This document shows, piece by piece, positions 1 through 64,000 of a DNA stretch of 64,000 nt. The position numbers and the translations under genes were made by a program. The DNA comes from an uncultured Gemmatimonadota bacterium (GTDB lineage Bacteria > SM23-81 > DAOVCL01): assembly GCA_964626665.1 (NCBI GenBank), contig CAZVGK010000013.1:1-64000 (forward strand), in the 5' to 3' direction. Below the pieces are notes generated by a model. It saw nothing but the letters and a program-made list of their open reading frames with translations, ran no database searches and had not been told where the DNA came from. Within the stretch, counting starts at the first letter, position 1. Each line of letters opens with the position of its first letter.

Positions 1-152
1 AAAATTTAAGTCATAATTTACAACCATTTAGCCTTTTTACTGCGGAAGTCGGCTTTAAGGCGGCGTTAGCTAAGAGGGGAACACCAAGAACGGTTGAACC
101 TCCTTCAGATGAAGAGATGAGTGAGGAAGTTAATTTGATTTTGGAGAAATAG
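1..152 (+). pseudogene. 3' fragment of a small UPF0175-like antitoxin
   Basis: Frame reads ...FKAALAKRGTPRTVEPPSDEEMSEEVNLILEK* and abuts a PIN-like start at 153; family assignment from recalled resemblance only. Confidence 0.3.
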
Positions 153-308
153 GTGAAGATTGTCTTGGATACTGATATCGCCAGTGTATTTGCGAAGGTG
201 GAGAAGATAGATTTTCTATCTCAGCTTTTTGGCAAAAGGGAATTTTGTATAACTCCATCTGCAAATCGAGGAATTACATCTTTGCGGCCATTGATCGAGT
301 GTCGTTAG
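153..308 (+). pseudogene. PIN-domain toxin N-terminal fragment, frameshifted or truncated
   Basis: GTG start, MKIVLDTDIASVFAK...ITP is a typical PIN N-terminus (LDT motif); the frame stops after 51 codons. Confidence 0.45.
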
Positions 309-491
309 ATTTTGCAAATGCTCAAAAAGTCAAGACAATATCTCTTCAAAGGTGATTTTTAAAAACTAATTGGCCAGAAGTTATATGCTCCGCCTGCGGA
401 GTAAAGCACCCCACCCCACGCAGGCTAAGCGCTGTGTGGAATGTGAGTTTACCATAAAGAAATATAATGGGGGAGAAACGAAGCCTGTTTT

Positions 492-560
492 GGTAAATAC
501 TTCTATCGGATAGAGGCTGAGGAGTTCACCCATGTCAGGAAGATGATCCTGCTCAAGTAG
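492..560 (+). pseudogene. Remnant C-terminus of a T9SS/FlgD-type secreted protein
   Basis: GKYFYRIEAEEFTHVRKMILLK* matches the tail of the 62772 gene (GVYFYRL...KKMVILR); in-frame stop just upstream. Confidence 0.55.
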
Positions 561-640
561 AGACGAAAGACGAAAGACGAAAGGCGGAAATCAGAAACTG
601 GAAAATAAGAAAATAGAAAATGTGAGGGAGACGAAAGGGG
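559..640 (+). repeat. Degenerate heptamer tandem array (AGACGAA x3, then GAAAATA-like units)
   Basis: 7-bp periodicity visible directly in the sequence. Confidence 0.65.
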
Positions 641-971
641 GATTGTAGATCGTGATCGACCTCTGTCAGGGCAAGAGCCCTGACAGCACTGATGAAAAAG
701 GAGAAGCCACCGGGGAATTCTGGTGGCTTCCCCTTTGTGATACCTTTATAAGGAAGATGGTGGCAGAATCGGGGTTCTGCCACTTCACTTTATTTTGTGC
801 CATTCGTGTTTAGGCCTTGTTCTGTGAAAGGGGAGGAGACTATTTTGGATGCCCCGCTCTGTAGGCAGGGAGGTTTACTGATTTCCTTTTTGGAGAGCAA
901 ATTACCCCTCAAGAATTCCACCGAATATGATAACCTTGCGGGGTTCTTAGTCAATTCCCCCAACATTTGGC

Positions 972-1000
972 TTGACACCGCGGTTAAGGGAGACTATGTT
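972..1000 (+). promoter_or_regulatory. Sigma70-like promoter
   Basis: TTGACA-17 bp-TATGTT upstream of RBS AGGAGG and ATG 1032. Confidence 0.55.
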
Positions 1001-1031
1001 AAAGAGTCATTAAAAGACAAAAGGAGGAGAG

Positions 1032-3026
1032 ATGAAGCTTAAACGCTTGCTTTTCATTTTAGTTGGCCTATCCTTGGTAATCTGGGGGTGCGTGGGAAAA
1101 CCACCTCAGAAACCAATATTCAAGTATCCCCTCCAGGCTGAGGCCTCATCTCAACTGCTCAAGCTTATCCAGGAAGTGGAGACCTCTGCTGACCACCCAA
1201 ATGCCAATGCCATCTATATCGCTGACGAGGACTCCACCATCTTTCAGAAATCAGGGCTTTATGAGGCCCATATCCATATCTTGGTGAAGATTCTTAATGA
1301 AAAGGGAAAACAAAATTTTGGAGTGGTAAAGCTAAAATACAACAGATTATACGACTCCTTAGTGGTCACTCAGGCGCGGGTAATAGCCCCCGATAGCTCC
1401 ATCACCAATGTTCCAGACTCCACCATCAAGGACATCACCCAGTCTGGAGATGCCGAGGAGAGCATCTATTGGTCGGGTAGCCGGGAGAAGGTAATCACCT
1501 TTCCCAACCTGACGGTGGGCTCAGTAGTTGAATACAGGGCCTGCTATCTGGCCAAGCAGCCAGCCATTAAGGGGGTCTTCGACTGGGGCAACTGGTTCCA
1601 AGGGAAAGATCCCAAGTTGCTGGTTAAGGAGACGCTCATTGGGCCGAAGGATGTGCCACTTCACTGGTTTTGCACGGAAAATGAGGATGACAAAATTAGA
1701 TTCTCTCAGAAGAAAGGGGGGGACCAAATTATCTACCAATGGGTGGCTGAGGATGTTTCCCAGATAGTGGAAGAGCCGGGAATGCCCCCTATGGGAGAAG
1801 TGGCCAGGAGACTTCTGGTGACTACCAACACCTGGAAGAAGACCTCCCGGGATTCTTACAAGCTCTCTGAGCCCATGCTTAAAACCGATAGGGCGGTAAA
1901 GGAAAAGGTGGCTGAACTCACCAAAGGTCTGGAAACCGACGAGGAGAAGATCAAAGCCATCTATTATTGGGTGGCTCAGCAGATAAGATATGTGGGCCTC
2001 TCCTTTGGCAAAAAGGAGGGGCAACAGCCCCATCCCGTGGTTATGACCTTTAAGAATGGACAGGGGGTCTGTAAGGATAAATCTGCCCTTTTAGTGGCCA
2101 TGCTCCGGGAGGCAGGATTAGATGCCTACTATGTCCTCACCAATCCGGCGACCAGGGTTGTCCCCCAGGTGGCCACTGATCAGTTCAACCACGCCATAGC
2201 TGCGGTGAGGAAGGGGGATGGGATTTATTCCTATTTGGATCCCACCGATGACCTCTGCCGGGATTTCCTTCCTGCTTATGAACAGGATAAGGGTGTTTTG
2301 GTTTCAACCAAAGAGGGGACAGATATAGACTTCACCCCCATCCTGTCACCCCAGAGGAATATGGGTAGGATAGTGGCCAGATCAGAGATAAACGAAGAGG
2401 GAGATTTGAGATCTCGGGTGACAATTACGGGAAACGGTTTCTACGATGAGATTCTCCGCTCCACTATGAGGAGGAAGTCTCCTCAGGAGAGGAAGATTTA
2501 CTGGCAAGAGAAGCTCCAGGGGATATTCCCTGGAGCTAATCTCCTTAAATTCTCCGTCTCCCCTCAGCCGGTTACTGATCTTTACCAGCCGATAGAGATT
2601 AAGTTGCAGTATGAAGCCAAAGGCTATGGCTACCATGCCGGGGATTTCTTCGTTTTCTCCTCTCCCCTCTCCTCGGGGAAGCTGGCTATCCTCTCCCATT
2701 ACTTCTTCAGAAATGCCAGGCTTCCCCAGAGAAGGTATCCCCTTGACCTCTGGACGACATTTGGCTCTACAGAGGAGGAGACCCTCTCCTTCCCCTCATC
2801 CTACAGGGTAAGGGCCCTGCCAGATCCGGTGCAGGTGGCTCATCCTAAACTCTCCTATGGGATGTCCTATATTGAAGAGGAGAGTAGGGTTGTTTATCGC
2901 AAGGAACTCCTGATAGGTGAGCCGCAGGTTCCGCCCCAGGACTACTCAGTGTTAAGAGATATCCTCAAGGCCTCTTCCCGCTCAGCCCAGGGGTTGGTTG
3001 TGTTGGAGAGGTCTCCCAAAATGTAA
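1032..3026 (+). CDS. DUF3857 + transglutaminase-like domain lipoprotein
   Basis: Lipobox-like LVIWGC; GVCKDKS, FNH and YLD give an intact Cys-His-Asp triad; DUF3857-type N-terminal region. Confidence 0.85.
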   Translation: MKLKRLLFILVGLSLVIWGCVGKPPQKPIFKYPLQAEASSQLLKLIQEVETSADHPNANAIYIADEDSTIFQKSGLYEAHIHILVKILNEKGKQNFGVVKLKYNRLYDSLVVTQARVIAPDSSITNVPDSTIKDITQSGDAEESIYWSGSREKVITFPNLTVGSVVEYRACYLAKQPAIKGVFDWGNWFQGKDPKLLVKETLIGPKDVPLHWFCTENEDDKIRFSQKKGGDQIIYQWVAEDVSQIVEEPGMPPMGEVARRLLVTTNTWKKTSRDSYKLSEPMLKTDRAVKEKVAELTKGLETDEEKIKAIYYWVAQQIRYVGLSFGKKEGQQPHPVVMTFKNGQGVCKDKSALLVAMLREAGLDAYYVLTNPATRVVPQVATDQFNHAIAAVRKGDGIYSYLDPTDDLCRDFLPAYEQDKGVLVSTKEGTDIDFTPILSPQRNMGRIVARSEINEEGDLRSRVTITGNGFYDEILRSTMRRKSPQERKIYWQEKLQGIFPGANLLKFSVSPQPVTDLYQPIEIKLQYEAKGYGYHAGDFFVFSSPLSSGKLAILSHYFFRNARLPQRRYPLDLWTTFGSTEEETLSFPSSYRVRALPDPVQVAHPKLSYGMSYIEEESRVVYRKELLIGEPQVPPQDYSVLRDILKASSRSAQGLVVLERSPKM

Positions 3027-3029
3027 GAG

Positions 3030-4952
3030 ATGGAGGGGAAGATGACTAAGAGAAAGTGGGTTTTTGGCGTATTTCTGGCCCTTTGCCTCCCCTTCTGGGC
3101 TCAGGCCCAGGAAGTAGAGGGGATAATAAAGAATAGTCCAGGGGCCAAGCAATATCCTAATGCCGGGGCCCTGGTTCTGCTTCACCAGAAAGACCTGCTG
3201 GTTGGTGAGGAGGGCAATTATGAGATCAAGGAACACCTGGTAGTAAAGATTTTTAATGACCGGGGGAAGAGAGAGTACGGGGATATAAAGAGGAGGTTCG
3301 ACCGAAGATGGGAGAAGATAACTGTGCAGGGGGCACGCACGATTAAGGGGGATGGCACCCAGATTGAGGTCCCCGCCAACGCCAAGAACATAATCAATCC
3401 CCCAGAACTTTCTGACGCTACCATCTATGCCAATGTGAGGCAATTGGTTGTCTCCTTCCCCGGGCTGGAGAAGAACTCCATCATCGATTATCAGTTCAGG
3501 CTAAAGAGCGAAAGGCCCGTAAGGGATAGGTTCTTCTGGGGGAGCGAACTCTTCGGGGGAGAGGAGCCTATTTTAAAAAAGGAGTTCAGCATCTCCCTTC
3601 CTCAGGGGAAGGAATTCAAGTATAAACTGCTCAACGGCCTTCCCCAGCCACAGGTGGAGAGATCAGGGGGGAGGGTGAAATACATCTGGAGGGTCTCCAA
3701 CTCCCCTCAGATAACCCCGGAGCCCGCGATGCCCCCCCTAACTCAGGTTGTTCCGCGGCTTCTCTATTCCTCCTTTGACTCCTGGGAGGATGTAGGCAAA
3801 TGGTTGGGGGGGAAGTTCTTCCCCCAGGTAGAGGTGGGAAGAGGAGTGGGGGCCAAGGCTTCAGATCTCTGCAAGGGGCTGAGTTCAGATGAGGAGAAAA
3901 TTAAGAAAATCTTCCTCTGGTTAGCTACCCAGGTGAGAAATGTAAAGCTCAGGTTGGGGGATGGGGGATATACGCCTCATCGAGCCCCCCTGGTCCTCCA
4001 TAACAGATACGGTGACCCCAGGGACAAGGGTATCCTCCTGATCAGCCTCTTAAGGGCAGAGGGTATTGAGGCCTGGCCTGTTTTGGTCAACAACTCCAAC
4101 CAGAAGGTGGTTGAGGGGATCCCCTCCCCGGGTCAGTTTGATGGGCTGCTTATAGCCGTTAACCGACCGGGGAGGACCATCTAGCTGGATCCATTTGCCC
4201 GAAACTGCTCCTATGGCTACCTGCCCTTTGGAAACGGTCAGAGGTGTCTTTTGGTAAAAGGTGATGGGGGCCTCTTAACCAAAATGGAATCCTCATCAGC
4301 CGGGGAGAATCAGGTTGTGAGAAGGCTACAGGTCCTCCTCGGGAAGGATGGCTCTGCTTCCGGGGAACTGCAGCTTCTGCCCTCAGGCTATTTCGATTTG
4401 AGAACCAGGGAGAAACTTAAGGATCTCACCCCGCAACTGCAGAAGATGCTATTTCAGCAGGCGGCCAACCGCCTCTCCGAGGGGACAGTGCTCAGGGGAT
4501 ACTATCTTTCCAGGTTAGATGACCTTACCCAGCTTGATACCTTGAGTTTTACCTTCCGAGCCCCCCAATATGGGGTTAAGGAAGGGGATTTAATGTTGGT
4601 GAGGGTTCCCCCCAACCCCTTCCCTTTCGCCGATATTCCGGTTTCCCCCAAGCTTTCCGCACGCAAATACCCGCTTATCTCCCCTAAGCCTCTGGCCTTG
4701 AGGGTGGAAGGGACCATAACCATCCCGCGGGGTTACAAGGTCGATTACCTCCCGCCAAAGAAATTGGAGAAAAATAGCCTGGGCTCTTTCAGTCAGAGTT
4801 TCCAGGAGGTGAATGGGAAGGTTAGCTTCCGCTGCACGCTGCAATTGGAGAGGAGGGAGATCCCCTCTGAAGAATACCCCCAGTTTAAAGAGCTCTATGA
4901 GGGGTTCACCCACCCTCAGAACAATCTCCTCATTTTGGAGGAAAGCAGATAG
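3030..4952 (+). pseudogene. DUF3857/transglutaminase-like paralogue interrupted by one in-frame TAG (4182-4184)
   Basis: ORFs 3030-4184 and 4251-4952 are in the same frame; read-through gives GRTI*LDPFARNCSYGYLP, matching YSYLDPT of the neighbour. Confidence 0.8.
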
Positions 4953-4972
4953 GGGGTGGATTTTCTTGCCCC

Positions 4973-5047
4973 AGTTACTAAGTCAAAATTCCCGGTAGCC
5001 GCAGACTTCAGTCTGCGTTCTATCGCGACTGCGAGGTAGCGGCTATC
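4973..5047. repeat. GTAG-type REP palindrome; inverted copy at 13115-13187
   Basis: GTAGCCGCAGACTTCAGTCTGCG...GCGGCTA; the flank AGTCAAAAT is shared in inverted orientation with the 13.1 kb copy. Confidence 0.7.
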
Positions 5048-5062
5048 ATTGCAGTATATAGT

Positions 5063-5200
5063 TCCCTCTCCCTTGAAGGGAGAGGGTCATGGTGAGAGGG
5101 GAACCGAAAAAATCTTCACCCTCTCCTTAGTCCTCCCCCATCAAGGGGGAGGAAGGTGTTTTGGATGCCCTGCTTTGTGGGGAGGGAGATTCACTGGAGG
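5063..5200. repeat. CCCTCTCCC/GGGAGAGGG-type palindromic repeat cluster
   Basis: Paired hairpins; the tail TTTTGGATGCCC...GGGAG resembles 845-880. Confidence 0.55.
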
Positions 5201-5336
5201 GTGAGGTCTTTGGTCTTCTTCGAGGGAGGCTTCATGAGGGCAGGAGGCATGGTAGCAGAAAAGTCCCGCAGATCTGCGTTCTATAAAGTCCGCCCCGAGG
5301 GTGTGCTAAACTCATAGATCGGTTAGATGAGACAAA

Positions 5337-6269
5337 ATGGATATCGTAGATAAGTTGCTTAAAGGGGACAAGGTCTCCCTGGCCCGGGCCATCAGCAAGG
5401 TGGAGAATGGCGAGGGCTCCCCTATCTTAGAGGCTCTCTTCCCTTATGCCGGCCAGGCCTATTACATCGGTATAACTGGGCCGCCTGGGGCGGGCAAATC
5501 GACGCTTGTGGACAGGCTTACCAATCAATTGGTTGATGGGGGGAAAAGGGTGGGAGTTATTGCTGTTGATCCCACATCCCCCTTCTCCGGGGGGGCCCTC
5601 TTAGGGGATAGGATCAGGATGTCCACCCTTAGCGGGAGGGATGGCGTATTCATCAGGAGCATGGCCTCCCGGGGGAGCCTGGGAGGGCTGGCCCGGGCCA
5701 CAAAGGATGTGGCGCTTTGTCTGGATGCCTTTGGGATGGATTACATAATTGTGGAGACTGTGGGGGTGGGCCAGGTGGAACTGGAGATTGCCGAGGTTTG
5801 CGACACCACCATAGTGGTCCTTGTCCCGGAGTCCGGAGATGCCATCCAGGTCATGAAGGCAGGGCTGCTGGAGATTGCGGACATAATTGTGGTGAACAAG
5901 GCCGATAGAGAGGGTGCTGACCGGATGGTCACCGAACTCCAGTTTACCTCTGAATTTCGCTGCCGGAAGAGAAAATGGGGATACCCCATATTGCAAACTA
6001 TAGCCACGCAAAACAAGGGGATAGATGAGCTAAACTCCACAATTGATTCTCATAGGGATTACTTAGGGTCAAGTGGTGGCTTAGAGAGCGAGCGCAAAGA
6101 GAAGATAAAGATGAGGATAATAGAGCTGATAGCCAACAAGATCAAGGAGAGGGTCAAGAACAATGTGCTTGAAGAGGGAAAACTGGAGGAAACTGTAGAA
6201 GGGGTTTACACCAAGGAGCTAAACCTGTTTAGGGTAGCAGATGAACTGGTAAAAAAGGTCATTGGCTGA
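5337..6269 (+). CDS. meaB: Methylmalonyl-CoA mutase-associated GTPase MeaB
   Basis: GITGPPGAGKST, AVDPTSPFSGGALLGDRIRM, ETVGVGQ, NKAD. Confidence 0.95.
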   Translation: MDIVDKLLKGDKVSLARAISKVENGEGSPILEALFPYAGQAYYIGITGPPGAGKSTLVDRLTNQLVDGGKRVGVIAVDPTSPFSGGALLGDRIRMSTLSGRDGVFIRSMASRGSLGGLARATKDVALCLDAFGMDYIIVETVGVGQVELEIAEVCDTTIVVLVPESGDAIQVMKAGLLEIADIIVVNKADREGADRMVTELQFTSEFRCRKRKWGYPILQTIATQNKGIDELNSTIDSHRDYLGSSGGLESERKEKIKMRIIELIANKIKERVKNNVLEEGKLEETVEGVYTKELNLFRVADELVKKVIG

Positions 6270-6305
6270 TTATGAATGGCTCGGGGCGAGCAATCGAGTG
6301 CTTCC

Positions 6306-7526
6306 TTACAGCGCCTCGGCTAATAGTTCACTGACATCCATCACCTGCAGGTCAAGGTTCATCGTTTTAACGCTATCCTCGAACATCTGTAGGCAGTAAG
6401 GACAGGCCACAGCCAGGACCTCGGCTCCGGTATCCAGTGCTTGCTGGACCCTTATATCGGCCATCCTCTCCCCTTTGGGCCAATCCAGCCACAACCCCCC
6501 ACTCCCCCCACCACAGCAGAAGGCAAACTGCCGGGAAAAGTTCTTTATCTCCATCAATTCCAACCCAGGGATGCTGCAGAGAATACCCCGCGGTTCCTCA
6601 TAGATGCCATTTTGCCGCCCTAAAGTGCAAGGATCGTGATAGACAACTTTTATTGGGTCGTTGGGTCGTTGAGTCGTTGAGTCGTTGGGTCCCTCCAGTT
6701 CTTTGAGTTTATTGGGTTTGAGGCTGCCTTCCTTTATAAGTTGGTAAAAGAGCTGGGTTGTGTGGAGGACTTCAAAATCCCCCCCCAGTTCCGGATATTC
6801 GTTCTTGAATGTGGTATAACAATGTGGAGAGGTAACTACTATTTTCTCTACACCTGCATTTTTAAATGCAGTAATGTTAGATTGGGCTGCCTCTTGAAAT
6901 ATCTTCTCGGCCCCCGCCCTTCTGATAGCCTCTCCGCAACACCATTCCTTTTCCCCTAATATCCCAAAGGAGACTCCCGCTTTTCTTAGGATCTTGGCCA
7001 CAGAGATAGCCACTTTGCGCAGCCGAGGGTCATAGGCGGGGAAACAGCCGGGGAAGTAGAGGAACTCCATATCTGGTTGAAAGGGGGGAATTGCCAAATC
7101 CTTGGCCCAATCGGCACGTTTTCCCCGCGGCTCTCCCAGAGGATTTCCCACATTGTGAATCTTAGAGACAACAGGTTTTAGGGTATCGGGGTATGACCCG
7201 TAGTCCACAAGGATCCGGCGCACCGCCCTGAGGATGTTGGGGATATTTACATCCTGGGGACATTGGTCAACGCAGGCCTCACAGCCAACACATCTATATA
7301 CCTCTGTTACCTCCCGGGAAAGCTCCTCCTTATTTTCACTGCTGGCAATTCTCCCCAATTGAGCGGCTAAAGGGAATTTGTAGGTGGGGAAGTTGACCGC
7401 CTCTGTCTGATACCAGGGGCATACGCTGGCGCACTTTCCGCACTGGTAGCACTTATAGATATCTGTAGCCCCTGCCTCTACGATGATATCTCTTAACTCC
7501 CAGATTGGTGTGGTAGTAGTTCCCAT
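6306..7526 (-). CDS. (Fe-S)-binding CCG-domain protein (HdrD/GlpC/FadF-like)
   Basis: Two 4Fe-4S motifs (CYQCGKCASVCP, CVGCEACVDQCP) and two CCG domains (WCCG; YHDPC...CCGGG...ACPYC). Confidence 0.9.
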   Translation of the reverse strand: MGTTTTPIWELRDIIVEAGATDIYKCYQCGKCASVCPWYQTEAVNFPTYKFPLAAQLGRIASSENKEELSREVTEVYRCVGCEACVDQCPQDVNIPNILRAVRRILVDYGSYPDTLKPVVSKIHNVGNPLGEPRGKRADWAKDLAIPPFQPDMEFLYFPGCFPAYDPRLRKVAISVAKILRKAGVSFGILGEKEWCCGEAIRRAGAEKIFQEAAQSNITAFKNAGVEKIVVTSPHCYTTFKNEYPELGGDFEVLHTTQLFYQLIKEGSLKPNKLKELEGPNDSTTQRPNDPIKVVYHDPCTLGRQNGIYEEPRGILCSIPGLELMEIKNFSRQFAFCCGGGSGGLWLDWPKGERMADIRVQQALDTGAEVLAVACPYCLQMFEDSVKTMNLDLQVMDVSELLAEAL

Positions 7527-7531
7527 TGGTT

Positions 7532-10500
7532 TTAAAAAGCCGCTTCAACCATCTTAGAGAGTTGTAGGTCGTTCAGGTTTCTCTGCTGAGCAGCTCCCGA
7601 TGGACAGACGGCCACGCAAGCTCCACAACCCTCGCACAAGGCCTCGTTTACCGTCGCCACCCTTTTTCCGCCCTTCACCCTTATCTCCCTTGCTCCATAG
7701 GGACAGACTGATATACAAAGCTCACAGCCACTGCAGATATCTTCGTCAACGGTCGTCACTATCGGTTCGTGCTGCAGTTCCTCCTGGGAAAAGATATCCA
7801 ACACCTTAGATGCTGCTGCCGATCCCTGGGTAACGGAATCCGGTATATCCTTCTGGGCCTGGGCACAGCCGGCAAAGAAAATCCCGGGGACAAGGGATTC
7901 AACCGGCCTGAGCTTGGGGTGGGCTTCGGAGAGAAATCCATAAGGGTTTGTTTGGATCTTTAGCTTCCTGGCCAGTTCAACCACCCCTGAAGAGGGAACT
8001 ATGGCCATAGAGAGAACAACCAGATCGACCTTAACCTGAATCTCCTCACCAGTGAGGGTGTTTACGCTCCACACCACAAGATCATCTCCATCCTTGAGTA
8101 TCCTCGATGGTTTCCCCCTGATATAGAGCACCTTACCCTCTTCCCTTGCTCTCATTAAAAACTCCTCATAGTCCTTACCGGCAGCCCTTGTATCGATATA
8201 GAAGACGACTGCCTCCCCGTCAGGGACATGGTGCTTGTATAAAAGGGCATGCTTTGCCGTATACATACAGCATATCTTTGAACAGTAAGGAAGATGATGC
8301 TTTGGGTCCCGGGAGCCGGAACAGGCGACGAAAGCCACCCTCTTGGGGACCTGACCATCTGAAGGCCTCTTCACCTCACCTTGAGTTGGCCCGGAGGCGG
8401 AGAGGAGCCTCTCAAACTGCAGTCCATTGATCACATCTTTATACTCTCCCCCCCCGTATTCTGTCATCTTCTCCACCGGGTATAATTCGTATCCGGTGGC
8501 CACCACAATGGCTCCCACCTCTTCCTCCAGGATTTCATCCTCCTGGCCGTGGTTTATGGCTTCCGCCTTACAGGCCTGCACGCATTCCAAACATTCAGCA
8601 CATCCTCCACAGTTAAGGCATCTCTCCGCTTCCTTTTTCGCCTGTTCCTCGGTCAATCCCAATTCTACCTCGGCAAATCCCTTGAGGGACTCAGAGACCT
8701 CCAGGAATCTCCCCTCTTCCCTTTTCTGCTGGGGTATACCCTTTGTCCAGATAGAACGGGGGTCCACCTTTTTTACCACCTTTCCCCTCCCCTCCTGGAG
8801 ATCAACCCCTTGGATGTATCTATCTATGGAGACTGCCGCCCTCTTCCCCTGGGCGATCGCCTCTATTACGGTGGCTGGCCCGGTGACCGCATCACCACCG
8901 GCAAATATGCCGGGAACGGTGGTCTGCAGGGTACCTTCCTCAACTACCAGGCTGTTCCATCCCTCGGTTAATCTCAGGTTTGTACCCTTTGGTAGATAGG
9001 AGGCATCTGGTGTCTGGCCAATTGTGGGGATTACGGTATCGATACCAATGGTGAATTCTGACCCCTGGATGGGGTGGGGGGATCTCCTCCCTGAGGCGTC
9101 GGGAGCCCCCAGCTTCATCCGGATGCATTCCATCTTGCTGACCTTTCCCCCCTCCCCTATTATCCGTTTAGGGTTTGCCAGATATTCTATCTTCACCCCT
9201 TCTTTCTCTGCCCTTTCTATCTCCTCCTCAATCGCGGGCATCTCTACCCTTGAGCGGCGATAGATGATGGTGACTTTTTTTGCCCCTAACCGCAAGGCGG
9301 TCCTGGCCGCATCAACGGCAGAATTGCCTCCCCCTATTATGGCCACCCTCGCTCCCACCTCAACCTTCTCCCCTAAGTTTATTCTCCTTAAGAATTCTAT
9401 CCCGTAATGAACCCCCGCTAAATCCTCGCCCTCTACTCCTAACTTCCTTTCAATGGGTGCACCTGTGGCAATATAAACCGCATTCCATCCCTCTCTCCTT
9501 AAGCCCTCCGGATCCTGCACCGGGGTATTCGTCCTGATCTCTACTCCCCAACCTTTGATGTAATCTATATCCCTTTGCAGTTCCTCCCTAGGTAATCTAA
9601 ATGCCGGGATCCCCACCCTCATCATCCCCCCAGCCACCGGGAGGGCCTCGAAGACCGTGGTTCTGTACCCTTTTTTGGCCAGTTCGGAGGCGCAGGAAAG
9701 GCCTGATGGCCCTGCGCCGATAATGGCCACCTTGCTTTCCTTTTGCGGAGGAAGCTGAGGGGTTTCCCTTTCCGTTTCCTTATCAGCTATGAACCTCTTT
9801 AGCGCCCTTATAGAGAGGGGTTCATCTACCTGGCCACGGGCACACTCGCCCTCACAGGGGTGGGTGCATACCCGGCCGCATACCGCGGGGAAGGGGTTTG
9901 CCTCCCTCTCCAGGGCGAGGGCTTCCTTGTATTTTCCCAATTTGATGAGATTGATATAGCCGGGGACATTTACTCCCGCCGGACAGGCCAACCTGCAGGG
10001 GGGAAGACCAAATTTGCTTATGGTAAATTTGTTGGGAATGGCTTGGGGGAAAGGTCTATATATTGCCTTACGAGGTATTAAGCCAACATCAAATTGGCTT
10101 CTTATGTCCACTGGGCAGGGTTCTGTGCAATCATCGCATCCGGTGCATTTATCCCAGTCCACGAAGGGGGCCTTTTTTCTGATCTTGACTTTGAAATTGC
10201 CCACATAGCCGGAGACCTCCTCTACCTCTGAGTAGGTATACAGCCTTATCTTTTCATGGTGGCCCACATCCACCATCTTTGGTGTGAGAATGCACTGGGA
10301 ACAGTCCAGGGTGGGAAAGGTCTCCGAGAGCTGCGCCATATGCCCGCCTATGGAGGGTTCCCTTTCCACGAGGATGGTCTCGTATCCGGCATCAGCTATA
10401 TCCAAGGATGCCTGTATGCCGGCTATACCCCCCCCAATCACCAAGGCCCGTCTGGTGATAGGTGTCTTTATGGGGATAAGGGCCTCATCCAGCCTGAGCT

Positions 10501-10873
10501 TTTCCACGGTGGTTTTGATGATTCTGAGCGCCTTCTGGGTGGCCCATTGGCGATTTTCATGAACCCATGAACATTGTTCACGGATATTGGCGTTCTCGAA
10601 AAGGTAAGGATTTAGACCTGCTGAGGCTACCGTTCTTCTAAATGTTGTCTCGTGAAGGGTGGGCGAGCAAGCGGCAACTATTACCCCACTTAGATTCTTC
10701 TCCTTTATTCTCTCCTTAATGAGGTTCTGACCAGGATCTGAACACATATAAATATAATCTTCAACATGAATGACCCCTGGATAGTCCCTGATCTCTTCGA
10801 CTACCTTCTGGACATCTACAGTTGCCGAGATGTTTATTCCACAATGGCATACGAACACACCTATTCTATCCAC
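7532..10873 (-). CDS. hdrA: Large HdrA-like flavoprotein with an inserted GltD-like NAD(P)-binding module (HdrL-like)
   Basis: HdrA N-terminus (IGVFVCHCG, ANIREQCSWVH, TFPTLDCSQC); inserted CGRVCTHPCE/GAGPSG/GGGNSA module; HdrA C-terminus with ferredoxin motifs. Confidence 0.88.
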   Translation of the reverse strand: MDRIGVFVCHCGINISATVDVQKVVEEIRDYPGVIHVEDYIYMCSDPGQNLIKERIKEKNLSGVIVAACSPTLHETTFRRTVASAGLNPYLFENANIREQCSWVHENRQWATQKALRIIKTTVEKLRLDEALIPIKTPITRRALVIGGGIAGIQASLDIADAGYETILVEREPSIGGHMAQLSETFPTLDCSQCILTPKMVDVGHHEKIRLYTYSEVEEVSGYVGNFKVKIRKKAPFVDWDKCTGCDDCTEPCPVDIRSQFDVGLIPRKAIYRPFPQAIPNKFTISKFGLPPCRLACPAGVNVPGYINLIKLGKYKEALALEREANPFPAVCGRVCTHPCEGECARGQVDEPLSIRALKRFIADKETERETPQLPPQKESKVAIIGAGPSGLSCASELAKKGYRTTVFEALPVAGGMMRVGIPAFRLPREELQRDIDYIKGWGVEIRTNTPVQDPEGLRREGWNAVYIATGAPIERKLGVEGEDLAGVHYGIEFLRRINLGEKVEVGARVAIIGGGNSAVDAARTALRLGAKKVTIIYRRSRVEMPAIEEEIERAEKEGVKIEYLANPKRIIGEGGKVSKMECIRMKLGAPDASGRRSPHPIQGSEFTIGIDTVIPTIGQTPDASYLPKGTNLRLTEGWNSLVVEEGTLQTTVPGIFAGGDAVTGPATVIEAIAQGKRAAVSIDRYIQGVDLQEGRGKVVKKVDPRSIWTKGIPQQKREEGRFLEVSESLKGFAEVELGLTEEQAKKEAERCLNCGGCAECLECVQACKAEAINHGQEDEILEEEVGAIVVATGYELYPVEKMTEYGGGEYKDVINGLQFERLLSASGPTQGEVKRPSDGQVPKRVAFVACSGSRDPKHHLPYCSKICCMYTAKHALLYKHHVPDGEAVVFYIDTRAAGKDYEEFLMRAREEGKVLYIRGKPSRILKDGDDLVVWSVNTLTGEEIQVKVDLVVLSMAIVPSSGVVELARKLKIQTNPYGFLSEAHPKLRPVESLVPGIFFAGCAQAQKDIPDSVTQGSAAASKVLDIFSQEELQHEPIVTTVDEDICSGCELCISVCPYGAREIRVKGGKRVATVNEALCEGCGACVAVCPSGAAQQRNLNDLQLSKMVEAAF

Positions 10874-10877
10874 TACC

Positions 10878-11852
10878 TCACCCTTTCAGTTCCGTAACCT
10901 TATTCTTAAGCAGAGGGACGACTTTAAACAGATCTTCTACTATCCCATAATCTGCCACATTGAATATGGGTGCATTTGGATCCTTGTTAATGGCCACTAT
11001 CGTATCGGCGTTCTTCATCCCCATAATGTGTTGAAAGGACCCTGATATGCCCACAGCCAAATACAATTTAGGCTTCACCGTCTTCCCTGAACTGCCCACT
11101 TGCCTATCCTTGGGCAACCACCCCTCATCGACGATGGGTCTGGAGCAGGCAAGAACCCCCCCCAGGCTGTCGGCCAGCCCTTGGAGAAGGGATATATTCT
11201 CCTTCTCCTTGATCCCCCTGCCCACAGCGACGATGACATCGGCCTGGGTTATATCGACCTCCCCCACCGCGGCCTCAATGTATTCGATAAACCTCCTGTA
11301 GGCAGGTTCCTCCTTTAGTGGCGAGGGAATCTCCACGATCTTGGCGGAGAGGTCCCCCTTCTGGGGAGGAAAGGAGCCCTGTCTTACGGTAATGAGTACC
11401 TCAGGGCTTTCTGCAAAGGAGACCCGGGCATTGAGTTTGCCGTTATAGGGCTGCCTTGTGGTGATTAGTCGGTGGTCCTCCAGAGCGATCTCCACGCAGT
11501 CCGTAGCAATGGGGATGTCCAGGGAAGCGGCGAGCGATGGCGCCAGATCCATGCCCAGTGCCGTATGTCCAATAAGGGTCAAGTAAGGTCTTTGTTCCTG
11601 CAATATGTGGGAGAGAACAATCTGATAGGCCTCCGCATTGGGCTCTGCAAGTAACTTGCTATCCACGGAAAGCACCTGATGGGACTCCTTCTTTATCCTC
11701 TCCGCAATTTCCCCTACGTTGTGCCCCAGAAGCAGAGCAACCAGTTCGGCATCCAGCCCCTGAGCCAACTCTCTGCCCTTGGTGAACAGCTCAAAGGTAA
11801 CATCTTGGATCTGGCCCTTTCTATGTTCCACAAGGGCAAATATTTTGCTCAT
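10878..11852 (-). CDS. etfA: Electron transfer flavoprotein alpha subunit
   Basis: SRPIVDEGWLPKDRQVGSSGKTVKPKLYLAVGISG; start at 11852 after GGAGG. Confidence 0.95.
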   Translation of the reverse strand: MSKIFALVEHRKGQIQDVTFELFTKGRELAQGLDAELVALLLGHNVGEIAERIKKESHQVLSVDSKLLAEPNAEAYQIVLSHILQEQRPYLTLIGHTALGMDLAPSLAASLDIPIATDCVEIALEDHRLITTRQPYNGKLNARVSFAESPEVLITVRQGSFPPQKGDLSAKIVEIPSPLKEEPAYRRFIEYIEAAVGEVDITQADVIVAVGRGIKEKENISLLQGLADSLGGVLACSRPIVDEGWLPKDRQVGSSGKTVKPKLYLAVGISGSFQHIMGMKNADTIVAINKDPNAPIFNVADYGIVEDLFKVVPLLKNKVTELKG

Positions 11853-11864
11853 TTTTCCTCCCAT

Positions 11865-12211
11865 GTTGAGTTTGTTGAGTCACTTGAGTCCATTGGGTTG
11901 GTTGAGTTATTACTCCGGCCACATTATAGTTTACACATTGCTATTTCAAGTGTCATTGCGAGGAGCACTTCGCTATTGCTCAGCACAGGCTCCGCGACGA
12001 AGCAATCCCGTAGTCTCAACAAGTATTCGGTGTTTTCAGATTGCTTCGCTGCGCTCGCCCCGTTAGATATCGATGAGATCTTAGAGATCTCAGGAGAATC
12101 TGACATTGAGAGAGATTATTATCTAACGGGGCTCGCAATGACATGCAATCTACTTTACGCTCCCAGTAGTAACTCTACGAACTCAATAAACTGAGTTAAC
12201 TCTATGAACTT
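11865..12211. repeat. Inverted TTGAG(T)/AACTC tandem arrays between etfB and etfA, enclosing a MITE
   Basis: Left arm TTGAGTTTGTTGAGTCACTTGAGTCC (11865-11908); right arm AACTCTACGAACTCAATAAACTGAG (12171-12211). Confidence 0.75.
11907..12172. mobile_element. About 265-bp nested MITE/REP element, copy 1
   Basis: Near-identical to 14443-14704; TTACT...AGTAA ends; GTCATTGCGAG...CTCGCAATGAC palindrome; inner CCCCGTTAGA...TCTAACGGGG insert. Confidence 0.8.
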
Positions 12212-12212
12212 C

Positions 12213-12986
12213 TTACAGTATCCCCTTCCCTTTGCAAATTTGGGCAAGCTTTGCTGAGGTCTCATCTGCACTTCCCTCCAAGACTTCCGCCCTCTTCCCC
12301 ACCGGTGGCGGGGATAAGCTTTCCAATATCGTCCTTACGGTTGGTTCTTCCATTTCAATCTCCTGGGCATTGAGCACCTTAATCTCCTTTGCTGCTGCCC
12401 TTCTTATGGCGATGAGAGATGCATATCTTGGTTCATTTATCCCGGTTTGGACGGCGAAGAGAGCAGGAAGCCTGATATCGAGCGCTTCCAGCAATCCTCC
12501 TTCAAGCTCTCTTTGGATAATTGCTCTTCCCTCTTCCACATCGATCTTGGTAACCAGGACAGCATGGGGTATATCAAGAAGCTCCGCCAGGGTGGGCCCC
12601 ACTTGAGAATATCCATCATCTGTGGCTATACAGCCGGTAAGGACAAGGTCAAATTTTACATCCTTTATGGCGTTCTTCAGTATTTGAGCAGTGGCAAATC
12701 CATCAAGTTCCTCGAATTTCTCGTCGGTTAGCCTGATGGCCTGGTCCGCTCCCTTGGCCAGCCCCATCCTGAGGGTATCTTCACAGTCAGGAGGGCCGAG
12801 GGAAACGAGGGTAACTGTCCCCCCCCATTTCTCCTTTTGGAGAATAGCCTCCTCGAGGGCGTAATTATCGGATTCATTTATATCAAAGGTTAACCTCTCC
12901 TTTTCTATGGCTTTCCCCGAGCCGTCTATCTTAATTTCTGCTTCGGCTGTTTCTGGGACCCTTTTTAAGCAAACAACTATATCCAT
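12213..12986 (-). CDS. etfB: Electron transfer flavoprotein beta subunit
   Basis: MDIVVCLKRVP, DNYALEEA, GADQAIRL, INEPRY. Confidence 0.95.
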   Translation of the reverse strand: MDIVVCLKRVPETAEAEIKIDGSGKAIEKERLTFDINESDNYALEEAILQKEKWGGTVTLVSLGPPDCEDTLRMGLAKGADQAIRLTDEKFEELDGFATAQILKNAIKDVKFDLVLTGCIATDDGYSQVGPTLAELLDIPHAVLVTKIDVEEGRAIIQRELEGGLLEALDIRLPALFAVQTGINEPRYASLIAIRRAAAKEIKVLNAQEIEMEEPTVRTILESLSPPPVGKRAEVLEGSADETSAKLAQICKGKGIL

Positions 12987-13114
12987 TACCCCTCCTCTTT
13001 AACTGAACTTAGCCTAAACTGCGAGGCTTTTCAGACAGGATTTTCGTACTGGTAGGTTCCTACCCAACCAGAATCTCCCTGGGACTCCGATAAACTCGCA
13101 GACCCTCCAAAATG

Positions 13115-13187
13115 GTAGCCGCAACCTTTAGGTTGCGACAAAACGCAGACTGAAGTCTGTGGCTACTGGGGATTTTGACTCAGCAAC
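13115..13187. repeat. GTAG-type REP palindrome
   Basis: GTAGCCGCAACCTTTAGGTTGCG...CGCAGACTGAAGTCTGTGGCTAC. Confidence 0.7.
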
Positions 13188-13246
13188 ATTGAGTCCTCTT
13201 TTGTAATCCTATAATATCAAGTTGACATTTCAGAATTGATAATTGT

Positions 13247-14389
13247 TTACTTCAAAAGGGATCTGGCAATCACTATCTTCTGTATCTCCGTGGTGCCCTC
13301 ATAGAGTTCCATTATCTTGGCATCCCGGTAAAAGCGTTCCACGGGATAGTCCTTAGTGTAGCCATATCCCCCATAAATCTGAACGGCCTTCTTGGTCGCA
13401 TTTACCGCGGCTTCAGATGCCAACCACTTTCCCATGGCAGCCTCTTTGGAAAATCTGGGCATTCCCTTATCTTTGCAGAAGGCAGCATAGTAAACAAGCA
13501 GCCTCGCTGCCTGGATCTGCGTGGCCATCTCCGCAATCATTGACTGAATCATCTCGAATTCGGACAAGGTCTTCCCAAATGCCTTTCTCTCTTTGGCATA
13601 ACTAATAGTGGCATCTAAAGCCCCCTGTGCCAAGCCTACTGCCTGAGCTCCAATGTCAATCCTGGATACATCCAGGGTATGCATACAGATCTTGAACCCC
13701 TGTCCTTCTTCACCTAACAAGTTTTCCTTGGGGATGTTAACATCTTCAAATATCAACTCACAGTTGGCAGTGGCCCTGATGCCCATCAAATCCTCATGCT
13801 TCCCCAGAGAGAAGCCAGGGGTATCCCTTTCCACCACAAATGCGGATATGCCATGATGCTTTAGATCCTTGTTAGTATAAGCAAATACCACGTAGATATC
13901 CGCTTCACCTCCATTGGTGATAAACCTTTTTGTCCCATTGAGCACATAGTAATCGCCTTCGGGTTTTGCGGTGGTTTCCATTGAGGCAACATCAGAGCCG
14001 GCATTTGGTTCGGTAATGGCAATGGCCCCCAATTTTTGGCCACTGGCCAACAGAGGCAACCACTTCTTCCTCTGTGATTCGTTCCCAAAGTGATATATGG
14101 GATAGGCAACAAGGGAGTTGTTTACAGCCACAATCACCCCTGTGGTGGCACAGACCCGGGAGATCTCCTCAATGGCAATGGCCAGTGAGATGAAGTCAAA
14201 TCCCGCCCCCCCATACTTCTCAGGAACTATTACCCCTAAAAGCCCCTGTTTAGCGAGCTTTTTGATGTTATCCCAGGGGAATTCGCGGGACTTATCGATC
14301 TCTGGAGCTACCGGCTCCAGTTCCTTGGTGGCAATCTCGCGCACCATCTTCTGCAGCATCTTCTGATCAGTCGTCAAGTCAAAATCCAT
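13247..14389 (-). CDS. Acyl-CoA dehydrogenase (short/branched chain)
   Basis: TEPNAGSD, GTKRFITNG, GGYGYTKDYPVERFYRDAKIMELYEGT. Confidence 0.95.
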   Translation of the reverse strand: MDFDLTTDQKMLQKMVREIATKELEPVAPEIDKSREFPWDNIKKLAKQGLLGVIVPEKYGGAGFDFISLAIAIEEISRVCATTGVIVAVNNSLVAYPIYHFGNESQRKKWLPLLASGQKLGAIAITEPNAGSDVASMETTAKPEGDYYVLNGTKRFITNGGEADIYVVFAYTNKDLKHHGISAFVVERDTPGFSLGKHEDLMGIRATANCELIFEDVNIPKENLLGEEGQGFKICMHTLDVSRIDIGAQAVGLAQGALDATISYAKERKAFGKTLSEFEMIQSMIAEMATQIQAARLLVYYAAFCKDKGMPRFSKEAAMGKWLASEAAVNATKKAVQIYGGYGYTKDYPVERFYRDAKIMELYEGTTEIQKIVIARSLLK

Positions 14390-14442
14390 AATTTCCTCCT
14401 TCCGTTGAATCAAGAATTAAAAAGCGAATTATGTTTTAATCA

Positions 14443-14704
14443 TATTACTCAGGGCACATTATAGTTTACACATTGGTGTTTCAATTGTCATTGCGAGGAG
14501 CACTTCGCTATTGCTCAGCACAAGCTCCGCGACGAACAATCTCATAGTCTAAACCCCCATTCAGAGGTTTGGATTGCTTCGCTGCGCTGGCCCCGTTAGA
14601 TATCGATGAGATCTTAGAGATCTCAGGAGAATCTGACATTGAGAGAGATTATTATCTAACGGGGCTGGCAATGACATGTAATCTATTTAGTGACCGAGTA
14701 GTAA
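14443..14704. mobile_element. About 262-bp nested MITE/REP element, copy 2
   Basis: Direct repeat of 11907-12172. Confidence 0.8.
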
Positions 14705-14790
14705 TTTCACCGTAACCCAAACGGGGAGGGAATTGCGGTGCAACAGGTCGGTGAAATCCTACGAAGGAGACCAATAATGGATGCCTGGGG

Positions 14791-15915
14791 TTATCGCCCC
14801 AAGATTTGTCTGGCAATCACTATCCGTTGGATCTCGGAAGTCCCTTCTCCAATCTCCATTAGTTTTTCATCCCGCATATACCTTTCTACAGGATATTTAC
14901 TGGTGAGCCCCTGTTCCCCGTGTAGTTCTACTGCCTTGGAGCAGACCCACATTCCAATCTCAGAGGCATAGAGCTTGGCCATAGCGGCCTTTTTGGTAAG
15001 AGGCAAACCTCGATCCTTTAAAACTGCAGCATCGTAGATCAACCCCCGTGCGGCCTCAATGTAGGTGCCCATATCAGCTATGAGCCCTTGGATTAGTTGG
15101 GATCTCCTTAAGCTCTCGTGTTCTCGCACATAATTGATGGAGGCATCAAGAGCTCCCTGGGCGATCCCCAGGGCCAAGGCACCGATGGATATCCTCCCCC
15201 CATCGAGGGTCTGCATAAACAGCTTGAATCCATCGCCACTGGCCCCCAGCCTGTTCTCCTGGGGTATGACGCAATCCTCGAAGACGAGCTCGGATGTATG
15301 GGTGCCCTTCAGCCCAAGTTTGTTCTCATCCCGACCAGGGGAGAACCCGGGGGTTCCCTTCTTCACAACAAATGCAGAGATGCCATGATGTTTTTTGGAG
15401 GGATCCTCTGTGGCCACAAAGGGGACTATCTCCCCTATATAACCCGAAGTTATAAACCTTTTAGTCCCATTGATCACATATTTGCCGTCAACGAGTTTGG
15501 CCGTAGTCTTGGTGGCCGCAGCATCGGAGCCGGCGTCTGGCTCCGTCAATCCAAAAGCGCCTGCTTTTTCTCCTCGGGCAAGCGGAATAAGCCACTTCCT
15601 TTTTTGCTCCTCGTTTCCCGCCAGGTATATTGGATAGCAGGTAAGCGATGTATGGGCAGCCAGCACTATCCCATTGGAGCCACATACCCTCCCTACCTCC
15701 TCCACTGCTATGGCATAAGAGAGCGTGTCCAGGCCTGCCCCACCATATTTTTGGGGTATGGGGATGCCTAATAGGCCCAACTCTCCCATCCTATGGAAGA
15801 GTTCCCAGGAGAATTTAGCCTCTTTGTCCAACTCCTTGGAGATTGGGGCCACTTCATTTTGCGCAAAGTCCCTCACCTTTTCCTGGAATTTCTGGTGTAT
15901 TTCGCTGAATATCAT
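14791..15915 (-). CDS. Acyl-CoA dehydrogenase
   Basis: LTEPDAGSD, VERYMRDEKLMEIGEGTSEIQR. Confidence 0.95.
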   Translation of the reverse strand: MIFSEIHQKFQEKVRDFAQNEVAPISKELDKEAKFSWELFHRMGELGLLGIPIPQKYGGAGLDTLSYAIAVEEVGRVCGSNGIVLAAHTSLTCYPIYLAGNEEQKRKWLIPLARGEKAGAFGLTEPDAGSDAAATKTTAKLVDGKYVINGTKRFITSGYIGEIVPFVATEDPSKKHHGISAFVVKKGTPGFSPGRDENKLGLKGTHTSELVFEDCVIPQENRLGASGDGFKLFMQTLDGGRISIGALALGIAQGALDASINYVREHESLRRSQLIQGLIADMGTYIEAARGLIYDAAVLKDRGLPLTKKAAMAKLYASEIGMWVCSKAVELHGEQGLTSKYPVERYMRDEKLMEIGEGTSEIQRIVIARQILGR

Positions 15916-16055
15916 AGGATTGCCTCAGGTTGTGCCTCAAACACCGAAAATCACTGAAATGATAAGGAATCCAAAGGACTCCACTTAAAACAAGGGGGCA
16001 TTTTTAAATTCATAGTTATTTCAGTAGTTTCAGTGTTATCCCACACTATTTTAGT

Positions 16056-17177
16056 TTATCTCTCCAGCAAAGCCTTTGCTATTTTAACCTTCTGTCTAAT
16101 TGCAGAACCAAGCCAGATCTGGGCAAACTTGGCATCCCGAAAATACCTCTCCACGGGATAGTCCTTTGTATAGCCATATCCTCCATGAACCTGAATGGCG
16201 TTGGTGCCAGCAAAGACGGCAGCATCTGTGGCCAAGAGTTTGGTCAAAGATGCCTCTGTGGTGCAGCTATTTTGGGCAGCACATTTATTGGCCGTATTAT
16301 AAACGAACAGCCTGGAGGAAGAGAGCCTTATCTCCATCTCCACAAGCATATTTTGCACAAGCTCGAACTCACATATGGGACGACCAAATTGGTGACGCTC
16401 CTTCGCGTAGTGGATGGACTCCTCCAGGGCTGCCTCTCCAATTCCTACCGCCTGGGCCCCTATCCCTATATAGACCAGGTCAAGCGCCCCTTTGCTAATT
16501 TGCTGGCCCTCGCCCTCTTTACCCAAGATGCTCTCCTTGCCGACCTTAACCTCTGCAAGCTCCAAGTCGCCTATCCCGGAGGCTTTCCCCCCTAAGGTAT
16601 CCTCCCTCTTGGTAACCTTGAGGCCAGGGCTTCCCCTCTCTATGAGGAAGGCAGTGGGGCCCTGGGGGGTAGAGGCCAGGACGATAAAGAGGCCGGCGGC
16701 CTCCGCATTGACGATGAAGTTCTTCCCTCCCGAGATGATATATTCATCCCCTACCCTCTCCGCCTTGGTGGCCAGCTCTGCGAGATCGGTATCCACCGCC
16801 CCTTCAGATAAGGCAAATGCCCCGATAATTTGGCCCTTGGCCAGTGGGGCCAACCAGTGGTTCTTTTGAGCCTCTCCCCCATACCGGAGAATAGGGTAAG
16901 CAACCAGCGCATTGTTGGCGATGAGGATAGTCCCCACTGAGCCACAAACCCTGGAAAGCTCCTCGATAATTAAACAGTAACTCACCGTATCCAGGTTGGC
17001 CCCTTCATATTTGTCGGGGACAATTATCCCTAAGAAGCCCAGTTCGGAAAGCTTTTCAATCACTTGGTAGGGGAAGGAGGCCCCCTCATCTATCTCCGCG
17101 GCTACTGGCTGTAGTTCGGTGGAGGCAAACTTGTGGACCATCTCCTGGATAAGCCTTTGTTCAGGTGTTAAGTCCAT
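16056..17177 (-). CDS. Acyl-CoA dehydrogenase-like protein, divergent
   Basis: ACAD motifs present but with LSEGAVDTD and AQIWLGS in place of EPxAGSD and IYEGT. Confidence 0.85.
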   Translation of the reverse strand: MDLTPEQRLIQEMVHKFASTELQPVAAEIDEGASFPYQVIEKLSELGFLGIIVPDKYEGANLDTVSYCLIIEELSRVCGSVGTILIANNALVAYPILRYGGEAQKNHWLAPLAKGQIIGAFALSEGAVDTDLAELATKAERVGDEYIISGGKNFIVNAEAAGLFIVLASTPQGPTAFLIERGSPGLKVTKREDTLGGKASGIGDLELAEVKVGKESILGKEGEGQQISKGALDLVYIGIGAQAVGIGEAALEESIHYAKERHQFGRPICEFELVQNMLVEMEIRLSSSRLFVYNTANKCAAQNSCTTEASLTKLLATDAAVFAGTNAIQVHGGYGYTKDYPVERYFRDAKFAQIWLGSAIRQKVKIAKALLER

Positions 17178-17565
17178 TGAAGATCCTATCTTGAAGTGTT
17201 TTCTAAGGTCATCGTCAGTTTATTCACCTTGCAGGTTTTCCGAGGAAAGGGCCAATGTCGTTAAAACCGGATTATGCATTATGAAACCACAAGGTTTCAC
17301 CAGATTGTCACAAGCCATAGAAAATAACAAACTCACAAAAATTGAGTTTGAACTTCTCTTTCACCTAAAAGGTGAAAACCTATATTAGCGAAAACTCTTG
17401 TTTAATCTGTGCTCATCTGTGGTTTATGCAATTTTGGTTTAATCCCCCCAGCTTCCTGCGGTGGGAGGGAGCCCCAGAATGATTCCCTCAAACCCCTGAG
17501 ACAACCCATTTTCTTGACAAATTTTAAGAACTTCCTCTATGAGCACTTTGAGCATAATTTCACAT

Positions 17566-17594
17566 ATTATAGCTTCTACACAGGGGAGTGTCAA
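17566..17594 (-). promoter_or_regulatory. Sigma70 promoter of the leftward acd-etf-hdr operon
   Basis: Perfect TTGACA-17 bp-TATAAT on the minus strand. Confidence 0.75.
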
Positions 17595-17667
17595 GCTTTT
17601 TATGGTTTAGCCAATAACATTTTTTTGCCTGGGGCCCCCACTCCCCAAACTTTGTTTATATTATGGC

Positions 17668-17695
17668 TTGACTTTTCCAATTTTGCGTATAAAAT
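17668..17695 (+). promoter_or_regulatory. Putative divergent promoter for the mutase operon
   Basis: TTGACT-16 bp-TAAAAT. Confidence 0.45.
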
Positions 17696-17885
17696 ATAAT
17701 AGCAGAAAAGGAGGGCTTCTGGAGGTCGCTGCGCGCCCACGCAGAGGGTGATAAATGAGGTAAGGAGATAGATTTGTTCGCTTCTTTGTTCTTTACCCCT
17801 CTCCCCTTATTATTCCTTTGGGGGGATGCCTGAACCCTGCCCCCCTTAACCTGGATAAAAAATGTAACCCATTGGTGAGAAGAAG

Positions 17886-19532
17886 ATGAAAGAGATAAAG
17901 ATTACCAAGGACAAATGGAAGAAAAGTATAACTAAAAGTAAGGAAAGGGATTATCGGTTTGAGTCCGTCTCCGGCGAACCAGTGGAAATCTTGTATACTC
18001 CTGAAGATATCGAGGGGCTGAATTACCTAAAGGACCTGGGGTTCCCCGGGGAATTTCCCTTCACCCGGGGCGTCTATCCCAATATGTATCGGGGTAGGCT
18101 GTGGACTATGCGCCAATTCTCCGGGTTCGGCACCCCCGAGGATACAAACAAAAGGTATAAATACCTTCTGAAGCAAGGGCAGACTGGCCTCTCGGTTGCC
18201 TTTGATTTTCCAACTTTGTATGGGCGGGATTCAAATGACCCCTTCTCCTTGGGGGAGGTGGGACGGTGTGGGGTGGCGGTGGATACCTTGCGAGATATGG
18301 AGATAATATTCGATGGGATTCCCCTGGAGAGCATCTCCACCTCGATGACCATAAATCCTCCGGCGGCGATGCTGTTGGCTATGTATATAGCGGTTGGCGA
18401 AAAACAGGGGGTTCCCTCTGAGCAATTGACCGGAACCATCCAGAACGATATGCTCAAGGAGTATCAGGCCCAAAAGACCTGGATATACCCGCCAGAGCCC
18501 TCGATGCGCATCATTACGGACATACTTGGGTATTGCTCAGACCAGGTCCCTAAATGGAACACCATTTCCATCTCCGGCTACCATATAAGGGAGGCTGGGG
18601 CCACTGCCCTGCAAGAGCTTGCCTTTACCTTAGCAAATGGCTTTACCTATGTCGACTACGGGATAAAAGCTGGTGTCCCAGTGGACAAATTTGCCCCCCG
18701 GCTCTCCTTCTTTTTCAATTCACATCTCGATTTCTTTGAGGAGATAGCCAAATACAGGGCGGCCAGACGCATCTGGGCCAGGGAGATGAGGAATAGGTAT
18801 GGGGCGAAGGACCCCCGCTCCTGGCTAATGAGATTTCACACCCAGACTGCAGGCTGCACTTTGACGGCGCAGCAGCCGGAGAACAACATTGTGCGGGTGG
18901 CCTTCCAAGCATTGGCCGCAGTCTTAGGGGGGACGCAGAGCTTACATACCAATTCGATGGATGAGACCTATGCTTTGCCCGCGGAGAAGGCGGTGAAGAT
19001 TGCCCTGAGAACTCAGCAACTTCTCGCCTATGAGACCGGGGTGGCCAACACCATTGATCCACTGGGGGGCTCATATTATGTGGAGACGTTAACCAACAAA
19101 CTTGAAGAGCAAGCCTACCAATACTTTGAGAAAATCAAATCCTTTGGTGGAGTGATCCCGGCCATAGAGGCTGGTTTCTTTCAGCGGGAGATAGCTGAAT
19201 CAGCCTATCGTTATCAGAGGGAGGTAGAGAAAAGGCAGAAGATTGTGGTGGGGGTAAACGAATTTATAGAAGAGGAGCAACCAAAGATGGAGTTGCTTAA
19301 GATTCAACCTGAGGTAGAGAAGCATCAGGTTGAACGGTTGAATCAAGTGCGGAGGGAGAGAAACAACCAAAGGGTGAAGGAAAGGTTGAGGGAGCTGCGC
19401 AGCGCAGCTCATAATGGGGATAATTTAATGCCTAAAATACTCAATGCGGTGAGGGTTTATGCCACCCTCGGTGAAATGTGTAATGTCTTGAAGGAGGAAT
19501 TCGGCGAGTATGAGGAGCCACTCATATTTTGA
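17886..19532 (+). CDS. B12-dependent acyl-CoA mutase large subunit, isobutyryl-CoA-mutase-type residues
   Basis: WTMRQFSGF (Phe) and [13 protein letters not shown] (Gln) at the MCM Tyr/Arg specificity positions. Confidence 0.9.
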
Positions 19533-19549
19533 TAGTTAAGGGGGTGATT

Positions 19550-19945
19550 ATGGCGGGAAAGATAAGGGTTCTGGTAGCCAAACCTGGCCTAGATGGCCAT
19601 GACAGGGGGGCAAAAGTGGTGGCCGCTGCCCTGCGGGATGCAGGCATGGAAGTGATCTACACTGGTTTACATCAAACACCCGAACAGATTGTGGAGGCGG
19701 CAATCCAGGAGGATGTGGATTTCATTGGGATATCAATCCTCTCCGGGGCCCATATGACCATATTCCCCAGGATCCTTAAGCTTTTGCAGGACAAGGGGGC
19801 AGGTCACATAATCGTCTCCGGCGGTGGTATAATCCCGCGGGAAGATATGGAGAAGCTGGAAAAAGTTGGCGTCAAGAAGCTCTTTGGCCCGGGGACCCCC
19901 ACATCTGAGATCGTGGAATGGGCGAGGGAGGTGATTAAGAAATGA
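19550..19945 (+). CDS. Cobalamin-binding small subunit of acyl-CoA mutase
   Basis: [12 protein letters not shown] (DxHxxG), SILSGAH, GGII. Confidence 0.95.
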
Positions 19946-20772
19946 AGTTAGGAGATTTTGCCATTTTCCTCCTCTCCGATGGGACTTTCTGGCTGGACGG
20001 GGGAGCTATGTTTGGGGTAGTCCCCAAGGCCATCTGGAACAGGCTCAATCCCGCGGATGAGGCCAATCGGATCGAATTGGGGCTTAACTGCCTATTGATT
20101 CAGACCCCTGACAAGAATGTCCTTGTAGATACGGGGATAGGCAACAAATACGACGAAAAGTTTAAAGAGAGGTTCAATGTCCAGAGAGCAGAGGGTTTGA
20201 TTGGGGCCTTGAGGGGGGTAGGGTTAACTCCGGAGGATATAGATCTGGTGATCAATACTCACCTTCATTTTGACCATGCCGGAGGCAATACCTGCCTCGC
20301 CGGAGGTAAGTCAGTTCCCACATTTCCCCAGGCAAAGTATGTAATTCAACGGGGCGAATGGGAGGAGGCGATCAATCCAAATGAGCGCACCCATGCCAGT
20401 TATTTAAAGGAGAATTTAGTCCCTATCCAGGAGGCGGGATTGCTTGAGTTGATCGAGGGGGATAGGGAGCTTCTCCCGGGGGTGAGGACAATAGTTACGG
20501 GGGGCCATACAAGGGATCACCAAATGGTATTGCTGGAGTCGCGGGGCAAGAAGGCCCTTTATCTGGGCGACTTGATCCCCACAACCTCACATATCAGAAC
20601 CCCCTATGTGATGGGCTACGATCTGTATCCACTCGATACAATGAAGGAGAAGGGAAAGGTATTAAATGAAGCTCTTAGCGGCCACTGGCTACTCATCTTT
20701 GAACATGACCCTAAGGTTGGTATGGGTTACCTGAGCCAGGAGGAAAGTAAGCTGAAATTAAACCCTATTTAG
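19942..20772 (+). CDS. MBL-fold metallo-hydrolase (YtnP-like)
   Basis: [27 protein letters not shown]. Confidence 0.9.
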
Positions 20773-20795
20773 GAGGCTTAACCTTAGATGTTCAT

Positions 20796-20904
20796 ACCGC
20801 GGCAAAGTCGCAAAGGGCGCAGAGTTTAAAGATTATTAACTAATTATTTTATTTCATCTCTCTTTTGCTTTTTATTTTCTCTGCGAACTTAGCGTCTTTG
20901 TGGT
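20796..20904. repeat. Empty inverted-repeat cassette (CGCAAAG / CTTTG-CTCTGCG arms)
   Basis: GGCAAAGTCGCAAAGGGCGCAGAG ... CTCTGCGAACTTAGCGTCTTTGTGG around an AT-rich spacer. Confidence 0.6.
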
Positions 20905-20985
20905 TGCTACGAAAAACTTTGTCAAAAAACCAACACCCTACAAGATTGTAGTACAGGAGGAATTAGCTCTGTTAGAGGTGTAACT

Positions 20986-21261
20986 ATGAAGGAAAAGGCT
21001 ACAGCAAAGAGCGGAGTGGCTTCAGTGCCGGGATTTGACCGGATAACCTTTGACCCCAATGTGATGGGGGGCCGTGCTTGCATTCGGGGCATGCGGGTGA
21101 CCGTTTCTTTGATTTTGAATCTGGTCGCTAATGGAATGACCGTAAAAGAAATCATCGAAGCTTATCCCTACCTGGAGCCGGAAGATGTTTACCAGGCCTT
21201 ACGGTATGCGGCTTGGTTGGCCGAGGAGGCACTCTACGCTCTGGAGCCAGCCACAGCATGA
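20986..21261 (+). CDS. DUF433 antitoxin
   Basis: RITFDPNVMGGRACIRGMRVTV...YPYLEPEDV. Confidence 0.92.
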   Translation: MKEKATAKSGVASVPGFDRITFDPNVMGGRACIRGMRVTVSLILNLVANGMTVKEIIEAYPYLEPEDVYQALRYAAWLAEEALYALEPATA

Positions 21262-21647
21262 GGTTTCTGGCTGATATGGGGATCTCTCCAAAAACGGTGG
21301 CTTTTCTTCGGGAACTTGGGCATGAGGCAGTGCATCTTTACGAAGGAGGACTTTACCGCTTAGAGGATCCGGCGATTCTAACAAAAGCACGGGAAGAAAG
21401 GTGTATTCTCCTGACCCATGACCTGGACTTCGGGGAGTTGATAGCAGCCAGTGGAGCCCAATTGCCCAGTGTTGTTGTTTTTCGCCTACGCAACATGCGT
21501 CCTCAGATGGTCAACCGTTACTTAAAAAGCATTATTGAGCAGTATGGGGAATCCCTTGAGAAAGGCGTGATCGTAAGTGTGACCGAGGGACGAATTCGGG
21601 TTCGTCTTCTCCCTTTGCGGGCAAGCGAACAAGGCCTTGGATCATAG
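21258..21647 (+). CDS. DUF5615 PIN-like toxin
   Basis: MRFLADMGIS, LLTHDLDFGEL; ATGA overlap with the DUF433 gene. Confidence 0.9.
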   Translation: MRFLADMGISPKTVAFLRELGHEAVHLYEGGLYRLEDPAILTKAREERCILLTHDLDFGELIAASGAQLPSVVVFRLRNMRPQMVNRYLKSIIEQYGESLEKGVIVSVTEGRIRVRLLPLRASEQGLGS

Positions 21648-21814
21648 CCATTGTCACCAAGCCGCCAAACCTTGCTGCCACCTACCCATCTCCGCTAGCA
21701 CTGCGGTGGACGGTTGAACATAGCTGATGTCCCTCTAACGGGGCAGGAAATTCGTTAACAGAAGACATCTGTAATACCCTTTTGCAAGATCTTGTTTTTT
21801 GGACGAACTTTTTT

Positions 21815-22310
21815 AACCGCAAAGCTCGCAAAGTAGGTGCAGAGAAGGCAATGGCTCCGCAGTGACTATTCAGCTATCCGCTTTGTGGCTTTTCCCATTT
21901 TCTCATTTTCCTAATTTCCATTTTCGCCTCTTGGCTTTCGGCTTTTCAGTGAAATCTGTCTTAATTCTTAATTCTCAATTGCCTTTTTCCGTGAGATTCC
22001 GTGGTAATTTCACCACGGATAACCACGGACTATGCACAGAAAAAAGGGGATTACGAATAACCACTACAAATCTAAAAGTGAAAAGCTATATTTTGAAAAA
22101 TTTTTCTTTAACCTGCGAAGATCTGTGTTCGCCCCGTTAAAATAGACATCATCGCATTCCCAAGCTCGCCTTTATTTAACGGGGTTCATCTGCAGTTTAT
22201 GCAATTTTATTCTTATTTTTCCCCCGTGTTATTCCGTGAATTTCCGTGGTATATTGTCTTTTGGTTTTCGGCTCTCCTCTTTTCACTGTAATCCGTGGCT
22301 ATTGTTTGGT
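21815..22310. repeat. Intergenic mosaic of short repeat arms and MITEs
   Basis: CGCAAAG pair; heptamer TTTTC arrays; CCACGGA/TCCGTGG inverted arms; CCCCGTTAA...TTAACGGGG at 22132-22184. Confidence 0.6.
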
Positions 22311-22388
22311 TGCGGCTTTGGCGCGCCGTGAACAATTCGGGTAAGCCAGCTTTTTGATTTTAAAGGGCAATTTTATTAGGTGAGGATA

Positions 22389-23933
22389 ATGGAAGATAAG
22401 CTTAAAGAACTGGATAATCTGAAGAGGCAGGCCCTCTTAGGGGGGGGCAAACAAAGGTTAGAGAAGCAGCATGCCAGTGGGAAACTGAGTGCCCGGGAGA
22501 GGATAGATTTACTGTTAGACAAGGGGAGTTTCCACGAGACGGATATGTTTGTTACCCACCGTTGCACCGATTTTGATATGGACAAGAAGAAGGTGTTGGG
22601 GGATGGGGTGGTCACCGGATATGGAAGGATTAACGGCAGGCCGGTCTGCGTCTTCTCTGAGGATTTCACCGTTTTTGGGGGCTCACTCTCCAAAGCTTAT
22701 GCGGAGAAGGTATGTAAGCTACAGGATATGGCGATGAAACAGGGGTGTCCCATCATCGGCATAAAGGATTCTGGTGGGGCCAGAATTCAGGAGGGCGTCG
22801 ATTCGCTTGCCGGCTACACGGATGTTTTCCTGCGTAATGTGCTCTCCTCCGGGGTTGTCCCGCAGATCTCTGCCATAATGGGGCCCTGTGCCGGTGGCGC
22901 GGTTTATTCCCCGGCAATGACTGACTTTGTCTTTATGGTGAAGGAAACCTCCTATATGTTTTTGACCGGGCCAGATGTTGTCAAGGCGGCTACCCACGAG
23001 GATATAACACTCCAAGAACTTGGCGGAGCTACGGTGCATAATGAAAAGTCCGGGGTGGCGCACTTTGCTGTGGATTCCGAAGTGGAATGTTTGGAGCAGA
23101 TCAAGGAGCTCTTAAATTACATCCCGCAAAACAACCTTGAGGACCCGCCAATGATCGAAAGCACGGATGACCCTCAGCGCCGCGATCCCCAACTTGACTC
23201 CATAGTGCCGGCCAGCCCAATTCAGCCCTATGATATGCTGGAAGTGATTAAGAGGGTGGTTGATGATGGGAAGTTCCTGGAGGTGCACGCCCATTTTGCC
23301 CGGAACCTAATTGTGGGATTTGCCCGGTTGGGGGGGAAGTCAGTGGGTATAGTGGCCGACCAGCCGGCAGTGCTGGCCGGTGTGCTGGATATCAACTCGG
23401 CGACAAAAGGGGCCAGGTTCGTGCGGTTCTGTGACTCCTTTAACATCCCAATCATCACCTTTGTCGATGTTCCCGGTTTCCTTCCGGGAACGGCTCAGGA
23501 ATGGGGAGGGGTAATCAGGAATGGCGCCAAGTTGCTCTATGCCTTCTGCGAAGCCACCGTCCCCCGGATAACGGTGATCACCAGGAAGGCCTATGGCGGT
23601 GCCTATTGTGTGATGAGCTCCAAGCATACCCGGGCAGATGTTAACTTCGCCTGGCCCTCAGGGGAGATTGCCGTTATGGGCCCTGATGGAGCCGTCAACA
23701 TACTCTACAGGAAACAGCTTAAGGAGGCAAAAGATCCACAGGCTCTAAAGGCAAAGTTGGTGAGGGAATATACGGAGAAGTTTGCCAACCCTTACATCAC
23801 GGCCAGCAAGGGCTACATCGACGATATCATCCCTCCCCGGGATACGAGACCTCGGCTAATTGAGGCCCTGGAGTTCATCGGGGAGAAACGGGACACCAAT
23901 CCCCCCAAAAAACACGGGAACATCCCCCTCTAA
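22389..23933 (+). CDS. pccB: Propionyl-/methylmalonyl-CoA carboxyltransferase beta subunit
   Basis: [38 protein letters not shown]. Confidence 0.92.
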
Positions 23934-23993
23934 GATTGAGGATTTCTTTTATCTTTTTTTCCCCAACGGCTCATACCCTAATGAAGAGCCAAT

Positions 23994-24051
23994 GTAGGGA
24001 CAAACCTTCAGGTCTGTCCGTTCTCGGACAGGGCTGAAGCCCTCTCCCTAC
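23994..24051. repeat. GTAG-type REP doublet; half copy near 34545
   Basis: GTAGGGACAAACC...GGACAGGGCTGAAGCCCTCTCCCTAC. Confidence 0.7.
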
Positions 24052-24056
24052 GGTTT

Positions 24057-24350
24057 TTCTACCCCCGCAAAAGCGGGGGGTAACCACTTTGGGGCTTTAG
24101 CCCCCTTGGAGTGCTGTGACTCCTGTCACAGCCCACGTCAACAGAAGTTACCACACTCCATAATAACCTGCACTAAAGTGTTGTAGAGCCCTTGTGCCGT
24201 CAGGAGGTAACTCCTGACAGCACATTCTTGATCGGCATCAGGAGATGCTTCCCGCAACTTCTACCCCCGCAAAAGCGAGGGGTAACCTCTTTGGGGCTTT
24301 AGCCCCATAGGGGCCTAAAGGCTCCGAACCCGCACTAAAGTGCGGTAGAA
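24057..24350. repeat. Two copies of a TTCTAC...GTAGA(A/G)-bounded palindromic element (24057-24188, 24259-24350)
   Basis: Shared TTCTACCCCCGCAAAAGCG..GGGTAAC..TTTGGGGCTTTAGCCCC start and GCACTAAAGTG..GTAGA end. Confidence 0.7.
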
Positions 24351-24592
24351 GTTGACTACTCCAGCGTCCATGGATGGGGCAAAGGCCCTTTCCCTCCAGG
24401 AGAGCATCTGCGGTGGTTTGTTAGAGGTTTAACTCCCTATCATTGGATAGGCTTTTTAGGAATCAGGGAATAAAATCTTGACTTTTTAACAGGAGAATTA
24501 TATTTTGTGCCCAGGAGCGTGGCCCGGGAATTCTTTTTGTTGGGAGGGGGTTGTCTAAGATCCCCTGGTGAATGCTCAACATATTAGAGGAG

Positions 24593-26092
24593 ATGTTTAA
24601 GAAAGTTCTTGTTGCCAATCGAGGTGAGATCGCTGTGCGAGTGCTCAGGGCCTGTAAGGAGCTGGGCATTACAACTGTTACGGTCTATTCGGATGCGGAT
24701 AGAAATGCCCTGCACACCAGATACGCAGATGAAGCATATAAGATCGGCCCTCCGCCAGCGACTGAGAGCTACCTGCGCATCGATAAGATCATCGAGGTGG
24801 CCAAGAGATCTGGGGCTGAAGCCATACATCCTGGATATGGGTTCTTGGCTGAGAATACCCACTTCGCTGAGGCCTGCGAGTCTGAGGGGATAGTATTTGT
24901 CGGGCCGAGTTCAAAGGCCATAAGGCTGCTGGGGGATAAGATTGAGGCACGGCGGACAATGGAGGCGGCCCAAATACCGGTAATCCCAGGCAGTGATAAG
25001 GAGCTTTCCAGTGAAGCTCAGGCGGTGCAGGTAGCAGCCCAGATAGGTTTCCCTCTGCTCATAAAGGCTGCTGGTGGGGGTGGAGGCAAAGGGATGAGAA
25101 TAGTGAGGGAAAGGGGGGAACTAGCCAGGTCAATAAAGCAGGCAACTTCTGAAGCTGGGTCAGCCTTTGGTAATCCAACTGTTTATATTGAAAAATATCT
25201 CGCATCTCCCCGGCACATAGAATTTCAGATACTCGCTGATAATTATGGGAATGCAATTCATCTTGGTGAACGGGAATGCTCTATCCAGCGCAGATACCAA
25301 AAGTTAGTGGAGGAGTCCCCTTCCCCCGTTATGACCGCAGAGCTTAGGGAAAAGATGGGTAATATCGCGCTCCGCGCGGTAAATGCTTCCGGGTATACAA
25401 ATGCCGGAACGGTTGAGTTTATGGTGGACCCGCAAAGGAGATTCTATTTCTTAGAGATGAACACCAGGCTCCAGGTGGAGCACCCAGTCACCGAGCTGGT
25501 TACCGGGATAGACATCGTCAAGGAACAACTGAAGATTAGCTCTGGCCAGCCCCTCTCCCTCCGCCAGGAGGATGTGAGGTTGTGGGGGGCAGCCATAGAA
25601 TGTCGGATAGCGGCTGAAGACCCGGCAAACAACTTTATGCCCTCAACTGGCAGGATAACTGAGCTCACCGAGCCCGGTGGCTTAGGGGTCAGGGTGGATA
25701 GTGGCGTCTTTGCTGGATTTGAGGTCCCCGTCTATTATGACCCATTAATCGCCAAACTTCTTGTCTGGGCTCCCAGCCGGGGTGAGGCCATATCAAGGAT
25801 GAGTAGGGCGCTCTCCGAATACAAGATAAGGGGGATTAAAACAGGTATACCGTTCCACCAAAAGGTGATGCGTAATCCCTATTTTATCAAGGGGGAATAT
25901 AATACCACCTTTGTAAAGAAGCTTTTGGGGGCCACTAAGGAGGAGAGGGGAAACCAAAGGATTGCCGCCATAGCTGCGGTAATCGCCAATGCATTGGGAA
26001 ACAAGGGCAACCTTCCCCCCCAACAAATGGCTAACTTCAGCTATAGTCTATGGAAACTTGCCGCCCGCCAGGCAGGGTTGAGGAGAATGTAG
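24593..26092 (+). CDS. accC: Biotin carboxylase subunit
   Basis: ANRGEIA, HPGYGFLAEN, GGGGKGMR, RECSIQRR, EMNTRLQVEH. Confidence 0.93.
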   Translation: MFKKVLVANRGEIAVRVLRACKELGITTVTVYSDADRNALHTRYADEAYKIGPPPATESYLRIDKIIEVAKRSGAEAIHPGYGFLAENTHFAEACESEGIVFVGPSSKAIRLLGDKIEARRTMEAAQIPVIPGSDKELSSEAQAVQVAAQIGFPLLIKAAGGGGGKGMRIVRERGELARSIKQATSEAGSAFGNPTVYIEKYLASPRHIEFQILADNYGNAIHLGERECSIQRRYQKLVEESPSPVMTAELREKMGNIALRAVNASGYTNAGTVEFMVDPQRRFYFLEMNTRLQVEHPVTELVTGIDIVKEQLKISSGQPLSLRQEDVRLWGAAIECRIAAEDPANNFMPSTGRITELTEPGGLGVRVDSGVFAGFEVPVYYDPLIAKLLVWAPSRGEAISRMSRALSEYKIRGIKTGIPFHQKVMRNPYFIKGEYNTTFVKKLLGATKEERGNQRIAAIAAVIANALGNKGNLPPQQMANFSYSLWKLAARQAGLRRM

Positions 26093-26587
26093 ATGCCGTA
26101 TATCGTCACCGTAGAGGATAAGAGATTTAAGATCGATTTGCAAAGGGAGGGGAACAAGTTCATAGCCTATATAGACAGCGATCCCTTAGAGGTAACAGTT
26201 GCCGAAGCGGGCAATCCATCACACCTCTCCTTGATAGCGGGAAACAGGTCCTATGATGTGACAATTGAGGATGAGGGCCTTGTCTCGGTGGACGGGGAGA
26301 TGTTCCCTGTAAAGGTTGAGGATGAAAGGGCCTTGCAGTTGGCCCAGTTTAGACGGAGTTCCCAGCGGGCGGTAGAGGAATCGATAGCCGCCCCTATGCC
26401 GGGCTTAGTGGTAGAGGTAGAGGTGAAAGCAGGGGATAGGGTTAAGGAGGGGGAGGGGTTGGTGGTTATCGAGGCGATGAAGATGCAGAACGAATTGAAA
26501 GCTCCCCGGGAAGGCAAGGTCAAAAAGGTATTGGCCAAGAAGGGGATGCCGGTGAATGGGGGGGACACCCTTCTGGTGATGGAATGA
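26093..26587 (+). CDS. Biotin carboxyl carrier protein
   Basis: APMPG, EAMKM. Confidence 0.93.
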   Translation: MPYIVTVEDKRFKIDLQREGNKFIAYIDSDPLEVTVAEAGNPSHLSLIAGNRSYDVTIEDEGLVSVDGEMFPVKVEDERALQLAQFRRSSQRAVEESIAAPMPGLVVEVEVKAGDRVKEGEGLVVIEAMKMQNELKAPREGKVKKVLAKKGMPVNGGDTLLVME

Positions 26588-27042
26588 AAATACCTAAAAA
26601 GTCCAAAATACCTAAATGCCTAAAATATGGAGAAGAAATATAGCGTTAGCGATGAGCTCAAAGGGAGAACCTATAATTTTGCCTTGAGAATTCTAAGACT
26701 TGGCAGGTTGTTGCCAAATACTGAAGAGGGCAGGATAGTTAGGAGACAGGTTTTCAAAGCAGGCACTTCAGTAGGGGCCAATCTGGAAGAAGCCGATGGT
26801 TCCTTAAGCTTAAATGACTTCATATACAAGGTGGACATCGCCTTTAAGGAGGCGAAGGAAACCAGATATTGGTTGCAGATGATCATTGATGCAGGGTTTA
26901 TCCCTCAAAAGAGGGTGTCACCAGATCTGGAAGAGTGTGTAGAGATCATCAAAATCTTGTCGACCATAATCTATAGGAGTTTAAAAAGGAAGAAAACTAA
27001 GATCTAAGTCTTTAGGTATTTAGGTCTTTAGGCATTTAGGTG
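26588..27042. mobile_element. Four-helix-bundle cassette with inverted 8-mer arrays (ACCTAAAT / TTTAGGY)
   Basis: Left TACCTAAA..ATACCTAAATGCCTAAA; right TTTAGGTA TTTAGGTC TTTAGGCA TTTAGGTG. Confidence 0.7.
26627..27007 (+). CDS. Four helix bundle protein (23S rRNA IVS-protein family)
   Basis: RTYNFALRI, QVFKAGTSVGANLEEA, DFIYKVDIAFKEAKETRYWL. Confidence 0.92.
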   Translation: MEKKYSVSDELKGRTYNFALRILRLGRLLPNTEEGRIVRRQVFKAGTSVGANLEEADGSLSLNDFIYKVDIAFKEAKETRYWLQMIIDAGFIPQKRVSPDLEECVEIIKILSTIIYRSLKRKKTKI

Positions 27043-27048
27043 GTTTAA

Positions 27049-28596
27049 ATGCTCTGTACTCCTGAACATATAAAAGATTTGGATTACTCCAGGGACCTTG
27101 GTTCTCCGGGGGAGTATCCCTTTACCCGGGGGATCTATCCCTCTATGTATTGCGGCAGGCTCTGGACAGTGCGTCAGTATGCGGGATATGCGACAGCCCG
27201 GGAATCCAACGAGAGATATAGGTATCTTTTGGCCCAGGGCCAGACAGGGCTATCGGTGGCCTTTGATCTCCCTACACAGATGGGCTATGACTCAGACCAC
27301 CCCTTATCCGAGGGGGAGGTGGGTAAGACAGGGGTGGCCATCGATTCCCTGGAGGATATGGAGACCCTCTTCGCGGGGATCCCCCTAAATAAAGTAAGCA
27401 CCTCAATGACGATAAACGCTACCTCCCCTATCCTCTTGGCGATGTATATCACCCTGGCCGAGAAACAGGGGGTAAAGAAAAGTTTGTTGGCGGGTACAGT
27501 GCAGAATGACATTTTGAAGGAATACATCGCCAGAGGCACCTACATATTTCCGCCCGCACCATCTATGAGGCTTGTGGTGGATACATTTGAGTATTGCGGT
27601 GAGAACCTTCCAAAGTGGAACACCATATCGATCTCCGGCTATCACATCAGGGAGGCAGGGGCGACAGCCGTCCAAGAGCTCGCCTTTACCTTGGCCAATG
27701 CCATAACTTATGTGCAGGCAGCTATTGATCGGGGGTTGGCCGTCGATTCCTTTGCCCCGCGCCTTTCTTTCTTCTTCAATGCCCATAACAATTTCTTTGA
27801 AGAGGTGGCCAAGTTCAGGGCTGCCAGGCGGCTTTGGGCAAAGCTTATGAGGGGGAGATTTAGGGCCAAAAACCCCAAGTCCTGGGGGTTGAGGTTTCAT
27901 ACCCAGACGGCGGGTTCTACCCTAACTGCGCAACAACCGGAGAACAATGCCGTAAGGGTGACCATGCAGGCGTTGGCCGCAGTCTTCGGGGGGACGCAGA
28001 GCTTACATACCAACTCGCTCGATGAGGCCCTGGCCCTGCCCAGTGAGGATGCGGTGAGGTTGGCCCTGCGCACCCAACAGATCATCGCCTATGAAAGTGG
28101 TGTTCCCCAGGTTATCGACCCCCTGGGAGGTTCCTATCTCATAGAGAGGCTTACCAATGATATTGAGGAGGGGGCCAGGGAGTATATAGACAAGGTGGAA
28201 GCGATGGGTGGAGCACTGCGGGCGATCGAACTCGGCTTTTTTCAAAAGGAGATTCAGGAAAGTGCCTACAAATATCAAAGGGAGCTAGAGGCCAAGAAGA
28301 GGGTCATCGTTGGGGTAAACGAGTTTGTGGCTGAGGGGGGAGAAAAGCCAAGGGAGACGCTAAGGGTAAATCCAGAGGTGGTCAGGGAACAGCGGGCCAA
28401 GTTACAGGCTTTGAAGTCCAGGAGAAACCAGCCAGAGGTGGAGACATCCCTCAGCCAACTGCGCGCCGCGGCCAAGGGACAGGGCAACCTTATGGGGCCC
28501 ATCCTTAGATGCGTAAGATCCTACGCCACCTTAGGGGAGATCTGTGATGTATTGAGGGAGGTCTTTGGGGAGTATAAGGAGAAGAGGGTAGTATAG
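27049..28596 (+). CDS. Methylmalonyl-CoA mutase large subunit
   Basis: WTVRQYAGY (Tyr) and [13 protein letters not shown] (Arg), the MCM-type specificity pair. Confidence 0.92.
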
Positions 28597-28629
28597 GGGT
28601 TTCAAACCGGCGAAGCTTCGAATGTAAAA

Positions 28630-28732
28630 TTCACCCTGTTAAATATTTGCTTGTTTCAAAAGTTCGAGTTCTTCTTCTAATTTTTGTTTCGCCTCTAATT
28701 TTTTGATCGGACTCACTATTTAACGGGGTGAA
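28630..28732. repeat. CCC(C/T)GTTAAATA...TATTTAACGGGG MITE-like element
   Basis: Terminal inverted repeats TTCACCCTGTTAAATA / TATTTAACGGGGTGAA. Confidence 0.65.
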
Positions 28733-28793
28733 GAATTTAGAATGAGAAAGCCTGAAACCAAAGGGACTGGTTCAAAGATGGGGAGGATAGATT

Positions 28794-29882
28794 ATGATTT
28801 TTGGCATACCAAAGGAGTTGCCCAGGTTTAAGGAGATACCTGAGTTCAGGGTGGGGCTTTCCCCAATGGGGGTGAAAGAACTCGTTGAATATCAGGCCCA
28901 AGTCTATGTGGAAAGTGGCGCCGGTGGTGGGGTTGGTTTCTCTGATATGGATTACGAGAAGGCCGGTGCATCTATTGTCTATTCCAAGGAAGAGGCCTAC
29001 AAGAGAGCAGATGTTGTCCTGAAGGTAAGGCCTCCCCAGGGGAGGAAGGAGTACAAACTGATAAAAGAGGGGCAGACACTGACGGGTTTCTTCCACTTAG
29101 TGACCGCTCCCCAGGAGTTGCTCCAAGCATTAACCGCCAAGAAGAATACCGTAATTGGGTATGAGATAATTCAGGAGGCTGATGGGAAGCTCCCCGTGGT
29201 TATTCCGATGAGCGAGATAGCTGGTAAACTTGCTGTGCAGATAGCCGGTAGATTGCTGGAGTCCCCCAGCGGAGGGCGGGGTATCCTGCTGGGTGGTATC
29301 CCGGGGATCCCCCCTGCGGAGGTGGTCATCTTAGGAGGGGGCACCTTAGGGCGCAACGCGGCAAAAAGCTTTGCTGGTATCGGGTCTAATGTCTATGTTA
29401 TGGATATAGACCGCGATAGGCTGAAGATCATCGCTGATGAGCTGGGCGGTCGGGTTACCACCCTCTTTGCCACCAAGCATAACATAGAAAAGTTGGTCAG
29501 GTTTGCCGATGTGCTCATCGGTGCCGTGCTCGTGGCTGGCAGGAGGGCTCCCATCCTGGTTACCAGGGAGATGGTTAAATCAATGCGCAAGGGCACGGTG
29601 ATCTTGGACTTCTCCATCGACCAGGGGGGATGTGTGGAGACGGCCAAGATTGCCCCTTCCGGCAAATTTATCTATAATGTGGATGGGGTAATCCACTTTT
29701 GTATGCCCAACGCCACCACTTTGGTAGCCAGGACGGCAACCCATGCGATGACCGGGGCAATAATACCTTATCTCAAATATTTGGTGGAGTTGGGGTTGAC
29801 TAAGGCTCTTCAGGAGTGTCCGGGGGTGAAAAGGGGCATCTATGTGAACAAGGGGAGAGTGGAAAAGGGATATATGAAATGA
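28794..29882 (+). CDS. ald: Alanine dehydrogenase
   Basis: GIPKE...EFRVGLSP, MSEIAGKLA, GRGILLGG, IDQGGCVET. Confidence 0.85.
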   Translation: MIFGIPKELPRFKEIPEFRVGLSPMGVKELVEYQAQVYVESGAGGGVGFSDMDYEKAGASIVYSKEEAYKRADVVLKVRPPQGRKEYKLIKEGQTLTGFFHLVTAPQELLQALTAKKNTVIGYEIIQEADGKLPVVIPMSEIAGKLAVQIAGRLLESPSGGRGILLGGIPGIPPAEVVILGGGTLGRNAAKSFAGIGSNVYVMDIDRDRLKIIADELGGRVTTLFATKHNIEKLVRFADVLIGAVLVAGRRAPILVTREMVKSMRKGTVILDFSIDQGGCVETAKIAPSGKFIYNVDGVIHFCMPNATTLVARTATHAMTGAIIPYLKYLVELGLTKALQECPGVKRGIYVNKGRVEKGYMK

Positions 29883-31174
29883 GCTGGCTTGACGATTATA
29901 AGAGCAAACTCTCATCCGCGGAGGAGGCAGTGTCCCTGGTAAAAAGTGGGGACAGGGTTTATATGAGCGGCAATGCTGCTGTCCCCTATCAGTTGGTGGA
30001 GGCACTGGCGGATCGGAAGGATGAGCTGCAGGAGGTGGAGATAACCCATGTCCTTTTGCTGGGTGAGGATCCCCTTTCCGGGCCTGGGATGGAGGGCCAT
30101 TTTAGGCACAATTCACTTTTCGTCGGCCCCGGGGATAGAGCAGCCGTAAATGAGGGGCGTGCCGACTATATCCCCGTATTCTTGTATGAAATCCCAGACC
30201 TATTTTACTCAGGCCTTATGCAGCTTGATATAGCGTTTGTGCACCTCTCTCCCCCTGATGAGCATGGGTTTATGAGCTTTGGGGTTGAGTGTCTGGTCTC
30301 CAAGGCGGCAACCGAGTGTGCGAAGGTAGTTATCGCTGAGGTCAACGATAAGATGCCCAGGACGTTGGGGGATTCCTTCATCCATGTCTCTCAGGTGGAT
30401 AAGATAGTGGATGTCTCCCGTGATTTGCCTGAACTTGAACTCAAGGAATTCACCGCAATAGAGAAGAAGATAGGTGAGTATATTGCGGAGATAGTTGAGG
30501 ATGGTTCCACTCTGCAGCTCGGTATAGGGGGCATCCCAAATGCTGCCCTCAAGGCGGTGGAGGGGAAAAGGGACTTGGGAGTTCATACGGAGATGGTCTC
30601 CGATGGTATTGTGGAAGCCATTGAGGCGGGGACTGTAACTGGCGCAAAGAAGACCTTACATCCCTACAAGGTGGTGGCCACCTTCCTCTTGGGATCAAGG
30701 AAAGTGTATGAATATGCCCACAATAACCCCATATTTGAATTCCATCCGGCAAACTATACGAACCACCCCTTTGTCATCTCCCAAAATGAACATATGGTGG
30801 CCATAAACTCGGCCATAGAGGTTGACCTCACCGGCCAGATTTGTGCGGACTCCATTGGCTTCAAAATATATTCTGGTTTTGGTGGTCAAGTTGACTTCAT
30901 CCGAGGTGCCGCTCAATCGAAAGGGGGGAAACCGATAATTGCTCTACCAGCGACGGCAAAAGGGGGTGAGGTATCCAGAATAGTCCCCTGGCTTAAACAG
31001 GGGGCAGGGGTGGTGACGACCAGGGCGGATGTCCACTGGGTGGTTACCGAATATGGCATTGCCTATCTACATGGGAAGAATTTAAGGGAGAGAGTTAATG
31101 CCCTCATTGCCGTCGCTCATCCCCAGTTTAGACCTTGGTTGGAGGAGGAGGCGAGAAAGAGAAAGCTTATTTGA
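29879..31174 (+). CDS. Acetyl-CoA hydrolase/transferase family (4-hydroxybutyrate CoA-transferase-like)
   Basis: LQLGIGGIP, HTEM, SGFGGQVDFIRGA, VVTEYG. Confidence 0.92.
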   Translation: MSWLDDYKSKLSSAEEAVSLVKSGDRVYMSGNAAVPYQLVEALADRKDELQEVEITHVLLLGEDPLSGPGMEGHFRHNSLFVGPGDRAAVNEGRADYIPVFLYEIPDLFYSGLMQLDIAFVHLSPPDEHGFMSFGVECLVSKAATECAKVVIAEVNDKMPRTLGDSFIHVSQVDKIVDVSRDLPELELKEFTAIEKKIGEYIAEIVEDGSTLQLGIGGIPNAALKAVEGKRDLGVHTEMVSDGIVEAIEAGTVTGAKKTLHPYKVVATFLLGSRKVYEYAHNNPIFEFHPANYTNHPFVISQNEHMVAINSAIEVDLTGQICADSIGFKIYSGFGGQVDFIRGAAQSKGGKPIIALPATAKGGEVSRIVPWLKQGAGVVTTRADVHWVVTEYGIAYLHGKNLRERVNALIAVAHPQFRPWLEEEARKRKLI

Positions 31175-31210
31175 AGCAGGTCAATCGTGAGTGGGAAATG
31201 GAGTGAGCCA

Positions 31211-31603
31211 ATGAAACTCGATCACATTGGGATTGTAACGGCGAATATTGAGGAGGGGACCAAGATCTGGGAGGGGCTTTTGGGGTTCCATCCCATAGAA
31301 GTTACCGAGGTGGAGGCGCAAAAGCTCAAGGTGGCCACCTTTGATGCGGGTGGTGTGGGGGTTGAGCTCCTTCAACCCCTTGGTGAGGGGAGCCCGGTAA
31401 GCAAGTTTTTAGCCACCAGGGGGGAAGGTCTTCACCATATTTGCTTCCAGGTGGAGGATATTGCGGCAACCATCACTAAGTTGAGGGGAGAAGGGGTGGT
31501 GATGATAGATGAATCCCCCCGGCCTGGTGTAACAGCTAAGAAGATTGCTTTTCTCCATCCCCGGAGTATGGGTGGGGTGCTCATCGAGCTGTCTGAGAAA
31601 TGA
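31211..31603 (+). CDS. mce: Methylmalonyl-CoA epimerase
   Basis: LDHIGI, GEGLHHICF, FLHPRSMGGVLIEL. Confidence 0.92.
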   Translation: MKLDHIGIVTANIEEGTKIWEGLLGFHPIEVTEVEAQKLKVATFDAGGVGVELLQPLGEGSPVSKFLATRGEGLHHICFQVEDIAATITKLRGEGVVMIDESPRPGVTAKKIAFLHPRSMGGVLIELSEK

Positions 31604-32181
31604 TGGATCTCTATGAAGCCATAAAGGGGAGAAGGAGCGTTAGACAGTTTAAGGAGGATGTTGTCCCAGAGGAGCTGATAGAGAGAATTTTGCAGATTGC
31701 TATGTGGGCACCTTCCGGGATGAATCAACAGAACTGGTACTTTGTGGTGGTGAAGGGGGAACAGTTAAGAAGGTTGAGGCAGTTAAGCAAACAGGCATTT
31801 GATAAACACATAAAAGGGGTAGTCTCCTTGGTTTTCCATGGCAATCCCGCGATATTGGAGGATACCAGGCGGTTCTTCTCCACCTTAGGCAATGCGCCGG
31901 TGGCTATCTCTGTTTACAGGGCAGAGACCCCCGAAGGCGATCTTACCGATATCCAATCGGTGGCCGCAGCAATCCAAAATCTGTTGCTTGCTGCGTATGC
32001 AGAGGGATTAGGAGCATGTTGGATGACTGGTCCCCTCCCCTTAGAGGAGGAAATAAACGAATTGCTTGGTGTGCAAGGCAAGCGGTTACAAGCTCTTATC
32101 CCATTAGGTTATTCAGTCTCCTTCCCCCCAGCACCTCAGAGGAGAGGGGGAAAGATAAAGTGGTTAAGAAAGGGGGAATAA
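31600..32181 (+). CDS. Nitroreductase family protein
   Basis: RRSVRQF, APSGMNQQNW, QNLLLAAYAEGLGACW. Confidence 0.9.
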   Translation: MMDLYEAIKGRRSVRQFKEDVVPEELIERILQIAMWAPSGMNQQNWYFVVVKGEQLRRLRQLSKQAFDKHIKGVVSLVFHGNPAILEDTRRFFSTLGNAPVAISVYRAETPEGDLTDIQSVAAAIQNLLLAAYAEGLGACWMTGPLPLEEEINELLGVQGKRLQALIPLGYSVSFPPAPQRRGGKIKWLRKGE

Positions 32182-33350
32182 TGGAAATAGATACGAAAGT
32201 GGTTCATGGTGGCCAGAAACCCGATGCGGTTACGGGGGCTCTTACGCCACCCATATACCAGACCTCCACTTTTGCCTTCAAAGATGCCGAGCATGGGGCA
32301 AGGCTGTTTAAGGGGGAAGAGGAGGGGTATATCTATACACGAGTGGGGAATCCTACCATTGATCTCCTGGCCAAGAAGATAGCTCTCTTGGAATCTGCCG
32401 AGGCAGGCGAGATCTTTGGCTCAGGGTTAGCGGCGATATTCTCCACGATAATAGCCTTGGCTGGTAGTGGGGACAATGTAGTATCTGATGACACGATCTA
32501 TGGGGGCACCTACTCTCAGTTTACTCAAGTGCTCCCCAGATTGGGCATAAGTGTCACCTTCTTAGATGCCACCAACCTCTCTCGGGTGGAGAAGGCAATC
32601 AAGGGGAATACTAAGCTTATCTATACTGAAACGCCAGCCAATCCCACTTTAAAGATAATAGACATCGCTGGCTGTGCCCAGATCGCTCACCAACACAAAA
32701 TCCCGCTAGTGGTGGACAACACATTTGCCACCCCTTACCTCCAGCGGCCAATTGAGCTTGGCGCCGACATAGTAGTGCATTCGCTGACCAAGTATTTAGG
32801 GGGCCACGGCGACCTCATTGGAGGTGTTACGGTGGGAGAGGGCGAGTTCATCAAGGAACTCAAGGCGGAAACGGCCACCGAGGTGGGGGCGTCGATCTCC
32901 CCATTCAATGCCTGGCTTACCCTCAGGGGATTGAAGACCCTCGCTGTGCGCATGGAGAGGCACTCGGTCAATGCCCTGCAAGTGGCCCAGTTCCTCCAAA
33001 TCAACCCCAAGGTAGAGAGGATTTACTATCCTGGTTTGAGCTCACATCCTGGGTATGAACTTGCCAAGCGGCAGATGAGCAGATTCGGCGGGATGTTAGG
33101 GTTCGATGTGAAGGGGGGGAGAGAGGCAGGCCAGACCTTGATGAACAAGGTTAAACTCTGCACATTGGCAGTTAGCCTTGGTGATGCGGATACCTTGATA
33201 GAGCACCCGGCGAGTATGACCCACTCCACTTACACGGAAGAGGAGTGTTTAAATGTAGGCATAAAGCCAGGCTTTGTGAGAATTTCTGTTGGCTTAGAGG
33301 ATCCCAAGGACATAATTGCAGACTTGGACCAGGCCCTTAAGGCCATATAA
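32181..33350 (+). CDS. mgl: Methionine gamma-lyase-like PLP enzyme
   Basis: [51 protein letters not shown]. Confidence 0.75.
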
Positions 33351-33376
33351 GGCAGCGTTCATATAAAGGGGGTGAG

Positions 33377-34423
33377 ATGGTTGGTATAGTAGGATATGGA
33401 TCATACCTTCCCAGGTATAGGATAAAAGTGGAGGAGATTGCTCACCAATGGGGAGCGGACCCAGAGGGCATAAAAAGGGGGCTTCTCTTAAGGGAGAAGA
33501 CCGTTCCCGCCCCTGATGAAGATGCGATCACCATTGCAGTTGAGGCCTCCAGGAATGCTCTTAAACGGGCCGGTATAAAGCCAAGTGAAATAGGCGCTGT
33601 CTATGTGGGTTCGGAATCCCATCCTTATGCAGTAAAGCCCTCAGGCACAATCGTCGCTGAGGCCCTGGGGATAACCCCTGAGGTCCATATTGCCGACTAC
33701 GAGTTTGCCTGTAAGGCAGGGACTGAGGCTATGTGGGTGGGGCAGGGCTTGGTGAAAGCAGGGGAGGTCAAGTACGCCTTATCGGTGGGTGCGGACACAT
33801 CCCAGGGAGCACCTGGGGATGCCCTGGAATACTCGGCATCAGCCGGGGGATCAGCCTTTATCTTTGGCCAAACCGGGGTGGTGGCAGAGGTTGTCGCCAC
33901 TTACTCCTATGCCACCGATACCGCCGACTTCTGGAGGCGGGAGGGTGCCTTCTATCCCCGCCATGGAGGCAGGTTTACCGGTGAGCCCGCCTATTTCAAG
34001 CATATCTTGGGTGCGGCCAGGGGGATTATGCAAAAGGCCGGCCTTAAACCTGCCGATTTCGCTTATGCCGTCTTCCATATGCCCAATGGCAAGTTCCCGT
34101 TAACTGCGGGCAAGAGGCTTGGTTTTTCCCAGGAGCAGCTTGACCCTGGTTGGGTAGTGCCGTTGATGGGGAACACCTACTCAGGCTCATCACCAACCGG
34201 TTTGTCTGCTACCCTCGATGTGGCCAAGCCAGGTGACTTTATCTTACTCACCTCATTTGGCTCGGGCGCAGGTAGCGATGCATTTGTCTTCAAGGTTACG
34301 GAGAGAATCGAGGAGGTAAGGAACAGGGCGATGAAAGTGAGGGAGCTTTTGGAGGATAGCCCGATATATTTAGATTATGGTCTCTACGCCAAATTTAGGG
34401 GGAAGATAATTATGAATAGATAG
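33377..34423 (+). CDS. Hydroxymethylglutaryl-CoA synthase, archaeal type
   Basis: [36 protein letters not shown]. Confidence 0.9.
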
Positions 34424-34632
34424 GCGGGCTCTTAGCTATGAAGACGTAAGTCACTAAGAATATGGGAAATTAACCCGAATTATTAATGGACTGAAGACGA
34501 ATTGACATAACCCTTTCAAGGCTAATGATTTATGTGCTTGTTTTGTAGGGACAGACATTTATGTCTGTCCGCCTCGTGTCTTTGGGGCATGAATAATTAG
34601 GGGTTAGAATCTTAGGAGAAAGCGAGGGGGAA

Positions 34633-35781
34633 ATGAGAGATGTCGCCATTATTGGGGTGGGAATGACAAAGTTTGGGGAGCTATGGGACAGTTCGATCCG
34701 CGATATTTTTGCCGAGGCCGCGCTTAAGGCCATAGCCGATGCTGGGGTTGACCACATAGACTCGATGTATGTGGGCAATATGACCGCTGGTTTGTTTGTG
34801 GGTCAGGAGCACATCGGGGCCCTGATGGCCGACTACTTGGGAGTTGTCCCCATTCCGGCAATAAGGGTTGAGTCCGCCTGTGCCTCTGGGGGGATGGCCT
34901 TACGCCAGGGTCTTATGGAGGTGGCATCTGGGATGAGCGATATTGTCCTTGCCGGAGGGGTGGAGAAGATGTGGGATGGTGTAGATGTGACCTATGCTTT
35001 GGCCACGGCCAGCGACCAGGAGTATGAGGTCTATCAGGGGATGACTTTCCCCGGCCTATATGCAACGATCGCCCGCGCCCATATGCACCGCTACGGGACA
35101 ACGAGGGAACAGCTTGCCTTGGTGGCGGTGAAAAATCACAAAAATGGCTCACTAAACCCCAATGCTCAATATCAGATGGAGATTACGGTTAATACGGTGC
35201 TCAACTCCACTAAGGTGGCAGATCCGCTTACCCTGCTGGATTGTTCCCCGGTGACAGACGGCGCCGCCGCGGTGATACTTTGTCCTCTTGCAGAGGCAAA
35301 GAGATATACTGACCTGCCTGTGAAGATACTTGCCTCCGCAGCGGCCACGGACTATCTGGCTTTACATCAGAGGGAGGACATAATCGCTCTGAAGGCAGTT
35401 AGGGTCTCAGCGGAGAAGGCCTTTAAACAAGCGGGGTTTGGGCCGGAAAAGATCGATGTGGCCGAGGTTCATGATTGTTTCACCATCGCAGAGATATGTG
35501 TAATCGAGGAGATGGGTTTTGCAGAGAGAGGGAAGGGGGGGGAATTTACCGCAAGGGGTTATACAGCCCTCGATGGCAAGATTCCCATTAATCCCTCGGG
35601 GGGCCTCAAGTCCAAGGGGCACCCCGTGGGAGCTACCGGGGTAGCGCAGGCGGTGGAAATAGTGGAGCAACTCCGTGGCGATGCCGGCAAGCGGCAAGTA
35701 AAGGGGGCCAAGATTGGACTTGCCCAAAATATGGGTGGTTCAGGGGCATCGTCAGTGGTTCACATATTTGGAGTTGCTTGA
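34633..35781 (+). CDS. Acetyl-CoA acetyltransferase (archaeal-type thiolase)
   Basis: [28 protein letters not shown]. Confidence 0.9.
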
Positions 35782-36030
35782 GTCATTGCGTAGTTAGGTC
35801 ATTGAGTCTGTAAGTATACGAGAAATTGGCAGAAAGTGAGAAACTTAGTCAGATACAAATGGACGGGCAGGAAGCTGGAGCAGAAGTTGGCCTCATCCTT
35901 ATGAAGCATTGGCTCTAAACTATGTCATCGGAATGATTTCGCTAAACCCTACACCACTTTGACTCAACAACTCAATAAACTCAATAGACTCAACAGATTC
36001 AATGACTCAATAGACTCAACGCACTCAACA
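35778..36030. repeat. Inverted TTGAGTC/GACTCAA arrays around a decayed spacer of about 150 bp
   Basis: Left TTGAGTCATTGCG..ATTGAGTC; right about 8 units of (G/A)ACTCAA ending at RBS GGAGG. Confidence 0.75.
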
Positions 36031-36043
36031 AACGGAGGTTATT

Positions 36044-36451
36044 ATGCCAGTGCCAAGGTATACAAGGGAGATACCCCAAAGATTCAGGCTGGAGGCGAGT
36101 AGGTGCAAATCCTGCGGTAAGATTCTTTTCCCCCCTAGGCCTGTCTGCCCACAATGTGGGTCAAAGGAATTTGAAAAAGTGCGGTTGAGCGATAAGGGGA
36201 AGGTGGTTACCTTCACGGTAATTAGGGTTGCTTCTGAGCAGTTCGCTACCCAGACACCCTATGTGGTAGCTGTGGTGGAGTTGAGTGATGGAGCGCGCAT
36301 AACCACCCAAGTGGTGGACTGCCGGCCGGAGGAGGTAGAGATTGGGAAGTCGGTGCGGCTTGTTTTCCGGAGGGTTCAAGAAGAGGGCAAAACAGGCATC
36401 CTCAATTATGGGTACAAGGGTGTGTTGAGTCAGGACTCATTGAGTCGTTGA
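36044..36451 (+). CDS. DUF35 Zn-ribbon/OB-fold protein
   Basis: CKSCG...PPRPVCPQCGS; OB-fold GKVVTFTVI, PYVVAVVEL. Confidence 0.92.
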   Translation: MPVPRYTREIPQRFRLEASRCKSCGKILFPPRPVCPQCGSKEFEKVRLSDKGKVVTFTVIRVASEQFATQTPYVVAVVELSDGARITTQVVDCRPEEVEIGKSVRLVFRRVQEEGKTGILNYGYKGVLSQDSLSR

Positions 36452-36950
36452 GTCATAGAAATCCTTGGGCCGCCGAGTGATGAAGATCAAAAGATTCGAA
36501 GACATAAAAGCTTGGCAAGGGGCAAGGGATTTGGTCAACAAAATATATAAGGCCATAAGGGGTAATAATGGCTTTTATCGAGATTTCAGGTTCAGGGAAC
36601 AGATACAGGCGGCAGGTATTTCTGTGATGTCTAATATCGCAGAAGGGTTTGCCAGGAGTAGCGACCGTGAGTTTAAAAGGTTCTTATGGATAGCTAAAGG
36701 TTCTCTCGCAGAGGTTCAGAGTCAACTGTGGGTGGCGCTTGATCAAGGGTATGTCACCCAGGATGATTTTGATAGGCTATATGCAAAGGCGGAAGAAGTG
36801 GCCAAGCTAATTTCCGGTTTCATCACCTATCTCCTCGACTCAAAGACCCAACGGACTCAATGACTCAGAACTCAAAGACCCAATAGGCCCAACGGACTCA
36901 GAGACTAAATGACTCAACGACTCAATAGACTCAATGAACTCAACAAACTG
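36424..36950. mobile_element. Four-helix-bundle cassette with inverted TTGAGTC/GACTCAA arrays
   Basis: Left TTGAGTCAGGACTCATTGAGTCGTTGAGTC; right about 12 GAC(T/C)CAA-like units up to ATG 36953. Confidence 0.75.
36480..36863 (+). CDS. Four helix bundle protein
   Basis: IKRFEDIKAWQ, QIQAAGISVMSNIAEGF, FLWIAKGSLAEVQSQL. Confidence 0.93.
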   Translation: MKIKRFEDIKAWQGARDLVNKIYKAIRGNNGFYRDFRFREQIQAAGISVMSNIAEGFARSSDREFKRFLWIAKGSLAEVQSQLWVALDQGYVTQDDFDRLYAKAEEVAKLISGFITYLLDSKTQRTQ

Positions 36951-36952
36951 AG

Positions 36953-38560
36953 ATGTATCGCATAGAATCAAAGATAAATCCAAACAGCCCAGAGTTTAAG
37001 GCGAACAAGGAACATCTGAAAGGGCTGGTTAGAGAGCTTAAGGATAGGCTAAGGGAGGTGAAGGGGGGTGGCCCTCCCAAGATGCATGCAAAGCATAAGG
37101 CCCGGGGTAAGCTGTTTGTCAGGGATAGGCTGAAGTTGCTTTTTGACCCCAATACGCCGTTCCTCGAGTTGTCTCCTCTGGCCAGTTGGGGTATGCATAA
37201 CAATGGGCATCCTGGGGCGGGGATAGTGACGGGGATAGGGGTGATTCATGGGAGGGAGGTTATGGTTGTGGCCAACGATGCCACAGTGAAGGGGGGAACC
37301 TATACCCCTGAGACCATCAAGAAACATATAAGGGCTCAAGAGATAGCTATGGAGAACAGGTTGCCCTGCATATATCTTGTGGATTCAGGGGGGATTTTCC
37401 TCCCCCTGCAAGCCGGGACCTTTCCTGATAAGTATCATTTTGGGCGCATCTTCTACAACCAGGCCCGGATGTCGGCAATGAATATCCCCCAGATCTCCGC
37501 AGTGGTGGGGTTCTGTACTGCTGGTGGGGCATATCAACCAGCGATGAGCGATGAAGTGGTCATTGTTAAAGGAGAGGGGACGATCTATATTGGGGGCCCC
37601 CCTCTGGTTAAGGCGGCAACCGGTGAGGTGGTAACTGCCGAGGAACTTGGTGGTGCAGATGTGCATTGCCGCATATCGGGGGTGGCTGACCATTACGCCG
37701 TAGATGATGCCCACTCTATGGAGATAACAAGGAATATCGTGCAGAATCTATCTCCGCCAAAGAGGTTCGAACTGGGGCGCACCCAACCAGAGGAGCCCGC
37801 ATATGACCCGGAGGAATTATATGGCATAATACCGAAAGGTTTAAAAAAGCCCTTTGATATGCGGGAGGTAATAGCAAGGATTGTTGATAGGAGTGAGTTC
37901 CATGAGTTTAAGGAGTTATATGGGACTTCACTCGTCTGTGGGTTTGCTCGGATTATGGGCTATCCCGTGGGCATACTCGCTAATAATGGAGTGCTCTTCT
38001 CAGAGTCCTCTCAAAAAGGTGCCCACTTCGTCTCTTTGTGTAGTGTGAGAAAGATACCACTTATATTCTTGCAGAATATTACCGGTTTCATTGTCGGTAA
38101 GAAATATGAACACGGTGGAATAGCAAAAGATGGTGCGAAGTTGATCCATGCTGTCGCCAATGCTGATGTGCCCAAATTTACTGTGATTGTCGGTAATTCC
38201 TATGGAGCAGGTAATTATGGTATGTGCGGCAGGGGGTATGACCCCAGACTCCTCTTTATGTGGCCAAATGCCAAGATATGTGTAATGGGTGGGAAACAGG
38301 CGGCTGGTGTGCTTACTGATATCAAGGTAAGGGAACTGAAGAGAAAAGGAGAAAAATTAACTCCAGAAGACATAGAGAGAATAAGAGAACCCATACTCAA
38401 GAAATATGAAGAAGAGTCCAACGCCTATTATTCTACTGCCCGGTTATGGGATGATGGAATAATTGATCCCTTGGATTCTCGTAGTGTGCTGGGACTGGGA
38501 ATATCAATGTCCCTCAATGCTCCCATACCAGATCATAGATTTGGGGTCTTCAGGATGTAA
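36953..38560 (+). CDS. liuB: 3-methylcrotonyl-CoA carboxylase beta subunit
   Basis: [14 protein letters not shown]...[32 protein letters not shown]. Confidence 0.9.
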
Positions 38561-38568
38561 GGATTTAG

Positions 38569-38673
38569 ATGGAGTTTAATGTAGGAAGGACAGTGAAATA
38601 TTGAATTGATCGGGCAGAATATGATATGGAGACAGCAGAGAGTCTTTTTCGAGCAAGGGAATATCCCTATTCA
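38569..38673 (+). pseudogene. HEPN-domain gene fragment
   Basis: MEFNVGRTVKY*IDRAEYDMETAESLFRAREYPYS is a typical HEPN N-terminus with TGA at a likely Trp; truncated by hairpin repeats. Confidence 0.6.
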
Positions 38674-38806
38674 AACCGAGGTGGCAGAACCCCTGTTCTG
38701 CCCCAGTCAGATCAGGGGATCTGACCACTCAGCTATTGGTCATTCGAAGCCACCGTATGGGTTCTGATGAATAATTCGGGTTAGATGAGGTTAAGGAGGC
38801 ATTTAG

Positions 38807-39124
38807 GTGGTTAAGGCGGGGATTGTAGAAAAAATCAAGAGGTTTATAGAGGTAATTGAAAGGCAAAATATAAAAGTTGCTAAAGCAGTCTTATATGGGT
38901 CACAAGTCAATGGGAAAACATACGAGTACGGCGATATTGATGTTGCTATCGTTTCTGCTGATTTTGGGAATGACCGATATGAGGAGGGCACCAAACTTTT
39001 TGAACTCGCCTACAAGATAGATCCAAGAATAGAGCCAGTTCCAATTTCGCTGAGATCTTATGAGGAAGATACTTGGGTCCCCCTGATTTACGAAATCAGG
39101 ACAAAGTGGGTGGAGATAAGTTAG
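38807..39124 (+). CDS. Minimal nucleotidyltransferase (MNT)
   Basis: LYGS...DIDVAIVS. Confidence 0.85.
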   Translation: MVKAGIVEKIKRFIEVIERQNIKVAKAVLYGSQVNGKTYEYGDIDVAIVSADFGNDRYEEGTKLFELAYKIDPRIEPVPISLRSYEEDTWVPLIYEIRTKWVEIS

Positions 39125-39159
39125 TGCCCGGCATAAGCCAATCAAGAATTGTAACTATC

Positions 39160-39320
39160 TAGTGTCTGTCCGAAAACTACCAAAATTGAAATATTTCCGT
39201 CATTGCGAGCGACTGAAAGGAGCGAAGCAATCTCCTGGAAATAAAAAGATTGCTTCGTCGTTCGTTCCTCACTCCTCCCAATGACATTTCCCTCAAAACT
39301 GGAATTCCGGACAGACACTA
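39160..39320. mobile_element. MITE with 13-bp TIRs carrying a GTCATTGCGAG palindrome
   Basis: TAGTGTCTGTCCG ... CGGACAGACACTA. Confidence 0.75.
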
Positions 39321-39451
39321 TCTATAGAGTTCGGGGGATAGGGATGAGGCTGGCTAACCTTAGATCAAGGGGAGTGAAGGCTCGTTTGGGTTTTACATAG
39401 GTTCTGAAGCATGGGTAGGGATTGCTACATAACCGAAGGGGGAGCGCGCAA

Positions 39452-40231
39452 TTGGAAACTATACTCTACACAATAGATGGGTTGGTGGCCAGGATTACCT
39501 TTAATAGGCCAGCGGTGCATAACGCCTTCAATGACCAGATGATTCAGGAGTTAACTGATGTTTTTGCCGAGATCAAGGGGCGGGAAGATGTGCGGATCGT
39601 CGTTTTGACCGGAGAGGGGAAGTCGTTCTCTGCAGGGGCGGATATAAATTGGATGCGTAAAGTCAAAGATTATTCGTTTGAAGAGAATGTTAAAAACTCG
39701 CTTAAGCTCGCCGATTTGTTTTATCTCATTTACTCTTTGCCAAAGCCAACGATTGCCCGGGTTAATGGGGCAGCTATCGGAGGGGGGACCGGATTGGTGG
39801 CCGTTTGCGACATCGCTATCGCCTCATCGGCCGCCAAGTTTAGTTTTTCCGAGGTAAAGCTGGGGCTTGTCCCTGCCGCCATATCACCTTATGTAATAAA
39901 GAAATGTGGTGAAGGGAGGACCAGGGAGTTCTTTCTGACCGGGGAGAGGCTCTCTCCGGAGAGAGCCTTGCTTGCTGGGCTCGTCAACCAAGTGGTTCCC
40001 CCGCAAGAACTTGATAAGGCGGTGGATGACTTAGTAAACCAACTGCTTTCCAGTGGACCTCAGGCCACAGGGATATGCAAGGACCTTCTCAGGGATGTGC
40101 CCAAATTAAGCCTTGAGGAGGCAAGGGGGTATACGGCACGGGTGCTTGCTGGCTTAAGGATATCTGATGAAGGCCAAGAGGGGACGATGGCGTTCCTGGA
40201 GAAGAGAAAGCCAAATTGGAGCTCTGAATGA
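39452..40231 (+). CDS. liuC: Enoyl-CoA hydratase, methylglutaconyl-CoA hydratase-like
   Basis: NRPAVHNAF, AGADINWM, FSEVKLGLVPAAISPYV; lies between the MCC subunits. Confidence 0.8.
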   Translation: METILYTIDGLVARITFNRPAVHNAFNDQMIQELTDVFAEIKGREDVRIVVLTGEGKSFSAGADINWMRKVKDYSFEENVKNSLKLADLFYLIYSLPKPTIARVNGAAIGGGTGLVAVCDIAIASSAAKFSFSEVKLGLVPAAISPYVIKKCGEGRTREFFLTGERLSPERALLAGLVNQVVPPQELDKAVDDLVNQLLSSGPQATGICKDLLRDVPKLSLEEARGYTARVLAGLRISDEGQEGTMAFLEKRKPNWSSE

Positions 40232-41721
40232 TTAGGAAGTTGCTCATAGCTAACCGTGGTGAGATAGCGGTGCGGATTATCAGGGCCTGTAGAGAGCTGG
40301 GCATTCAGATGGTGGGGGTCTATTCCACAATTGATAAATCCTCCTTATGGGTGAGGCTGGCCGATGAATCCGTATGCATCGGGGAGCCACCGCCGGGGGA
40401 GAGCTATCTTAATATGGACCGTATCATTGAGACGACTCAAAAGGTTGGGGCAGATGCCATCCATCCTGGTTATGGTTTCCTCGCCGAGAACCCTGATTTT
40501 GCCCAAAGATGCGAGGAGGCGGGGATCACATTTGTGGGGCCAACATCAAAGGCACTCAGGTTGGTGGGAGACAAGGTGGCAGCCCGCCAAACGATGCAGA
40601 GGGCAGGAATATCCATAATCCCCGGTATGACAGTTGTCGGCAAGAAGGCGGAGGATTTTCGCCAAGCCATAGCCAAGCTGGGTTATCCAGTTCTGGTGAA
40701 GGCCTCACTCGGCGGCGGCGGTAAGGGGATGCGCATTGTGAGGGATGAGAAAGAGCTGGACATGGCCGTAGCCGCCGGGAGGCGTGAGGCGAAGTTCGCC
40801 TTTGGTGATGAGTCGGTCTATCTGGAGAAGTATATTGAGGAGTCGCATCATGTGGAGTTTCAGGTTTTGGCGGATGAATTTGGCAGGGTGGTTCATCTAT
40901 TTGAACGGGAATGTTCTATCCAGCGCAGGTATCAGAAAGTGGTGGAGGAGACCCCTTCACCGGCTCTAACTGATGAGCTACGGAGGGAGATGGGAGAGGT
41001 AGCCAAGCTAGCGATAAAGTCAGCCGGATACACCAATGCGGGGACGGTGGAATTTCTGTTGGACCAAGAGGACAATTTCTTTTTCCTGGAGATAAACGCC
41101 AGGATCCAGGTGGAACATCCGATAACGGAACTCACCACGGGGATAGACCTCGTCAGACAACAGCTCTTAATTGCCTCAGGAGAAAGGTTGACCTTAAGCC
41201 AGGAGGGTATCTCTCCCCGAGGGCATGCTATAGAGACACGGATTTATGCTGAAGATCCCACCAGCGATTTCCTCCCCTCCCCTGGCAAGATCCGATGGCT
41301 TAAGGAGCCCCAGGGCCCTGGGATTAGGGTGGATTCAGGTGTCTATTCAGGTTATGAGGTAACCCCTCACTATGACCCTATACTTGCGAAACTCATTGCC
41401 TGGGGGAAGACAAGGGAGATTGCCAGGAGGAGGATAATCCAGGCTCTGAAGGGATATGTAATTTTGGGGATAACCACCTCCATTGGGTTTCTTATAGATG
41501 TTTTGGAGCATTCCCAATTCGTGGCGGGTAAGACCCATACTAATTTCATTAGCAAAAATATGAAGGGGTGGCGACCAAATGACCAGGCTTTGACCGAGGC
41601 ACTTATCGCCGCGGCCATAGTTTCATCAGAGGCCCCTGCGGCTACCAAGGTCTTAGCCGCTCAAGCTACCTCACCCTGGCAGGAACTGGGCAAATGGGAG
41701 ATGGGCAGTGGTGGAATATAG
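40228..41721 (+). CDS. Biotin carboxylase subunit (MCC alpha-like)
   Basis: ANRGEIA, HPGYGFLAEN, EINARIQVEH. Confidence 0.9.
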   Translation: MIRKLLIANRGEIAVRIIRACRELGIQMVGVYSTIDKSSLWVRLADESVCIGEPPPGESYLNMDRIIETTQKVGADAIHPGYGFLAENPDFAQRCEEAGITFVGPTSKALRLVGDKVAARQTMQRAGISIIPGMTVVGKKAEDFRQAIAKLGYPVLVKASLGGGGKGMRIVRDEKELDMAVAAGRREAKFAFGDESVYLEKYIEESHHVEFQVLADEFGRVVHLFERECSIQRRYQKVVEETPSPALTDELRREMGEVAKLAIKSAGYTNAGTVEFLLDQEDNFFFLEINARIQVEHPITELTTGIDLVRQQLLIASGERLTLSQEGISPRGHAIETRIYAEDPTSDFLPSPGKIRWLKEPQGPGIRVDSGVYSGYEVTPHYDPILAKLIAWGKTREIARRRIIQALKGYVILGITTSIGFLIDVLEHSQFVAGKTHTNFISKNMKGWRPNDQALTEALIAAAIVSSEAPAATKVLAAQATSPWQELGKWEMGSGGI

Positions 41722-42211
41722 GTTCGTCTACGCGGGCAAAACTTATCGGGTAAACGTTGAAGCAGCCACGGGATCGTGGTTGATCAGCATCGATGACGGA
41801 GAGCCTTTAGAGGTTAAGCTAATTTCTTCCTCCCCGTATTGCCTCTCCTTCTCAATGGGGGGTAGGCCCATAACCGCCTATGCCCTGCAAGGGGATGGCC
41901 GGAGGTACATCTCCATAGATGGCGAGTCCTTTTCCTTTGAGTTGGAGAAGAGTAGGGCAAGGAGGGCCCCTGGGGTAGCGGCCCAGGGGGGAGGAAATGT
42001 GGTCAGTTCCCCGATGCCCGGCTTTTTGGTGAAGGTGCTCGTCTCAGGTGGTGACAAAGTAGAGGTAGGGCAAACGCTGGCCATTGTTGAGGCAATGAAG
42101 ATGGAGAATGAGCTGAAGTCACCGATTAAAGGGATAGTAAAGCGGGTAAAATTCGAGGAGGGCAACCAGGTGGACGCCCTCCAACCCATTGTAGAGTTGG
42201 AAGCTGTTTAG
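41708..42211 (+). CDS. Biotin carboxyl carrier protein
   Basis: SPMPG, EAMKMEN. Confidence 0.92.
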   Translation: MVEYRFVYAGKTYRVNVEAATGSWLISIDDGEPLEVKLISSSPYCLSFSMGGRPITAYALQGDGRRYISIDGESFSFELEKSRARRAPGVAAQGGGNVVSSPMPGFLVKVLVSGGDKVEVGQTLAIVEAMKMENELKSPIKGIVKRVKFEEGNQVDALQPIVELEAV

Positions 42212-42477
42212 TCTACGAGTCTAAAAGTCTAATAGTCTAAGAGATTGAGGTCTTTCCATTAGCTATAAGGGATGTTGAGAAGTTTCGCAGAGGTTTTAGG
42301 AAGAAGAAGTCCTAAAAGGGTTTGGATATCATCTGGGAATAACCGAAGGGTTGATCTTTTAATATCACCGTAATTGGAGGACTGGCGTTGCGGGGAGAGA
42401 CAATAAAGATATTGAATTCCCTTTGCACAATGGTGCCCCACCACTTTTAGACTTTTAGACTCTTAAGCTGCTAAGCT
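42210..42477. repeat. Inverted 8-mer arrays (AGTCTAA / TTTAGACT) around a non-coding spacer of about 200 bp
   Basis: AGTCTACG AGTCTAAA AGTCTAAT AGTCTAAG ... TTTTAGACT TTTAGACT CTTAAGCT. Confidence 0.75.
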
Positions 42478-42486
42478 GCTCCCTAC

Positions 42487-43320
42487 ATGCATTTTGTATC
42501 TTTGATCGCCTCCGAACGGAGGAGCGGCAATTCAGATTGCTTGGGGAGATTGGCCCTCAAGGAGGCCTTAGGGAACGGTGCCGGTTCCGGCGAACTGTTC
42601 TATCTAAAGGATTACCAGATCCGGCAATGTCAGGGATGTTTGAGTTGTCTCTTTAAGAGGATGGAGTGCAAGTTAGGAGATGATCTGTATAGGCTCCTGG
42701 GAAAGCTTACCTCGGCAGATGTTCTCCTCCTGGTTGCCCCCACCTATGTGCTCTCCATCCCTGGCTCCCTGAAGCTTCTTTTAGATCGGTATCTGGTTAT
42801 CTACGAGCAATTCAAGGGCCAATGGGGACGCCCGGCAATAAGCGTGGGGATAGCCGCGCTTCCCAATTGGTTCCAATTTCAGGTCCCTCTAATGAACCTG
42901 TTTCTATTGGTTCTGGGGTTTAGGGTGGTGGATAGCTATGTAACTTATGGGGCGGGACAGGGGGGAATCCTCTTGGACGATAACTTGCCCAAAATTTTAT
43001 CCGCGGTCAGAGGGATGTGCCGCAATCCCGTGCCCCCTCCTGTGAAATTCGATTCACAGCTCTCCCCCTTCTGCTCTGGCGACCACTCCACCGTATTTGA
43101 GCGCATTGAGGGTAATCGCTACAGATGTCCCGTCTGTCTGACCCCCTGTGAGCAGCGGCCCGCTGGTTTTTATTTTCGGGGGAAGGACCTGAACAATCAC
43201 CGTTGGACCCCGCCCAGAATCAAAGACCATTTCGACAACTGGATATTAAAAACCGGACCAATGTTTAAAGAGCGGATCAGGGATATATCCAAGAAAAAAA
43301 AGGAGCTGGGGCTAAGGTAG
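42487..43320 (+). CDS. Flavodoxin-like iron-sulfur flavoprotein family protein
   Basis: SERRSGNS, CQGCLSC...C, APTY; C-terminal CPVC. Confidence 0.8.
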   Translation: MHFVSLIASERRSGNSDCLGRLALKEALGNGAGSGELFYLKDYQIRQCQGCLSCLFKRMECKLGDDLYRLLGKLTSADVLLLVAPTYVLSIPGSLKLLLDRYLVIYEQFKGQWGRPAISVGIAALPNWFQFQVPLMNLFLLVLGFRVVDSYVTYGAGQGGILLDDNLPKILSAVRGMCRNPVPPPVKFDSQLSPFCSGDHSTVFERIEGNRYRCPVCLTPCEQRPAGFYFRGKDLNNHRWTPPRIKDHFDNWILKTGPMFKERIRDISKKKKELGLR

Positions 43321-43346
43321 TCCTGGCTTAAAGAAAGGGGTAAAGA

Positions 43347-44129
43347 ATGGGGTATAAAAGCTTGATTGTGGAGATTGCCGACCAGGTAGCCGTGGTGAAG
43401 ATAAATCGTCCCCCGGTAAACGCGATGAATGCCGAAGTGGCCCGGGAACTGGAGGGGGCAATGCATAACCTAAATGACAACGCCGATGTGAGGGTAATCA
43501 TCATTACCGGTGAAGGCAAGGCCTTTGTTGCTGGCGCGGATATTGCGGCTATGTCCAAGTTCAATTCACTCCAAGCAAGGGAGTTTGGGAAGTTAGGATG
43601 TCGTGTGCTTTCCTATATTGAGAATATGGAGGAGCCGGTAATTGCCGCGGTAAATGGGTATGCGTTGGGAGGCGGTTGTGAGATCGCTATGGCCTGTGAT
43701 ATCAGGATAGCCTCCTCCAAGGCGCTCTTCGGCCAGCCAGAGCTGAAGCTTGGGCTTATCCCCGGATGGGCGGGCACCCAAAGGATGTCACGCATCCTGG
43801 GGATTGGCAAGGCGAAGGAGTTGATATTTACCGGCGACTCCATTGATGCTCAGGAGGCTCTCAGGATTGGACTGGTGAACAGGGTTGTTCCCCCTGAGGA
43901 GCTGATGGACGAGGCCCAAAAATTTGCTCAGAAGATGTTAGAAACGGGACCCACTGCCCTTAAGCTGGCCAAGACCGTTATAAATCGGGGTCTTGACTCT
44001 AACTTCACCACTGCGTCATCCTATGAGTCGGAGGCCTTTGGGGTCTGCTTCTCTACCCCCGAGGTTAAGGAGGGGATGCAGGCATTCTTAGAAAAGCGTA
44101 AACCAAAATGGAGTTTATTGAGTTCGTAG
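43347..44129 (+). CDS. crt: Crotonase / short-chain enoyl-CoA hydratase
   Basis: AFVAGADI, GYALGGGCE, FGQPELKLGLIPG. Confidence 0.85.
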   Translation: MGYKSLIVEIADQVAVVKINRPPVNAMNAEVARELEGAMHNLNDNADVRVIIITGEGKAFVAGADIAAMSKFNSLQAREFGKLGCRVLSYIENMEEPVIAAVNGYALGGGCEIAMACDIRIASSKALFGQPELKLGLIPGWAGTQRMSRILGIGKAKELIFTGDSIDAQEALRIGLVNRVVPPEELMDEAQKFAQKMLETGPTALKLAKTVINRGLDSNFTTASSYESEAFGVCFSTPEVKEGMQAFLEKRKPKWSLLSS

Positions 44130-44268
44130 AGTTTATTGAGTCTGTTGAGTTTATTGAGTTTTAGGATGTTGACTCAACGAACTGGGTGAACTCAAAGAAC
44201 TGAGCTAACTCAATGGACTGTGCGGACTCAAAAGACTGTGTTGACTCAATGAACTGAGTAGACTCAAA
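44111..44268. repeat. Empty inverted TTGAG(T/C)/(G/A)ACTCAA array (long imperfect hairpin)
   Basis: About 6 GAGTT/GAGTC units, a spacer of about 10 bp, then about 10 ACTCAA/AACTG units ending at RBS GGAGG. Confidence 0.8.
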
Positions 44269-44280
44269 TGGGAGGTGAAT

Positions 44281-45612
44281 ATGAATTTCGCCGAAAGGCT
44301 GGAGAATGTTTCGATAATTGGTGCCGGCGGTAAGATGGGCAGTGGGATCTCCGTTCTTATCGCCCAGGAGCTGGCCAAGCTTAAGGTCAAGAATAGAGGC
44401 AAGACCTATAGATTAAACCTAATAGATGTTCAGGATGCTGCCCTTGATGGGCTACAGACCTTTATCAAGGCCCAGACGACAAAGTTAGCCGAGAAGTCCA
44501 TCGTGGCCTTGAGATCTGTGTATGCCGATAGGGAAGACCTCGTGGAGAACTGGGAGGTCATCAATGCCTTTGTCGATGACACCTTTTCAATCATTAGGTT
44601 AGGCACCGATTTAAAGATGGCCGAGAAATCCCAATTGGTCTTTGAGGCAATAGTGGAGGATGAAACCATCAAGATCAAGGTGCTCAAGGGGCTCAAGGGG
44701 CTTTGTGGAAGGGAGACATTTTTCCTGACCAACACCTCCTCAATACCCATAGGTTTCCTTGATGAAGAGGCGGGGCTTGGGGGGAGGATAATCGGATATC
44801 ACTTCTACAATCCGCCGGTGGTCCAGAGGCTCGTTGAGGTGATCACCGCCCAGACAACCCACCAAGAGCTTCAGGAGGTTGGTGCAGAGTTAGGGAAGAG
44901 GCTTCGTAAGAAGCTGGTCCCCTCCAATGACATCTCCGGCTTTATGGGGAATGGCCATTTTATGAGGGATGGCCTCTACGGCATTGGTGAAGTGGAGAGG
45001 TTGCAGGGTGAATACTCCCTACCTGGAGCCATTTATCTTATGAACCGCATCTCCCAGGATTTCCTTATCCGCCCAATGGGCATCTTTCAGCTCATCGACT
45101 ATGTGGGGGTGGATGTCTTCCAGTGCATCTTGAAGGTGATGAGGAAGCACTTGAGGGATGATAGCCTACAAAGCGACCTCATCGATCGGTTGGCTGAGAA
45201 GGGTGTGTTAGGTGGCCAAAGGGCTGACGGCTCCCAAAAGGATGGCTCCCTCAAGTATGACCATAACAGGCCAGTAGGGGTCTATGACCCGGGGAAGGGT
45301 GAGTATGTACCAATTGCCGGGAAGTGGCAAAAGGATTTGGATGCGGCAATTGGCCCCCTCCCTGCGGGATTTAGCCCCTGGAGGAAGCTCCTGCGGGAGC
45401 CGGGGAAGGAGGAGAGGCTTGTGGCCTATTTCCGTAATCTGTTCGATGCCCAGACCTTAGGTGCTGAGCTGGCCCGGGGTTATCTCTTGCGCACCAAGGA
45501 GATAGCCAACCAACTTATTGCGGATGGGGTGGCCAACTCAAAGGAGGATGTCAACGCTGTGCTCACCAACGGGTTCTATTGGCTTTATGGGCCGATCAAT
45601 GATTACATTTGA
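44281..45612 (+). CDS. 3-hydroxyacyl-CoA dehydrogenase family protein
   Basis: GAGGKMGSGI, EAIVE, TNTSSIP, HFYNP, PMGIFQLIDYVGVD. Confidence 0.88.
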   Translation: MNFAERLENVSIIGAGGKMGSGISVLIAQELAKLKVKNRGKTYRLNLIDVQDAALDGLQTFIKAQTTKLAEKSIVALRSVYADREDLVENWEVINAFVDDTFSIIRLGTDLKMAEKSQLVFEAIVEDETIKIKVLKGLKGLCGRETFFLTNTSSIPIGFLDEEAGLGGRIIGYHFYNPPVVQRLVEVITAQTTHQELQEVGAELGKRLRKKLVPSNDISGFMGNGHFMRDGLYGIGEVERLQGEYSLPGAIYLMNRISQDFLIRPMGIFQLIDYVGVDVFQCILKVMRKHLRDDSLQSDLIDRLAEKGVLGGQRADGSQKDGSLKYDHNRPVGVYDPGKGEYVPIAGKWQKDLDAAIGPLPAGFSPWRKLLREPGKEERLVAYFRNLFDAQTLGAELARGYLLRTKEIANQLIADGVANSKEDVNAVLTNGFYWLYGPINDYI

Positions 45613-45755
45613 GAGGGTCAGAGAGGAGAGGTCGGTTCCCAGGGGTGGGCAAAACTAGCCGCGTAAGTAGGATCAGGATTTACCTCCTGACCTCACAGGT
45701 AAGAAATCCCTAAAAAGGGGTTTGGCCTCTGCGCACTGTTACGAAGGGAGGAATT

Positions 45756-47003
45756 ATGAAATCGTTCAGCAAGAAGATATTTGTGACTGCTGGCTACAAC
45801 ACCGTCTCGCTGGGCTCCGGGAGAAAGGAGTTTCATCCGAAGGAGCCCAGGCCAGGCATTGAGCATTATATTAAAGAAGCCGGTCAGGGGGCCTTGGCTC
45901 AAATCAACGATCCAGCCAATATCGATGAAGGGGTAATCACGAATTTTATGATGGGCAGGTATAACCGCCAGGGCAACCGGCCCGGGTTCTTCCCAATGAT
46001 TGACCCAGCCTTGCGATATAAACCGGCTACAGGTGTCGAGGGGGCCTGTGGCTCAGGAGGGTTGGGACTCACTGTGGCCTGCAAAACCATACTCGCCGAC
46101 CTCGCAGATACTGTACTTGTAGTGGGATTTGAAGTCCAGAATACGGTGAAGGCGGTCTATGGGGCGGACTATCTCGCCGGAGCGGGTTGGTATGCGGGAG
46201 AGAGGAAGCAGGGCCATGCCCATTTCTTTCCGGCACAGTTCTCGGACAGGGCTGGGGCCTGTTTTGAGAAGTTTGGCAAGGAGAAGGTAAGGGGAGGGAT
46301 GGCCCACTGGTATGTTCAGGCCATAGAGAATGCGCGCAGGAATCCCAAGGCCCAAGAATACCACAACTCCACCAAGGACCTCTATGCTACCGCGATGACA
46401 CCGCCAAACCCAAAGGTTTTCTGTGAGCACATCAATGTATACGACTGTTCGAAGGTCTCTGATGCCGGGAATGCCCTCATCTTCGCCAGCGAGGAAGGGT
46501 TGAAGAAATTGGGCGTCTCTAAGAAAGATGCCGCCGAGGTGATAAGCTGGGGCCAATGTGAGGATGACATTACCAAGCCCCCCCCTGATCTCACCAAGTT
46601 GACCACTTCGGAGAAGGCCGTTAAATTAGCCTATGAGGGGGCAGGAGTTTCCATTGATGACATCGGAGTTCTTGAAGTTCATGATTGTTTTTCCATTAGT
46701 GGCGTATTAGCAATGGAAGCTGTGGGAGCTGCCGGATATGGTGAGGGAGCAAACTTTGTGAAAGAAGGAAGAACCCACATTGATGCCGAACTCCCCACTA
46801 ATGCAACTGGTGGGCTTATGGGATATGGGCACCCGGTGGGCGCCTCAGGGGTAAGGCAGGCGGTGGACATATTGCATCAACTGACGGGTAAGGCCGGCGA
46901 TTGCCAGGTGAAGATCGGCTCCGATCGGCCCTATGGGATGACCATATCGATGGGGGGGAGCGACAAAACGGTGGTGGCAATGGTATTCAGAAAAGCCTCA
47001 TAG
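45756..47003 (+). CDS. Thiolase (3-ketoacyl-CoA thiolase-like)
   Basis: [28 protein letters not shown]. Confidence 0.88.
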
Positions 47004-47010
47004 GCTTTTC

Positions 47011-47109
47011 TACGACATTCGGATGGTGCAGAAGCTCTTGGGCCATAAGGACGTGAAGACGACTATGATTTACACCAATGTCCTCAACCGTGGACCAGCA
47101 TGCGTTCGG
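47011..47109 (+). pseudogene. intI: Integron integrase C-terminal fragment
   Basis: [33 protein letters not shown] matches the IntI box II end (catalytic His and Tyr, VLNRG tail). Confidence 0.8.
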
Positions 47110-47114
47110 GGGGG

Positions 47115-47198
47115 GAATAGGGGACGGTGGTGCAGAAATTGTCAAACGCTTTCGGCTTGCCCTCCCCTATGTCCTTAATTTCTATTTTTCAGCCTGAC
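47115..47198. repeat. About 85-bp element, three copies (47115, 48781, 52749)
   Basis: AATAGGGGACGGTGGTGCAGAAATTGTC...GTCCTTAATTTCTATTTTTCAGCCTGAC. Confidence 0.85.
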
Positions 47199-48043
47199 CC
47201 CATTGATGACCCGTTAGGTGACGGCGTCTCGTCTATTGGGGCTAAGAGGGTATCTCGCTTTAGGAGACGACTTAACCAGATGGCCCCAACAACTAAAATT
47301 ACGAGACTGAAAGTAACGACTGGCCATGGTAAATGCTCCATTTCTTCCAGCATCTCACGCTTGTATCCCATCCTCGATAGTAACGACATGTAGAGAAACC
47401 ACGAACTGTTTCCCACTGCATGACTAACGATCGAAGGAATGAGAGATCCTGTTCTCATGAATAACCACGCGGACGCAATCCCGAACAGAAACGCCCCTAC
47501 CGCTTGCCATGGGTTTAGATGAAACAGTGCGAATATGGTAGCTGATGCCAGAACTGCTCTTGTTTTCGAGTATCTACCAAGAAAACCCTGGAGCATCCAG
47601 CCCCTAAAATAGAATTCCTCTGCCAAAGGTGCTACGACGACTGCTGCCAAGAATGAGGCGGTGCGATTCTCCCCCATCATACTTTCAAAGAATTTCTGTA
47701 ATGATTCTGGCATGGGTACCATTCCGGCGAGTTCCCCCAGAACAACCGAGGCCCCAAGTGACGCAATTATCAGAGGAAAGACGATTTGACCGGCGATAGG
47801 CTTTAGCGGATAGGAGATTCTCCAAGGTGTTCTCATAATTCGCAGGACAACAAACAGAGTCAGTGCCCAGGCAATAACCTGAACTGCCAGAAATGATGTA
47901 GATGCATCAAGGTCAAGCAAGTGAACAAGTATCCACGCGCTGATAAAGAAGACATAGAAAAGGGCTGAGATTTCTATCGCTTTCTGAATGGTCAGATACT
48001 TTGTGGCCACTTGAGCATTTTCGCTTTGTTGATCCTTGATCAC
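47189..48043 (-). CDS. CPBP (CAAX protease/Abi) intramembrane metalloprotease cassette
   Basis: EEFYFRG, FALFH, H in IVSHAVGN; multi-TM. Confidence 0.9.
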   Translation of the reverse strand: MIKDQQSENAQVATKYLTIQKAIEISALFYVFFISAWILVHLLDLDASTSFLAVQVIAWALTLFVVLRIMRTPWRISYPLKPIAGQIVFPLIIASLGASVVLGELAGMVPMPESLQKFFESMMGENRTASFLAAVVVAPLAEEFYFRGWMLQGFLGRYSKTRAVLASATIFALFHLNPWQAVGAFLFGIASAWLFMRTGSLIPSIVSHAVGNSSWFLYMSLLSRMGYKREMLEEMEHLPWPVVTFSLVILVVGAIWLSRLLKRDTLLAPIDETPSPNGSSMGSG

Positions 48044-48098
48044 ACTGCCCCCCGGTTCTGTGCGGCTATCAACCCGTTCTTGATGCTCTCTGTTCGTC

Positions 48099-48170
48099 GC
48101 CTAACGACCAAGCTCACCTGCCGCTATGAAGCGTAGCGAAACAGCGGTCAGGTGGAGCGATTGGTCATGG
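48099..48170 (-). other. attC-like site
   Basis: Minus strand CCATGAC-CAATCGCTCCACCTGACCGC...GCGGCAGGTGAGCTTGGTC-GTTAGGC. Confidence 0.75.
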
Positions 48171-48614
48171 TAAATGCTCCAAATCATCTAAATCCTTATG
48201 CCTCCCGCTTGCTTTCTTGTTCTTTTTGAGATCGTCAATCGATATGACGTTGACGGATATTCCATCAATATCAACTGTTTCCCGTCGAGAATAACATTCT
48301 GCAAAATCTACTCCAGATGCCCCCGTGATGACCTCTATTCGCACTGGTGGATACCCCATTCGAATCACCTTGTCTTTTCCCAAAAACAAACTTTCTGAAA
48401 TATCACTGTTAGACATACCAAAGTCACAAAACACTTTACTCATCTTACGAGCGTTATCTGGAGTGACGGCTATCCAGACATCCATATCACCTGTTGCGCG
48501 CGGATAACCATAATAACCAACAGCATATCCGCCAACCAGTAAATATTTAACGCCTTGCGAGTTCAGAAGTCTCAAAAAATCTTTGAAGTCTGGATGTAAC
48601 CCTATCTTGTCCAT
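48165..48614 (-). CDS. Nucleotidyltransferase-fold protein (TA-like)
   Basis: YLLVGGYAV..GYPRATGDMDVW, KKASGRHKDLDDL. Confidence 0.85.
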   Translation of the reverse strand: MDKIGLHPDFKDFLRLLNSQGVKYLLVGGYAVGYYGYPRATGDMDVWIAVTPDNARKMSKVFCDFGMSNSDISESLFLGKDKVIRMGYPPVRIEVITGASGVDFAECYSRRETVDIDGISVNVISIDDLKKNKKASGRHKDLDDLEHLP

Positions 48615-48753
48615 ATACCATCCTTCGATTCAATTCGATAGCCTCTAATCGTTCCTGTGCATTTTTAGAAAGCCAGAAAGCCTTTTCATCGTCTATGTCA
48701 TCAAGAGTCCCGACCGACAATATCTTTTTATCGAGCCTCGGCAACTTATCCAT
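48547..48753 (-). CDS. Small partner protein of the nucleotidyltransferase
   Basis: FWLSKNAQERLEAIELNRRMVYG...RLQR; overlaps the downstream gene. Confidence 0.7.
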   Translation of the reverse strand: MDKLPRLDKKILSVGTLDDIDDEKAFWLSKNAQERLEAIELNRRMVYGQDRVTSRLQRFFETSELARR

Positions 48754-48855
48754 TTACTCAAACTCCTTGGTTTTCATGGAGAAATAGGGGACGGTGGTGC
48801 AGAAATTGTCAAACGCTTTCGGCTTGCCCTCCCCTATGTCCTTAATTTCTATTTT

Positions 48856-49709
48856 TCAGCCTGACCCCATTGATGACCCGTTAGGTGACGGCGTCTCGTC
48901 TATTGGGGCTAAGAGGGTATCTCGCTTTAGGAGACGACTTAACCAGATGGCCCCAACAACTAAAATTACGAGACTGAAAGTAACGACTGGCCATGGTAAA
49001 TGCTCCATTTCTTCCAGCATCTCACGCTTGTATCCCATCCTCGATAGTAACGACATGTAGAGAAACCACGAACTGTTTCCCACTGCATGACTAACGATTG
49101 AAGGAATGAGAGATCCTGTTCTCATGAATAACCATGCGGACGCAATCCCGAACGGAAACGCCCCTACTGCTTGCCATGGGTTTAGATGAAACAGTGCGAA
49201 TATGGTAGCTGATGCCAGGACTGCTCTTGTTCTCGAATATCTACCAAGAAAACCCTGGAGCATCCAGCCCCTAAAGTAGAATTCCTCTGCCAAAGGCGCT
49301 ACGACGACTGCTGCCAAGACCATAGCGATGCGATTCCCCTTCATCATACCTTCAAGGAATTTCTGTAATGATTCTGGCGCGGGTATCATTCCGGCGAGTT
49401 CCCCAGAACAACCGACGCCCAAAGTGACGCAATTATCAGAGGAAAAAAGATTCGACCGGCGATAGGCTTTAGCGGATAAGAGATTCTCCAAGACGTTCTC
49501 GCAATTCGCAAGGCAACAAACAGAGTCAGTGCCCAGGCAACAACCTGTACTGCCAGAAATGATGTAGATGCATCAAGGTCAAGCAAGCGAACAGGTATTG
49601 CCACGCAGATACAGAAGACATAGATAAGGGTTGAGATTTTTATCGCTTTCTGAATGGTAGGATGCTTTGCGGTTACTTGAGAATTTTCGCTTTGTTGGTT
49701 CTCGATCAC
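48856..49709 (-). pseudogene. Second CAAX protease copy, frameshifted
   Basis: Duplicate of 47189-48043 with C5 reduced to C4 at 49401-49404. Confidence 0.85.
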
Positions 49710-49851
49710 ACTGCCCCCCGGTTCTGCGCGGCTATCAACCCGTTCTTGATGCTCTCTGTTCGTCGGCCAACTACGGCTTATATGGTTTCCATATATGAAC
49801 CTTATATCTGGCGATTTTGCAGGATAAGAACCCGCGTCATTTCTGGGATTG

Positions 49852-49990
49852 TGAAAGTTAAGGGGTCAGGTCTTGCTTTTTGACCTTCAGGTTTTCCTGC
49901 CTGCCCTTGAATAGAGAAAGTACACAAAGACGATTTATACCTAAGCCTCCTCCAAAGCCGAGAAGAGGAATTCACAAATATGGTAAATGT
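49852..49990. repeat. GGGGTCAGGTCTTG-type element; copy at 54616-54760, related motifs at 50062 and 52569
   Basis: TGAAAGTTAAGGGGTCAGGTCTTGCTTTTTG...GCCCTTGAATAGAGAAAG shared. Confidence 0.7.
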
Positions 49991-50089
49991 CCTCCCTTTT
50001 AGTTGGGACCCTTGCTGAAAAATTATCCCCATAGGCTCTTAACCAAAAACTGATTACAAAAATGGCAAAGAGCAAGACTTGACCTCACG

Positions 50090-51167
50090 ATTTCCCTGCT
50101 TCAATCGAGTCGTTCAACCCGAAATCGCTGATAATTCAACTGTAGAGTGATTCTTCTCCCGATTTTTTACCGGACGGCGCAAAAGGCGTGGCAGAAAAAT
50201 CAAAGCAGCGCAGTATTCCTCTGCTTTTTTGCAGTCTGTCCAATCCACCGATCCAGACGGTGGCTTCTTCCGCACTGTCCTTCATGTCCCGCTGACGCAG
50301 GTATTCCCCCCTAGCTTCCACATTGGTTCGCCAGGCATGATGCGCCTCATCGTTAATAACAATCAGATTGCGGCTGTTTGCCATATCGCCCAGCACCTGA
50401 CGGGTATAGGCCTCATCGCTCAACACGCCGCGTTTATCCACGCTTTTTTTCTTCTGGACCTGCTCATCGCTTTCCCACGACAGTTTATGCCAGTTGATTA
50501 CCTTGATGCGGCCCTGCCGCAACCGTTCCATCAAGCCCTGGGGAACAATATTGAATTCCTCATAGTAATCCTCAGGGGCAGTGGGATATAACACCGACAA
50601 GCGTTTTTTTACGGTCAGTCCCGGAGCCACAACAAGAACATCTTTGGCAAACCGGGTATTCTGGCGGTTCGTGATCTTGTTCAGCACCTGCCAGGCAATC
50701 AGCATGGCCATGATGACCGTTTTGCCAGTGCCGGTGGCCATCTTGCAGCACCAGCGCGCAAACTCTCCGCCGTCCCCCGGGATCTCAATACCGGTCTTTC
50801 CCGCTTCAGGTGCCTCATTCAGCCAGATCAGGGTTTCTATGGCTTCCAGTTGACAGAAGAAAAACCGCCTGATTTCCCGTTCCTCCGGGTCCTGCCAGTG
50901 ATGAAGCAGCCGGCGGGTGATGCCGGAAACACCGGGATACCCATTCCCCCGCCAGGCCTTTAACCGGGGGCGGATTTTATTGACCAGTTCAATGGGCACA
51001 AAGACCCCCGGATCATCAAACCCACTGCTGTCCGGCATAGTGACAACATATCCGGCAGGCCTGCGACCCTTGCGTCTTTCAAATGAGCGATGTTCCCGGT
51101 CATAATGCCAGTAATATTTCGGCTCCTCATACGGAGAGTTGATGATGAGTTTGTCTATCTGTTTCAT
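50090..51167 (-). pseudogene. Type III-like restriction (Res, DEAD helicase) gene, truncated
   Basis: FFCQLEAIET, KMATGTGKT, NDEAHH, FSATP; continues LYS*IISDFGLNDSIEAG and then breaks off. Confidence 0.85.
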
Positions 51168-51508
51168 TTTTTCTCTTTATCAAGTATCACCTTAAGAGTT
51201 GTGAGAAGCGGCGGCAAATCTGCCTGTACCGTTTTCCATACGATTTCATAATCAATCTCGAAATAGGCGTGGACTAAAACATTTCGCATGGATATTACAT
51301 CCCGCCAATCAATGTTATTGTATTTTTCTCGGAATGGTTTTGAGATTTTGGAAGCCGCTTCGCCAATAACTTCTATAGAACGAACCGTTGCGTTTGTGGT
51401 CATTCTGTCTTTGCAAAATTCTTCAAAAGTTATGCCCTTACAGAAAGATACAGCAGCTTGCGCTTCTTCAAGTATATGCGATATTCTGGTAATATCATCA
51501 ATGACCAT
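51164..51508 (-). CDS. HepT-like (DUF86) ribonuclease toxin
   Basis: IEVIGEAA, MRNVLVHAYF (RX4H), VWKTV. Confidence 0.92.
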   Translation of the reverse strand: MVIDDITRISHILEEAQAAVSFCKGITFEEFCKDRMTTNATVRSIEVIGEAASKISKPFREKYNNIDWRDVISMRNVLVHAYFEIDYEIVWKTVQADLPPLLTTLKVILDKEKK

Positions 51509-51800
51509 ACTGTATCACCGCATTCTTTACCACATCATCCCTGAAATAACGGCTTAGATCATTTGGGGTGTGAAGTTCGACCTCTCTACCTATTAGGTCG
51601 GATAGCAAATTTTGAATATGACAAAATCCCATAAGGCCTGGCGCTTTCCCAGGCTCAAATTCAATAAGTATATCAACATCGCTGTCCGCGGTCAGTTCAT
51701 CACGCAAAGCCGACCCAAACAGAGAAAGTTTTCTGATTCGATATTCACTGCAGATTGACTTCATTTGCTCATCTGAAATATAATCCCCGAGCTTAAACAT
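51498..51800 (-). CDS. MNT antitoxin
   Basis: LFGSALR...SDVDILIEF. Confidence 0.92.
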   Translation of the reverse strand: MFKLGDYISDEQMKSICSEYRIRKLSLFGSALRDELTADSDVDILIEFEPGKAPGLMGFCHIQNLLSDLIGREVELHTPNDLSRYFRDDVVKNAVIQYGH

Positions 51801-51812
51801 AATAAATCCCCC

Positions 51813-52139
51813 TTATAGTGGTATTACCCTTAAGCTTTCAATGCCCCTGTCGTCTATGATTTTTACGGCGATTTTGGTGTTTTCCCCCTTTTTAAAAGGA
51901 AGCGAACCCGTCCCCTTAAATGCCTCGATCTTTTCCTCATCAATTTCAGCTTTCAGGTTCCTTGCCAGTTTGCTCCAGCCGTCTTTCGCTCCGGCCATAG
52001 GGAAAAATACCTGGGATGGAAACAGGCTGCGGTCGTCATAGTCGGTATCCAGAAGCCACATGGCGATGTTCCCCTTGCCGCCGGAATCCACATTCCCGGT
52101 TTTGGGGTTGTAATAATCAAAGCCAAGCACCTCCACTTG
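51813..52139 (-). pseudogene. C-terminal fragment of a type III-like DNA methyltransferase
   Basis: QVEVLGFDYYNP...IAMWLLDTDYD...IAVKIIDDRGIESL; N-terminal catalytic part absent. Confidence 0.75.
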
Positions 52140-52156
52140 TGAATAGTGAACAGTGG

Positions 52157-52228
52157 TTAGTGGCGAGTGGACAGTGATTTGAGCTGACCTGTCAATAATT
52201 TGCTTATTTCCTCGTAATTGTTTAAGAA
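52157..52228 (-). pseudogene. Four-helix-bundle C-terminal remnant with heptamer array (52141-52180)
   Basis: FLNNYEEISKLLTGQLKSLSTRH*; array AGTGAAC AGTGGTT AGTGGCG AGTGGAC AGTGATT. Confidence 0.65.
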
Positions 52229-52294
52229 AATTCGGGACACTTCCTAAATTTCTCGTTGGTGTTGGCTATCATTCATAAGAAATATGGCAGGATA

Positions 52295-52570
52295 CCGCCG
52301 CTCGTGAGCGGCGGAGGAATGCCATCCGCTTTGGGGATCGTTAAGGGGCAAAATCCCCTTAACACAATTCCGCTTTAGCGGGATTGCATTTTTGTCCTCC
52401 CGTGGTTATCTTTAGGTAACTAATGGGAGGACGGAATCATGCCTATTCGAAAAGCAGCCCATGTTACCTATAATATCTAATACCACTTTGTCTGGATTCC
52501 CAAGTATCAGAAGATGGTCCTCGATGGTGAAATTGCTCAGGAGTTGGAGAAACTGATCTATGTGGTGTAG
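52295..52570 (+). mobile_element. IS200/IS605 left-end hairpin and TnpA N-terminal pseudogene (52439-52570)
   Basis: Hairpin CCGCCGCTCGTGAGCGGCGG; MPIRKAAHVTYNI*YHFVWIPKYQKMVL. Confidence 0.75.
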
Positions 52571-52700
52571 GGTCAGGTCTTGCCTTTTGCCACCTTGCGC
52601 CTTGAGGCTATCCTGCTTAACCGTGAGTAGCGCCCCCTCAAAATTCCCCAACTTCCCTAAGTTTGTATCCCCACCTATAAAGGCCCTCGTATATACCCTA
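52569..52700 (-). pseudogene. Possible RAYT-like transposase C-terminal HTH remnant
   Basis: Minus strand reads GYKLREVGEF*...YSRLSRIASRRKVAKGKT, ending in CAAGACCTGACCC. Confidence 0.4.
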
Positions 52701-52965
52701 AATCCTCTCCCTCCCAATATGAATCCTCCCTTTACCTCCTACATGTGAGAAATAGGGGACGGTGGTGCAGAAATTGTCAAACGCTTTCGGCTTGCCCTCC
52801 TCTATGTCCTTAATTTCTATTTTTCAGCCTGACTCCATCGACTTATCCAAGCAACATCAGGATTGTGCAGATTCAATTCGTTCATCTTGAGCATAACGAA
52901 AAAAGCCACGAACCGTTCATCAACCTGCTGTTTGGACCATTGACAGACTTCGTCGATTGGCTGCG

Positions 52966-53028
52966 CTATAACGCCATCGAGCTCAGCCGCCCGCCGTCAG
53001 GCGTGTCGGCTGAGGAGAGGGGTTGGGC
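52966..53028 (-). other. attC-like site
   Basis: Minus strand GCCCAAC...CTCAGCCGAC...GGCGGCTGAG...GTTATAG. Confidence 0.7.
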
Positions 53029-53044
53029 AGTGGCATCTTATAAA

Positions 53045-53278
53045 TTATGCAGACACAAGTGCACGAACGTGAAGGATTTCCTCTCGGCGCATTGGACGAA
53101 TGTCCTCTATGGACAATGTTACAACAGCCACTGTCTCCCCTTCCCCTGTCACAAGCTCCACTTCGAATGCTTTCTCATCCCTGTAGCAATGAACCACTGC
53201 ACCAACATCGCTACGTTTAAGGCCATAATCTTCTAAATCACTTATAAGAACCACGGTATCCAATTCCCTGATCATCAT
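53045..53278 (-). CDS. DUF4926 family protein
   Basis: IRELDTVVL..DL..GL...VGAVV..Y....FEVE. Confidence 0.85.
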   Translation of the reverse strand: MMIRELDTVVLISDLEDYGLKRSDVGAVVHCYRDEKAFEVELVTGEGETVAVVTLSIEDIRPMRREEILHVRALVSA

Positions 53279-53280
53279 TC

Positions 53281-53631
53281 CTACCACTCCTTTGCTCTTT
53301 TGATCGGATAGGCCGTTATGGGTCGAGGATTCTCATCTTCGGCCTCCAAAATCCATATTGTGCGTATGCGGACAACAGTTCCCTTTGGCGTTTTCAAAAG
53401 GCCACCAATTACATACTTCGTGCCATGGGGAAGGGTTATGCTTTCTCTTACCTCGTTTGTTTGTGCAATTGCCAGTAGTCCCTGTTCCAACTGCTCAACG
53501 GTAGTTTCATCAAAGCCGAAGGGACGGAAAAACTTGGCTTTGGACTTCCCCACAGCATGCGTTTCTGAGAGTAAATAGCCAGTGAGTTTGCTCGGCGGAA
53601 TATAAGCCTTTTCTTTGTTCGGGAGTCGCAT
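53281..53631 (-). CDS. DUF6883-like putative toxin
   Basis: KLTGYLL..H..GKSKAKFF...GF, W.......PRPITAYP; paired with DUF4926. Confidence 0.75.
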   Translation of the reverse strand: MRLPNKEKAYIPPSKLTGYLLSETHAVGKSKAKFFRPFGFDETTVEQLEQGLLAIAQTNEVRESITLPHGTKYVIGGLLKTPKGTVVRIRTIWILEAEDENPRPITAYPIKRAKEW

Positions 53632-53723
53632 TGGTAAATGTGTTCTGTTAAGCTGGTAAGCGGGTTACGATCTAAATTGTAATCGGCTTTGTAAAATTTG
53701 CCAACCCAAAAGATGCCATATCT

Positions 53724-53798
53724 GCCTAATGCCAAACATCAACCGCCGCGGAAGGAGCGTTAGCGACATTAGCGGTCGGCTGCATGTTTTTGTTGGGC
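53724..53798 (-). other. attC-like site
   Basis: Minus strand GCCCAAC-AAAAACATGCAGCCGACCGC...GCGGCGGTTGATGTTTGGC-ATTAGGC. Confidence 0.7.
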
Positions 53799-53825
53799 GG
53801 CATCGGTGTGGAATGCTTACTATTG

Positions 53826-54617
53826 TCAACCATAACGCCTCGTATCAAAAAAGCTTCCTGCATCACGACAATAATAGTCCCATACAGCATCTAAAACATT
53901 TGCAGAAGTTTTCTGATTCCACACTGCGCGCGTTCCTTCAGGGTGCCAACTACCATGATCCGAAATATAGGCGGAAAAAAGTCCAATCTTTGAATTTGCG
54001 CAGTTTGTTTTCAATCGCCCAAAGCATCGGCCAATTAGGTCCGCCGGCATCATGTCCGCGTCGGTGTACGTTAGTTCTTCACACTCTCCAGTTTCTGCAT
54101 TCGTAAGACGGGTCACGCCTACATTGCGCCAACTTTCACGCGGACTTTGATCAGAAACGATTAGATGCCCTACCGCGACATAAGGAAAACCGGCATCTAT
54201 AAGAGCTTGGGTCTGAGAAAACCCGAACTGGTTTGGCGATTTTCCTTGTTTGGCGAAAGAGGATCGAACGGCTTTCAGCTCAACCGCCAAAGTTTTAGAG
54301 AGTACCAATGTATCTCCTTCGTAGGGGATAATTAAAAGGTCAATATCGCCAGGAAACAACACGCCGTGCAATATGGCATTTGTTTGAACAAAACCGCGGA
54401 TGAATACTCCGCTGTTTTCTGGCATCGACGCGAAATACTCTGGTAAAAGTTGCTGATAGCAAAACCCAAACAGCCTTCTATTTACGACCAACTTGATACC
54501 CAGAACTTTTTCATCTTCCTTCTCGAGAAGCTTTTTGGGAACGACAAAAACTTCTGATCCGCCATGTAAATATTGCGGGCGAATATTGATCGGCTTGCGA
54601 TAGTCTTCGATATCCAT
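53826..54617 (-). CDS. Hypothetical cassette protein with a PD-(D/E)xK-like motif
   Basis: PGDIDLLI...LAVELK; start placed at MDIEDY because the upstream part of the ORF is a repeat element. Confidence 0.6.
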   Translation of the reverse strand: MDIEDYRKPINIRPQYLHGGSEVFVVPKKLLEKEDEKVLGIKLVVNRRLFGFCYQQLLPEYFASMPENSGVFIRGFVQTNAILHGVLFPGDIDLLIIPYEGDTLVLSKTLAVELKAVRSSFAKQGKSPNQFGFSQTQALIDAGFPYVAVGHLIVSDQSPRESWRNVGVTRLTNAETGECEELTYTDADMMPADLIGRCFGRLKTNCANSKIGLFSAYISDHGSWHPEGTRAVWNQKTSANVLDAVWDYYCRDAGSFFDTRRYG

Positions 54618-54807
54618 GAAAGTTAAGGGGTCAGGTCTTGCTTTTTGCCCCCCTTGAGATTCTCCTGCTTGCCCTTGAATAGAGAAAGTGCACAAAGACA
54701 ATTTATACTTAAGCCGCCTCCAAAGCCAAGAAGGGAAGTAGGAAAATATGGGAATTGTCCTTACTTCTTCCCGGTGAGTTAAAACGTGCTTTGTTTGGCA
54801 TACTAAC

Positions 54808-54836
54808 AATATAACAAAAGGAGTTACTCCTGTCAA
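54808..54836 (-). promoter_or_regulatory. Promoter facing the cassette array, with an internal palindrome
   Basis: TTGACA-17 bp-TATATT with TG extension; AGGAGTTACTCCT in the spacer. Confidence 0.55.
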
Positions 54837-54989
54837 TTTATTATTTTGTGGACATTGAGCGAGAACCCCCCAAAGGTAAAACCTTGGGGAATCACCCTTG
54901 GAGGGCCATCAAGGGTTGGATAGGAGACCTGAGGGGATATCCCCCGGAATTAACAGAATACGGTGAGCCTTCTTTTCCGGCTAAGTTCT

Positions 54990-57506
54990 CTAAAACGGGA
55001 CGGAGAGGCCTATAGCGAAATTTCTGCCCTCTCTGAAGTGGTTCAGCCTCCAGGCCAGATCTATTCTGAAGATGGTGAAGATATGATCCACCCCAAAGCC
55101 CAACTCATAGAATGGCTTTCCGGTTGGGTTTGCCTCCACAACCTGAATTGACCTGGATCTGTCCCCTATATCTATCCAACCGGCAGAGCCGAAGAGGATT
55201 AGCCCCCACTGGGAATTCCGAAGAAGAGGGATTTTCAGCCATCTAAAAGGCTGCCCGCCGAGATCCTGCTCCAGAAGGAGGGAGTAGTACCTGTCCCCGG
55301 AGAATTCCCCGATCTTTAGGGTATGAAACCTCCAGGGAGAGGTCAAATGGGGTAGGTTTGCCGGCAGGCGAAAAATCCTCTGAGTGGGTAGCCAGCCCAA
55401 TGCGGTCCCCAAGTAAAGGCGATAGGAGAACATACCCAATCTGTGTAAATCAAAGTCCCCGCGGATGTAAGCCCAAAGCTTGGTATAGCTGAAGTCGCTG
55501 GCAAGCAACCTTTTATCGGAATGTGAGATTCCAACATCAACGAATTGGTATCCTTTTCCCCCTATTCTCTCCAATCTGCCGGCATTATCGATAAACTTAC
55601 GGGGGTCAAGGCTCAACCCTAAGTAGAGGGAATTGTCCTTTCCCTCATTAATGGGTGGATTCTGCCTATATTTCCAGCTTTTTCTCAGCAGGCTCCATTC
55701 GGTGTTCTTCCGAGCATTTGAGTATACCCCCTGGGAGAAGCCCAACCAGGCTCTAATCAGTGGGTGGAAATCGCCCTCGAGGGAGGCCCGCCATCCTCGG
55801 CGGTAAAAAAAGTCCCGCCAGTCGTATTTACCTAACAGGCTGAGCAGGGTCATCCCTAAGTTTCCTTCCCCTTCCTTTCCCTCATCAATCCAACCAAGCC
55901 GCTGGGAAACGCCAACCCTTAGATCCAAGTTTGCATACCAAGGGGAATGGTAGCCTATATCAGCGGCATATTTGAACCTCTTATCCTCAAAGCCATACCC
56001 CAAATGGAGATTAAGAAACCGCAGATTAGGCAGGAGGCCCCAGGTTTTGGTCCCAAAGTGCAGGGCGTGCCCCTCCACCCGATTGAAGCGGTAAGACTCC
56101 AAAATCCCGGGCAGTCTCAGGCCCTTTTCCTCGCCAAACCGGAGGTGTTTGCCAAAGAGTAAGTTCCTTGGCCTGATTCTATTCCTTTTTCGTTCATAGG
56201 CAACCTTCAGGCTATCACCCTTTTCATACACCCTGATATCCTCTGTGGTAGGGGGGATAAGCTGATTCTTGGCCCAGTAGAGGGAATCCCTCTTGTCGGC
56301 CTCCGGCAGCACCTTGATGACCACCCGATCAAATATCTTCCCCTTAAAGGGCTTGTTGATCCTGTAATCCTGCAATACAGACAATGCCTTTAAGGAGAAC
56401 TGTAGGTGGATGATCATAGAGATCTTCCCCTCCGCCTGGAGGCTGAGATTGACGGGCATCCAGAAGAGGTTCTCGAAGAGCTCATATCGCTGCTTGTAAT
56501 GTAATTGGGTAAAAAACAGGGGAAGGGCAGCTTTGGTCAACTCCAGATCAACCATCATCAGGGCGTAGGTCCCATCAGCGATATAGATTGTTCCCTGCAG
56601 CAATGGGTGGTGATCTCTAAGCTGAGAGATCCTGATTTTGTGTATCTTCAAGCTGTCCATCACTGTGGTGCCGATGAGGGAGTAATAGTAGCTCTTTAGG
56701 CCAGCCGGGGAGAGCGGCCCCGCAATCTCATTGTCCGCCATTTCGATCAGGTCTTTAGAGAAATCCTCGATGAAATCGCTGCTGGTCAACAGATTGGAGA
56801 CAGCAGGGAGAAAGGCGCTCTGCTTGCGGGCCAGGATGATCTCCTTGTGTTTGTCGGGCTTCTCCCAATAGGCATCCGTCTTCGTCTCCATAATCATTGT
56901 AACTGCTGAATCGGAGATCCCCATAACAGCAACGCCTTTGCCCATCCTCACATCTGCGATGAGCTTGGTATAGGCGGTTAACCTGTAATTTCTTAACTTT
57001 TTCCTAATCCTCTTCTTGTTTTCAATCGCCTTCTTGATGATGCGCAGTGCTGGGTTCTCCCCGGGGGTGACGGTGATCGCAGGGAGGGGAAGCACAATGG
57101 GTCGCAGCCGCACATCCAATGCGACATCCCTGTTGGTAATCTGGATGGCCTTTTTTACAGATGAGTATCCCATATAAGTGAAGAGAAGCTCATAGCTACC
57201 AGGAGGCAAAAAGAGGTTATATTTGCCGTTCTTGTCGGTGGTGGTCCCCTTGGTCGTCCCCTTGACCGTGATGTTGGTGAGCATCAACCCCTTCCCGGTT
57301 TCCGCATCCCTCACCGTGCCGTAAACCTTGTATTGGATGAGTGCAGGGGTTCCTCCCAAGCCAGCAGGTCCAATAACCACCATCAGGCCCAAGAGGAGGA
57401 TACCCACCCAGAAATTTAGGTGAAGATAGTTAACTGGGTTGTTCCATTTCATATACAACGCTTTCTCAAGCGGTTTTAAGCCTTGCAACCTATACAAGGT
57501 TGCCAT
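54990..57506 (-). CDS. Carboxypeptidase regulatory-like domain + DUF5686 outer-membrane protein
   Basis: GTVRDAETG...GTTTDKNGKY; FNRVEG; C-terminal beta-barrel ending in Phe; start uncertain. Confidence 0.8.
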   Translation of the reverse strand: MATLYRLQGLKPLEKALYMKWNNPVNYLHLNFWVGILLLGLMVVIGPAGLGGTPALIQYKVYGTVRDAETGKGLMLTNITVKGTTKGTTTDKNGKYNLFLPPGSYELLFTYMGYSSVKKAIQITNRDVALDVRLRPIVLPLPAITVTPGENPALRIIKKAIENKKRIRKKLRNYRLTAYTKLIADVRMGKGVAVMGISDSAVTMIMETKTDAYWEKPDKHKEIILARKQSAFLPAVSNLLTSSDFIEDFSKDLIEMADNEIAGPLSPAGLKSYYYSLIGTTVMDSLKIHKIRISQLRDHHPLLQGTIYIADGTYALMMVDLELTKAALPLFFTQLHYKQRYELFENLFWMPVNLSLQAEGKISMIIHLQFSLKALSVLQDYRINKPFKGKIFDRVVIKVLPEADKRDSLYWAKNQLIPPTTEDIRVYEKGDSLKVAYERKRNRIRPRNLLFGKHLRFGEEKGLRLPGILESYRFNRVEGHALHFGTKTWGLLPNLRFLNLHLGYGFEDKRFKYAADIGYHSPWYANLDLRVGVSQRLGWIDEGKEGEGNLGMTLLSLLGKYDWRDFFYRRGWRASLEGDFHPLIRAWLGFSQGVYSNARKNTEWSLLRKSWKYRQNPPINEGKDNSLYLGLSLDPRKFIDNAGRLERIGGKGYQFVDVGISHSDKRLLASDFSYTKLWAYIRGDFDLHRLGMFSYRLYLGTALGWLPTQRIFRLPANLPHLTSPWRFHTLKIGEFSGDRYYSLLLEQDLGGQPFRWLKIPLLRNSQWGLILFGSAGWIDIGDRSRSIQVVEANPTGKPFYELGFGVDHIFTIFRIDLAWRLNHFREGRNFAIGLSVPF

Positions 57507-57658
57507 TTAGATCCTCATGATTTATGAAAATTATCTTGCAAAATCTACGTCCAAAGTCGACAGAGCGGTCAGATGCCCTCATCTGATCGTGGCAGAATCG
57601 GGATTTTGCCCCCTCATCTTTGGGAAAGCCAATTGGGAAAAAGTTATGCATCTGCATC

Positions 57659-60600
57659 TTAAAAGATCCCCCTGATCCCCTTCCCTTTCTCCACCTTTAT
57701 CTCCGGAAGGGCCTTGATGTTTACCCGGAAGTAGTATCCCTTCCTGAATCCGGTGGGTATCCAGTAGAGCCAAGCCTCCCAGCAGTGGAGGTCCCGATGG
57801 AACTTGAAACTCTGGGAAGTAAGTTTCCTCTCCACAAAATCGTAACGGGCCTGATAGGAAACTCTCCAGTTTGGTGTTAGGTTTAGGGAAAGGTTTCCGG
57901 ATAGCCAGTTTGTCTTGCTGGGACTGCCTTTCATCCGATAGATATGATGGGAGAGCCCAAATCTCCAGGGCCTTCTCCCCTTCCCCTCTCCCTCCCAACC
58001 GGAGAGGGAGAGATTTGTGGTCAGGGAAAGGGATTTCAGGTGAGGGAGGGTCAGCTCACCCTGGGAGGAGTATAGATCGTAGGTGGAGGTCAGAGTGATC
58101 CCAAGGCCCCTGAATGGCCTCACCCTTAGATTAGAGTTAAGGTAACTCCATTTCCGGTTTAAGGCCTTGAAGTTATAGCCGGTGGAGAGGTTAAGGGTGG
58201 CCAGCTCTACCTTTTTAGGTTTCTCCTTTCCCCATTTCATCTGAAATATGTTGTTTAAACTCATCCCCAGGACCTTCCTCTCCCCTGCGGAGGGGCCTAT
58301 CCCTCCAAATGAGTAGAACCTCTCCTGATCCTTAAACTTTGGCTTCCAACTATAGGACAAACTGGGCTTGAGGATGTGTCTGAATCCGGTTATCCTCCCC
58401 CAATGGGGAAGAAATATCCCATAGATGGTTGTGTTTGCCCGCAAGGAGAGATCATAGGTGGTGTTGTGCACAAAGCTCTTCCCCTCCTTATCCTTGTCCC
58501 ACCAGGTATGCCTCAGGTTGAAGGAGGGGGAAAGGGTGAGCCATCTAAGCTTCTGGGGGCCGGTAAAGCTTAAGCGATTATCCAGGCCGCTGTGGGAATC
58601 TGTTTTTCCTCCCGTCTTATGGCTGTAGTTCAAGAGATAGGAGGAGAAGGAGAGGTAGATGTTTTGGTACCATCCCTTTTCCCCTTCCTCGCCTTTAAAG
58701 ATGGGGGAGGAGGGGTAGGAATACCTCATCGAGGGGAGGGATTGAGTTATCTCATCAAGATCTATGACGCCGTCACCATCCAAATCAAAAAGGTTCTGGT
58801 ATCTATCCAGGCCTATGTTTAGGCTGGATGTCTCCCACCTTTTGGAGAGGGCGAGGTGGGAGTGGAGAGAACGGTTCATCCTCTCCTGAGGGTGGAATCC
58901 GATATTCGAATAGTAGCTCTTATCGGATATGAAGAAGCCATTGGCGGTCAGCTTCCAGGTGGGGGAAAGATCTTGATAATGACGAAAATTCAGATCCCAT
59001 CTCTGCCGATGTGGAAGCTCGCTACCTACCCGCTTCCCTTCTCTGTTCCAGGATCCCCCAACCTGCCCTTCCAGTCTGTACCTCAGGGCATACCTGGCCT
59101 GGCCCTTGAGGAGAAGGCCAGTCTCCTCATAGTAGTCCAGGCTTAAGGTGGCATCCCAGTAGGGGCTGGGGGCGAAATAGTAGCCCAGATTCCGCACAAA
59201 CCTCTGGCTTACATCCCAGACCCCCAGATCAAAGGTGAGGAGGCCTGAGTGCCTGCCCGGCTTTATGGGGAAGACACAGAAGGGGATGGCGGCCACCGGG
59301 AGATCGGCGATATAGAGGACTACCGGCTGGGCAATCACCTTATCCTTGGGGATAATCTTCATCTTCTTACTCCAGAAGTGGTAATGGGGGGTGTCCAGAT
59401 CGCAGGTGGTAAATCTTCCCCCCTCTACCAGGATGACCTCTGGGTTAACCTCCACTATCTCCTCCCCTCGGTAGATGCCCTGTTCGTAGTTGGACTCTCC
59501 ATATCTCACCTTCCCCCTCCCGGTCTCCAGGTTATAGGCCATCCTCACCCCTCTTAACTCCTGGTTGCCGTCCCAGAAGACTGGTCCCCCTTGAGCCTCC
59601 AGGATCTTAGAGTCCAGAGCATACTCGATGCTGTCTGCCTCAAGCTTATAGCTGGCATACTCTATCTGAGCCCCACCCACGAGGTCTATCTTTCCCTGGG
59701 AGTATACGATGGACTGGGCCCTGTATCTCACCGTGTCCACCCCTCCCTCCTGGGAGGGGGAGAGATAGGTTCCCTCCACTCCTCCCCACATCCTCACCTG
59801 GTTCGCCCTACCGCCGGAGAAGTCCACCCTACAGGAATCTGATGAGGCCCTGTTCTCCCCACCCAATCCAGTATCAGGGGGTGAAAAGTAGAAGCTTCTG
59901 GAGTTTCCTTCTACCTTTATGGCTTCAAGTCTATCCTCGGTGATCGTGATGTTCATCCTCTTGCCCGTAACCCAACCCCATTCAGAGACCCTCCCCCTTT
60001 GGTCCCTATCCTCGAACTCCCCCTTGGCATCTCCCCAGACGAAGACCTTTTTTGGCCGACGATCCTCCACCCTTATCTCCATCCTCCTCCCGGTAAGCCT
60101 CTTGGCCTCCTGAAGGATGACCGGAGATTCGCGGAGGATTATCCTCTCCTCTTTAAAGAGAAAGAGGCCATAGCCAGAGGTGGCCTCAAGCTCTCCTCTC
60201 CTGATGCTGACATCTCCTTTGGCCTCACCCTTATTTTCCTGGGGGAAGAGCTCAATGCTATCGGCCTGCACAGTTGTCCTGGCTCCCTCCTCCTCTATGG
60301 TCTCCAGGAGTGGGTTACCTGTGGCCAATATCCTCCCCTCCCTCCTCCAATATTCCATCCTCCCGCAGGTCAGCTTAGTCTGATTCTCCTCATCCCAGCC
60401 CTTAACCCAGCCTTCGGCCAATGCTCTCTGCTCATCCTTGAAATAGGTGGCCTTATCCGCCCAGATCGTGGTCTCCCCGTCTGTGAGCTTCACCTCCCCC
60501 TTAAAGACTACCATCCTCTGGTTTTTGAACCAGGTCGCCTCATTGCTCCTCAGGGATGTCTCCCCCTGCCGGAATCGGACATCTCCCTTGAGATAGGTGA

Positions 60601-60733
60601 TCACTGAGTCCCGGCCAAAATAGGTGCGCAGGGAATCGGCATTTTGCAGGATAAGAGGCTCTTCGGAGGAAAAGCCGAGGATGGGGAAAAGGAGAATTAA
60701 GATGGAAGTAAAGATTTTGTTAAGTGGATTCAT
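57659..60733 (-). CDS. lptD: LPS-assembly protein LptD-like with OstA repeats
   Basis: OstA-like N-terminus, FTTCDLDTPHY, RDLHCWE. Confidence 0.8.
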   Translation of the reverse strand: MNPLNKIFTSILILLFPILGFSSEEPLILQNADSLRTYFGRDSVITYLKGDVRFRQGETSLRSNEATWFKNQRMVVFKGEVKLTDGETTIWADKATYFKDEQRALAEGWVKGWDEENQTKLTCGRMEYWRREGRILATGNPLLETIEEEGARTTVQADSIELFPQENKGEAKGDVSIRRGELEATSGYGLFLFKEERIILRESPVILQEAKRLTGRRMEIRVEDRRPKKVFVWGDAKGEFEDRDQRGRVSEWGWVTGKRMNITITEDRLEAIKVEGNSRSFYFSPPDTGLGGENRASSDSCRVDFSGGRANQVRMWGGVEGTYLSPSQEGGVDTVRYRAQSIVYSQGKIDLVGGAQIEYASYKLEADSIEYALDSKILEAQGGPVFWDGNQELRGVRMAYNLETGRGKVRYGESNYEQGIYRGEEIVEVNPEVILVEGGRFTTCDLDTPHYHFWSKKMKIIPKDKVIAQPVVLYIADLPVAAIPFCVFPIKPGRHSGLLTFDLGVWDVSQRFVRNLGYYFAPSPYWDATLSLDYYEETGLLLKGQARYALRYRLEGQVGGSWNREGKRVGSELPHRQRWDLNFRHYQDLSPTWKLTANGFFISDKSYYSNIGFHPQERMNRSLHSHLALSKRWETSSLNIGLDRYQNLFDLDGDGVIDLDEITQSLPSMRYSYPSSPIFKGEEGEKGWYQNIYLSFSSYLLNYSHKTGGKTDSHSGLDNRLSFTGPQKLRWLTLSPSFNLRHTWWDKDKEGKSFVHNTTYDLSLRANTTIYGIFLPHWGRITGFRHILKPSLSYSWKPKFKDQERFYSFGGIGPSAGERKVLGMSLNNIFQMKWGKEKPKKVELATLNLSTGYNFKALNRKWSYLNSNLRVRPFRGLGITLTSTYDLYSSQGELTLPHLKSLSLTTNLSLSGWEGEGKGRRPWRFGLSHHIYRMKGSPSKTNWLSGNLSLNLTPNWRVSYQARYDFVERKLTSQSFKFHRDLHCWEAWLYWIPTGFRKGYYFRVNIKALPEIKVEKGKGIRGIF

Positions 60734-60739
60734 CTGAGG

Positions 60740-61681
60740 TCAGGGTTTAAGGATGAGGGAAGCAGCCCCAATCAGGCCGGCATCCTCCCCCAAGAGGGTG
60801 GGAACGACCCTCACCTTTTGGATCTCTCGATTTATCGCCCTCTCGGCCAGGGTCCTTCTCATCGGCCCAAAGATGAGCTCACCGGCCTGGGCAACCCCTC
60901 CTCCCACGATGATCAACTTTGGATTGAGCAGGTTTACCGCACCGGAGAGGGCGGCACCGATTATCTCCCCTGTCTCCTGAAATACCTCTTTGGCCAGGTC
61001 ATCTCCCCTTTGGGCCGCCTCTGCTATAAGCTTTGGGGTAATTATACCATCTTTATTAAGAGGGGGAAGGATGCTTTGAGGATTATCCCTCAGTTTCGTT
61101 TGCGCCCTCTCGATTATATATTTTGCCCCTACATACCTCTCCAAGCAGCCATAGTTGCCACACCTACAGCGGGGGCCAAATATGTTCACCGGCAGATGGC
61201 CGATCTCCCCTGCCCCACCCTTGCTGCCGGTAAAGAGCTTCCCATCGAGGATCAAGCCACCGCCTACGCCGGTGCCCAGGGTTATGCATATCAAGTCCTT
61301 CACCCCTTTTCCTGCCCCAAAATGGAGCTCGCCCAGGGCGGCGGCATTGACATCGTTGGCCACCTCTAACTGGAGACTTAGCCTTTTCTCCAGTTCCTTT
61401 TTTACATTAACTTCCTTCCACCCTATGAGGTTCGGAGGATCCCTTACTATGCCCAGTTCCACCAGGCCTGGACAGCCAACCCCTAAACCGTTAACCTCCT
61501 CCCCCTGGTTTAGCACCTGGACCAAATTGGCTATCTGATCCAAGATCCTCTCAGGCCCCTCCTGGGCCTGGGTCTGGATGCTAAGTCTTCTAAGGATTTG
61601 CCCATTTTGGTTGACTACCCCACCCTTGATGTTTGTCCCCCCCAAGTCTACTCCAATGGCTAATTGTCTCTCTTCCTCCAA
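60740..61681 (-). CDS. ROK family glucokinase
   Basis: DLGGT, NDVNAAALGE, GTGVGGG, EIGH, CRCGNYGCLE. Confidence 0.92.
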   Translation of the reverse strand: MEEERQLAIGVDLGGTNIKGGVVNQNGQILRRLSIQTQAQEGPERILDQIANLVQVLNQGEEVNGLGVGCPGLVELGIVRDPPNLIGWKEVNVKKELEKRLSLQLEVANDVNAAALGELHFGAGKGVKDLICITLGTGVGGGLILDGKLFTGSKGGAGEIGHLPVNIFGPRCRCGNYGCLERYVGAKYIIERAQTKLRDNPQSILPPLNKDGIITPKLIAEAAQRGDDLAKEVFQETGEIIGAALSGAVNLLNPKLIIVGGGVAQAGELIFGPMRRTLAERAINREIQKVRVVPTLLGEDAGLIGAASLILKP

Positions 61682-61697
61682 TTTTCCTCTCCCCTCA

Positions 61698-62136
61698 AGA
61701 TTGTAAATTGAAAGTTGTAAATATCAAATTTGAAATTGCTCATTGCCTTTTCTTCGCCGTTATTACCGATTTTCCAATAATTTTACTAATTCGTTCAGTC
61801 TCCTTTAAGGCTTCTTCGAACTCTGCTCCTCCCAAAATTTGGGAACGTTGGATTAGTTTTAACCAATACATTGATTCCCGAGTTTCTTTCAGAACAATAT
61901 GCAGTTTGTGGATAAAATCTGCTCTACTTTGAGCACCTCGAGCTTCCTCATAATTGGCACCAACAGATGTTCCTGAACGCAACAATTGATTCCCTATATG
62001 CTTACCGATTGCCGTCTTATTTAACCTGGCGCAGATTTTGATGATCGCCACGCCATAATCAAGCAATCGCTCAGATATTTGAGCAGCCTTATCTTCCATT
62101 TTGCAATTTAAAATTTTCAATTTGCAATTTGCAATA
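61698..62136. mobile_element. Four-helix-bundle cassette with inverted heptamer arrays
   Basis: Coding strand: ATTGCAA ATTGCAA ATTGAAA ATTTTAA ATTGCAA before ATG; TTTCAAA TTTGATA TTTACAA CTTTCAA TTTACAA after the stop. Confidence 0.7.
61740..62099 (-). CDS. Four helix bundle protein
   Basis: ERLLDYGVAII, QLLRSGTSVGANYEEARGAQSRADFIHKLHIVLKETRESMYWL. Confidence 0.93.
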   Translation of the reverse strand: MEDKAAQISERLLDYGVAIIKICARLNKTAIGKHIGNQLLRSGTSVGANYEEARGAQSRADFIHKLHIVLKETRESMYWLKLIQRSQILGGAEFEEALKETERISKIIGKSVITAKKRQ

Positions 62137-62137
62137 C

Positions 62138-62614
62138 CTAAGTTGTCTCCCCCTCTGCGAGATCCAACCAGCCAAACTTGGCCTCGAGTTTCTGATCCCT
62201 GGAGGTATAAGGCTTGAGGTCAAAGACCGGGCTCCTCTCGGCCATATCCAAACCTTCAACCTGGAGAAACCTGTCCTCCCTTTTCAGCAGCCTTACTACG
62301 GTAAGTCCCAGACGGTTTGGACGGTGTGGACTTCTGGTGGCGAAAATTCCCCTCTCCCGGTAGGGGTAATAAGGTGGATGAGCTGTCACCCTCTCCTCAT
62401 CGGAAAGGTGGAACCCCCAGATGACAAAAAGATGGGAGAAACCATCAATATCTCTCAGCCCCGGCTCATATTCCGGATAAACCTCAATCTCCCCCCGGAT
62501 CTTTCCGGAATCACCGATCTGTTCGGTGGTCCGAATACCCGAATGCACAATCCCTATCGGTTTGAGGATGAAATTGGTTGTGGTTTTAACTGAAACCAGC
62601 TTCCCTCTCTGCAT
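62138..62614 (-). CDS. trmO: TsaA/TrmO-like tRNA methyltransferase
   Basis: LKPIGIVHS, GFSHLFVIWGFH, GIFATRSPHRPNRLGLT, DLKPY. Confidence 0.85.
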   Translation of the reverse strand: MQRGKLVSVKTTTNFILKPIGIVHSGIRTTEQIGDSGKIRGEIEVYPEYEPGLRDIDGFSHLFVIWGFHLSDEERVTAHPPYYPYRERGIFATRSPHRPNRLGLTVVRLLKREDRFLQVEGLDMAERSPVFDLKPYTSRDQKLEAKFGWLDLAEGETT

Positions 62615-62771
62615 TCAGAGCTCCCGCCCTGCCAGATCCGATCAATCGGACGGCAACAACAATCCGTCAAAACTAAAATGCTCCTCCATCATCAGCATTC
62701 TTATGTCATTGCGAGCAAAGCGAAGCAATCTTATGTGCCGTCAGGGCTCCTGCCTTGACGAACTCCATGCC

Positions 62772-64000
62772 TTATCGGAGGATTACCATCTTCTTGGTCT
62801 TTTCCACCTTAGACCTATTACCTGTTACCTTTAACCTATAGAAATAGACCCCGCTTGCCACTTGCCTGCCTGAATCATCCCGCCCATCCCACTGGACCCG
62901 ATAATTGCCCCCAGGCTGTTCCTCATCCACTAAGGTCTTCACCTCCTGCCCTAAGATGTTGTAGAGCCTGAGGGTGGTGTGGTGCGGCCTGACCCCTGAC
63001 AACTGATAGCTGATTGCTGTAGTTGAATTGAACGGATTCGGATAGTTCTGGGACAGGGCAAAATTCTGGGGCAGACCAAAATCGTTATTCCTTGGCTCAT
63101 CCACTTTATCCCAATCCCAAGTGACAACTTTGGCATATATGTCCCAGCCCTTGGACCGCCGGGCATCCGTCCAGCTAAAGGTTATGATATCGTCATTAAG
63201 GGCTATTGAAGGACCCCATTGAATTGGGTTAGGGCCTGCAGGTTTTTGATTAACTAAATAGTTTATCCCCCAGCGAGTGCCATCGGAGTGGTATCTTTGG
63301 GCATAGATGTCACAGTCACTATTCCGATAATCATGCCAACAGATAATGAAATCATTTTCCCTACCGATTGCTATTGAGGAAGAGGACTGCCAATTTTCCC
63401 CTTCATCATCGTTCACCCGGAAGTTTGAGCCCAGTGTATCTCCCGAAATGCTGTACCGCTGAGCATAGATATCGGGAGAGCTATCTTCCCGGTAGTCATC
63501 CCAAGAGATGATGAAATTACCATCCGAACCCATTGACCCCCGGGGGTAAAGCTGATCACTTGTCCCCTCATTGTCATTCACCTGGAAATTCGAGCCCACT
63601 GTATCACCTAAATTGCTATATCGTTGGGCATAAATGTCCCAGTTACCATTACGCTCGTCCTCCCAACAGATGATGAAATTACCACTTCCATCCATTGCTA
63701 CCGAGGGATATTTTTGATCACTTGTTCCCACATTATCATTTACCTGGAAATTTCCACCTAGAGGGTTACCTAAACTGTCATATCGCTGAGCATAGATATC
63801 TGAATTTTCATCCCAATCGCCATTGCGCCTGTCGGCCCAACAGATGACGAAATTGCCACTCTCATCCATCGCTACCGAAGGCTCCTGTTGATAACTTGCT
63901 CCCTCATCATCATTCACCCGAAAGTTCCCCCCAAGTGTATCTCCTGAACTGTCATACCGCCGAGCATAGATGTCCAAGAAGACGTTGCGGCTATCCTCCC
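62772..64000 (-). CDS. Secreted repeat protein with FlgD/T9SS-like C-terminal domain (5' end outside the window)
   Basis: Repeats of DIYAQRY...NFxVND...Q..PSVAMD..GNF.I.W.D.R; FALSQNYPNPFN, WDGRD..G..VASGVYFY. Confidence 0.85.
   Translation of the reverse strand, partial: EDSRNVFLDIYARRYDSSGDTLGGNFRVNDDEGASYQQEPSVAMDESGNFVICWADRRNGDWDENSDIYAQRYDSLGNPLGGNFQVNDNVGTSDQKYPSVAMDGSGNFIICWEDERNGNWDIYAQRYSNLGDTVGSNFQVNDNEGTSDQLYPRGSMGSDGNFIISWDDYREDSSPDIYAQRYSISGDTLGSNFRVNDDEGENWQSSSSIAIGRENDFIICWHDYRNSDCDIYAQRYHSDGTRWGINYLVNQKPAGPNPIQWGPSIALNDDIITFSWTDARRSKGWDIYAKVVTWDWDKVDEPRNNDFGLPQNFALSQNYPNPFNSTTAISYQLSGVRPHHTTLRLYNILGQEVKTLVDEEQPGGNYRVQWDGRDDSGRQVASGVYFYRLKVTGNRSKVEKTKKMVILR

Follow-up and report, generated by a model that had tools for sequence, protein, structure and literature searches.

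The 23S rRNA intervening sequences (IVSs) of Coxiella burnetii and Leptospira share a gene family, stem-forming terminal inverted repeats and tandem heptamers with the cassettes described here. According to excerpts of PMC4990558, the IVS in helix 45 of C. burnetii carries an ORF for S23p, which belongs to the PF05635 family, its terminal inverted repeats make up a 28-bp stem that RNase III cleaves, and three to four heptamers in tandem (GACAGAT), the copy number of which varies by strain, lie upstream of the ORF. The same excerpts describe the distribution of ORF-bearing IVSs as sporadic, which is taken as horizontal transfer. Excerpts of three further papers describe PF05635 as the Avd-like family (PMC10053308), report 23S_rRNA_IVP genes that lie between cas genes such as cmr3 and cmr2 (PMC3936711), and list the family among CRISPR-linked families (PMC10910872). 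In our literature search, the architecture was found described only for rRNA IVSs. In cyanobacteria, heptamer arrays known as short tandemly repeated repetitive (STRR) sequences, with units of 7-9 bp in tandem and no established function, abound in intergenic DNA, and to our knowledge they have not been linked to any gene.

The window, a 64,000-nucleotide stretch from an uncultured Gemmatimonadota bacterium, contains three genes of this family (Table 1). Genes 1, 2 and 3 match PF05635 in Pfam with E-values of 1.5e-17, 4e-32 and 7.4e-18 (64.1, 111.1 and 65.2 bits; cut-off 33.8) and TIGR02436 with 82.2, 110.1 and 87.4 bits (cut-off 24), and solved four-helix-bundle structures are found among the relatives of gene 1 (PDB code: 2rld; E 2.6e-20) and gene 2 (PDB code: 2gsc; E 3.6e-13). 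The co-oriented neighbours are BCCP and MCM, DUF35 and carboxyltransferase, and TrmO and ROK, respectively. The arms extend as far as the stop codon upstream and the ribosome-binding site of the next gene. The upstream arm of cassette 1 (duplex z -5.7) begins directly 3' of the BCCP stop codon (26585-87), and its downstream arm has AGGTGG at its end, 6 nt ahead of the MCM start codon (27049). The upstream arm of cassette 2 covers the last codons and the stop codon of the DUF35 gene, the downstream arm stops 3 nt before the carboxyltransferase ATG (36953), and the TrmO stop codon adjoins the upstream arm of cassette 3. Profiles, sequence and TRF thus confirm the central observation of the earlier note, that an array and its reverse complement enclose each of three TIGR02436/PF05635 genes, which are co-oriented with the operons whose junctions they occupy. 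Its statement that the unit differs for each gene holds among the three genes but not for the window as a whole, because TTGRGT-type arrays recur at five sites (6651, 11865, 35778/35961, 36425/36837 and 44111).

Table 1. Genes, arms and other arrays in the window, with positions, strand and supporting evidence.
Feature	Position	Strand	Evidence
Single TTGGGTCG/TTGAGTCG array, in frame in CCG-domain oxidoreductase gene	6651-6719	-	TRF, sequence
TTGAGT-type arm pair around 260-bp repeat element	11865-12209 (arms 11865-11907, 12167-12209)	-	sequence, G002 comparison, fold
Cassette 1 upstream arm, ~4.4 x AAATACCT	26588-26626	+	TRF, sequence
Four-helix-bundle gene 1, 126 aa	26627-27007	+	PF05635, TIGR02436, 2rld
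Cassette 1 downstream arm, TTTAGGTA units	27008 to about 27043	+	TRF, sequence, duplex
TTGAGTC-type arm pair, 150-bp loop without ORF, thiolase/DUF35 junction	35778-36033 (arrays 35778/35961)	+	sequence, fold
Cassette 2 upstream arm, TTGAGTC-type units	36425-36458	+	sequence, pattern search, fold
Four-helix-bundle gene 2, 127 aa	36465/36480-36863	+	PF05635, TIGR02436, 2gsc
Cassette 2 downstream arm, ~13 GACTCAA-type units	36837-36949	+	TRF, sequence
Arm pair AGTCTAAG / ACTTTTAG, 199-bp loop, BCCP/FMN-reductase junction	42210-42480 (arrays 42210/42443)	+	TRF, fold
Gene-less hairpin, GAGTTTATT array against ~100-bp GACTCAA-type array	44111-44268 (arrays 44111/44171)	+	TRF, fold
Single array, 7-bp period, GTGNNNA x6	52139-52185	.	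sequence
Cassette 3 downstream arm, ATTGYAA units	61700-61738	-	TRF, sequence, duplex
Four-helix-bundle gene 3, 119 aa from ATG at 62099	61740-62099 (ORF to 62120)	-	PF05635, TIGR02436
Cassette 3 upstream arm, ATTGCAA-type (ATTGYAA) units	62094-62135	-	TRF, sequence, duplex

The paired-arm layout is strongly enriched around the PF05635 and GxxExxY families of this genome, and arrays are commoner around family genes than elsewhere far beyond chance. Flank complementarity reaches 24 or more, the top 1.75% of 2853 genes, in 11 of the 14 testable PF05635 genes, the arms of a twelfth lie slightly further out, and three of the four intact GxxExxY genes likewise rank with the top scorers. Arrays stand on both sides of 3/17 cassette genes against 8/2888 other genes (Fisher p 2.7e-5). 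All family copies of the genome lie between protein genes, three to four of them between cas3, cas1, cas2 and cas4. Most of the 466 short tandem arrays in the genome are not cassettes, since just 28 lie within 1.5 kb of an inverted partner. The excess of arrays over the roughly 20 cassette genes would be expected if the hairpins came first, as a generic intergenic repeat like REP or STRR, and small mobile genes landed in these insertion hot spots. In keeping with this, array hairpins hold unrelated MITEs at 11865-12209 and C1:33513-33845, and GTAAC-type elements insert into AT-rich arrays. This order of events is nevertheless quite improbable, since over at least 10 phyla the repeat unit goes with the clade of the protein and not with the host, and since all the TTGRGT arrays of the genome adjoin one gene with that unit.

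The layout recurs in relatives from other phyla and in a second clade. Inverted arms flank 46 of the 77 relatives of the gene 2 protein, direct arrays flank 10, and 21 have no detectable arm pair; for the 45 relatives of the gene 1 protein the counts are 28 with inverted arms, 8 with direct arrays and 9 in neither class. TRF finds arrays upstream in 70/78 loci (median 4.6 copies) and downstream in 63/78 (median 4.4), and both neighbours are co-oriented in 44/71. The nearest protein relatives belong to unrelated phyla, phyla are mixed within clades of the protein tree, and family genes are found on Nostoc, Calothrix and Anabaena plasmids; in the single copy read from a Nostoc PCC 7120 plasmid, the arrays are non-complementary. 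The fraction of cassette pairs sharing a repeated 6-mer rises with protein identity from 6% through 13% and 30% to 67%, whereas four-fold-site identity stays flat at 0.27-0.28 over the same classes, and CCTAAA arms occur in 6/6 closest relatives of the gene 1 protein. The repeat unit therefore outlasts synonymous-site saturation and follows the protein clade across phyla, as seen in two clades, and the covariation of unit and protein clade put forward in the earlier note is borne out. These observations strengthen the proposal that each protein may recognize its own repeat.

Gene-less copies with the unit of a nearby intact gene exist, as shown by a pattern search: all 13 matches to the TTGRGT pattern across the 3.17-Mb genome fall in C13:6.6-44.2 kb, and the arrays adjoin the sole intact gene with that unit. 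The inverted arrays that had been noted without a gene at 44111 and around a repeat element (MITE) at 11865-12209 are both present. In the former, the GAGTTTATT array is read in frame where the enoyl-CoA hydratase gene ends, 47/58 left-arm bases pair across, and only the left arm is kept in G002, another genome of the same genus. The latter, 345 bp long, occupies the exact junction of the ETF-beta stop codon with the ETF-alpha ATG. The arm pair at 35778-36033 is shorter in G002, with 59 bp between the aligned gene blocks, and the pair at 42210-42480 is missing there, where an 11-nt spacer is found instead. Both loops had been read as decayed cargo, but neither has significant similarity to 88 family proteins, the best match having an E-value of 0.008 in a five-sequence database. 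The array at 6651, described as a single arm in a coding sequence, is indeed in frame and has a diverged counterpart in G002. No inverted partner was found within 1.5 kb of it or of the array at 52141 (scores of 19 or less). The latter array is an unproven candidate for a link to the cassettes. The broken methylase reported beside it was not confirmed: the sole recognizable neighbour is a truncated BPTD_3080-family restriction endonuclease (50136-51167), and the ORFs at 51813-52136 and 52412-52717 have no profile match.

Alleles were compared among same-genus genomes, including G000 (this genome), G001 and G002, and orthologous junctions were found filled, decayed or empty, as the earlier note would have it. 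In G002, gene 2 is reduced to about 100 bp from its 3' end and gene 3, intact in G001 (94% identity), to a stub, and the ETF junction, filled in G000, is empty in G002, where TAA is directly followed by ATG; the filled site shows no target duplication. Elsewhere in the genome, a 511-bp family with at least four copies carrying terminal inverted repeats (at C7, C11, C60+C59 and C31+C61) has outer inverted termini of about 28 bp (GTAAC...GTTAC), and the three copies with both flanks all have 8-bp target duplications (TTTAATTC, AATTGAAA and AATTCTGG). The same-genus alleles and these near-identical copies indicate that the arms and the gene are gained, lost and moved as one unit. The same termini, with an 8-bp duplication, also bound a gene-less 200-bp MITE at C1:33621-33822. 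Because these outer repeats are common to the MITE and the 511-bp copies, a conventional transposase acting in trans may move the copies that bear clear marks of transposition. Taken further, the cassettes as a whole could be passengers of ordinary transposons, cargo of non-autonomous elements with terminal inverted repeats moved by a DDE transposase in trans, with the arms as decoration that has no role in movement. This has only a slim chance of being right: neither outer termini nor a duplication is seen at the three window cassettes or the ETF hairpin, an IS66-type transposase was searched for and not found, and the conservation of the arms far exceeds what a passenger would need.

The cassette gene is under purifying selection, with dN/dS values of 0.03 and 0.18 (for gene 1 against its G002 orthologue, dN is 0.064 and dS is 2.15). 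The arms are more conserved than silent sites: G000 and G002 agree at 85% (upstream arm of cassette 1) and 75% of arm positions, compared with 59% of third codon positions. A gene useful to the host fits the long vertical retention under purifying selection as well. The protein and its arrays might tune the flanking operon genes, for example by TRAP-like binding of the transcript, and be kept for host benefit, a reading in line with the retention of the gene at the same junction across the genus with the extent of the arms from stop codon to ribosome-binding site, and with the conservation of the arms in orthologues. Such a regulatory module is nonetheless very doubtful, as the flanking genes are unrelated (acyl-CoA metabolism, tRNA methylation, sugar kinase and cas1/cas2/cas4), close relatives occupy different junctions in different phyla, and copies are often decayed or deleted, with near-identical copies bearing target duplications.

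The arms can pair, as had been supposed. Arm-pair RNA duplexes are far more stable than those of shuffled arms (z -4.3 to -8.4; the observed energy is attained by 0-1 of 200 shuffles), one arm is paired with the other at 7/7 sites in full-length MFE folds, and in cassette 2 40/46 left-arm bases are paired with the right arm. Like an IVS, a cassette thus encloses its ORF in a long stem of terminal inverted repeats. Together with the co-orientation of the cassettes with the operon and the RNase III-cut stem of the Coxiella IVS, this pairing favours an RNA element like the IVS, in which the arms would pair in the operon mRNA, and cleavage of the stem by RNase III would free the cargo RNA and part the flanking cistrons, the arms being kept for RNA pairing. 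The earlier note had proposed such an mRNA stem looping out the cargo, but the arm mismatches of 85 cassettes speak against it: G·U-compatible mismatches number 112 in the sense and 108 in the antisense orientation (p 0.84), a comparison that stands without an independent positive control, since the ARAGORN tRNA stems used as a wobble control gave 74 G·U and 0 A·C in brackets that may be restricted to allowed pairs. Transversions (231) and transitions (220) occur about equally often, the direct arrays in 10/77 and 8/45 relatives are unable to form a stem, and the unit sequence itself is conserved beyond complementarity. The IVS-like RNA reading is therefore unlikely, and the lack of wobble asymmetry suggests that arm complementarity is maintained at the DNA level.

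The cassettes also depart from rRNA IVSs in position and build. They lie in mRNA operon junctions and not in rRNA helices (none in 23S helix 9, 25 or 45), and the whole arm is an array on both sides. RNase III excision is a feature of IVSs, whereas the wobble test on these cassettes gives no sign of selection at the RNA level. The single 23S gene of the genome (C22:51863-54919) matches the model end to end, with no tandem array and no ORF-bearing IVS. The cassettes resemble REP/REPIN and RAYT in having one gene between its own inverted repeats and many gene-less intergenic hairpin copies. RAYT is an HUH Y1 transposase of known mechanism, and this genome presumably has three RAYT genes flanked by REPs (C21:25817-26482, C21:28857-29522 and C58:3346-4317). 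In contrast, the cargo here is a four-helix bundle without a known catalytic site, matching PF05635 only and not Y1 (HUH), and the repeats are tandem short-unit arrays that vary in sequence per cassette. MITE-type features, terminal inverted repeats with 8-bp duplications, are seen in the 511-bp family, and the ETF-junction hairpin has no duplication. Integron cassettes are similar in having a promoter-less ORF co-oriented with an outside promoter, hairpin-forming imperfect inverted repeats and structure placed over fixed sequence. They differ in having one attC per cassette beside an integrase, while here two arms per gene are scattered over junctions, and no integrase was found among the window ORFs scanned.

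Avd of diversity-generating retroelements has the same fold and comes from a related family, and one paralogue in this genome touches Pfam bAvd (PF22296) with an E-value of 7.5e-8, under the cut-off of that model. RVT_1 has no match in the whole genome (99.65% complete), so no reverse transcriptase lies beside any cassette and an Avd role is unlikely; the absence of a transposase or reverse transcriptase inside the cassettes, reported earlier, holds. As for cas-associated 23S_rRNA_IVP genes, the same cassettes lie equally in metabolic operons here, each with its own arms, so that the cas linkage looks like junction insertion and not cas function.

We give about an even chance to the reading that these are IVS-type selfish DNA cassettes, the arms of which are cis sites probably bound by the cassette's own pentameric protein. 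Its unit would be a promoter-less TIGR02436/PF05635 gene framed by inverted arrays of a cassette-specific 7-9-bp repeat, oriented like the operon at whose junction it lies, and passed on along with its arms both by descent and by transfer. The host operon would supply transcription of the gene, the protein would bind about five tandem units per arm, and the arms would act as DNA and not as RNA. The main source of new copies may be local copying, or recombination between arms that share a unit, and not a cassette-borne transposase. The protein is probably a pentamer, because the PDB relatives 2gsc and 2rld have five chains each; the match of five chains to about 4.5 units per arm is numerology so far, and no more. 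We know of no binding, cutting or joining activity of this four-helix-bundle family, and no catalytic partner of the cassettes was identified in this analysis.

The operon-junction cassettes are thus likely to be selfish and mobile, of a kind so far described only within rRNA IVSs. In a bolder and rather doubtful form of this reading, a ring of five bundles would read about five units at each end of the gene and, although it has neither a transposase nor a reverse transcriptase, direct copying into nearby junctions; such elements, joined by the GxxExxY cassettes, would make up a new class of protein-guided mobile elements that spans phyla, and STRRs, rRNA IVSs and cas-associated IVP genes would be its traces. 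If this were true, the orphan short-tandem-repeat arrays of many bacteria would be explained as traces of such elements.

Three intact four-helix-bundle genes lie in the window, which belongs to a 3.17-Mb, 99.65%-complete assembly (G000), and each is recognized by both Pfam and NCBIfam (see the table). All the arrays claimed by the earlier note are present where it had placed them, as shown by Tandem Repeats Finder (TRF) and direct reading. The inverted arms extend from the upstream stop codon, which they touch or overlap, to a few bases short of the next start codon. Arm-pair binding exceeds that of shuffled arms, with z values from -4.3 to -8.4 as RNA and from -2.8 to -10.2 as DNA. Of 200 RNA shuffles, no more than 1 matches the observed energy. 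When the complete unit is folded to minimum energy, the two arms form base pairs with one another at all seven paired sites of the window (7/7). No partner arm has been detected for array 6651, which is in frame within a coding sequence, or for array 52141. The loops of arm pairs lacking an intact gene, which the earlier note had described as decayed cargo, have no significant similarity to four-helix-bundle family proteins. Elsewhere in the window, a BPTD_3080-family restriction endonuclease gene in the stretch 50136-51800 looks truncated, being represented by its N-terminal third only (profile positions 2-368 of 970), and a HepT/MNT toxin-antitoxin pair (51164-51508, 51498-51800) follows the fragment directly. 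The gene at 62772-63977 and beyond, which encodes a T9SS-sorted surface protein, contains 1.9 copies of a repeated 162-bp unit (75% match) at 63495-63794.

Cassette genes of the window and copies of the 511-bp cassette unit in the genome
Feature	Position	Strand	Repeat unit	Context
Four-helix-bundle gene 1	26627-27007	+	ACCTAAAT	co-oriented neighbours BCCP / methylmalonyl-CoA mutase
Four-helix-bundle gene 2	36480-36863	+	TTGAGTC/GACTCAA	co-oriented neighbours DUF35 / carboxyltransferase
Four-helix-bundle gene 3	61740-62099	-	ATTGCAA	co-oriented neighbours TrmO / ROK kinase
511-bp unit, reference copy	C7:75679-76189			sits in another repeat element; uninterrupted relative at C3:173200-173400
511-bp unit copy	C11:79770-80273
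511-bp unit copy split by insertion	C60:6670-6926 + C59:7131-7390			6 bases common to both sides of break
511-bp unit copy at contig ends	C31:1-97 + C61:4874-4927

The whole genome contains 16 matches to PF05635, the family of these genes, and 8 matches to PF13366/GxxExxY, a second cassette-gene family. Local alignment of 110 nt upstream with 110 nt downstream of all 2853 greedy ORF calls has shown that 11 of the 14 testable PF05635 genes have a flank-complementarity score of at least 24, corresponding to the top 1.75%. A twelfth, at C5:63880, has arms slightly farther from the gene. The highest scorers further include three of the four intact GxxExxY genes; the rest of these scorers are what we take to be RAYT-like genes flanked by REPs, together with IS elements. 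The local-alignment scores are used because the RNAduplex energy of 100-nt flanks, rejected as a genome-wide statistic, has a background (control mean -38.8 kcal/mol) of roughly the same strength as the signal. By the TRF criterion, arrays occur at one end or both in 9.3% of genes overall, and at the two ends together in 0.38%; the corresponding counts for PF05635 genes are 11/13 at one end at least and 3/13 at both, the latter being a lower bound only because the strict both-sides criterion misses degenerate arms. When GxxExxY genes are included, both-end arrays around cassette genes give a Fisher p of 2.7e-5. The genome has 466 tandem arrays with a period of 6-10 and about 3 or more copies (251 intergenic, 29 partly intergenic and 186 within greedy ORF calls). 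Since an inverted partner within 1.5 kb is found for 28 of the 466, against 6-7 in two orientation controls, most arrays are not cassettes. A repeat family of about 200 bp (CTTCATAAGGCAA...), present in about 30 places (e.g. C21:55190-55400, C3:25800-26000 and C8:92680-92920), holds an AAGAATT-type heptamer array and is the source of many of the 44 arrays with that unit. Presumably RAYT-like genes (IS200-type Y1 transposase) at C21:25817-26482, C21:28857-29522, C58:3346-4317 and C2:36874-37218 are flanked by inverted REP-like palindromes of the AAAATAGGGACACTTCCTATTTT type, indicating that a second repeat-plus-gene system exists alongside the cassettes.

Junctions have been compared between G000, the same-genus genomes G001 and G002, and more distant genomes, and filled, decayed and empty states are found among G000, G001, G002 and G004, a genome of another family. 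The clearest case is the ETF junction: the ETF-beta stop codon abuts the ETF-alpha ATG in G002, and 345 bp consisting of the arms and an inner repeat element lie precisely between stop and ATG in G000 (11865-12209), the target being unduplicated. Cassette 26627 occupies the same junction in G002, arms included, and is missing from G004, where the two genes are 13 bp apart. Cassette 61740 is intact in G001; what is left of it in G002 is the left arm with a stub of the 3' end, after which comes an unrelated repeat. In G002, cassette 36480 has lost the 5' two-thirds, the 44111 hairpin is represented by its left arm only, the 35778 hairpin is shorter, and an 11-nt spacer with a ribosome-binding site stands in place of the 42210 arm pair. 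The 42210 insertion appears to have replaced the spacer of the junction. By eye, the gene downstream of this arm pair in G000 is missing the GGAGG-type site (42466-42486) that the empty G002 junction possesses (GAGGGGAAG). The earlier note had named three findings that would overturn its proposal, namely arrays no commoner around these genes than at other junctions, arms that do not pair, and relatives without presence/absence polymorphism. Enrichment, pairing and junction polymorphism are all observed, and so none of the three overturns it.

Gene 26627 differs from its G002 orthologue with a dN of 0.064 and a dS of 2.15, its neighbour genes having a dN/dS of 0.06-0.10. Gene 61740 compared with G001 gives a dN of 0.035 and a dS of 0.19, the dS of the flanking genes being 0.45-0.58; this low dS may reflect a more recent exchange of the cassette between lineages or constraint at the nucleotide level. 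The 26627 arms are 85% and 75% identical between G000 and G002, and the third codon positions of the ORF are 59% identical. Arm complementarity is retained in both orthologue pairs. The earlier note had proposed that the arms form an mRNA stem. If arms are kept for pairing in the sense transcript, an excess of sense-strand G·U-compatible mismatches is expected. The 85 cassettes with an arm alignment have 2549 matched columns, and their mismatches comprise 112 sense-wobble, 108 antisense-wobble and 231 transversions, without a sense-wobble excess (p 0.84). The RNA-stem model therefore gains nothing from this symmetric outcome. The tRNA stems of G000 contain 74 G·U in 1045 pairs bracketed by ARAGORN, a weak control of which only the G·U share is usable, because ARAGORN may bracket allowed pairs only. 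We read arm complementarity as probably kept symmetrically at the DNA level, either by selection or by template-switch correction.

Movement within the genome is recorded by a 511-bp cassette family with at least four copies. Outside the tandem-repeat arms, this unit has inverted termini of about 28 bp (GTAAC...GTTAC), and all three copies with both flanks are bordered by 8-bp duplications (TTTAATTC, AATTGAAA and AATTCTGG). At C1:33513-33845, the right arm of an AATTGCA-type array hairpin is interrupted by a 200-bp gene-less element, which has GTAAC termini as in the 511-bp family and is bordered by an 8-bp duplication (CAATTTTC). These termini may be IS66-like, and a search for an IS66-type transposase as the mover of the family has found none in G000. 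The statement of the earlier note that the cassettes contain no reverse transcriptase extends to the whole genome: none was found in G000, which has no RVT_1 match, and RT-driven spread is rejected. Some copies plainly used terminal inverted repeats with 8-bp duplication, and one hairpin entered a stop/start junction duplication-free.

The best 80 relatives of the 36480 protein, obtained with this single query from contigs of one genome per species, are 48-68% identical to it and occur in Thermodesulfobacteriota, Nitrospirota, Binatota, Omnitrophota, Planctomycetota, Acidobacteriota, Verrucomicrobiota, Bacteroidota, Chloroflexota, Pseudomonadota and others. The flanks are long enough in 77 of them: inverted arms are present in 46, direct arrays in 10 and neither in 21, several of the 21 having one arm or a broken ORF. 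TRF arrays are located upstream in 70/78 and downstream in 63/78, with a period most commonly of 7, then 9, then 8, median copy numbers of 4.6 and 4.4 per arm, and a median array-ORF gap of 17 nt on either side. Neighbours on both sides are co-oriented in 44/71 by a crude frame test that miscalls at least one known case. The genome-wide gene distribution serves as the null for complementarity; mismatched-locus pairs were rejected because many loci share units, which inflates that null. A second, distant clade repeats this picture: of 70 metagenome loci related to the 26627 protein, 20 with a partial match or a match at a contig end were left out, and of the 50 analysed, 45 were testable, giving 28/45 with inverted arms and 8/45 with direct arrays. 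As to transfer vehicles, six patterns gave no relative in viral_contigs, 50,697 phage records gave none at a threshold of E 1e-5, and 23 plasmid records carry relatives. The cultured Bacteroidota Riemerella anatipestifer (NZ_CP081938.1, 100318-100734) has a four-helix-bundle gene too, clearly framed by inverted GGTTYAA / TTRAACC arrays and situated between a gene for Fe-S assembly and the following gene; this record is typed as a plasmid, yet carries lepA.

A quick maximum-likelihood search with 88 proteins has placed cassettes from mixed phyla in clades with a common unit, TTGRGT in one clade of 24 and GTCCAA, CGAGTT or AAGTC in others, in agreement with the co-variation of unit and clade that the earlier note had proposed to check. 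The proportion of cassette pairs with a common arm 6-mer (repeated at least 3 times) increases from 6% at 40-50% protein identity to 13% at 50-60%, 30% at 60-70% and 67% at 70% or more. Up to a protein identity of 70%, identity at four-fold sites holds steady at 0.27-0.28, indicating saturation of these sites. CCTAAA arms flank the genes of all six proteins closest to the 26627 protein (63-72% identity), and at least two of these six lie at another junction, thiolase/DUF35. Since kin share labels, what the match between clade and unit establishes is that gene and arms travel together and that the arm sequence is conserved, not that the protein reads the arms. By eye, the 11 distinct cassettes of G000 have 11 distinct units. 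All 13 hits of the TTGRGT array pattern in this genome fall within C13:6.6-44.2 kb, around the only gene with that unit.

The type I cas operon at C5:62.3-69.8 kb has the order cas3, a broken cassette (89 aa) of the gene for the intervening-sequence protein (IVP), DUF6036, cas1, IVP, cas2, IVP and cas4. This operon illustrates invasion by cassettes and offers a simple reading of the published 'cas-associated 23S_rRNA_IVP' genes; PMC3936711 and PMC10910872 place family genes in cas loci. In the CRISPR array at C5:58.9-60.7 kb (minus strand; 37-nt repeat, ...GGAACATCCATTAAAACAAGGATTGAAAC), a stretch interrupted by a run of N, a mini-cassette of about 125 bp stands in place of each of at least six 'spacers'. 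Each mini-cassette combines a small stem-loop with an AGAATTA-type arm, an ORF shrunk to 13 codons and the inverted arm. One full four-helix-bundle cassette with AGAATTA-type arms is present at the end of this array.

Both solved relatives of the cassette protein (2gsc and 2rld) are five-chain assemblies, which the paper on 2gsc reportedly describes as pentamers of four-helix bundles. The protein would bind its own arms, and about five units per arm, a conserved unit, distinct units within a cell and local clustering of arrays with the same unit fit such a putative arm-binding protein. The cassette is most likely a selfish, promoter-less element of the same kind as the 23S rRNA intervening sequences (IVSs) that carry an ORF. 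No IVS was found in the 23S gene of G000. In the Coxiella IVS, according to PMC4990558, the gene belongs to this family, the termini form a stem of 28 bp, and 3-4 tandem heptamers, variable in number, precede the ORF; the cassettes likewise carry a PF05635-family gene, terminal inverted repeats and tandem units of 7-9 bp. The same paper treats the origin and mobility of rRNA IVSs as an open question since the early 1990s. Full-text literature, in which subscription journals are largely uncovered, has yielded work on rRNA IVSs, on the link to Avd and on family genes in cas loci, and no description of repeat-armed cassettes in operon junctions.

The cassettes look like an IVS-type element in a commoner habitat, ordinary operon junctions, which permit direct comparison of filled, decayed and empty alleles. 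If this is true, binding of cognate tandem repeats would become a testable function for a large orphan family related to the DGR protein Avd, a link made in PMC10053308, and 'cas-associated' IVP genes would be re-read as junction insertions. The unexplained short tandem repeat arrays of bacterial genomes would, at least in part, have a source, and small genes that split conserved operons would be annotated as one unit with the repeat arrays that lengthen or take the place of gene ends and ribosome-binding sites.
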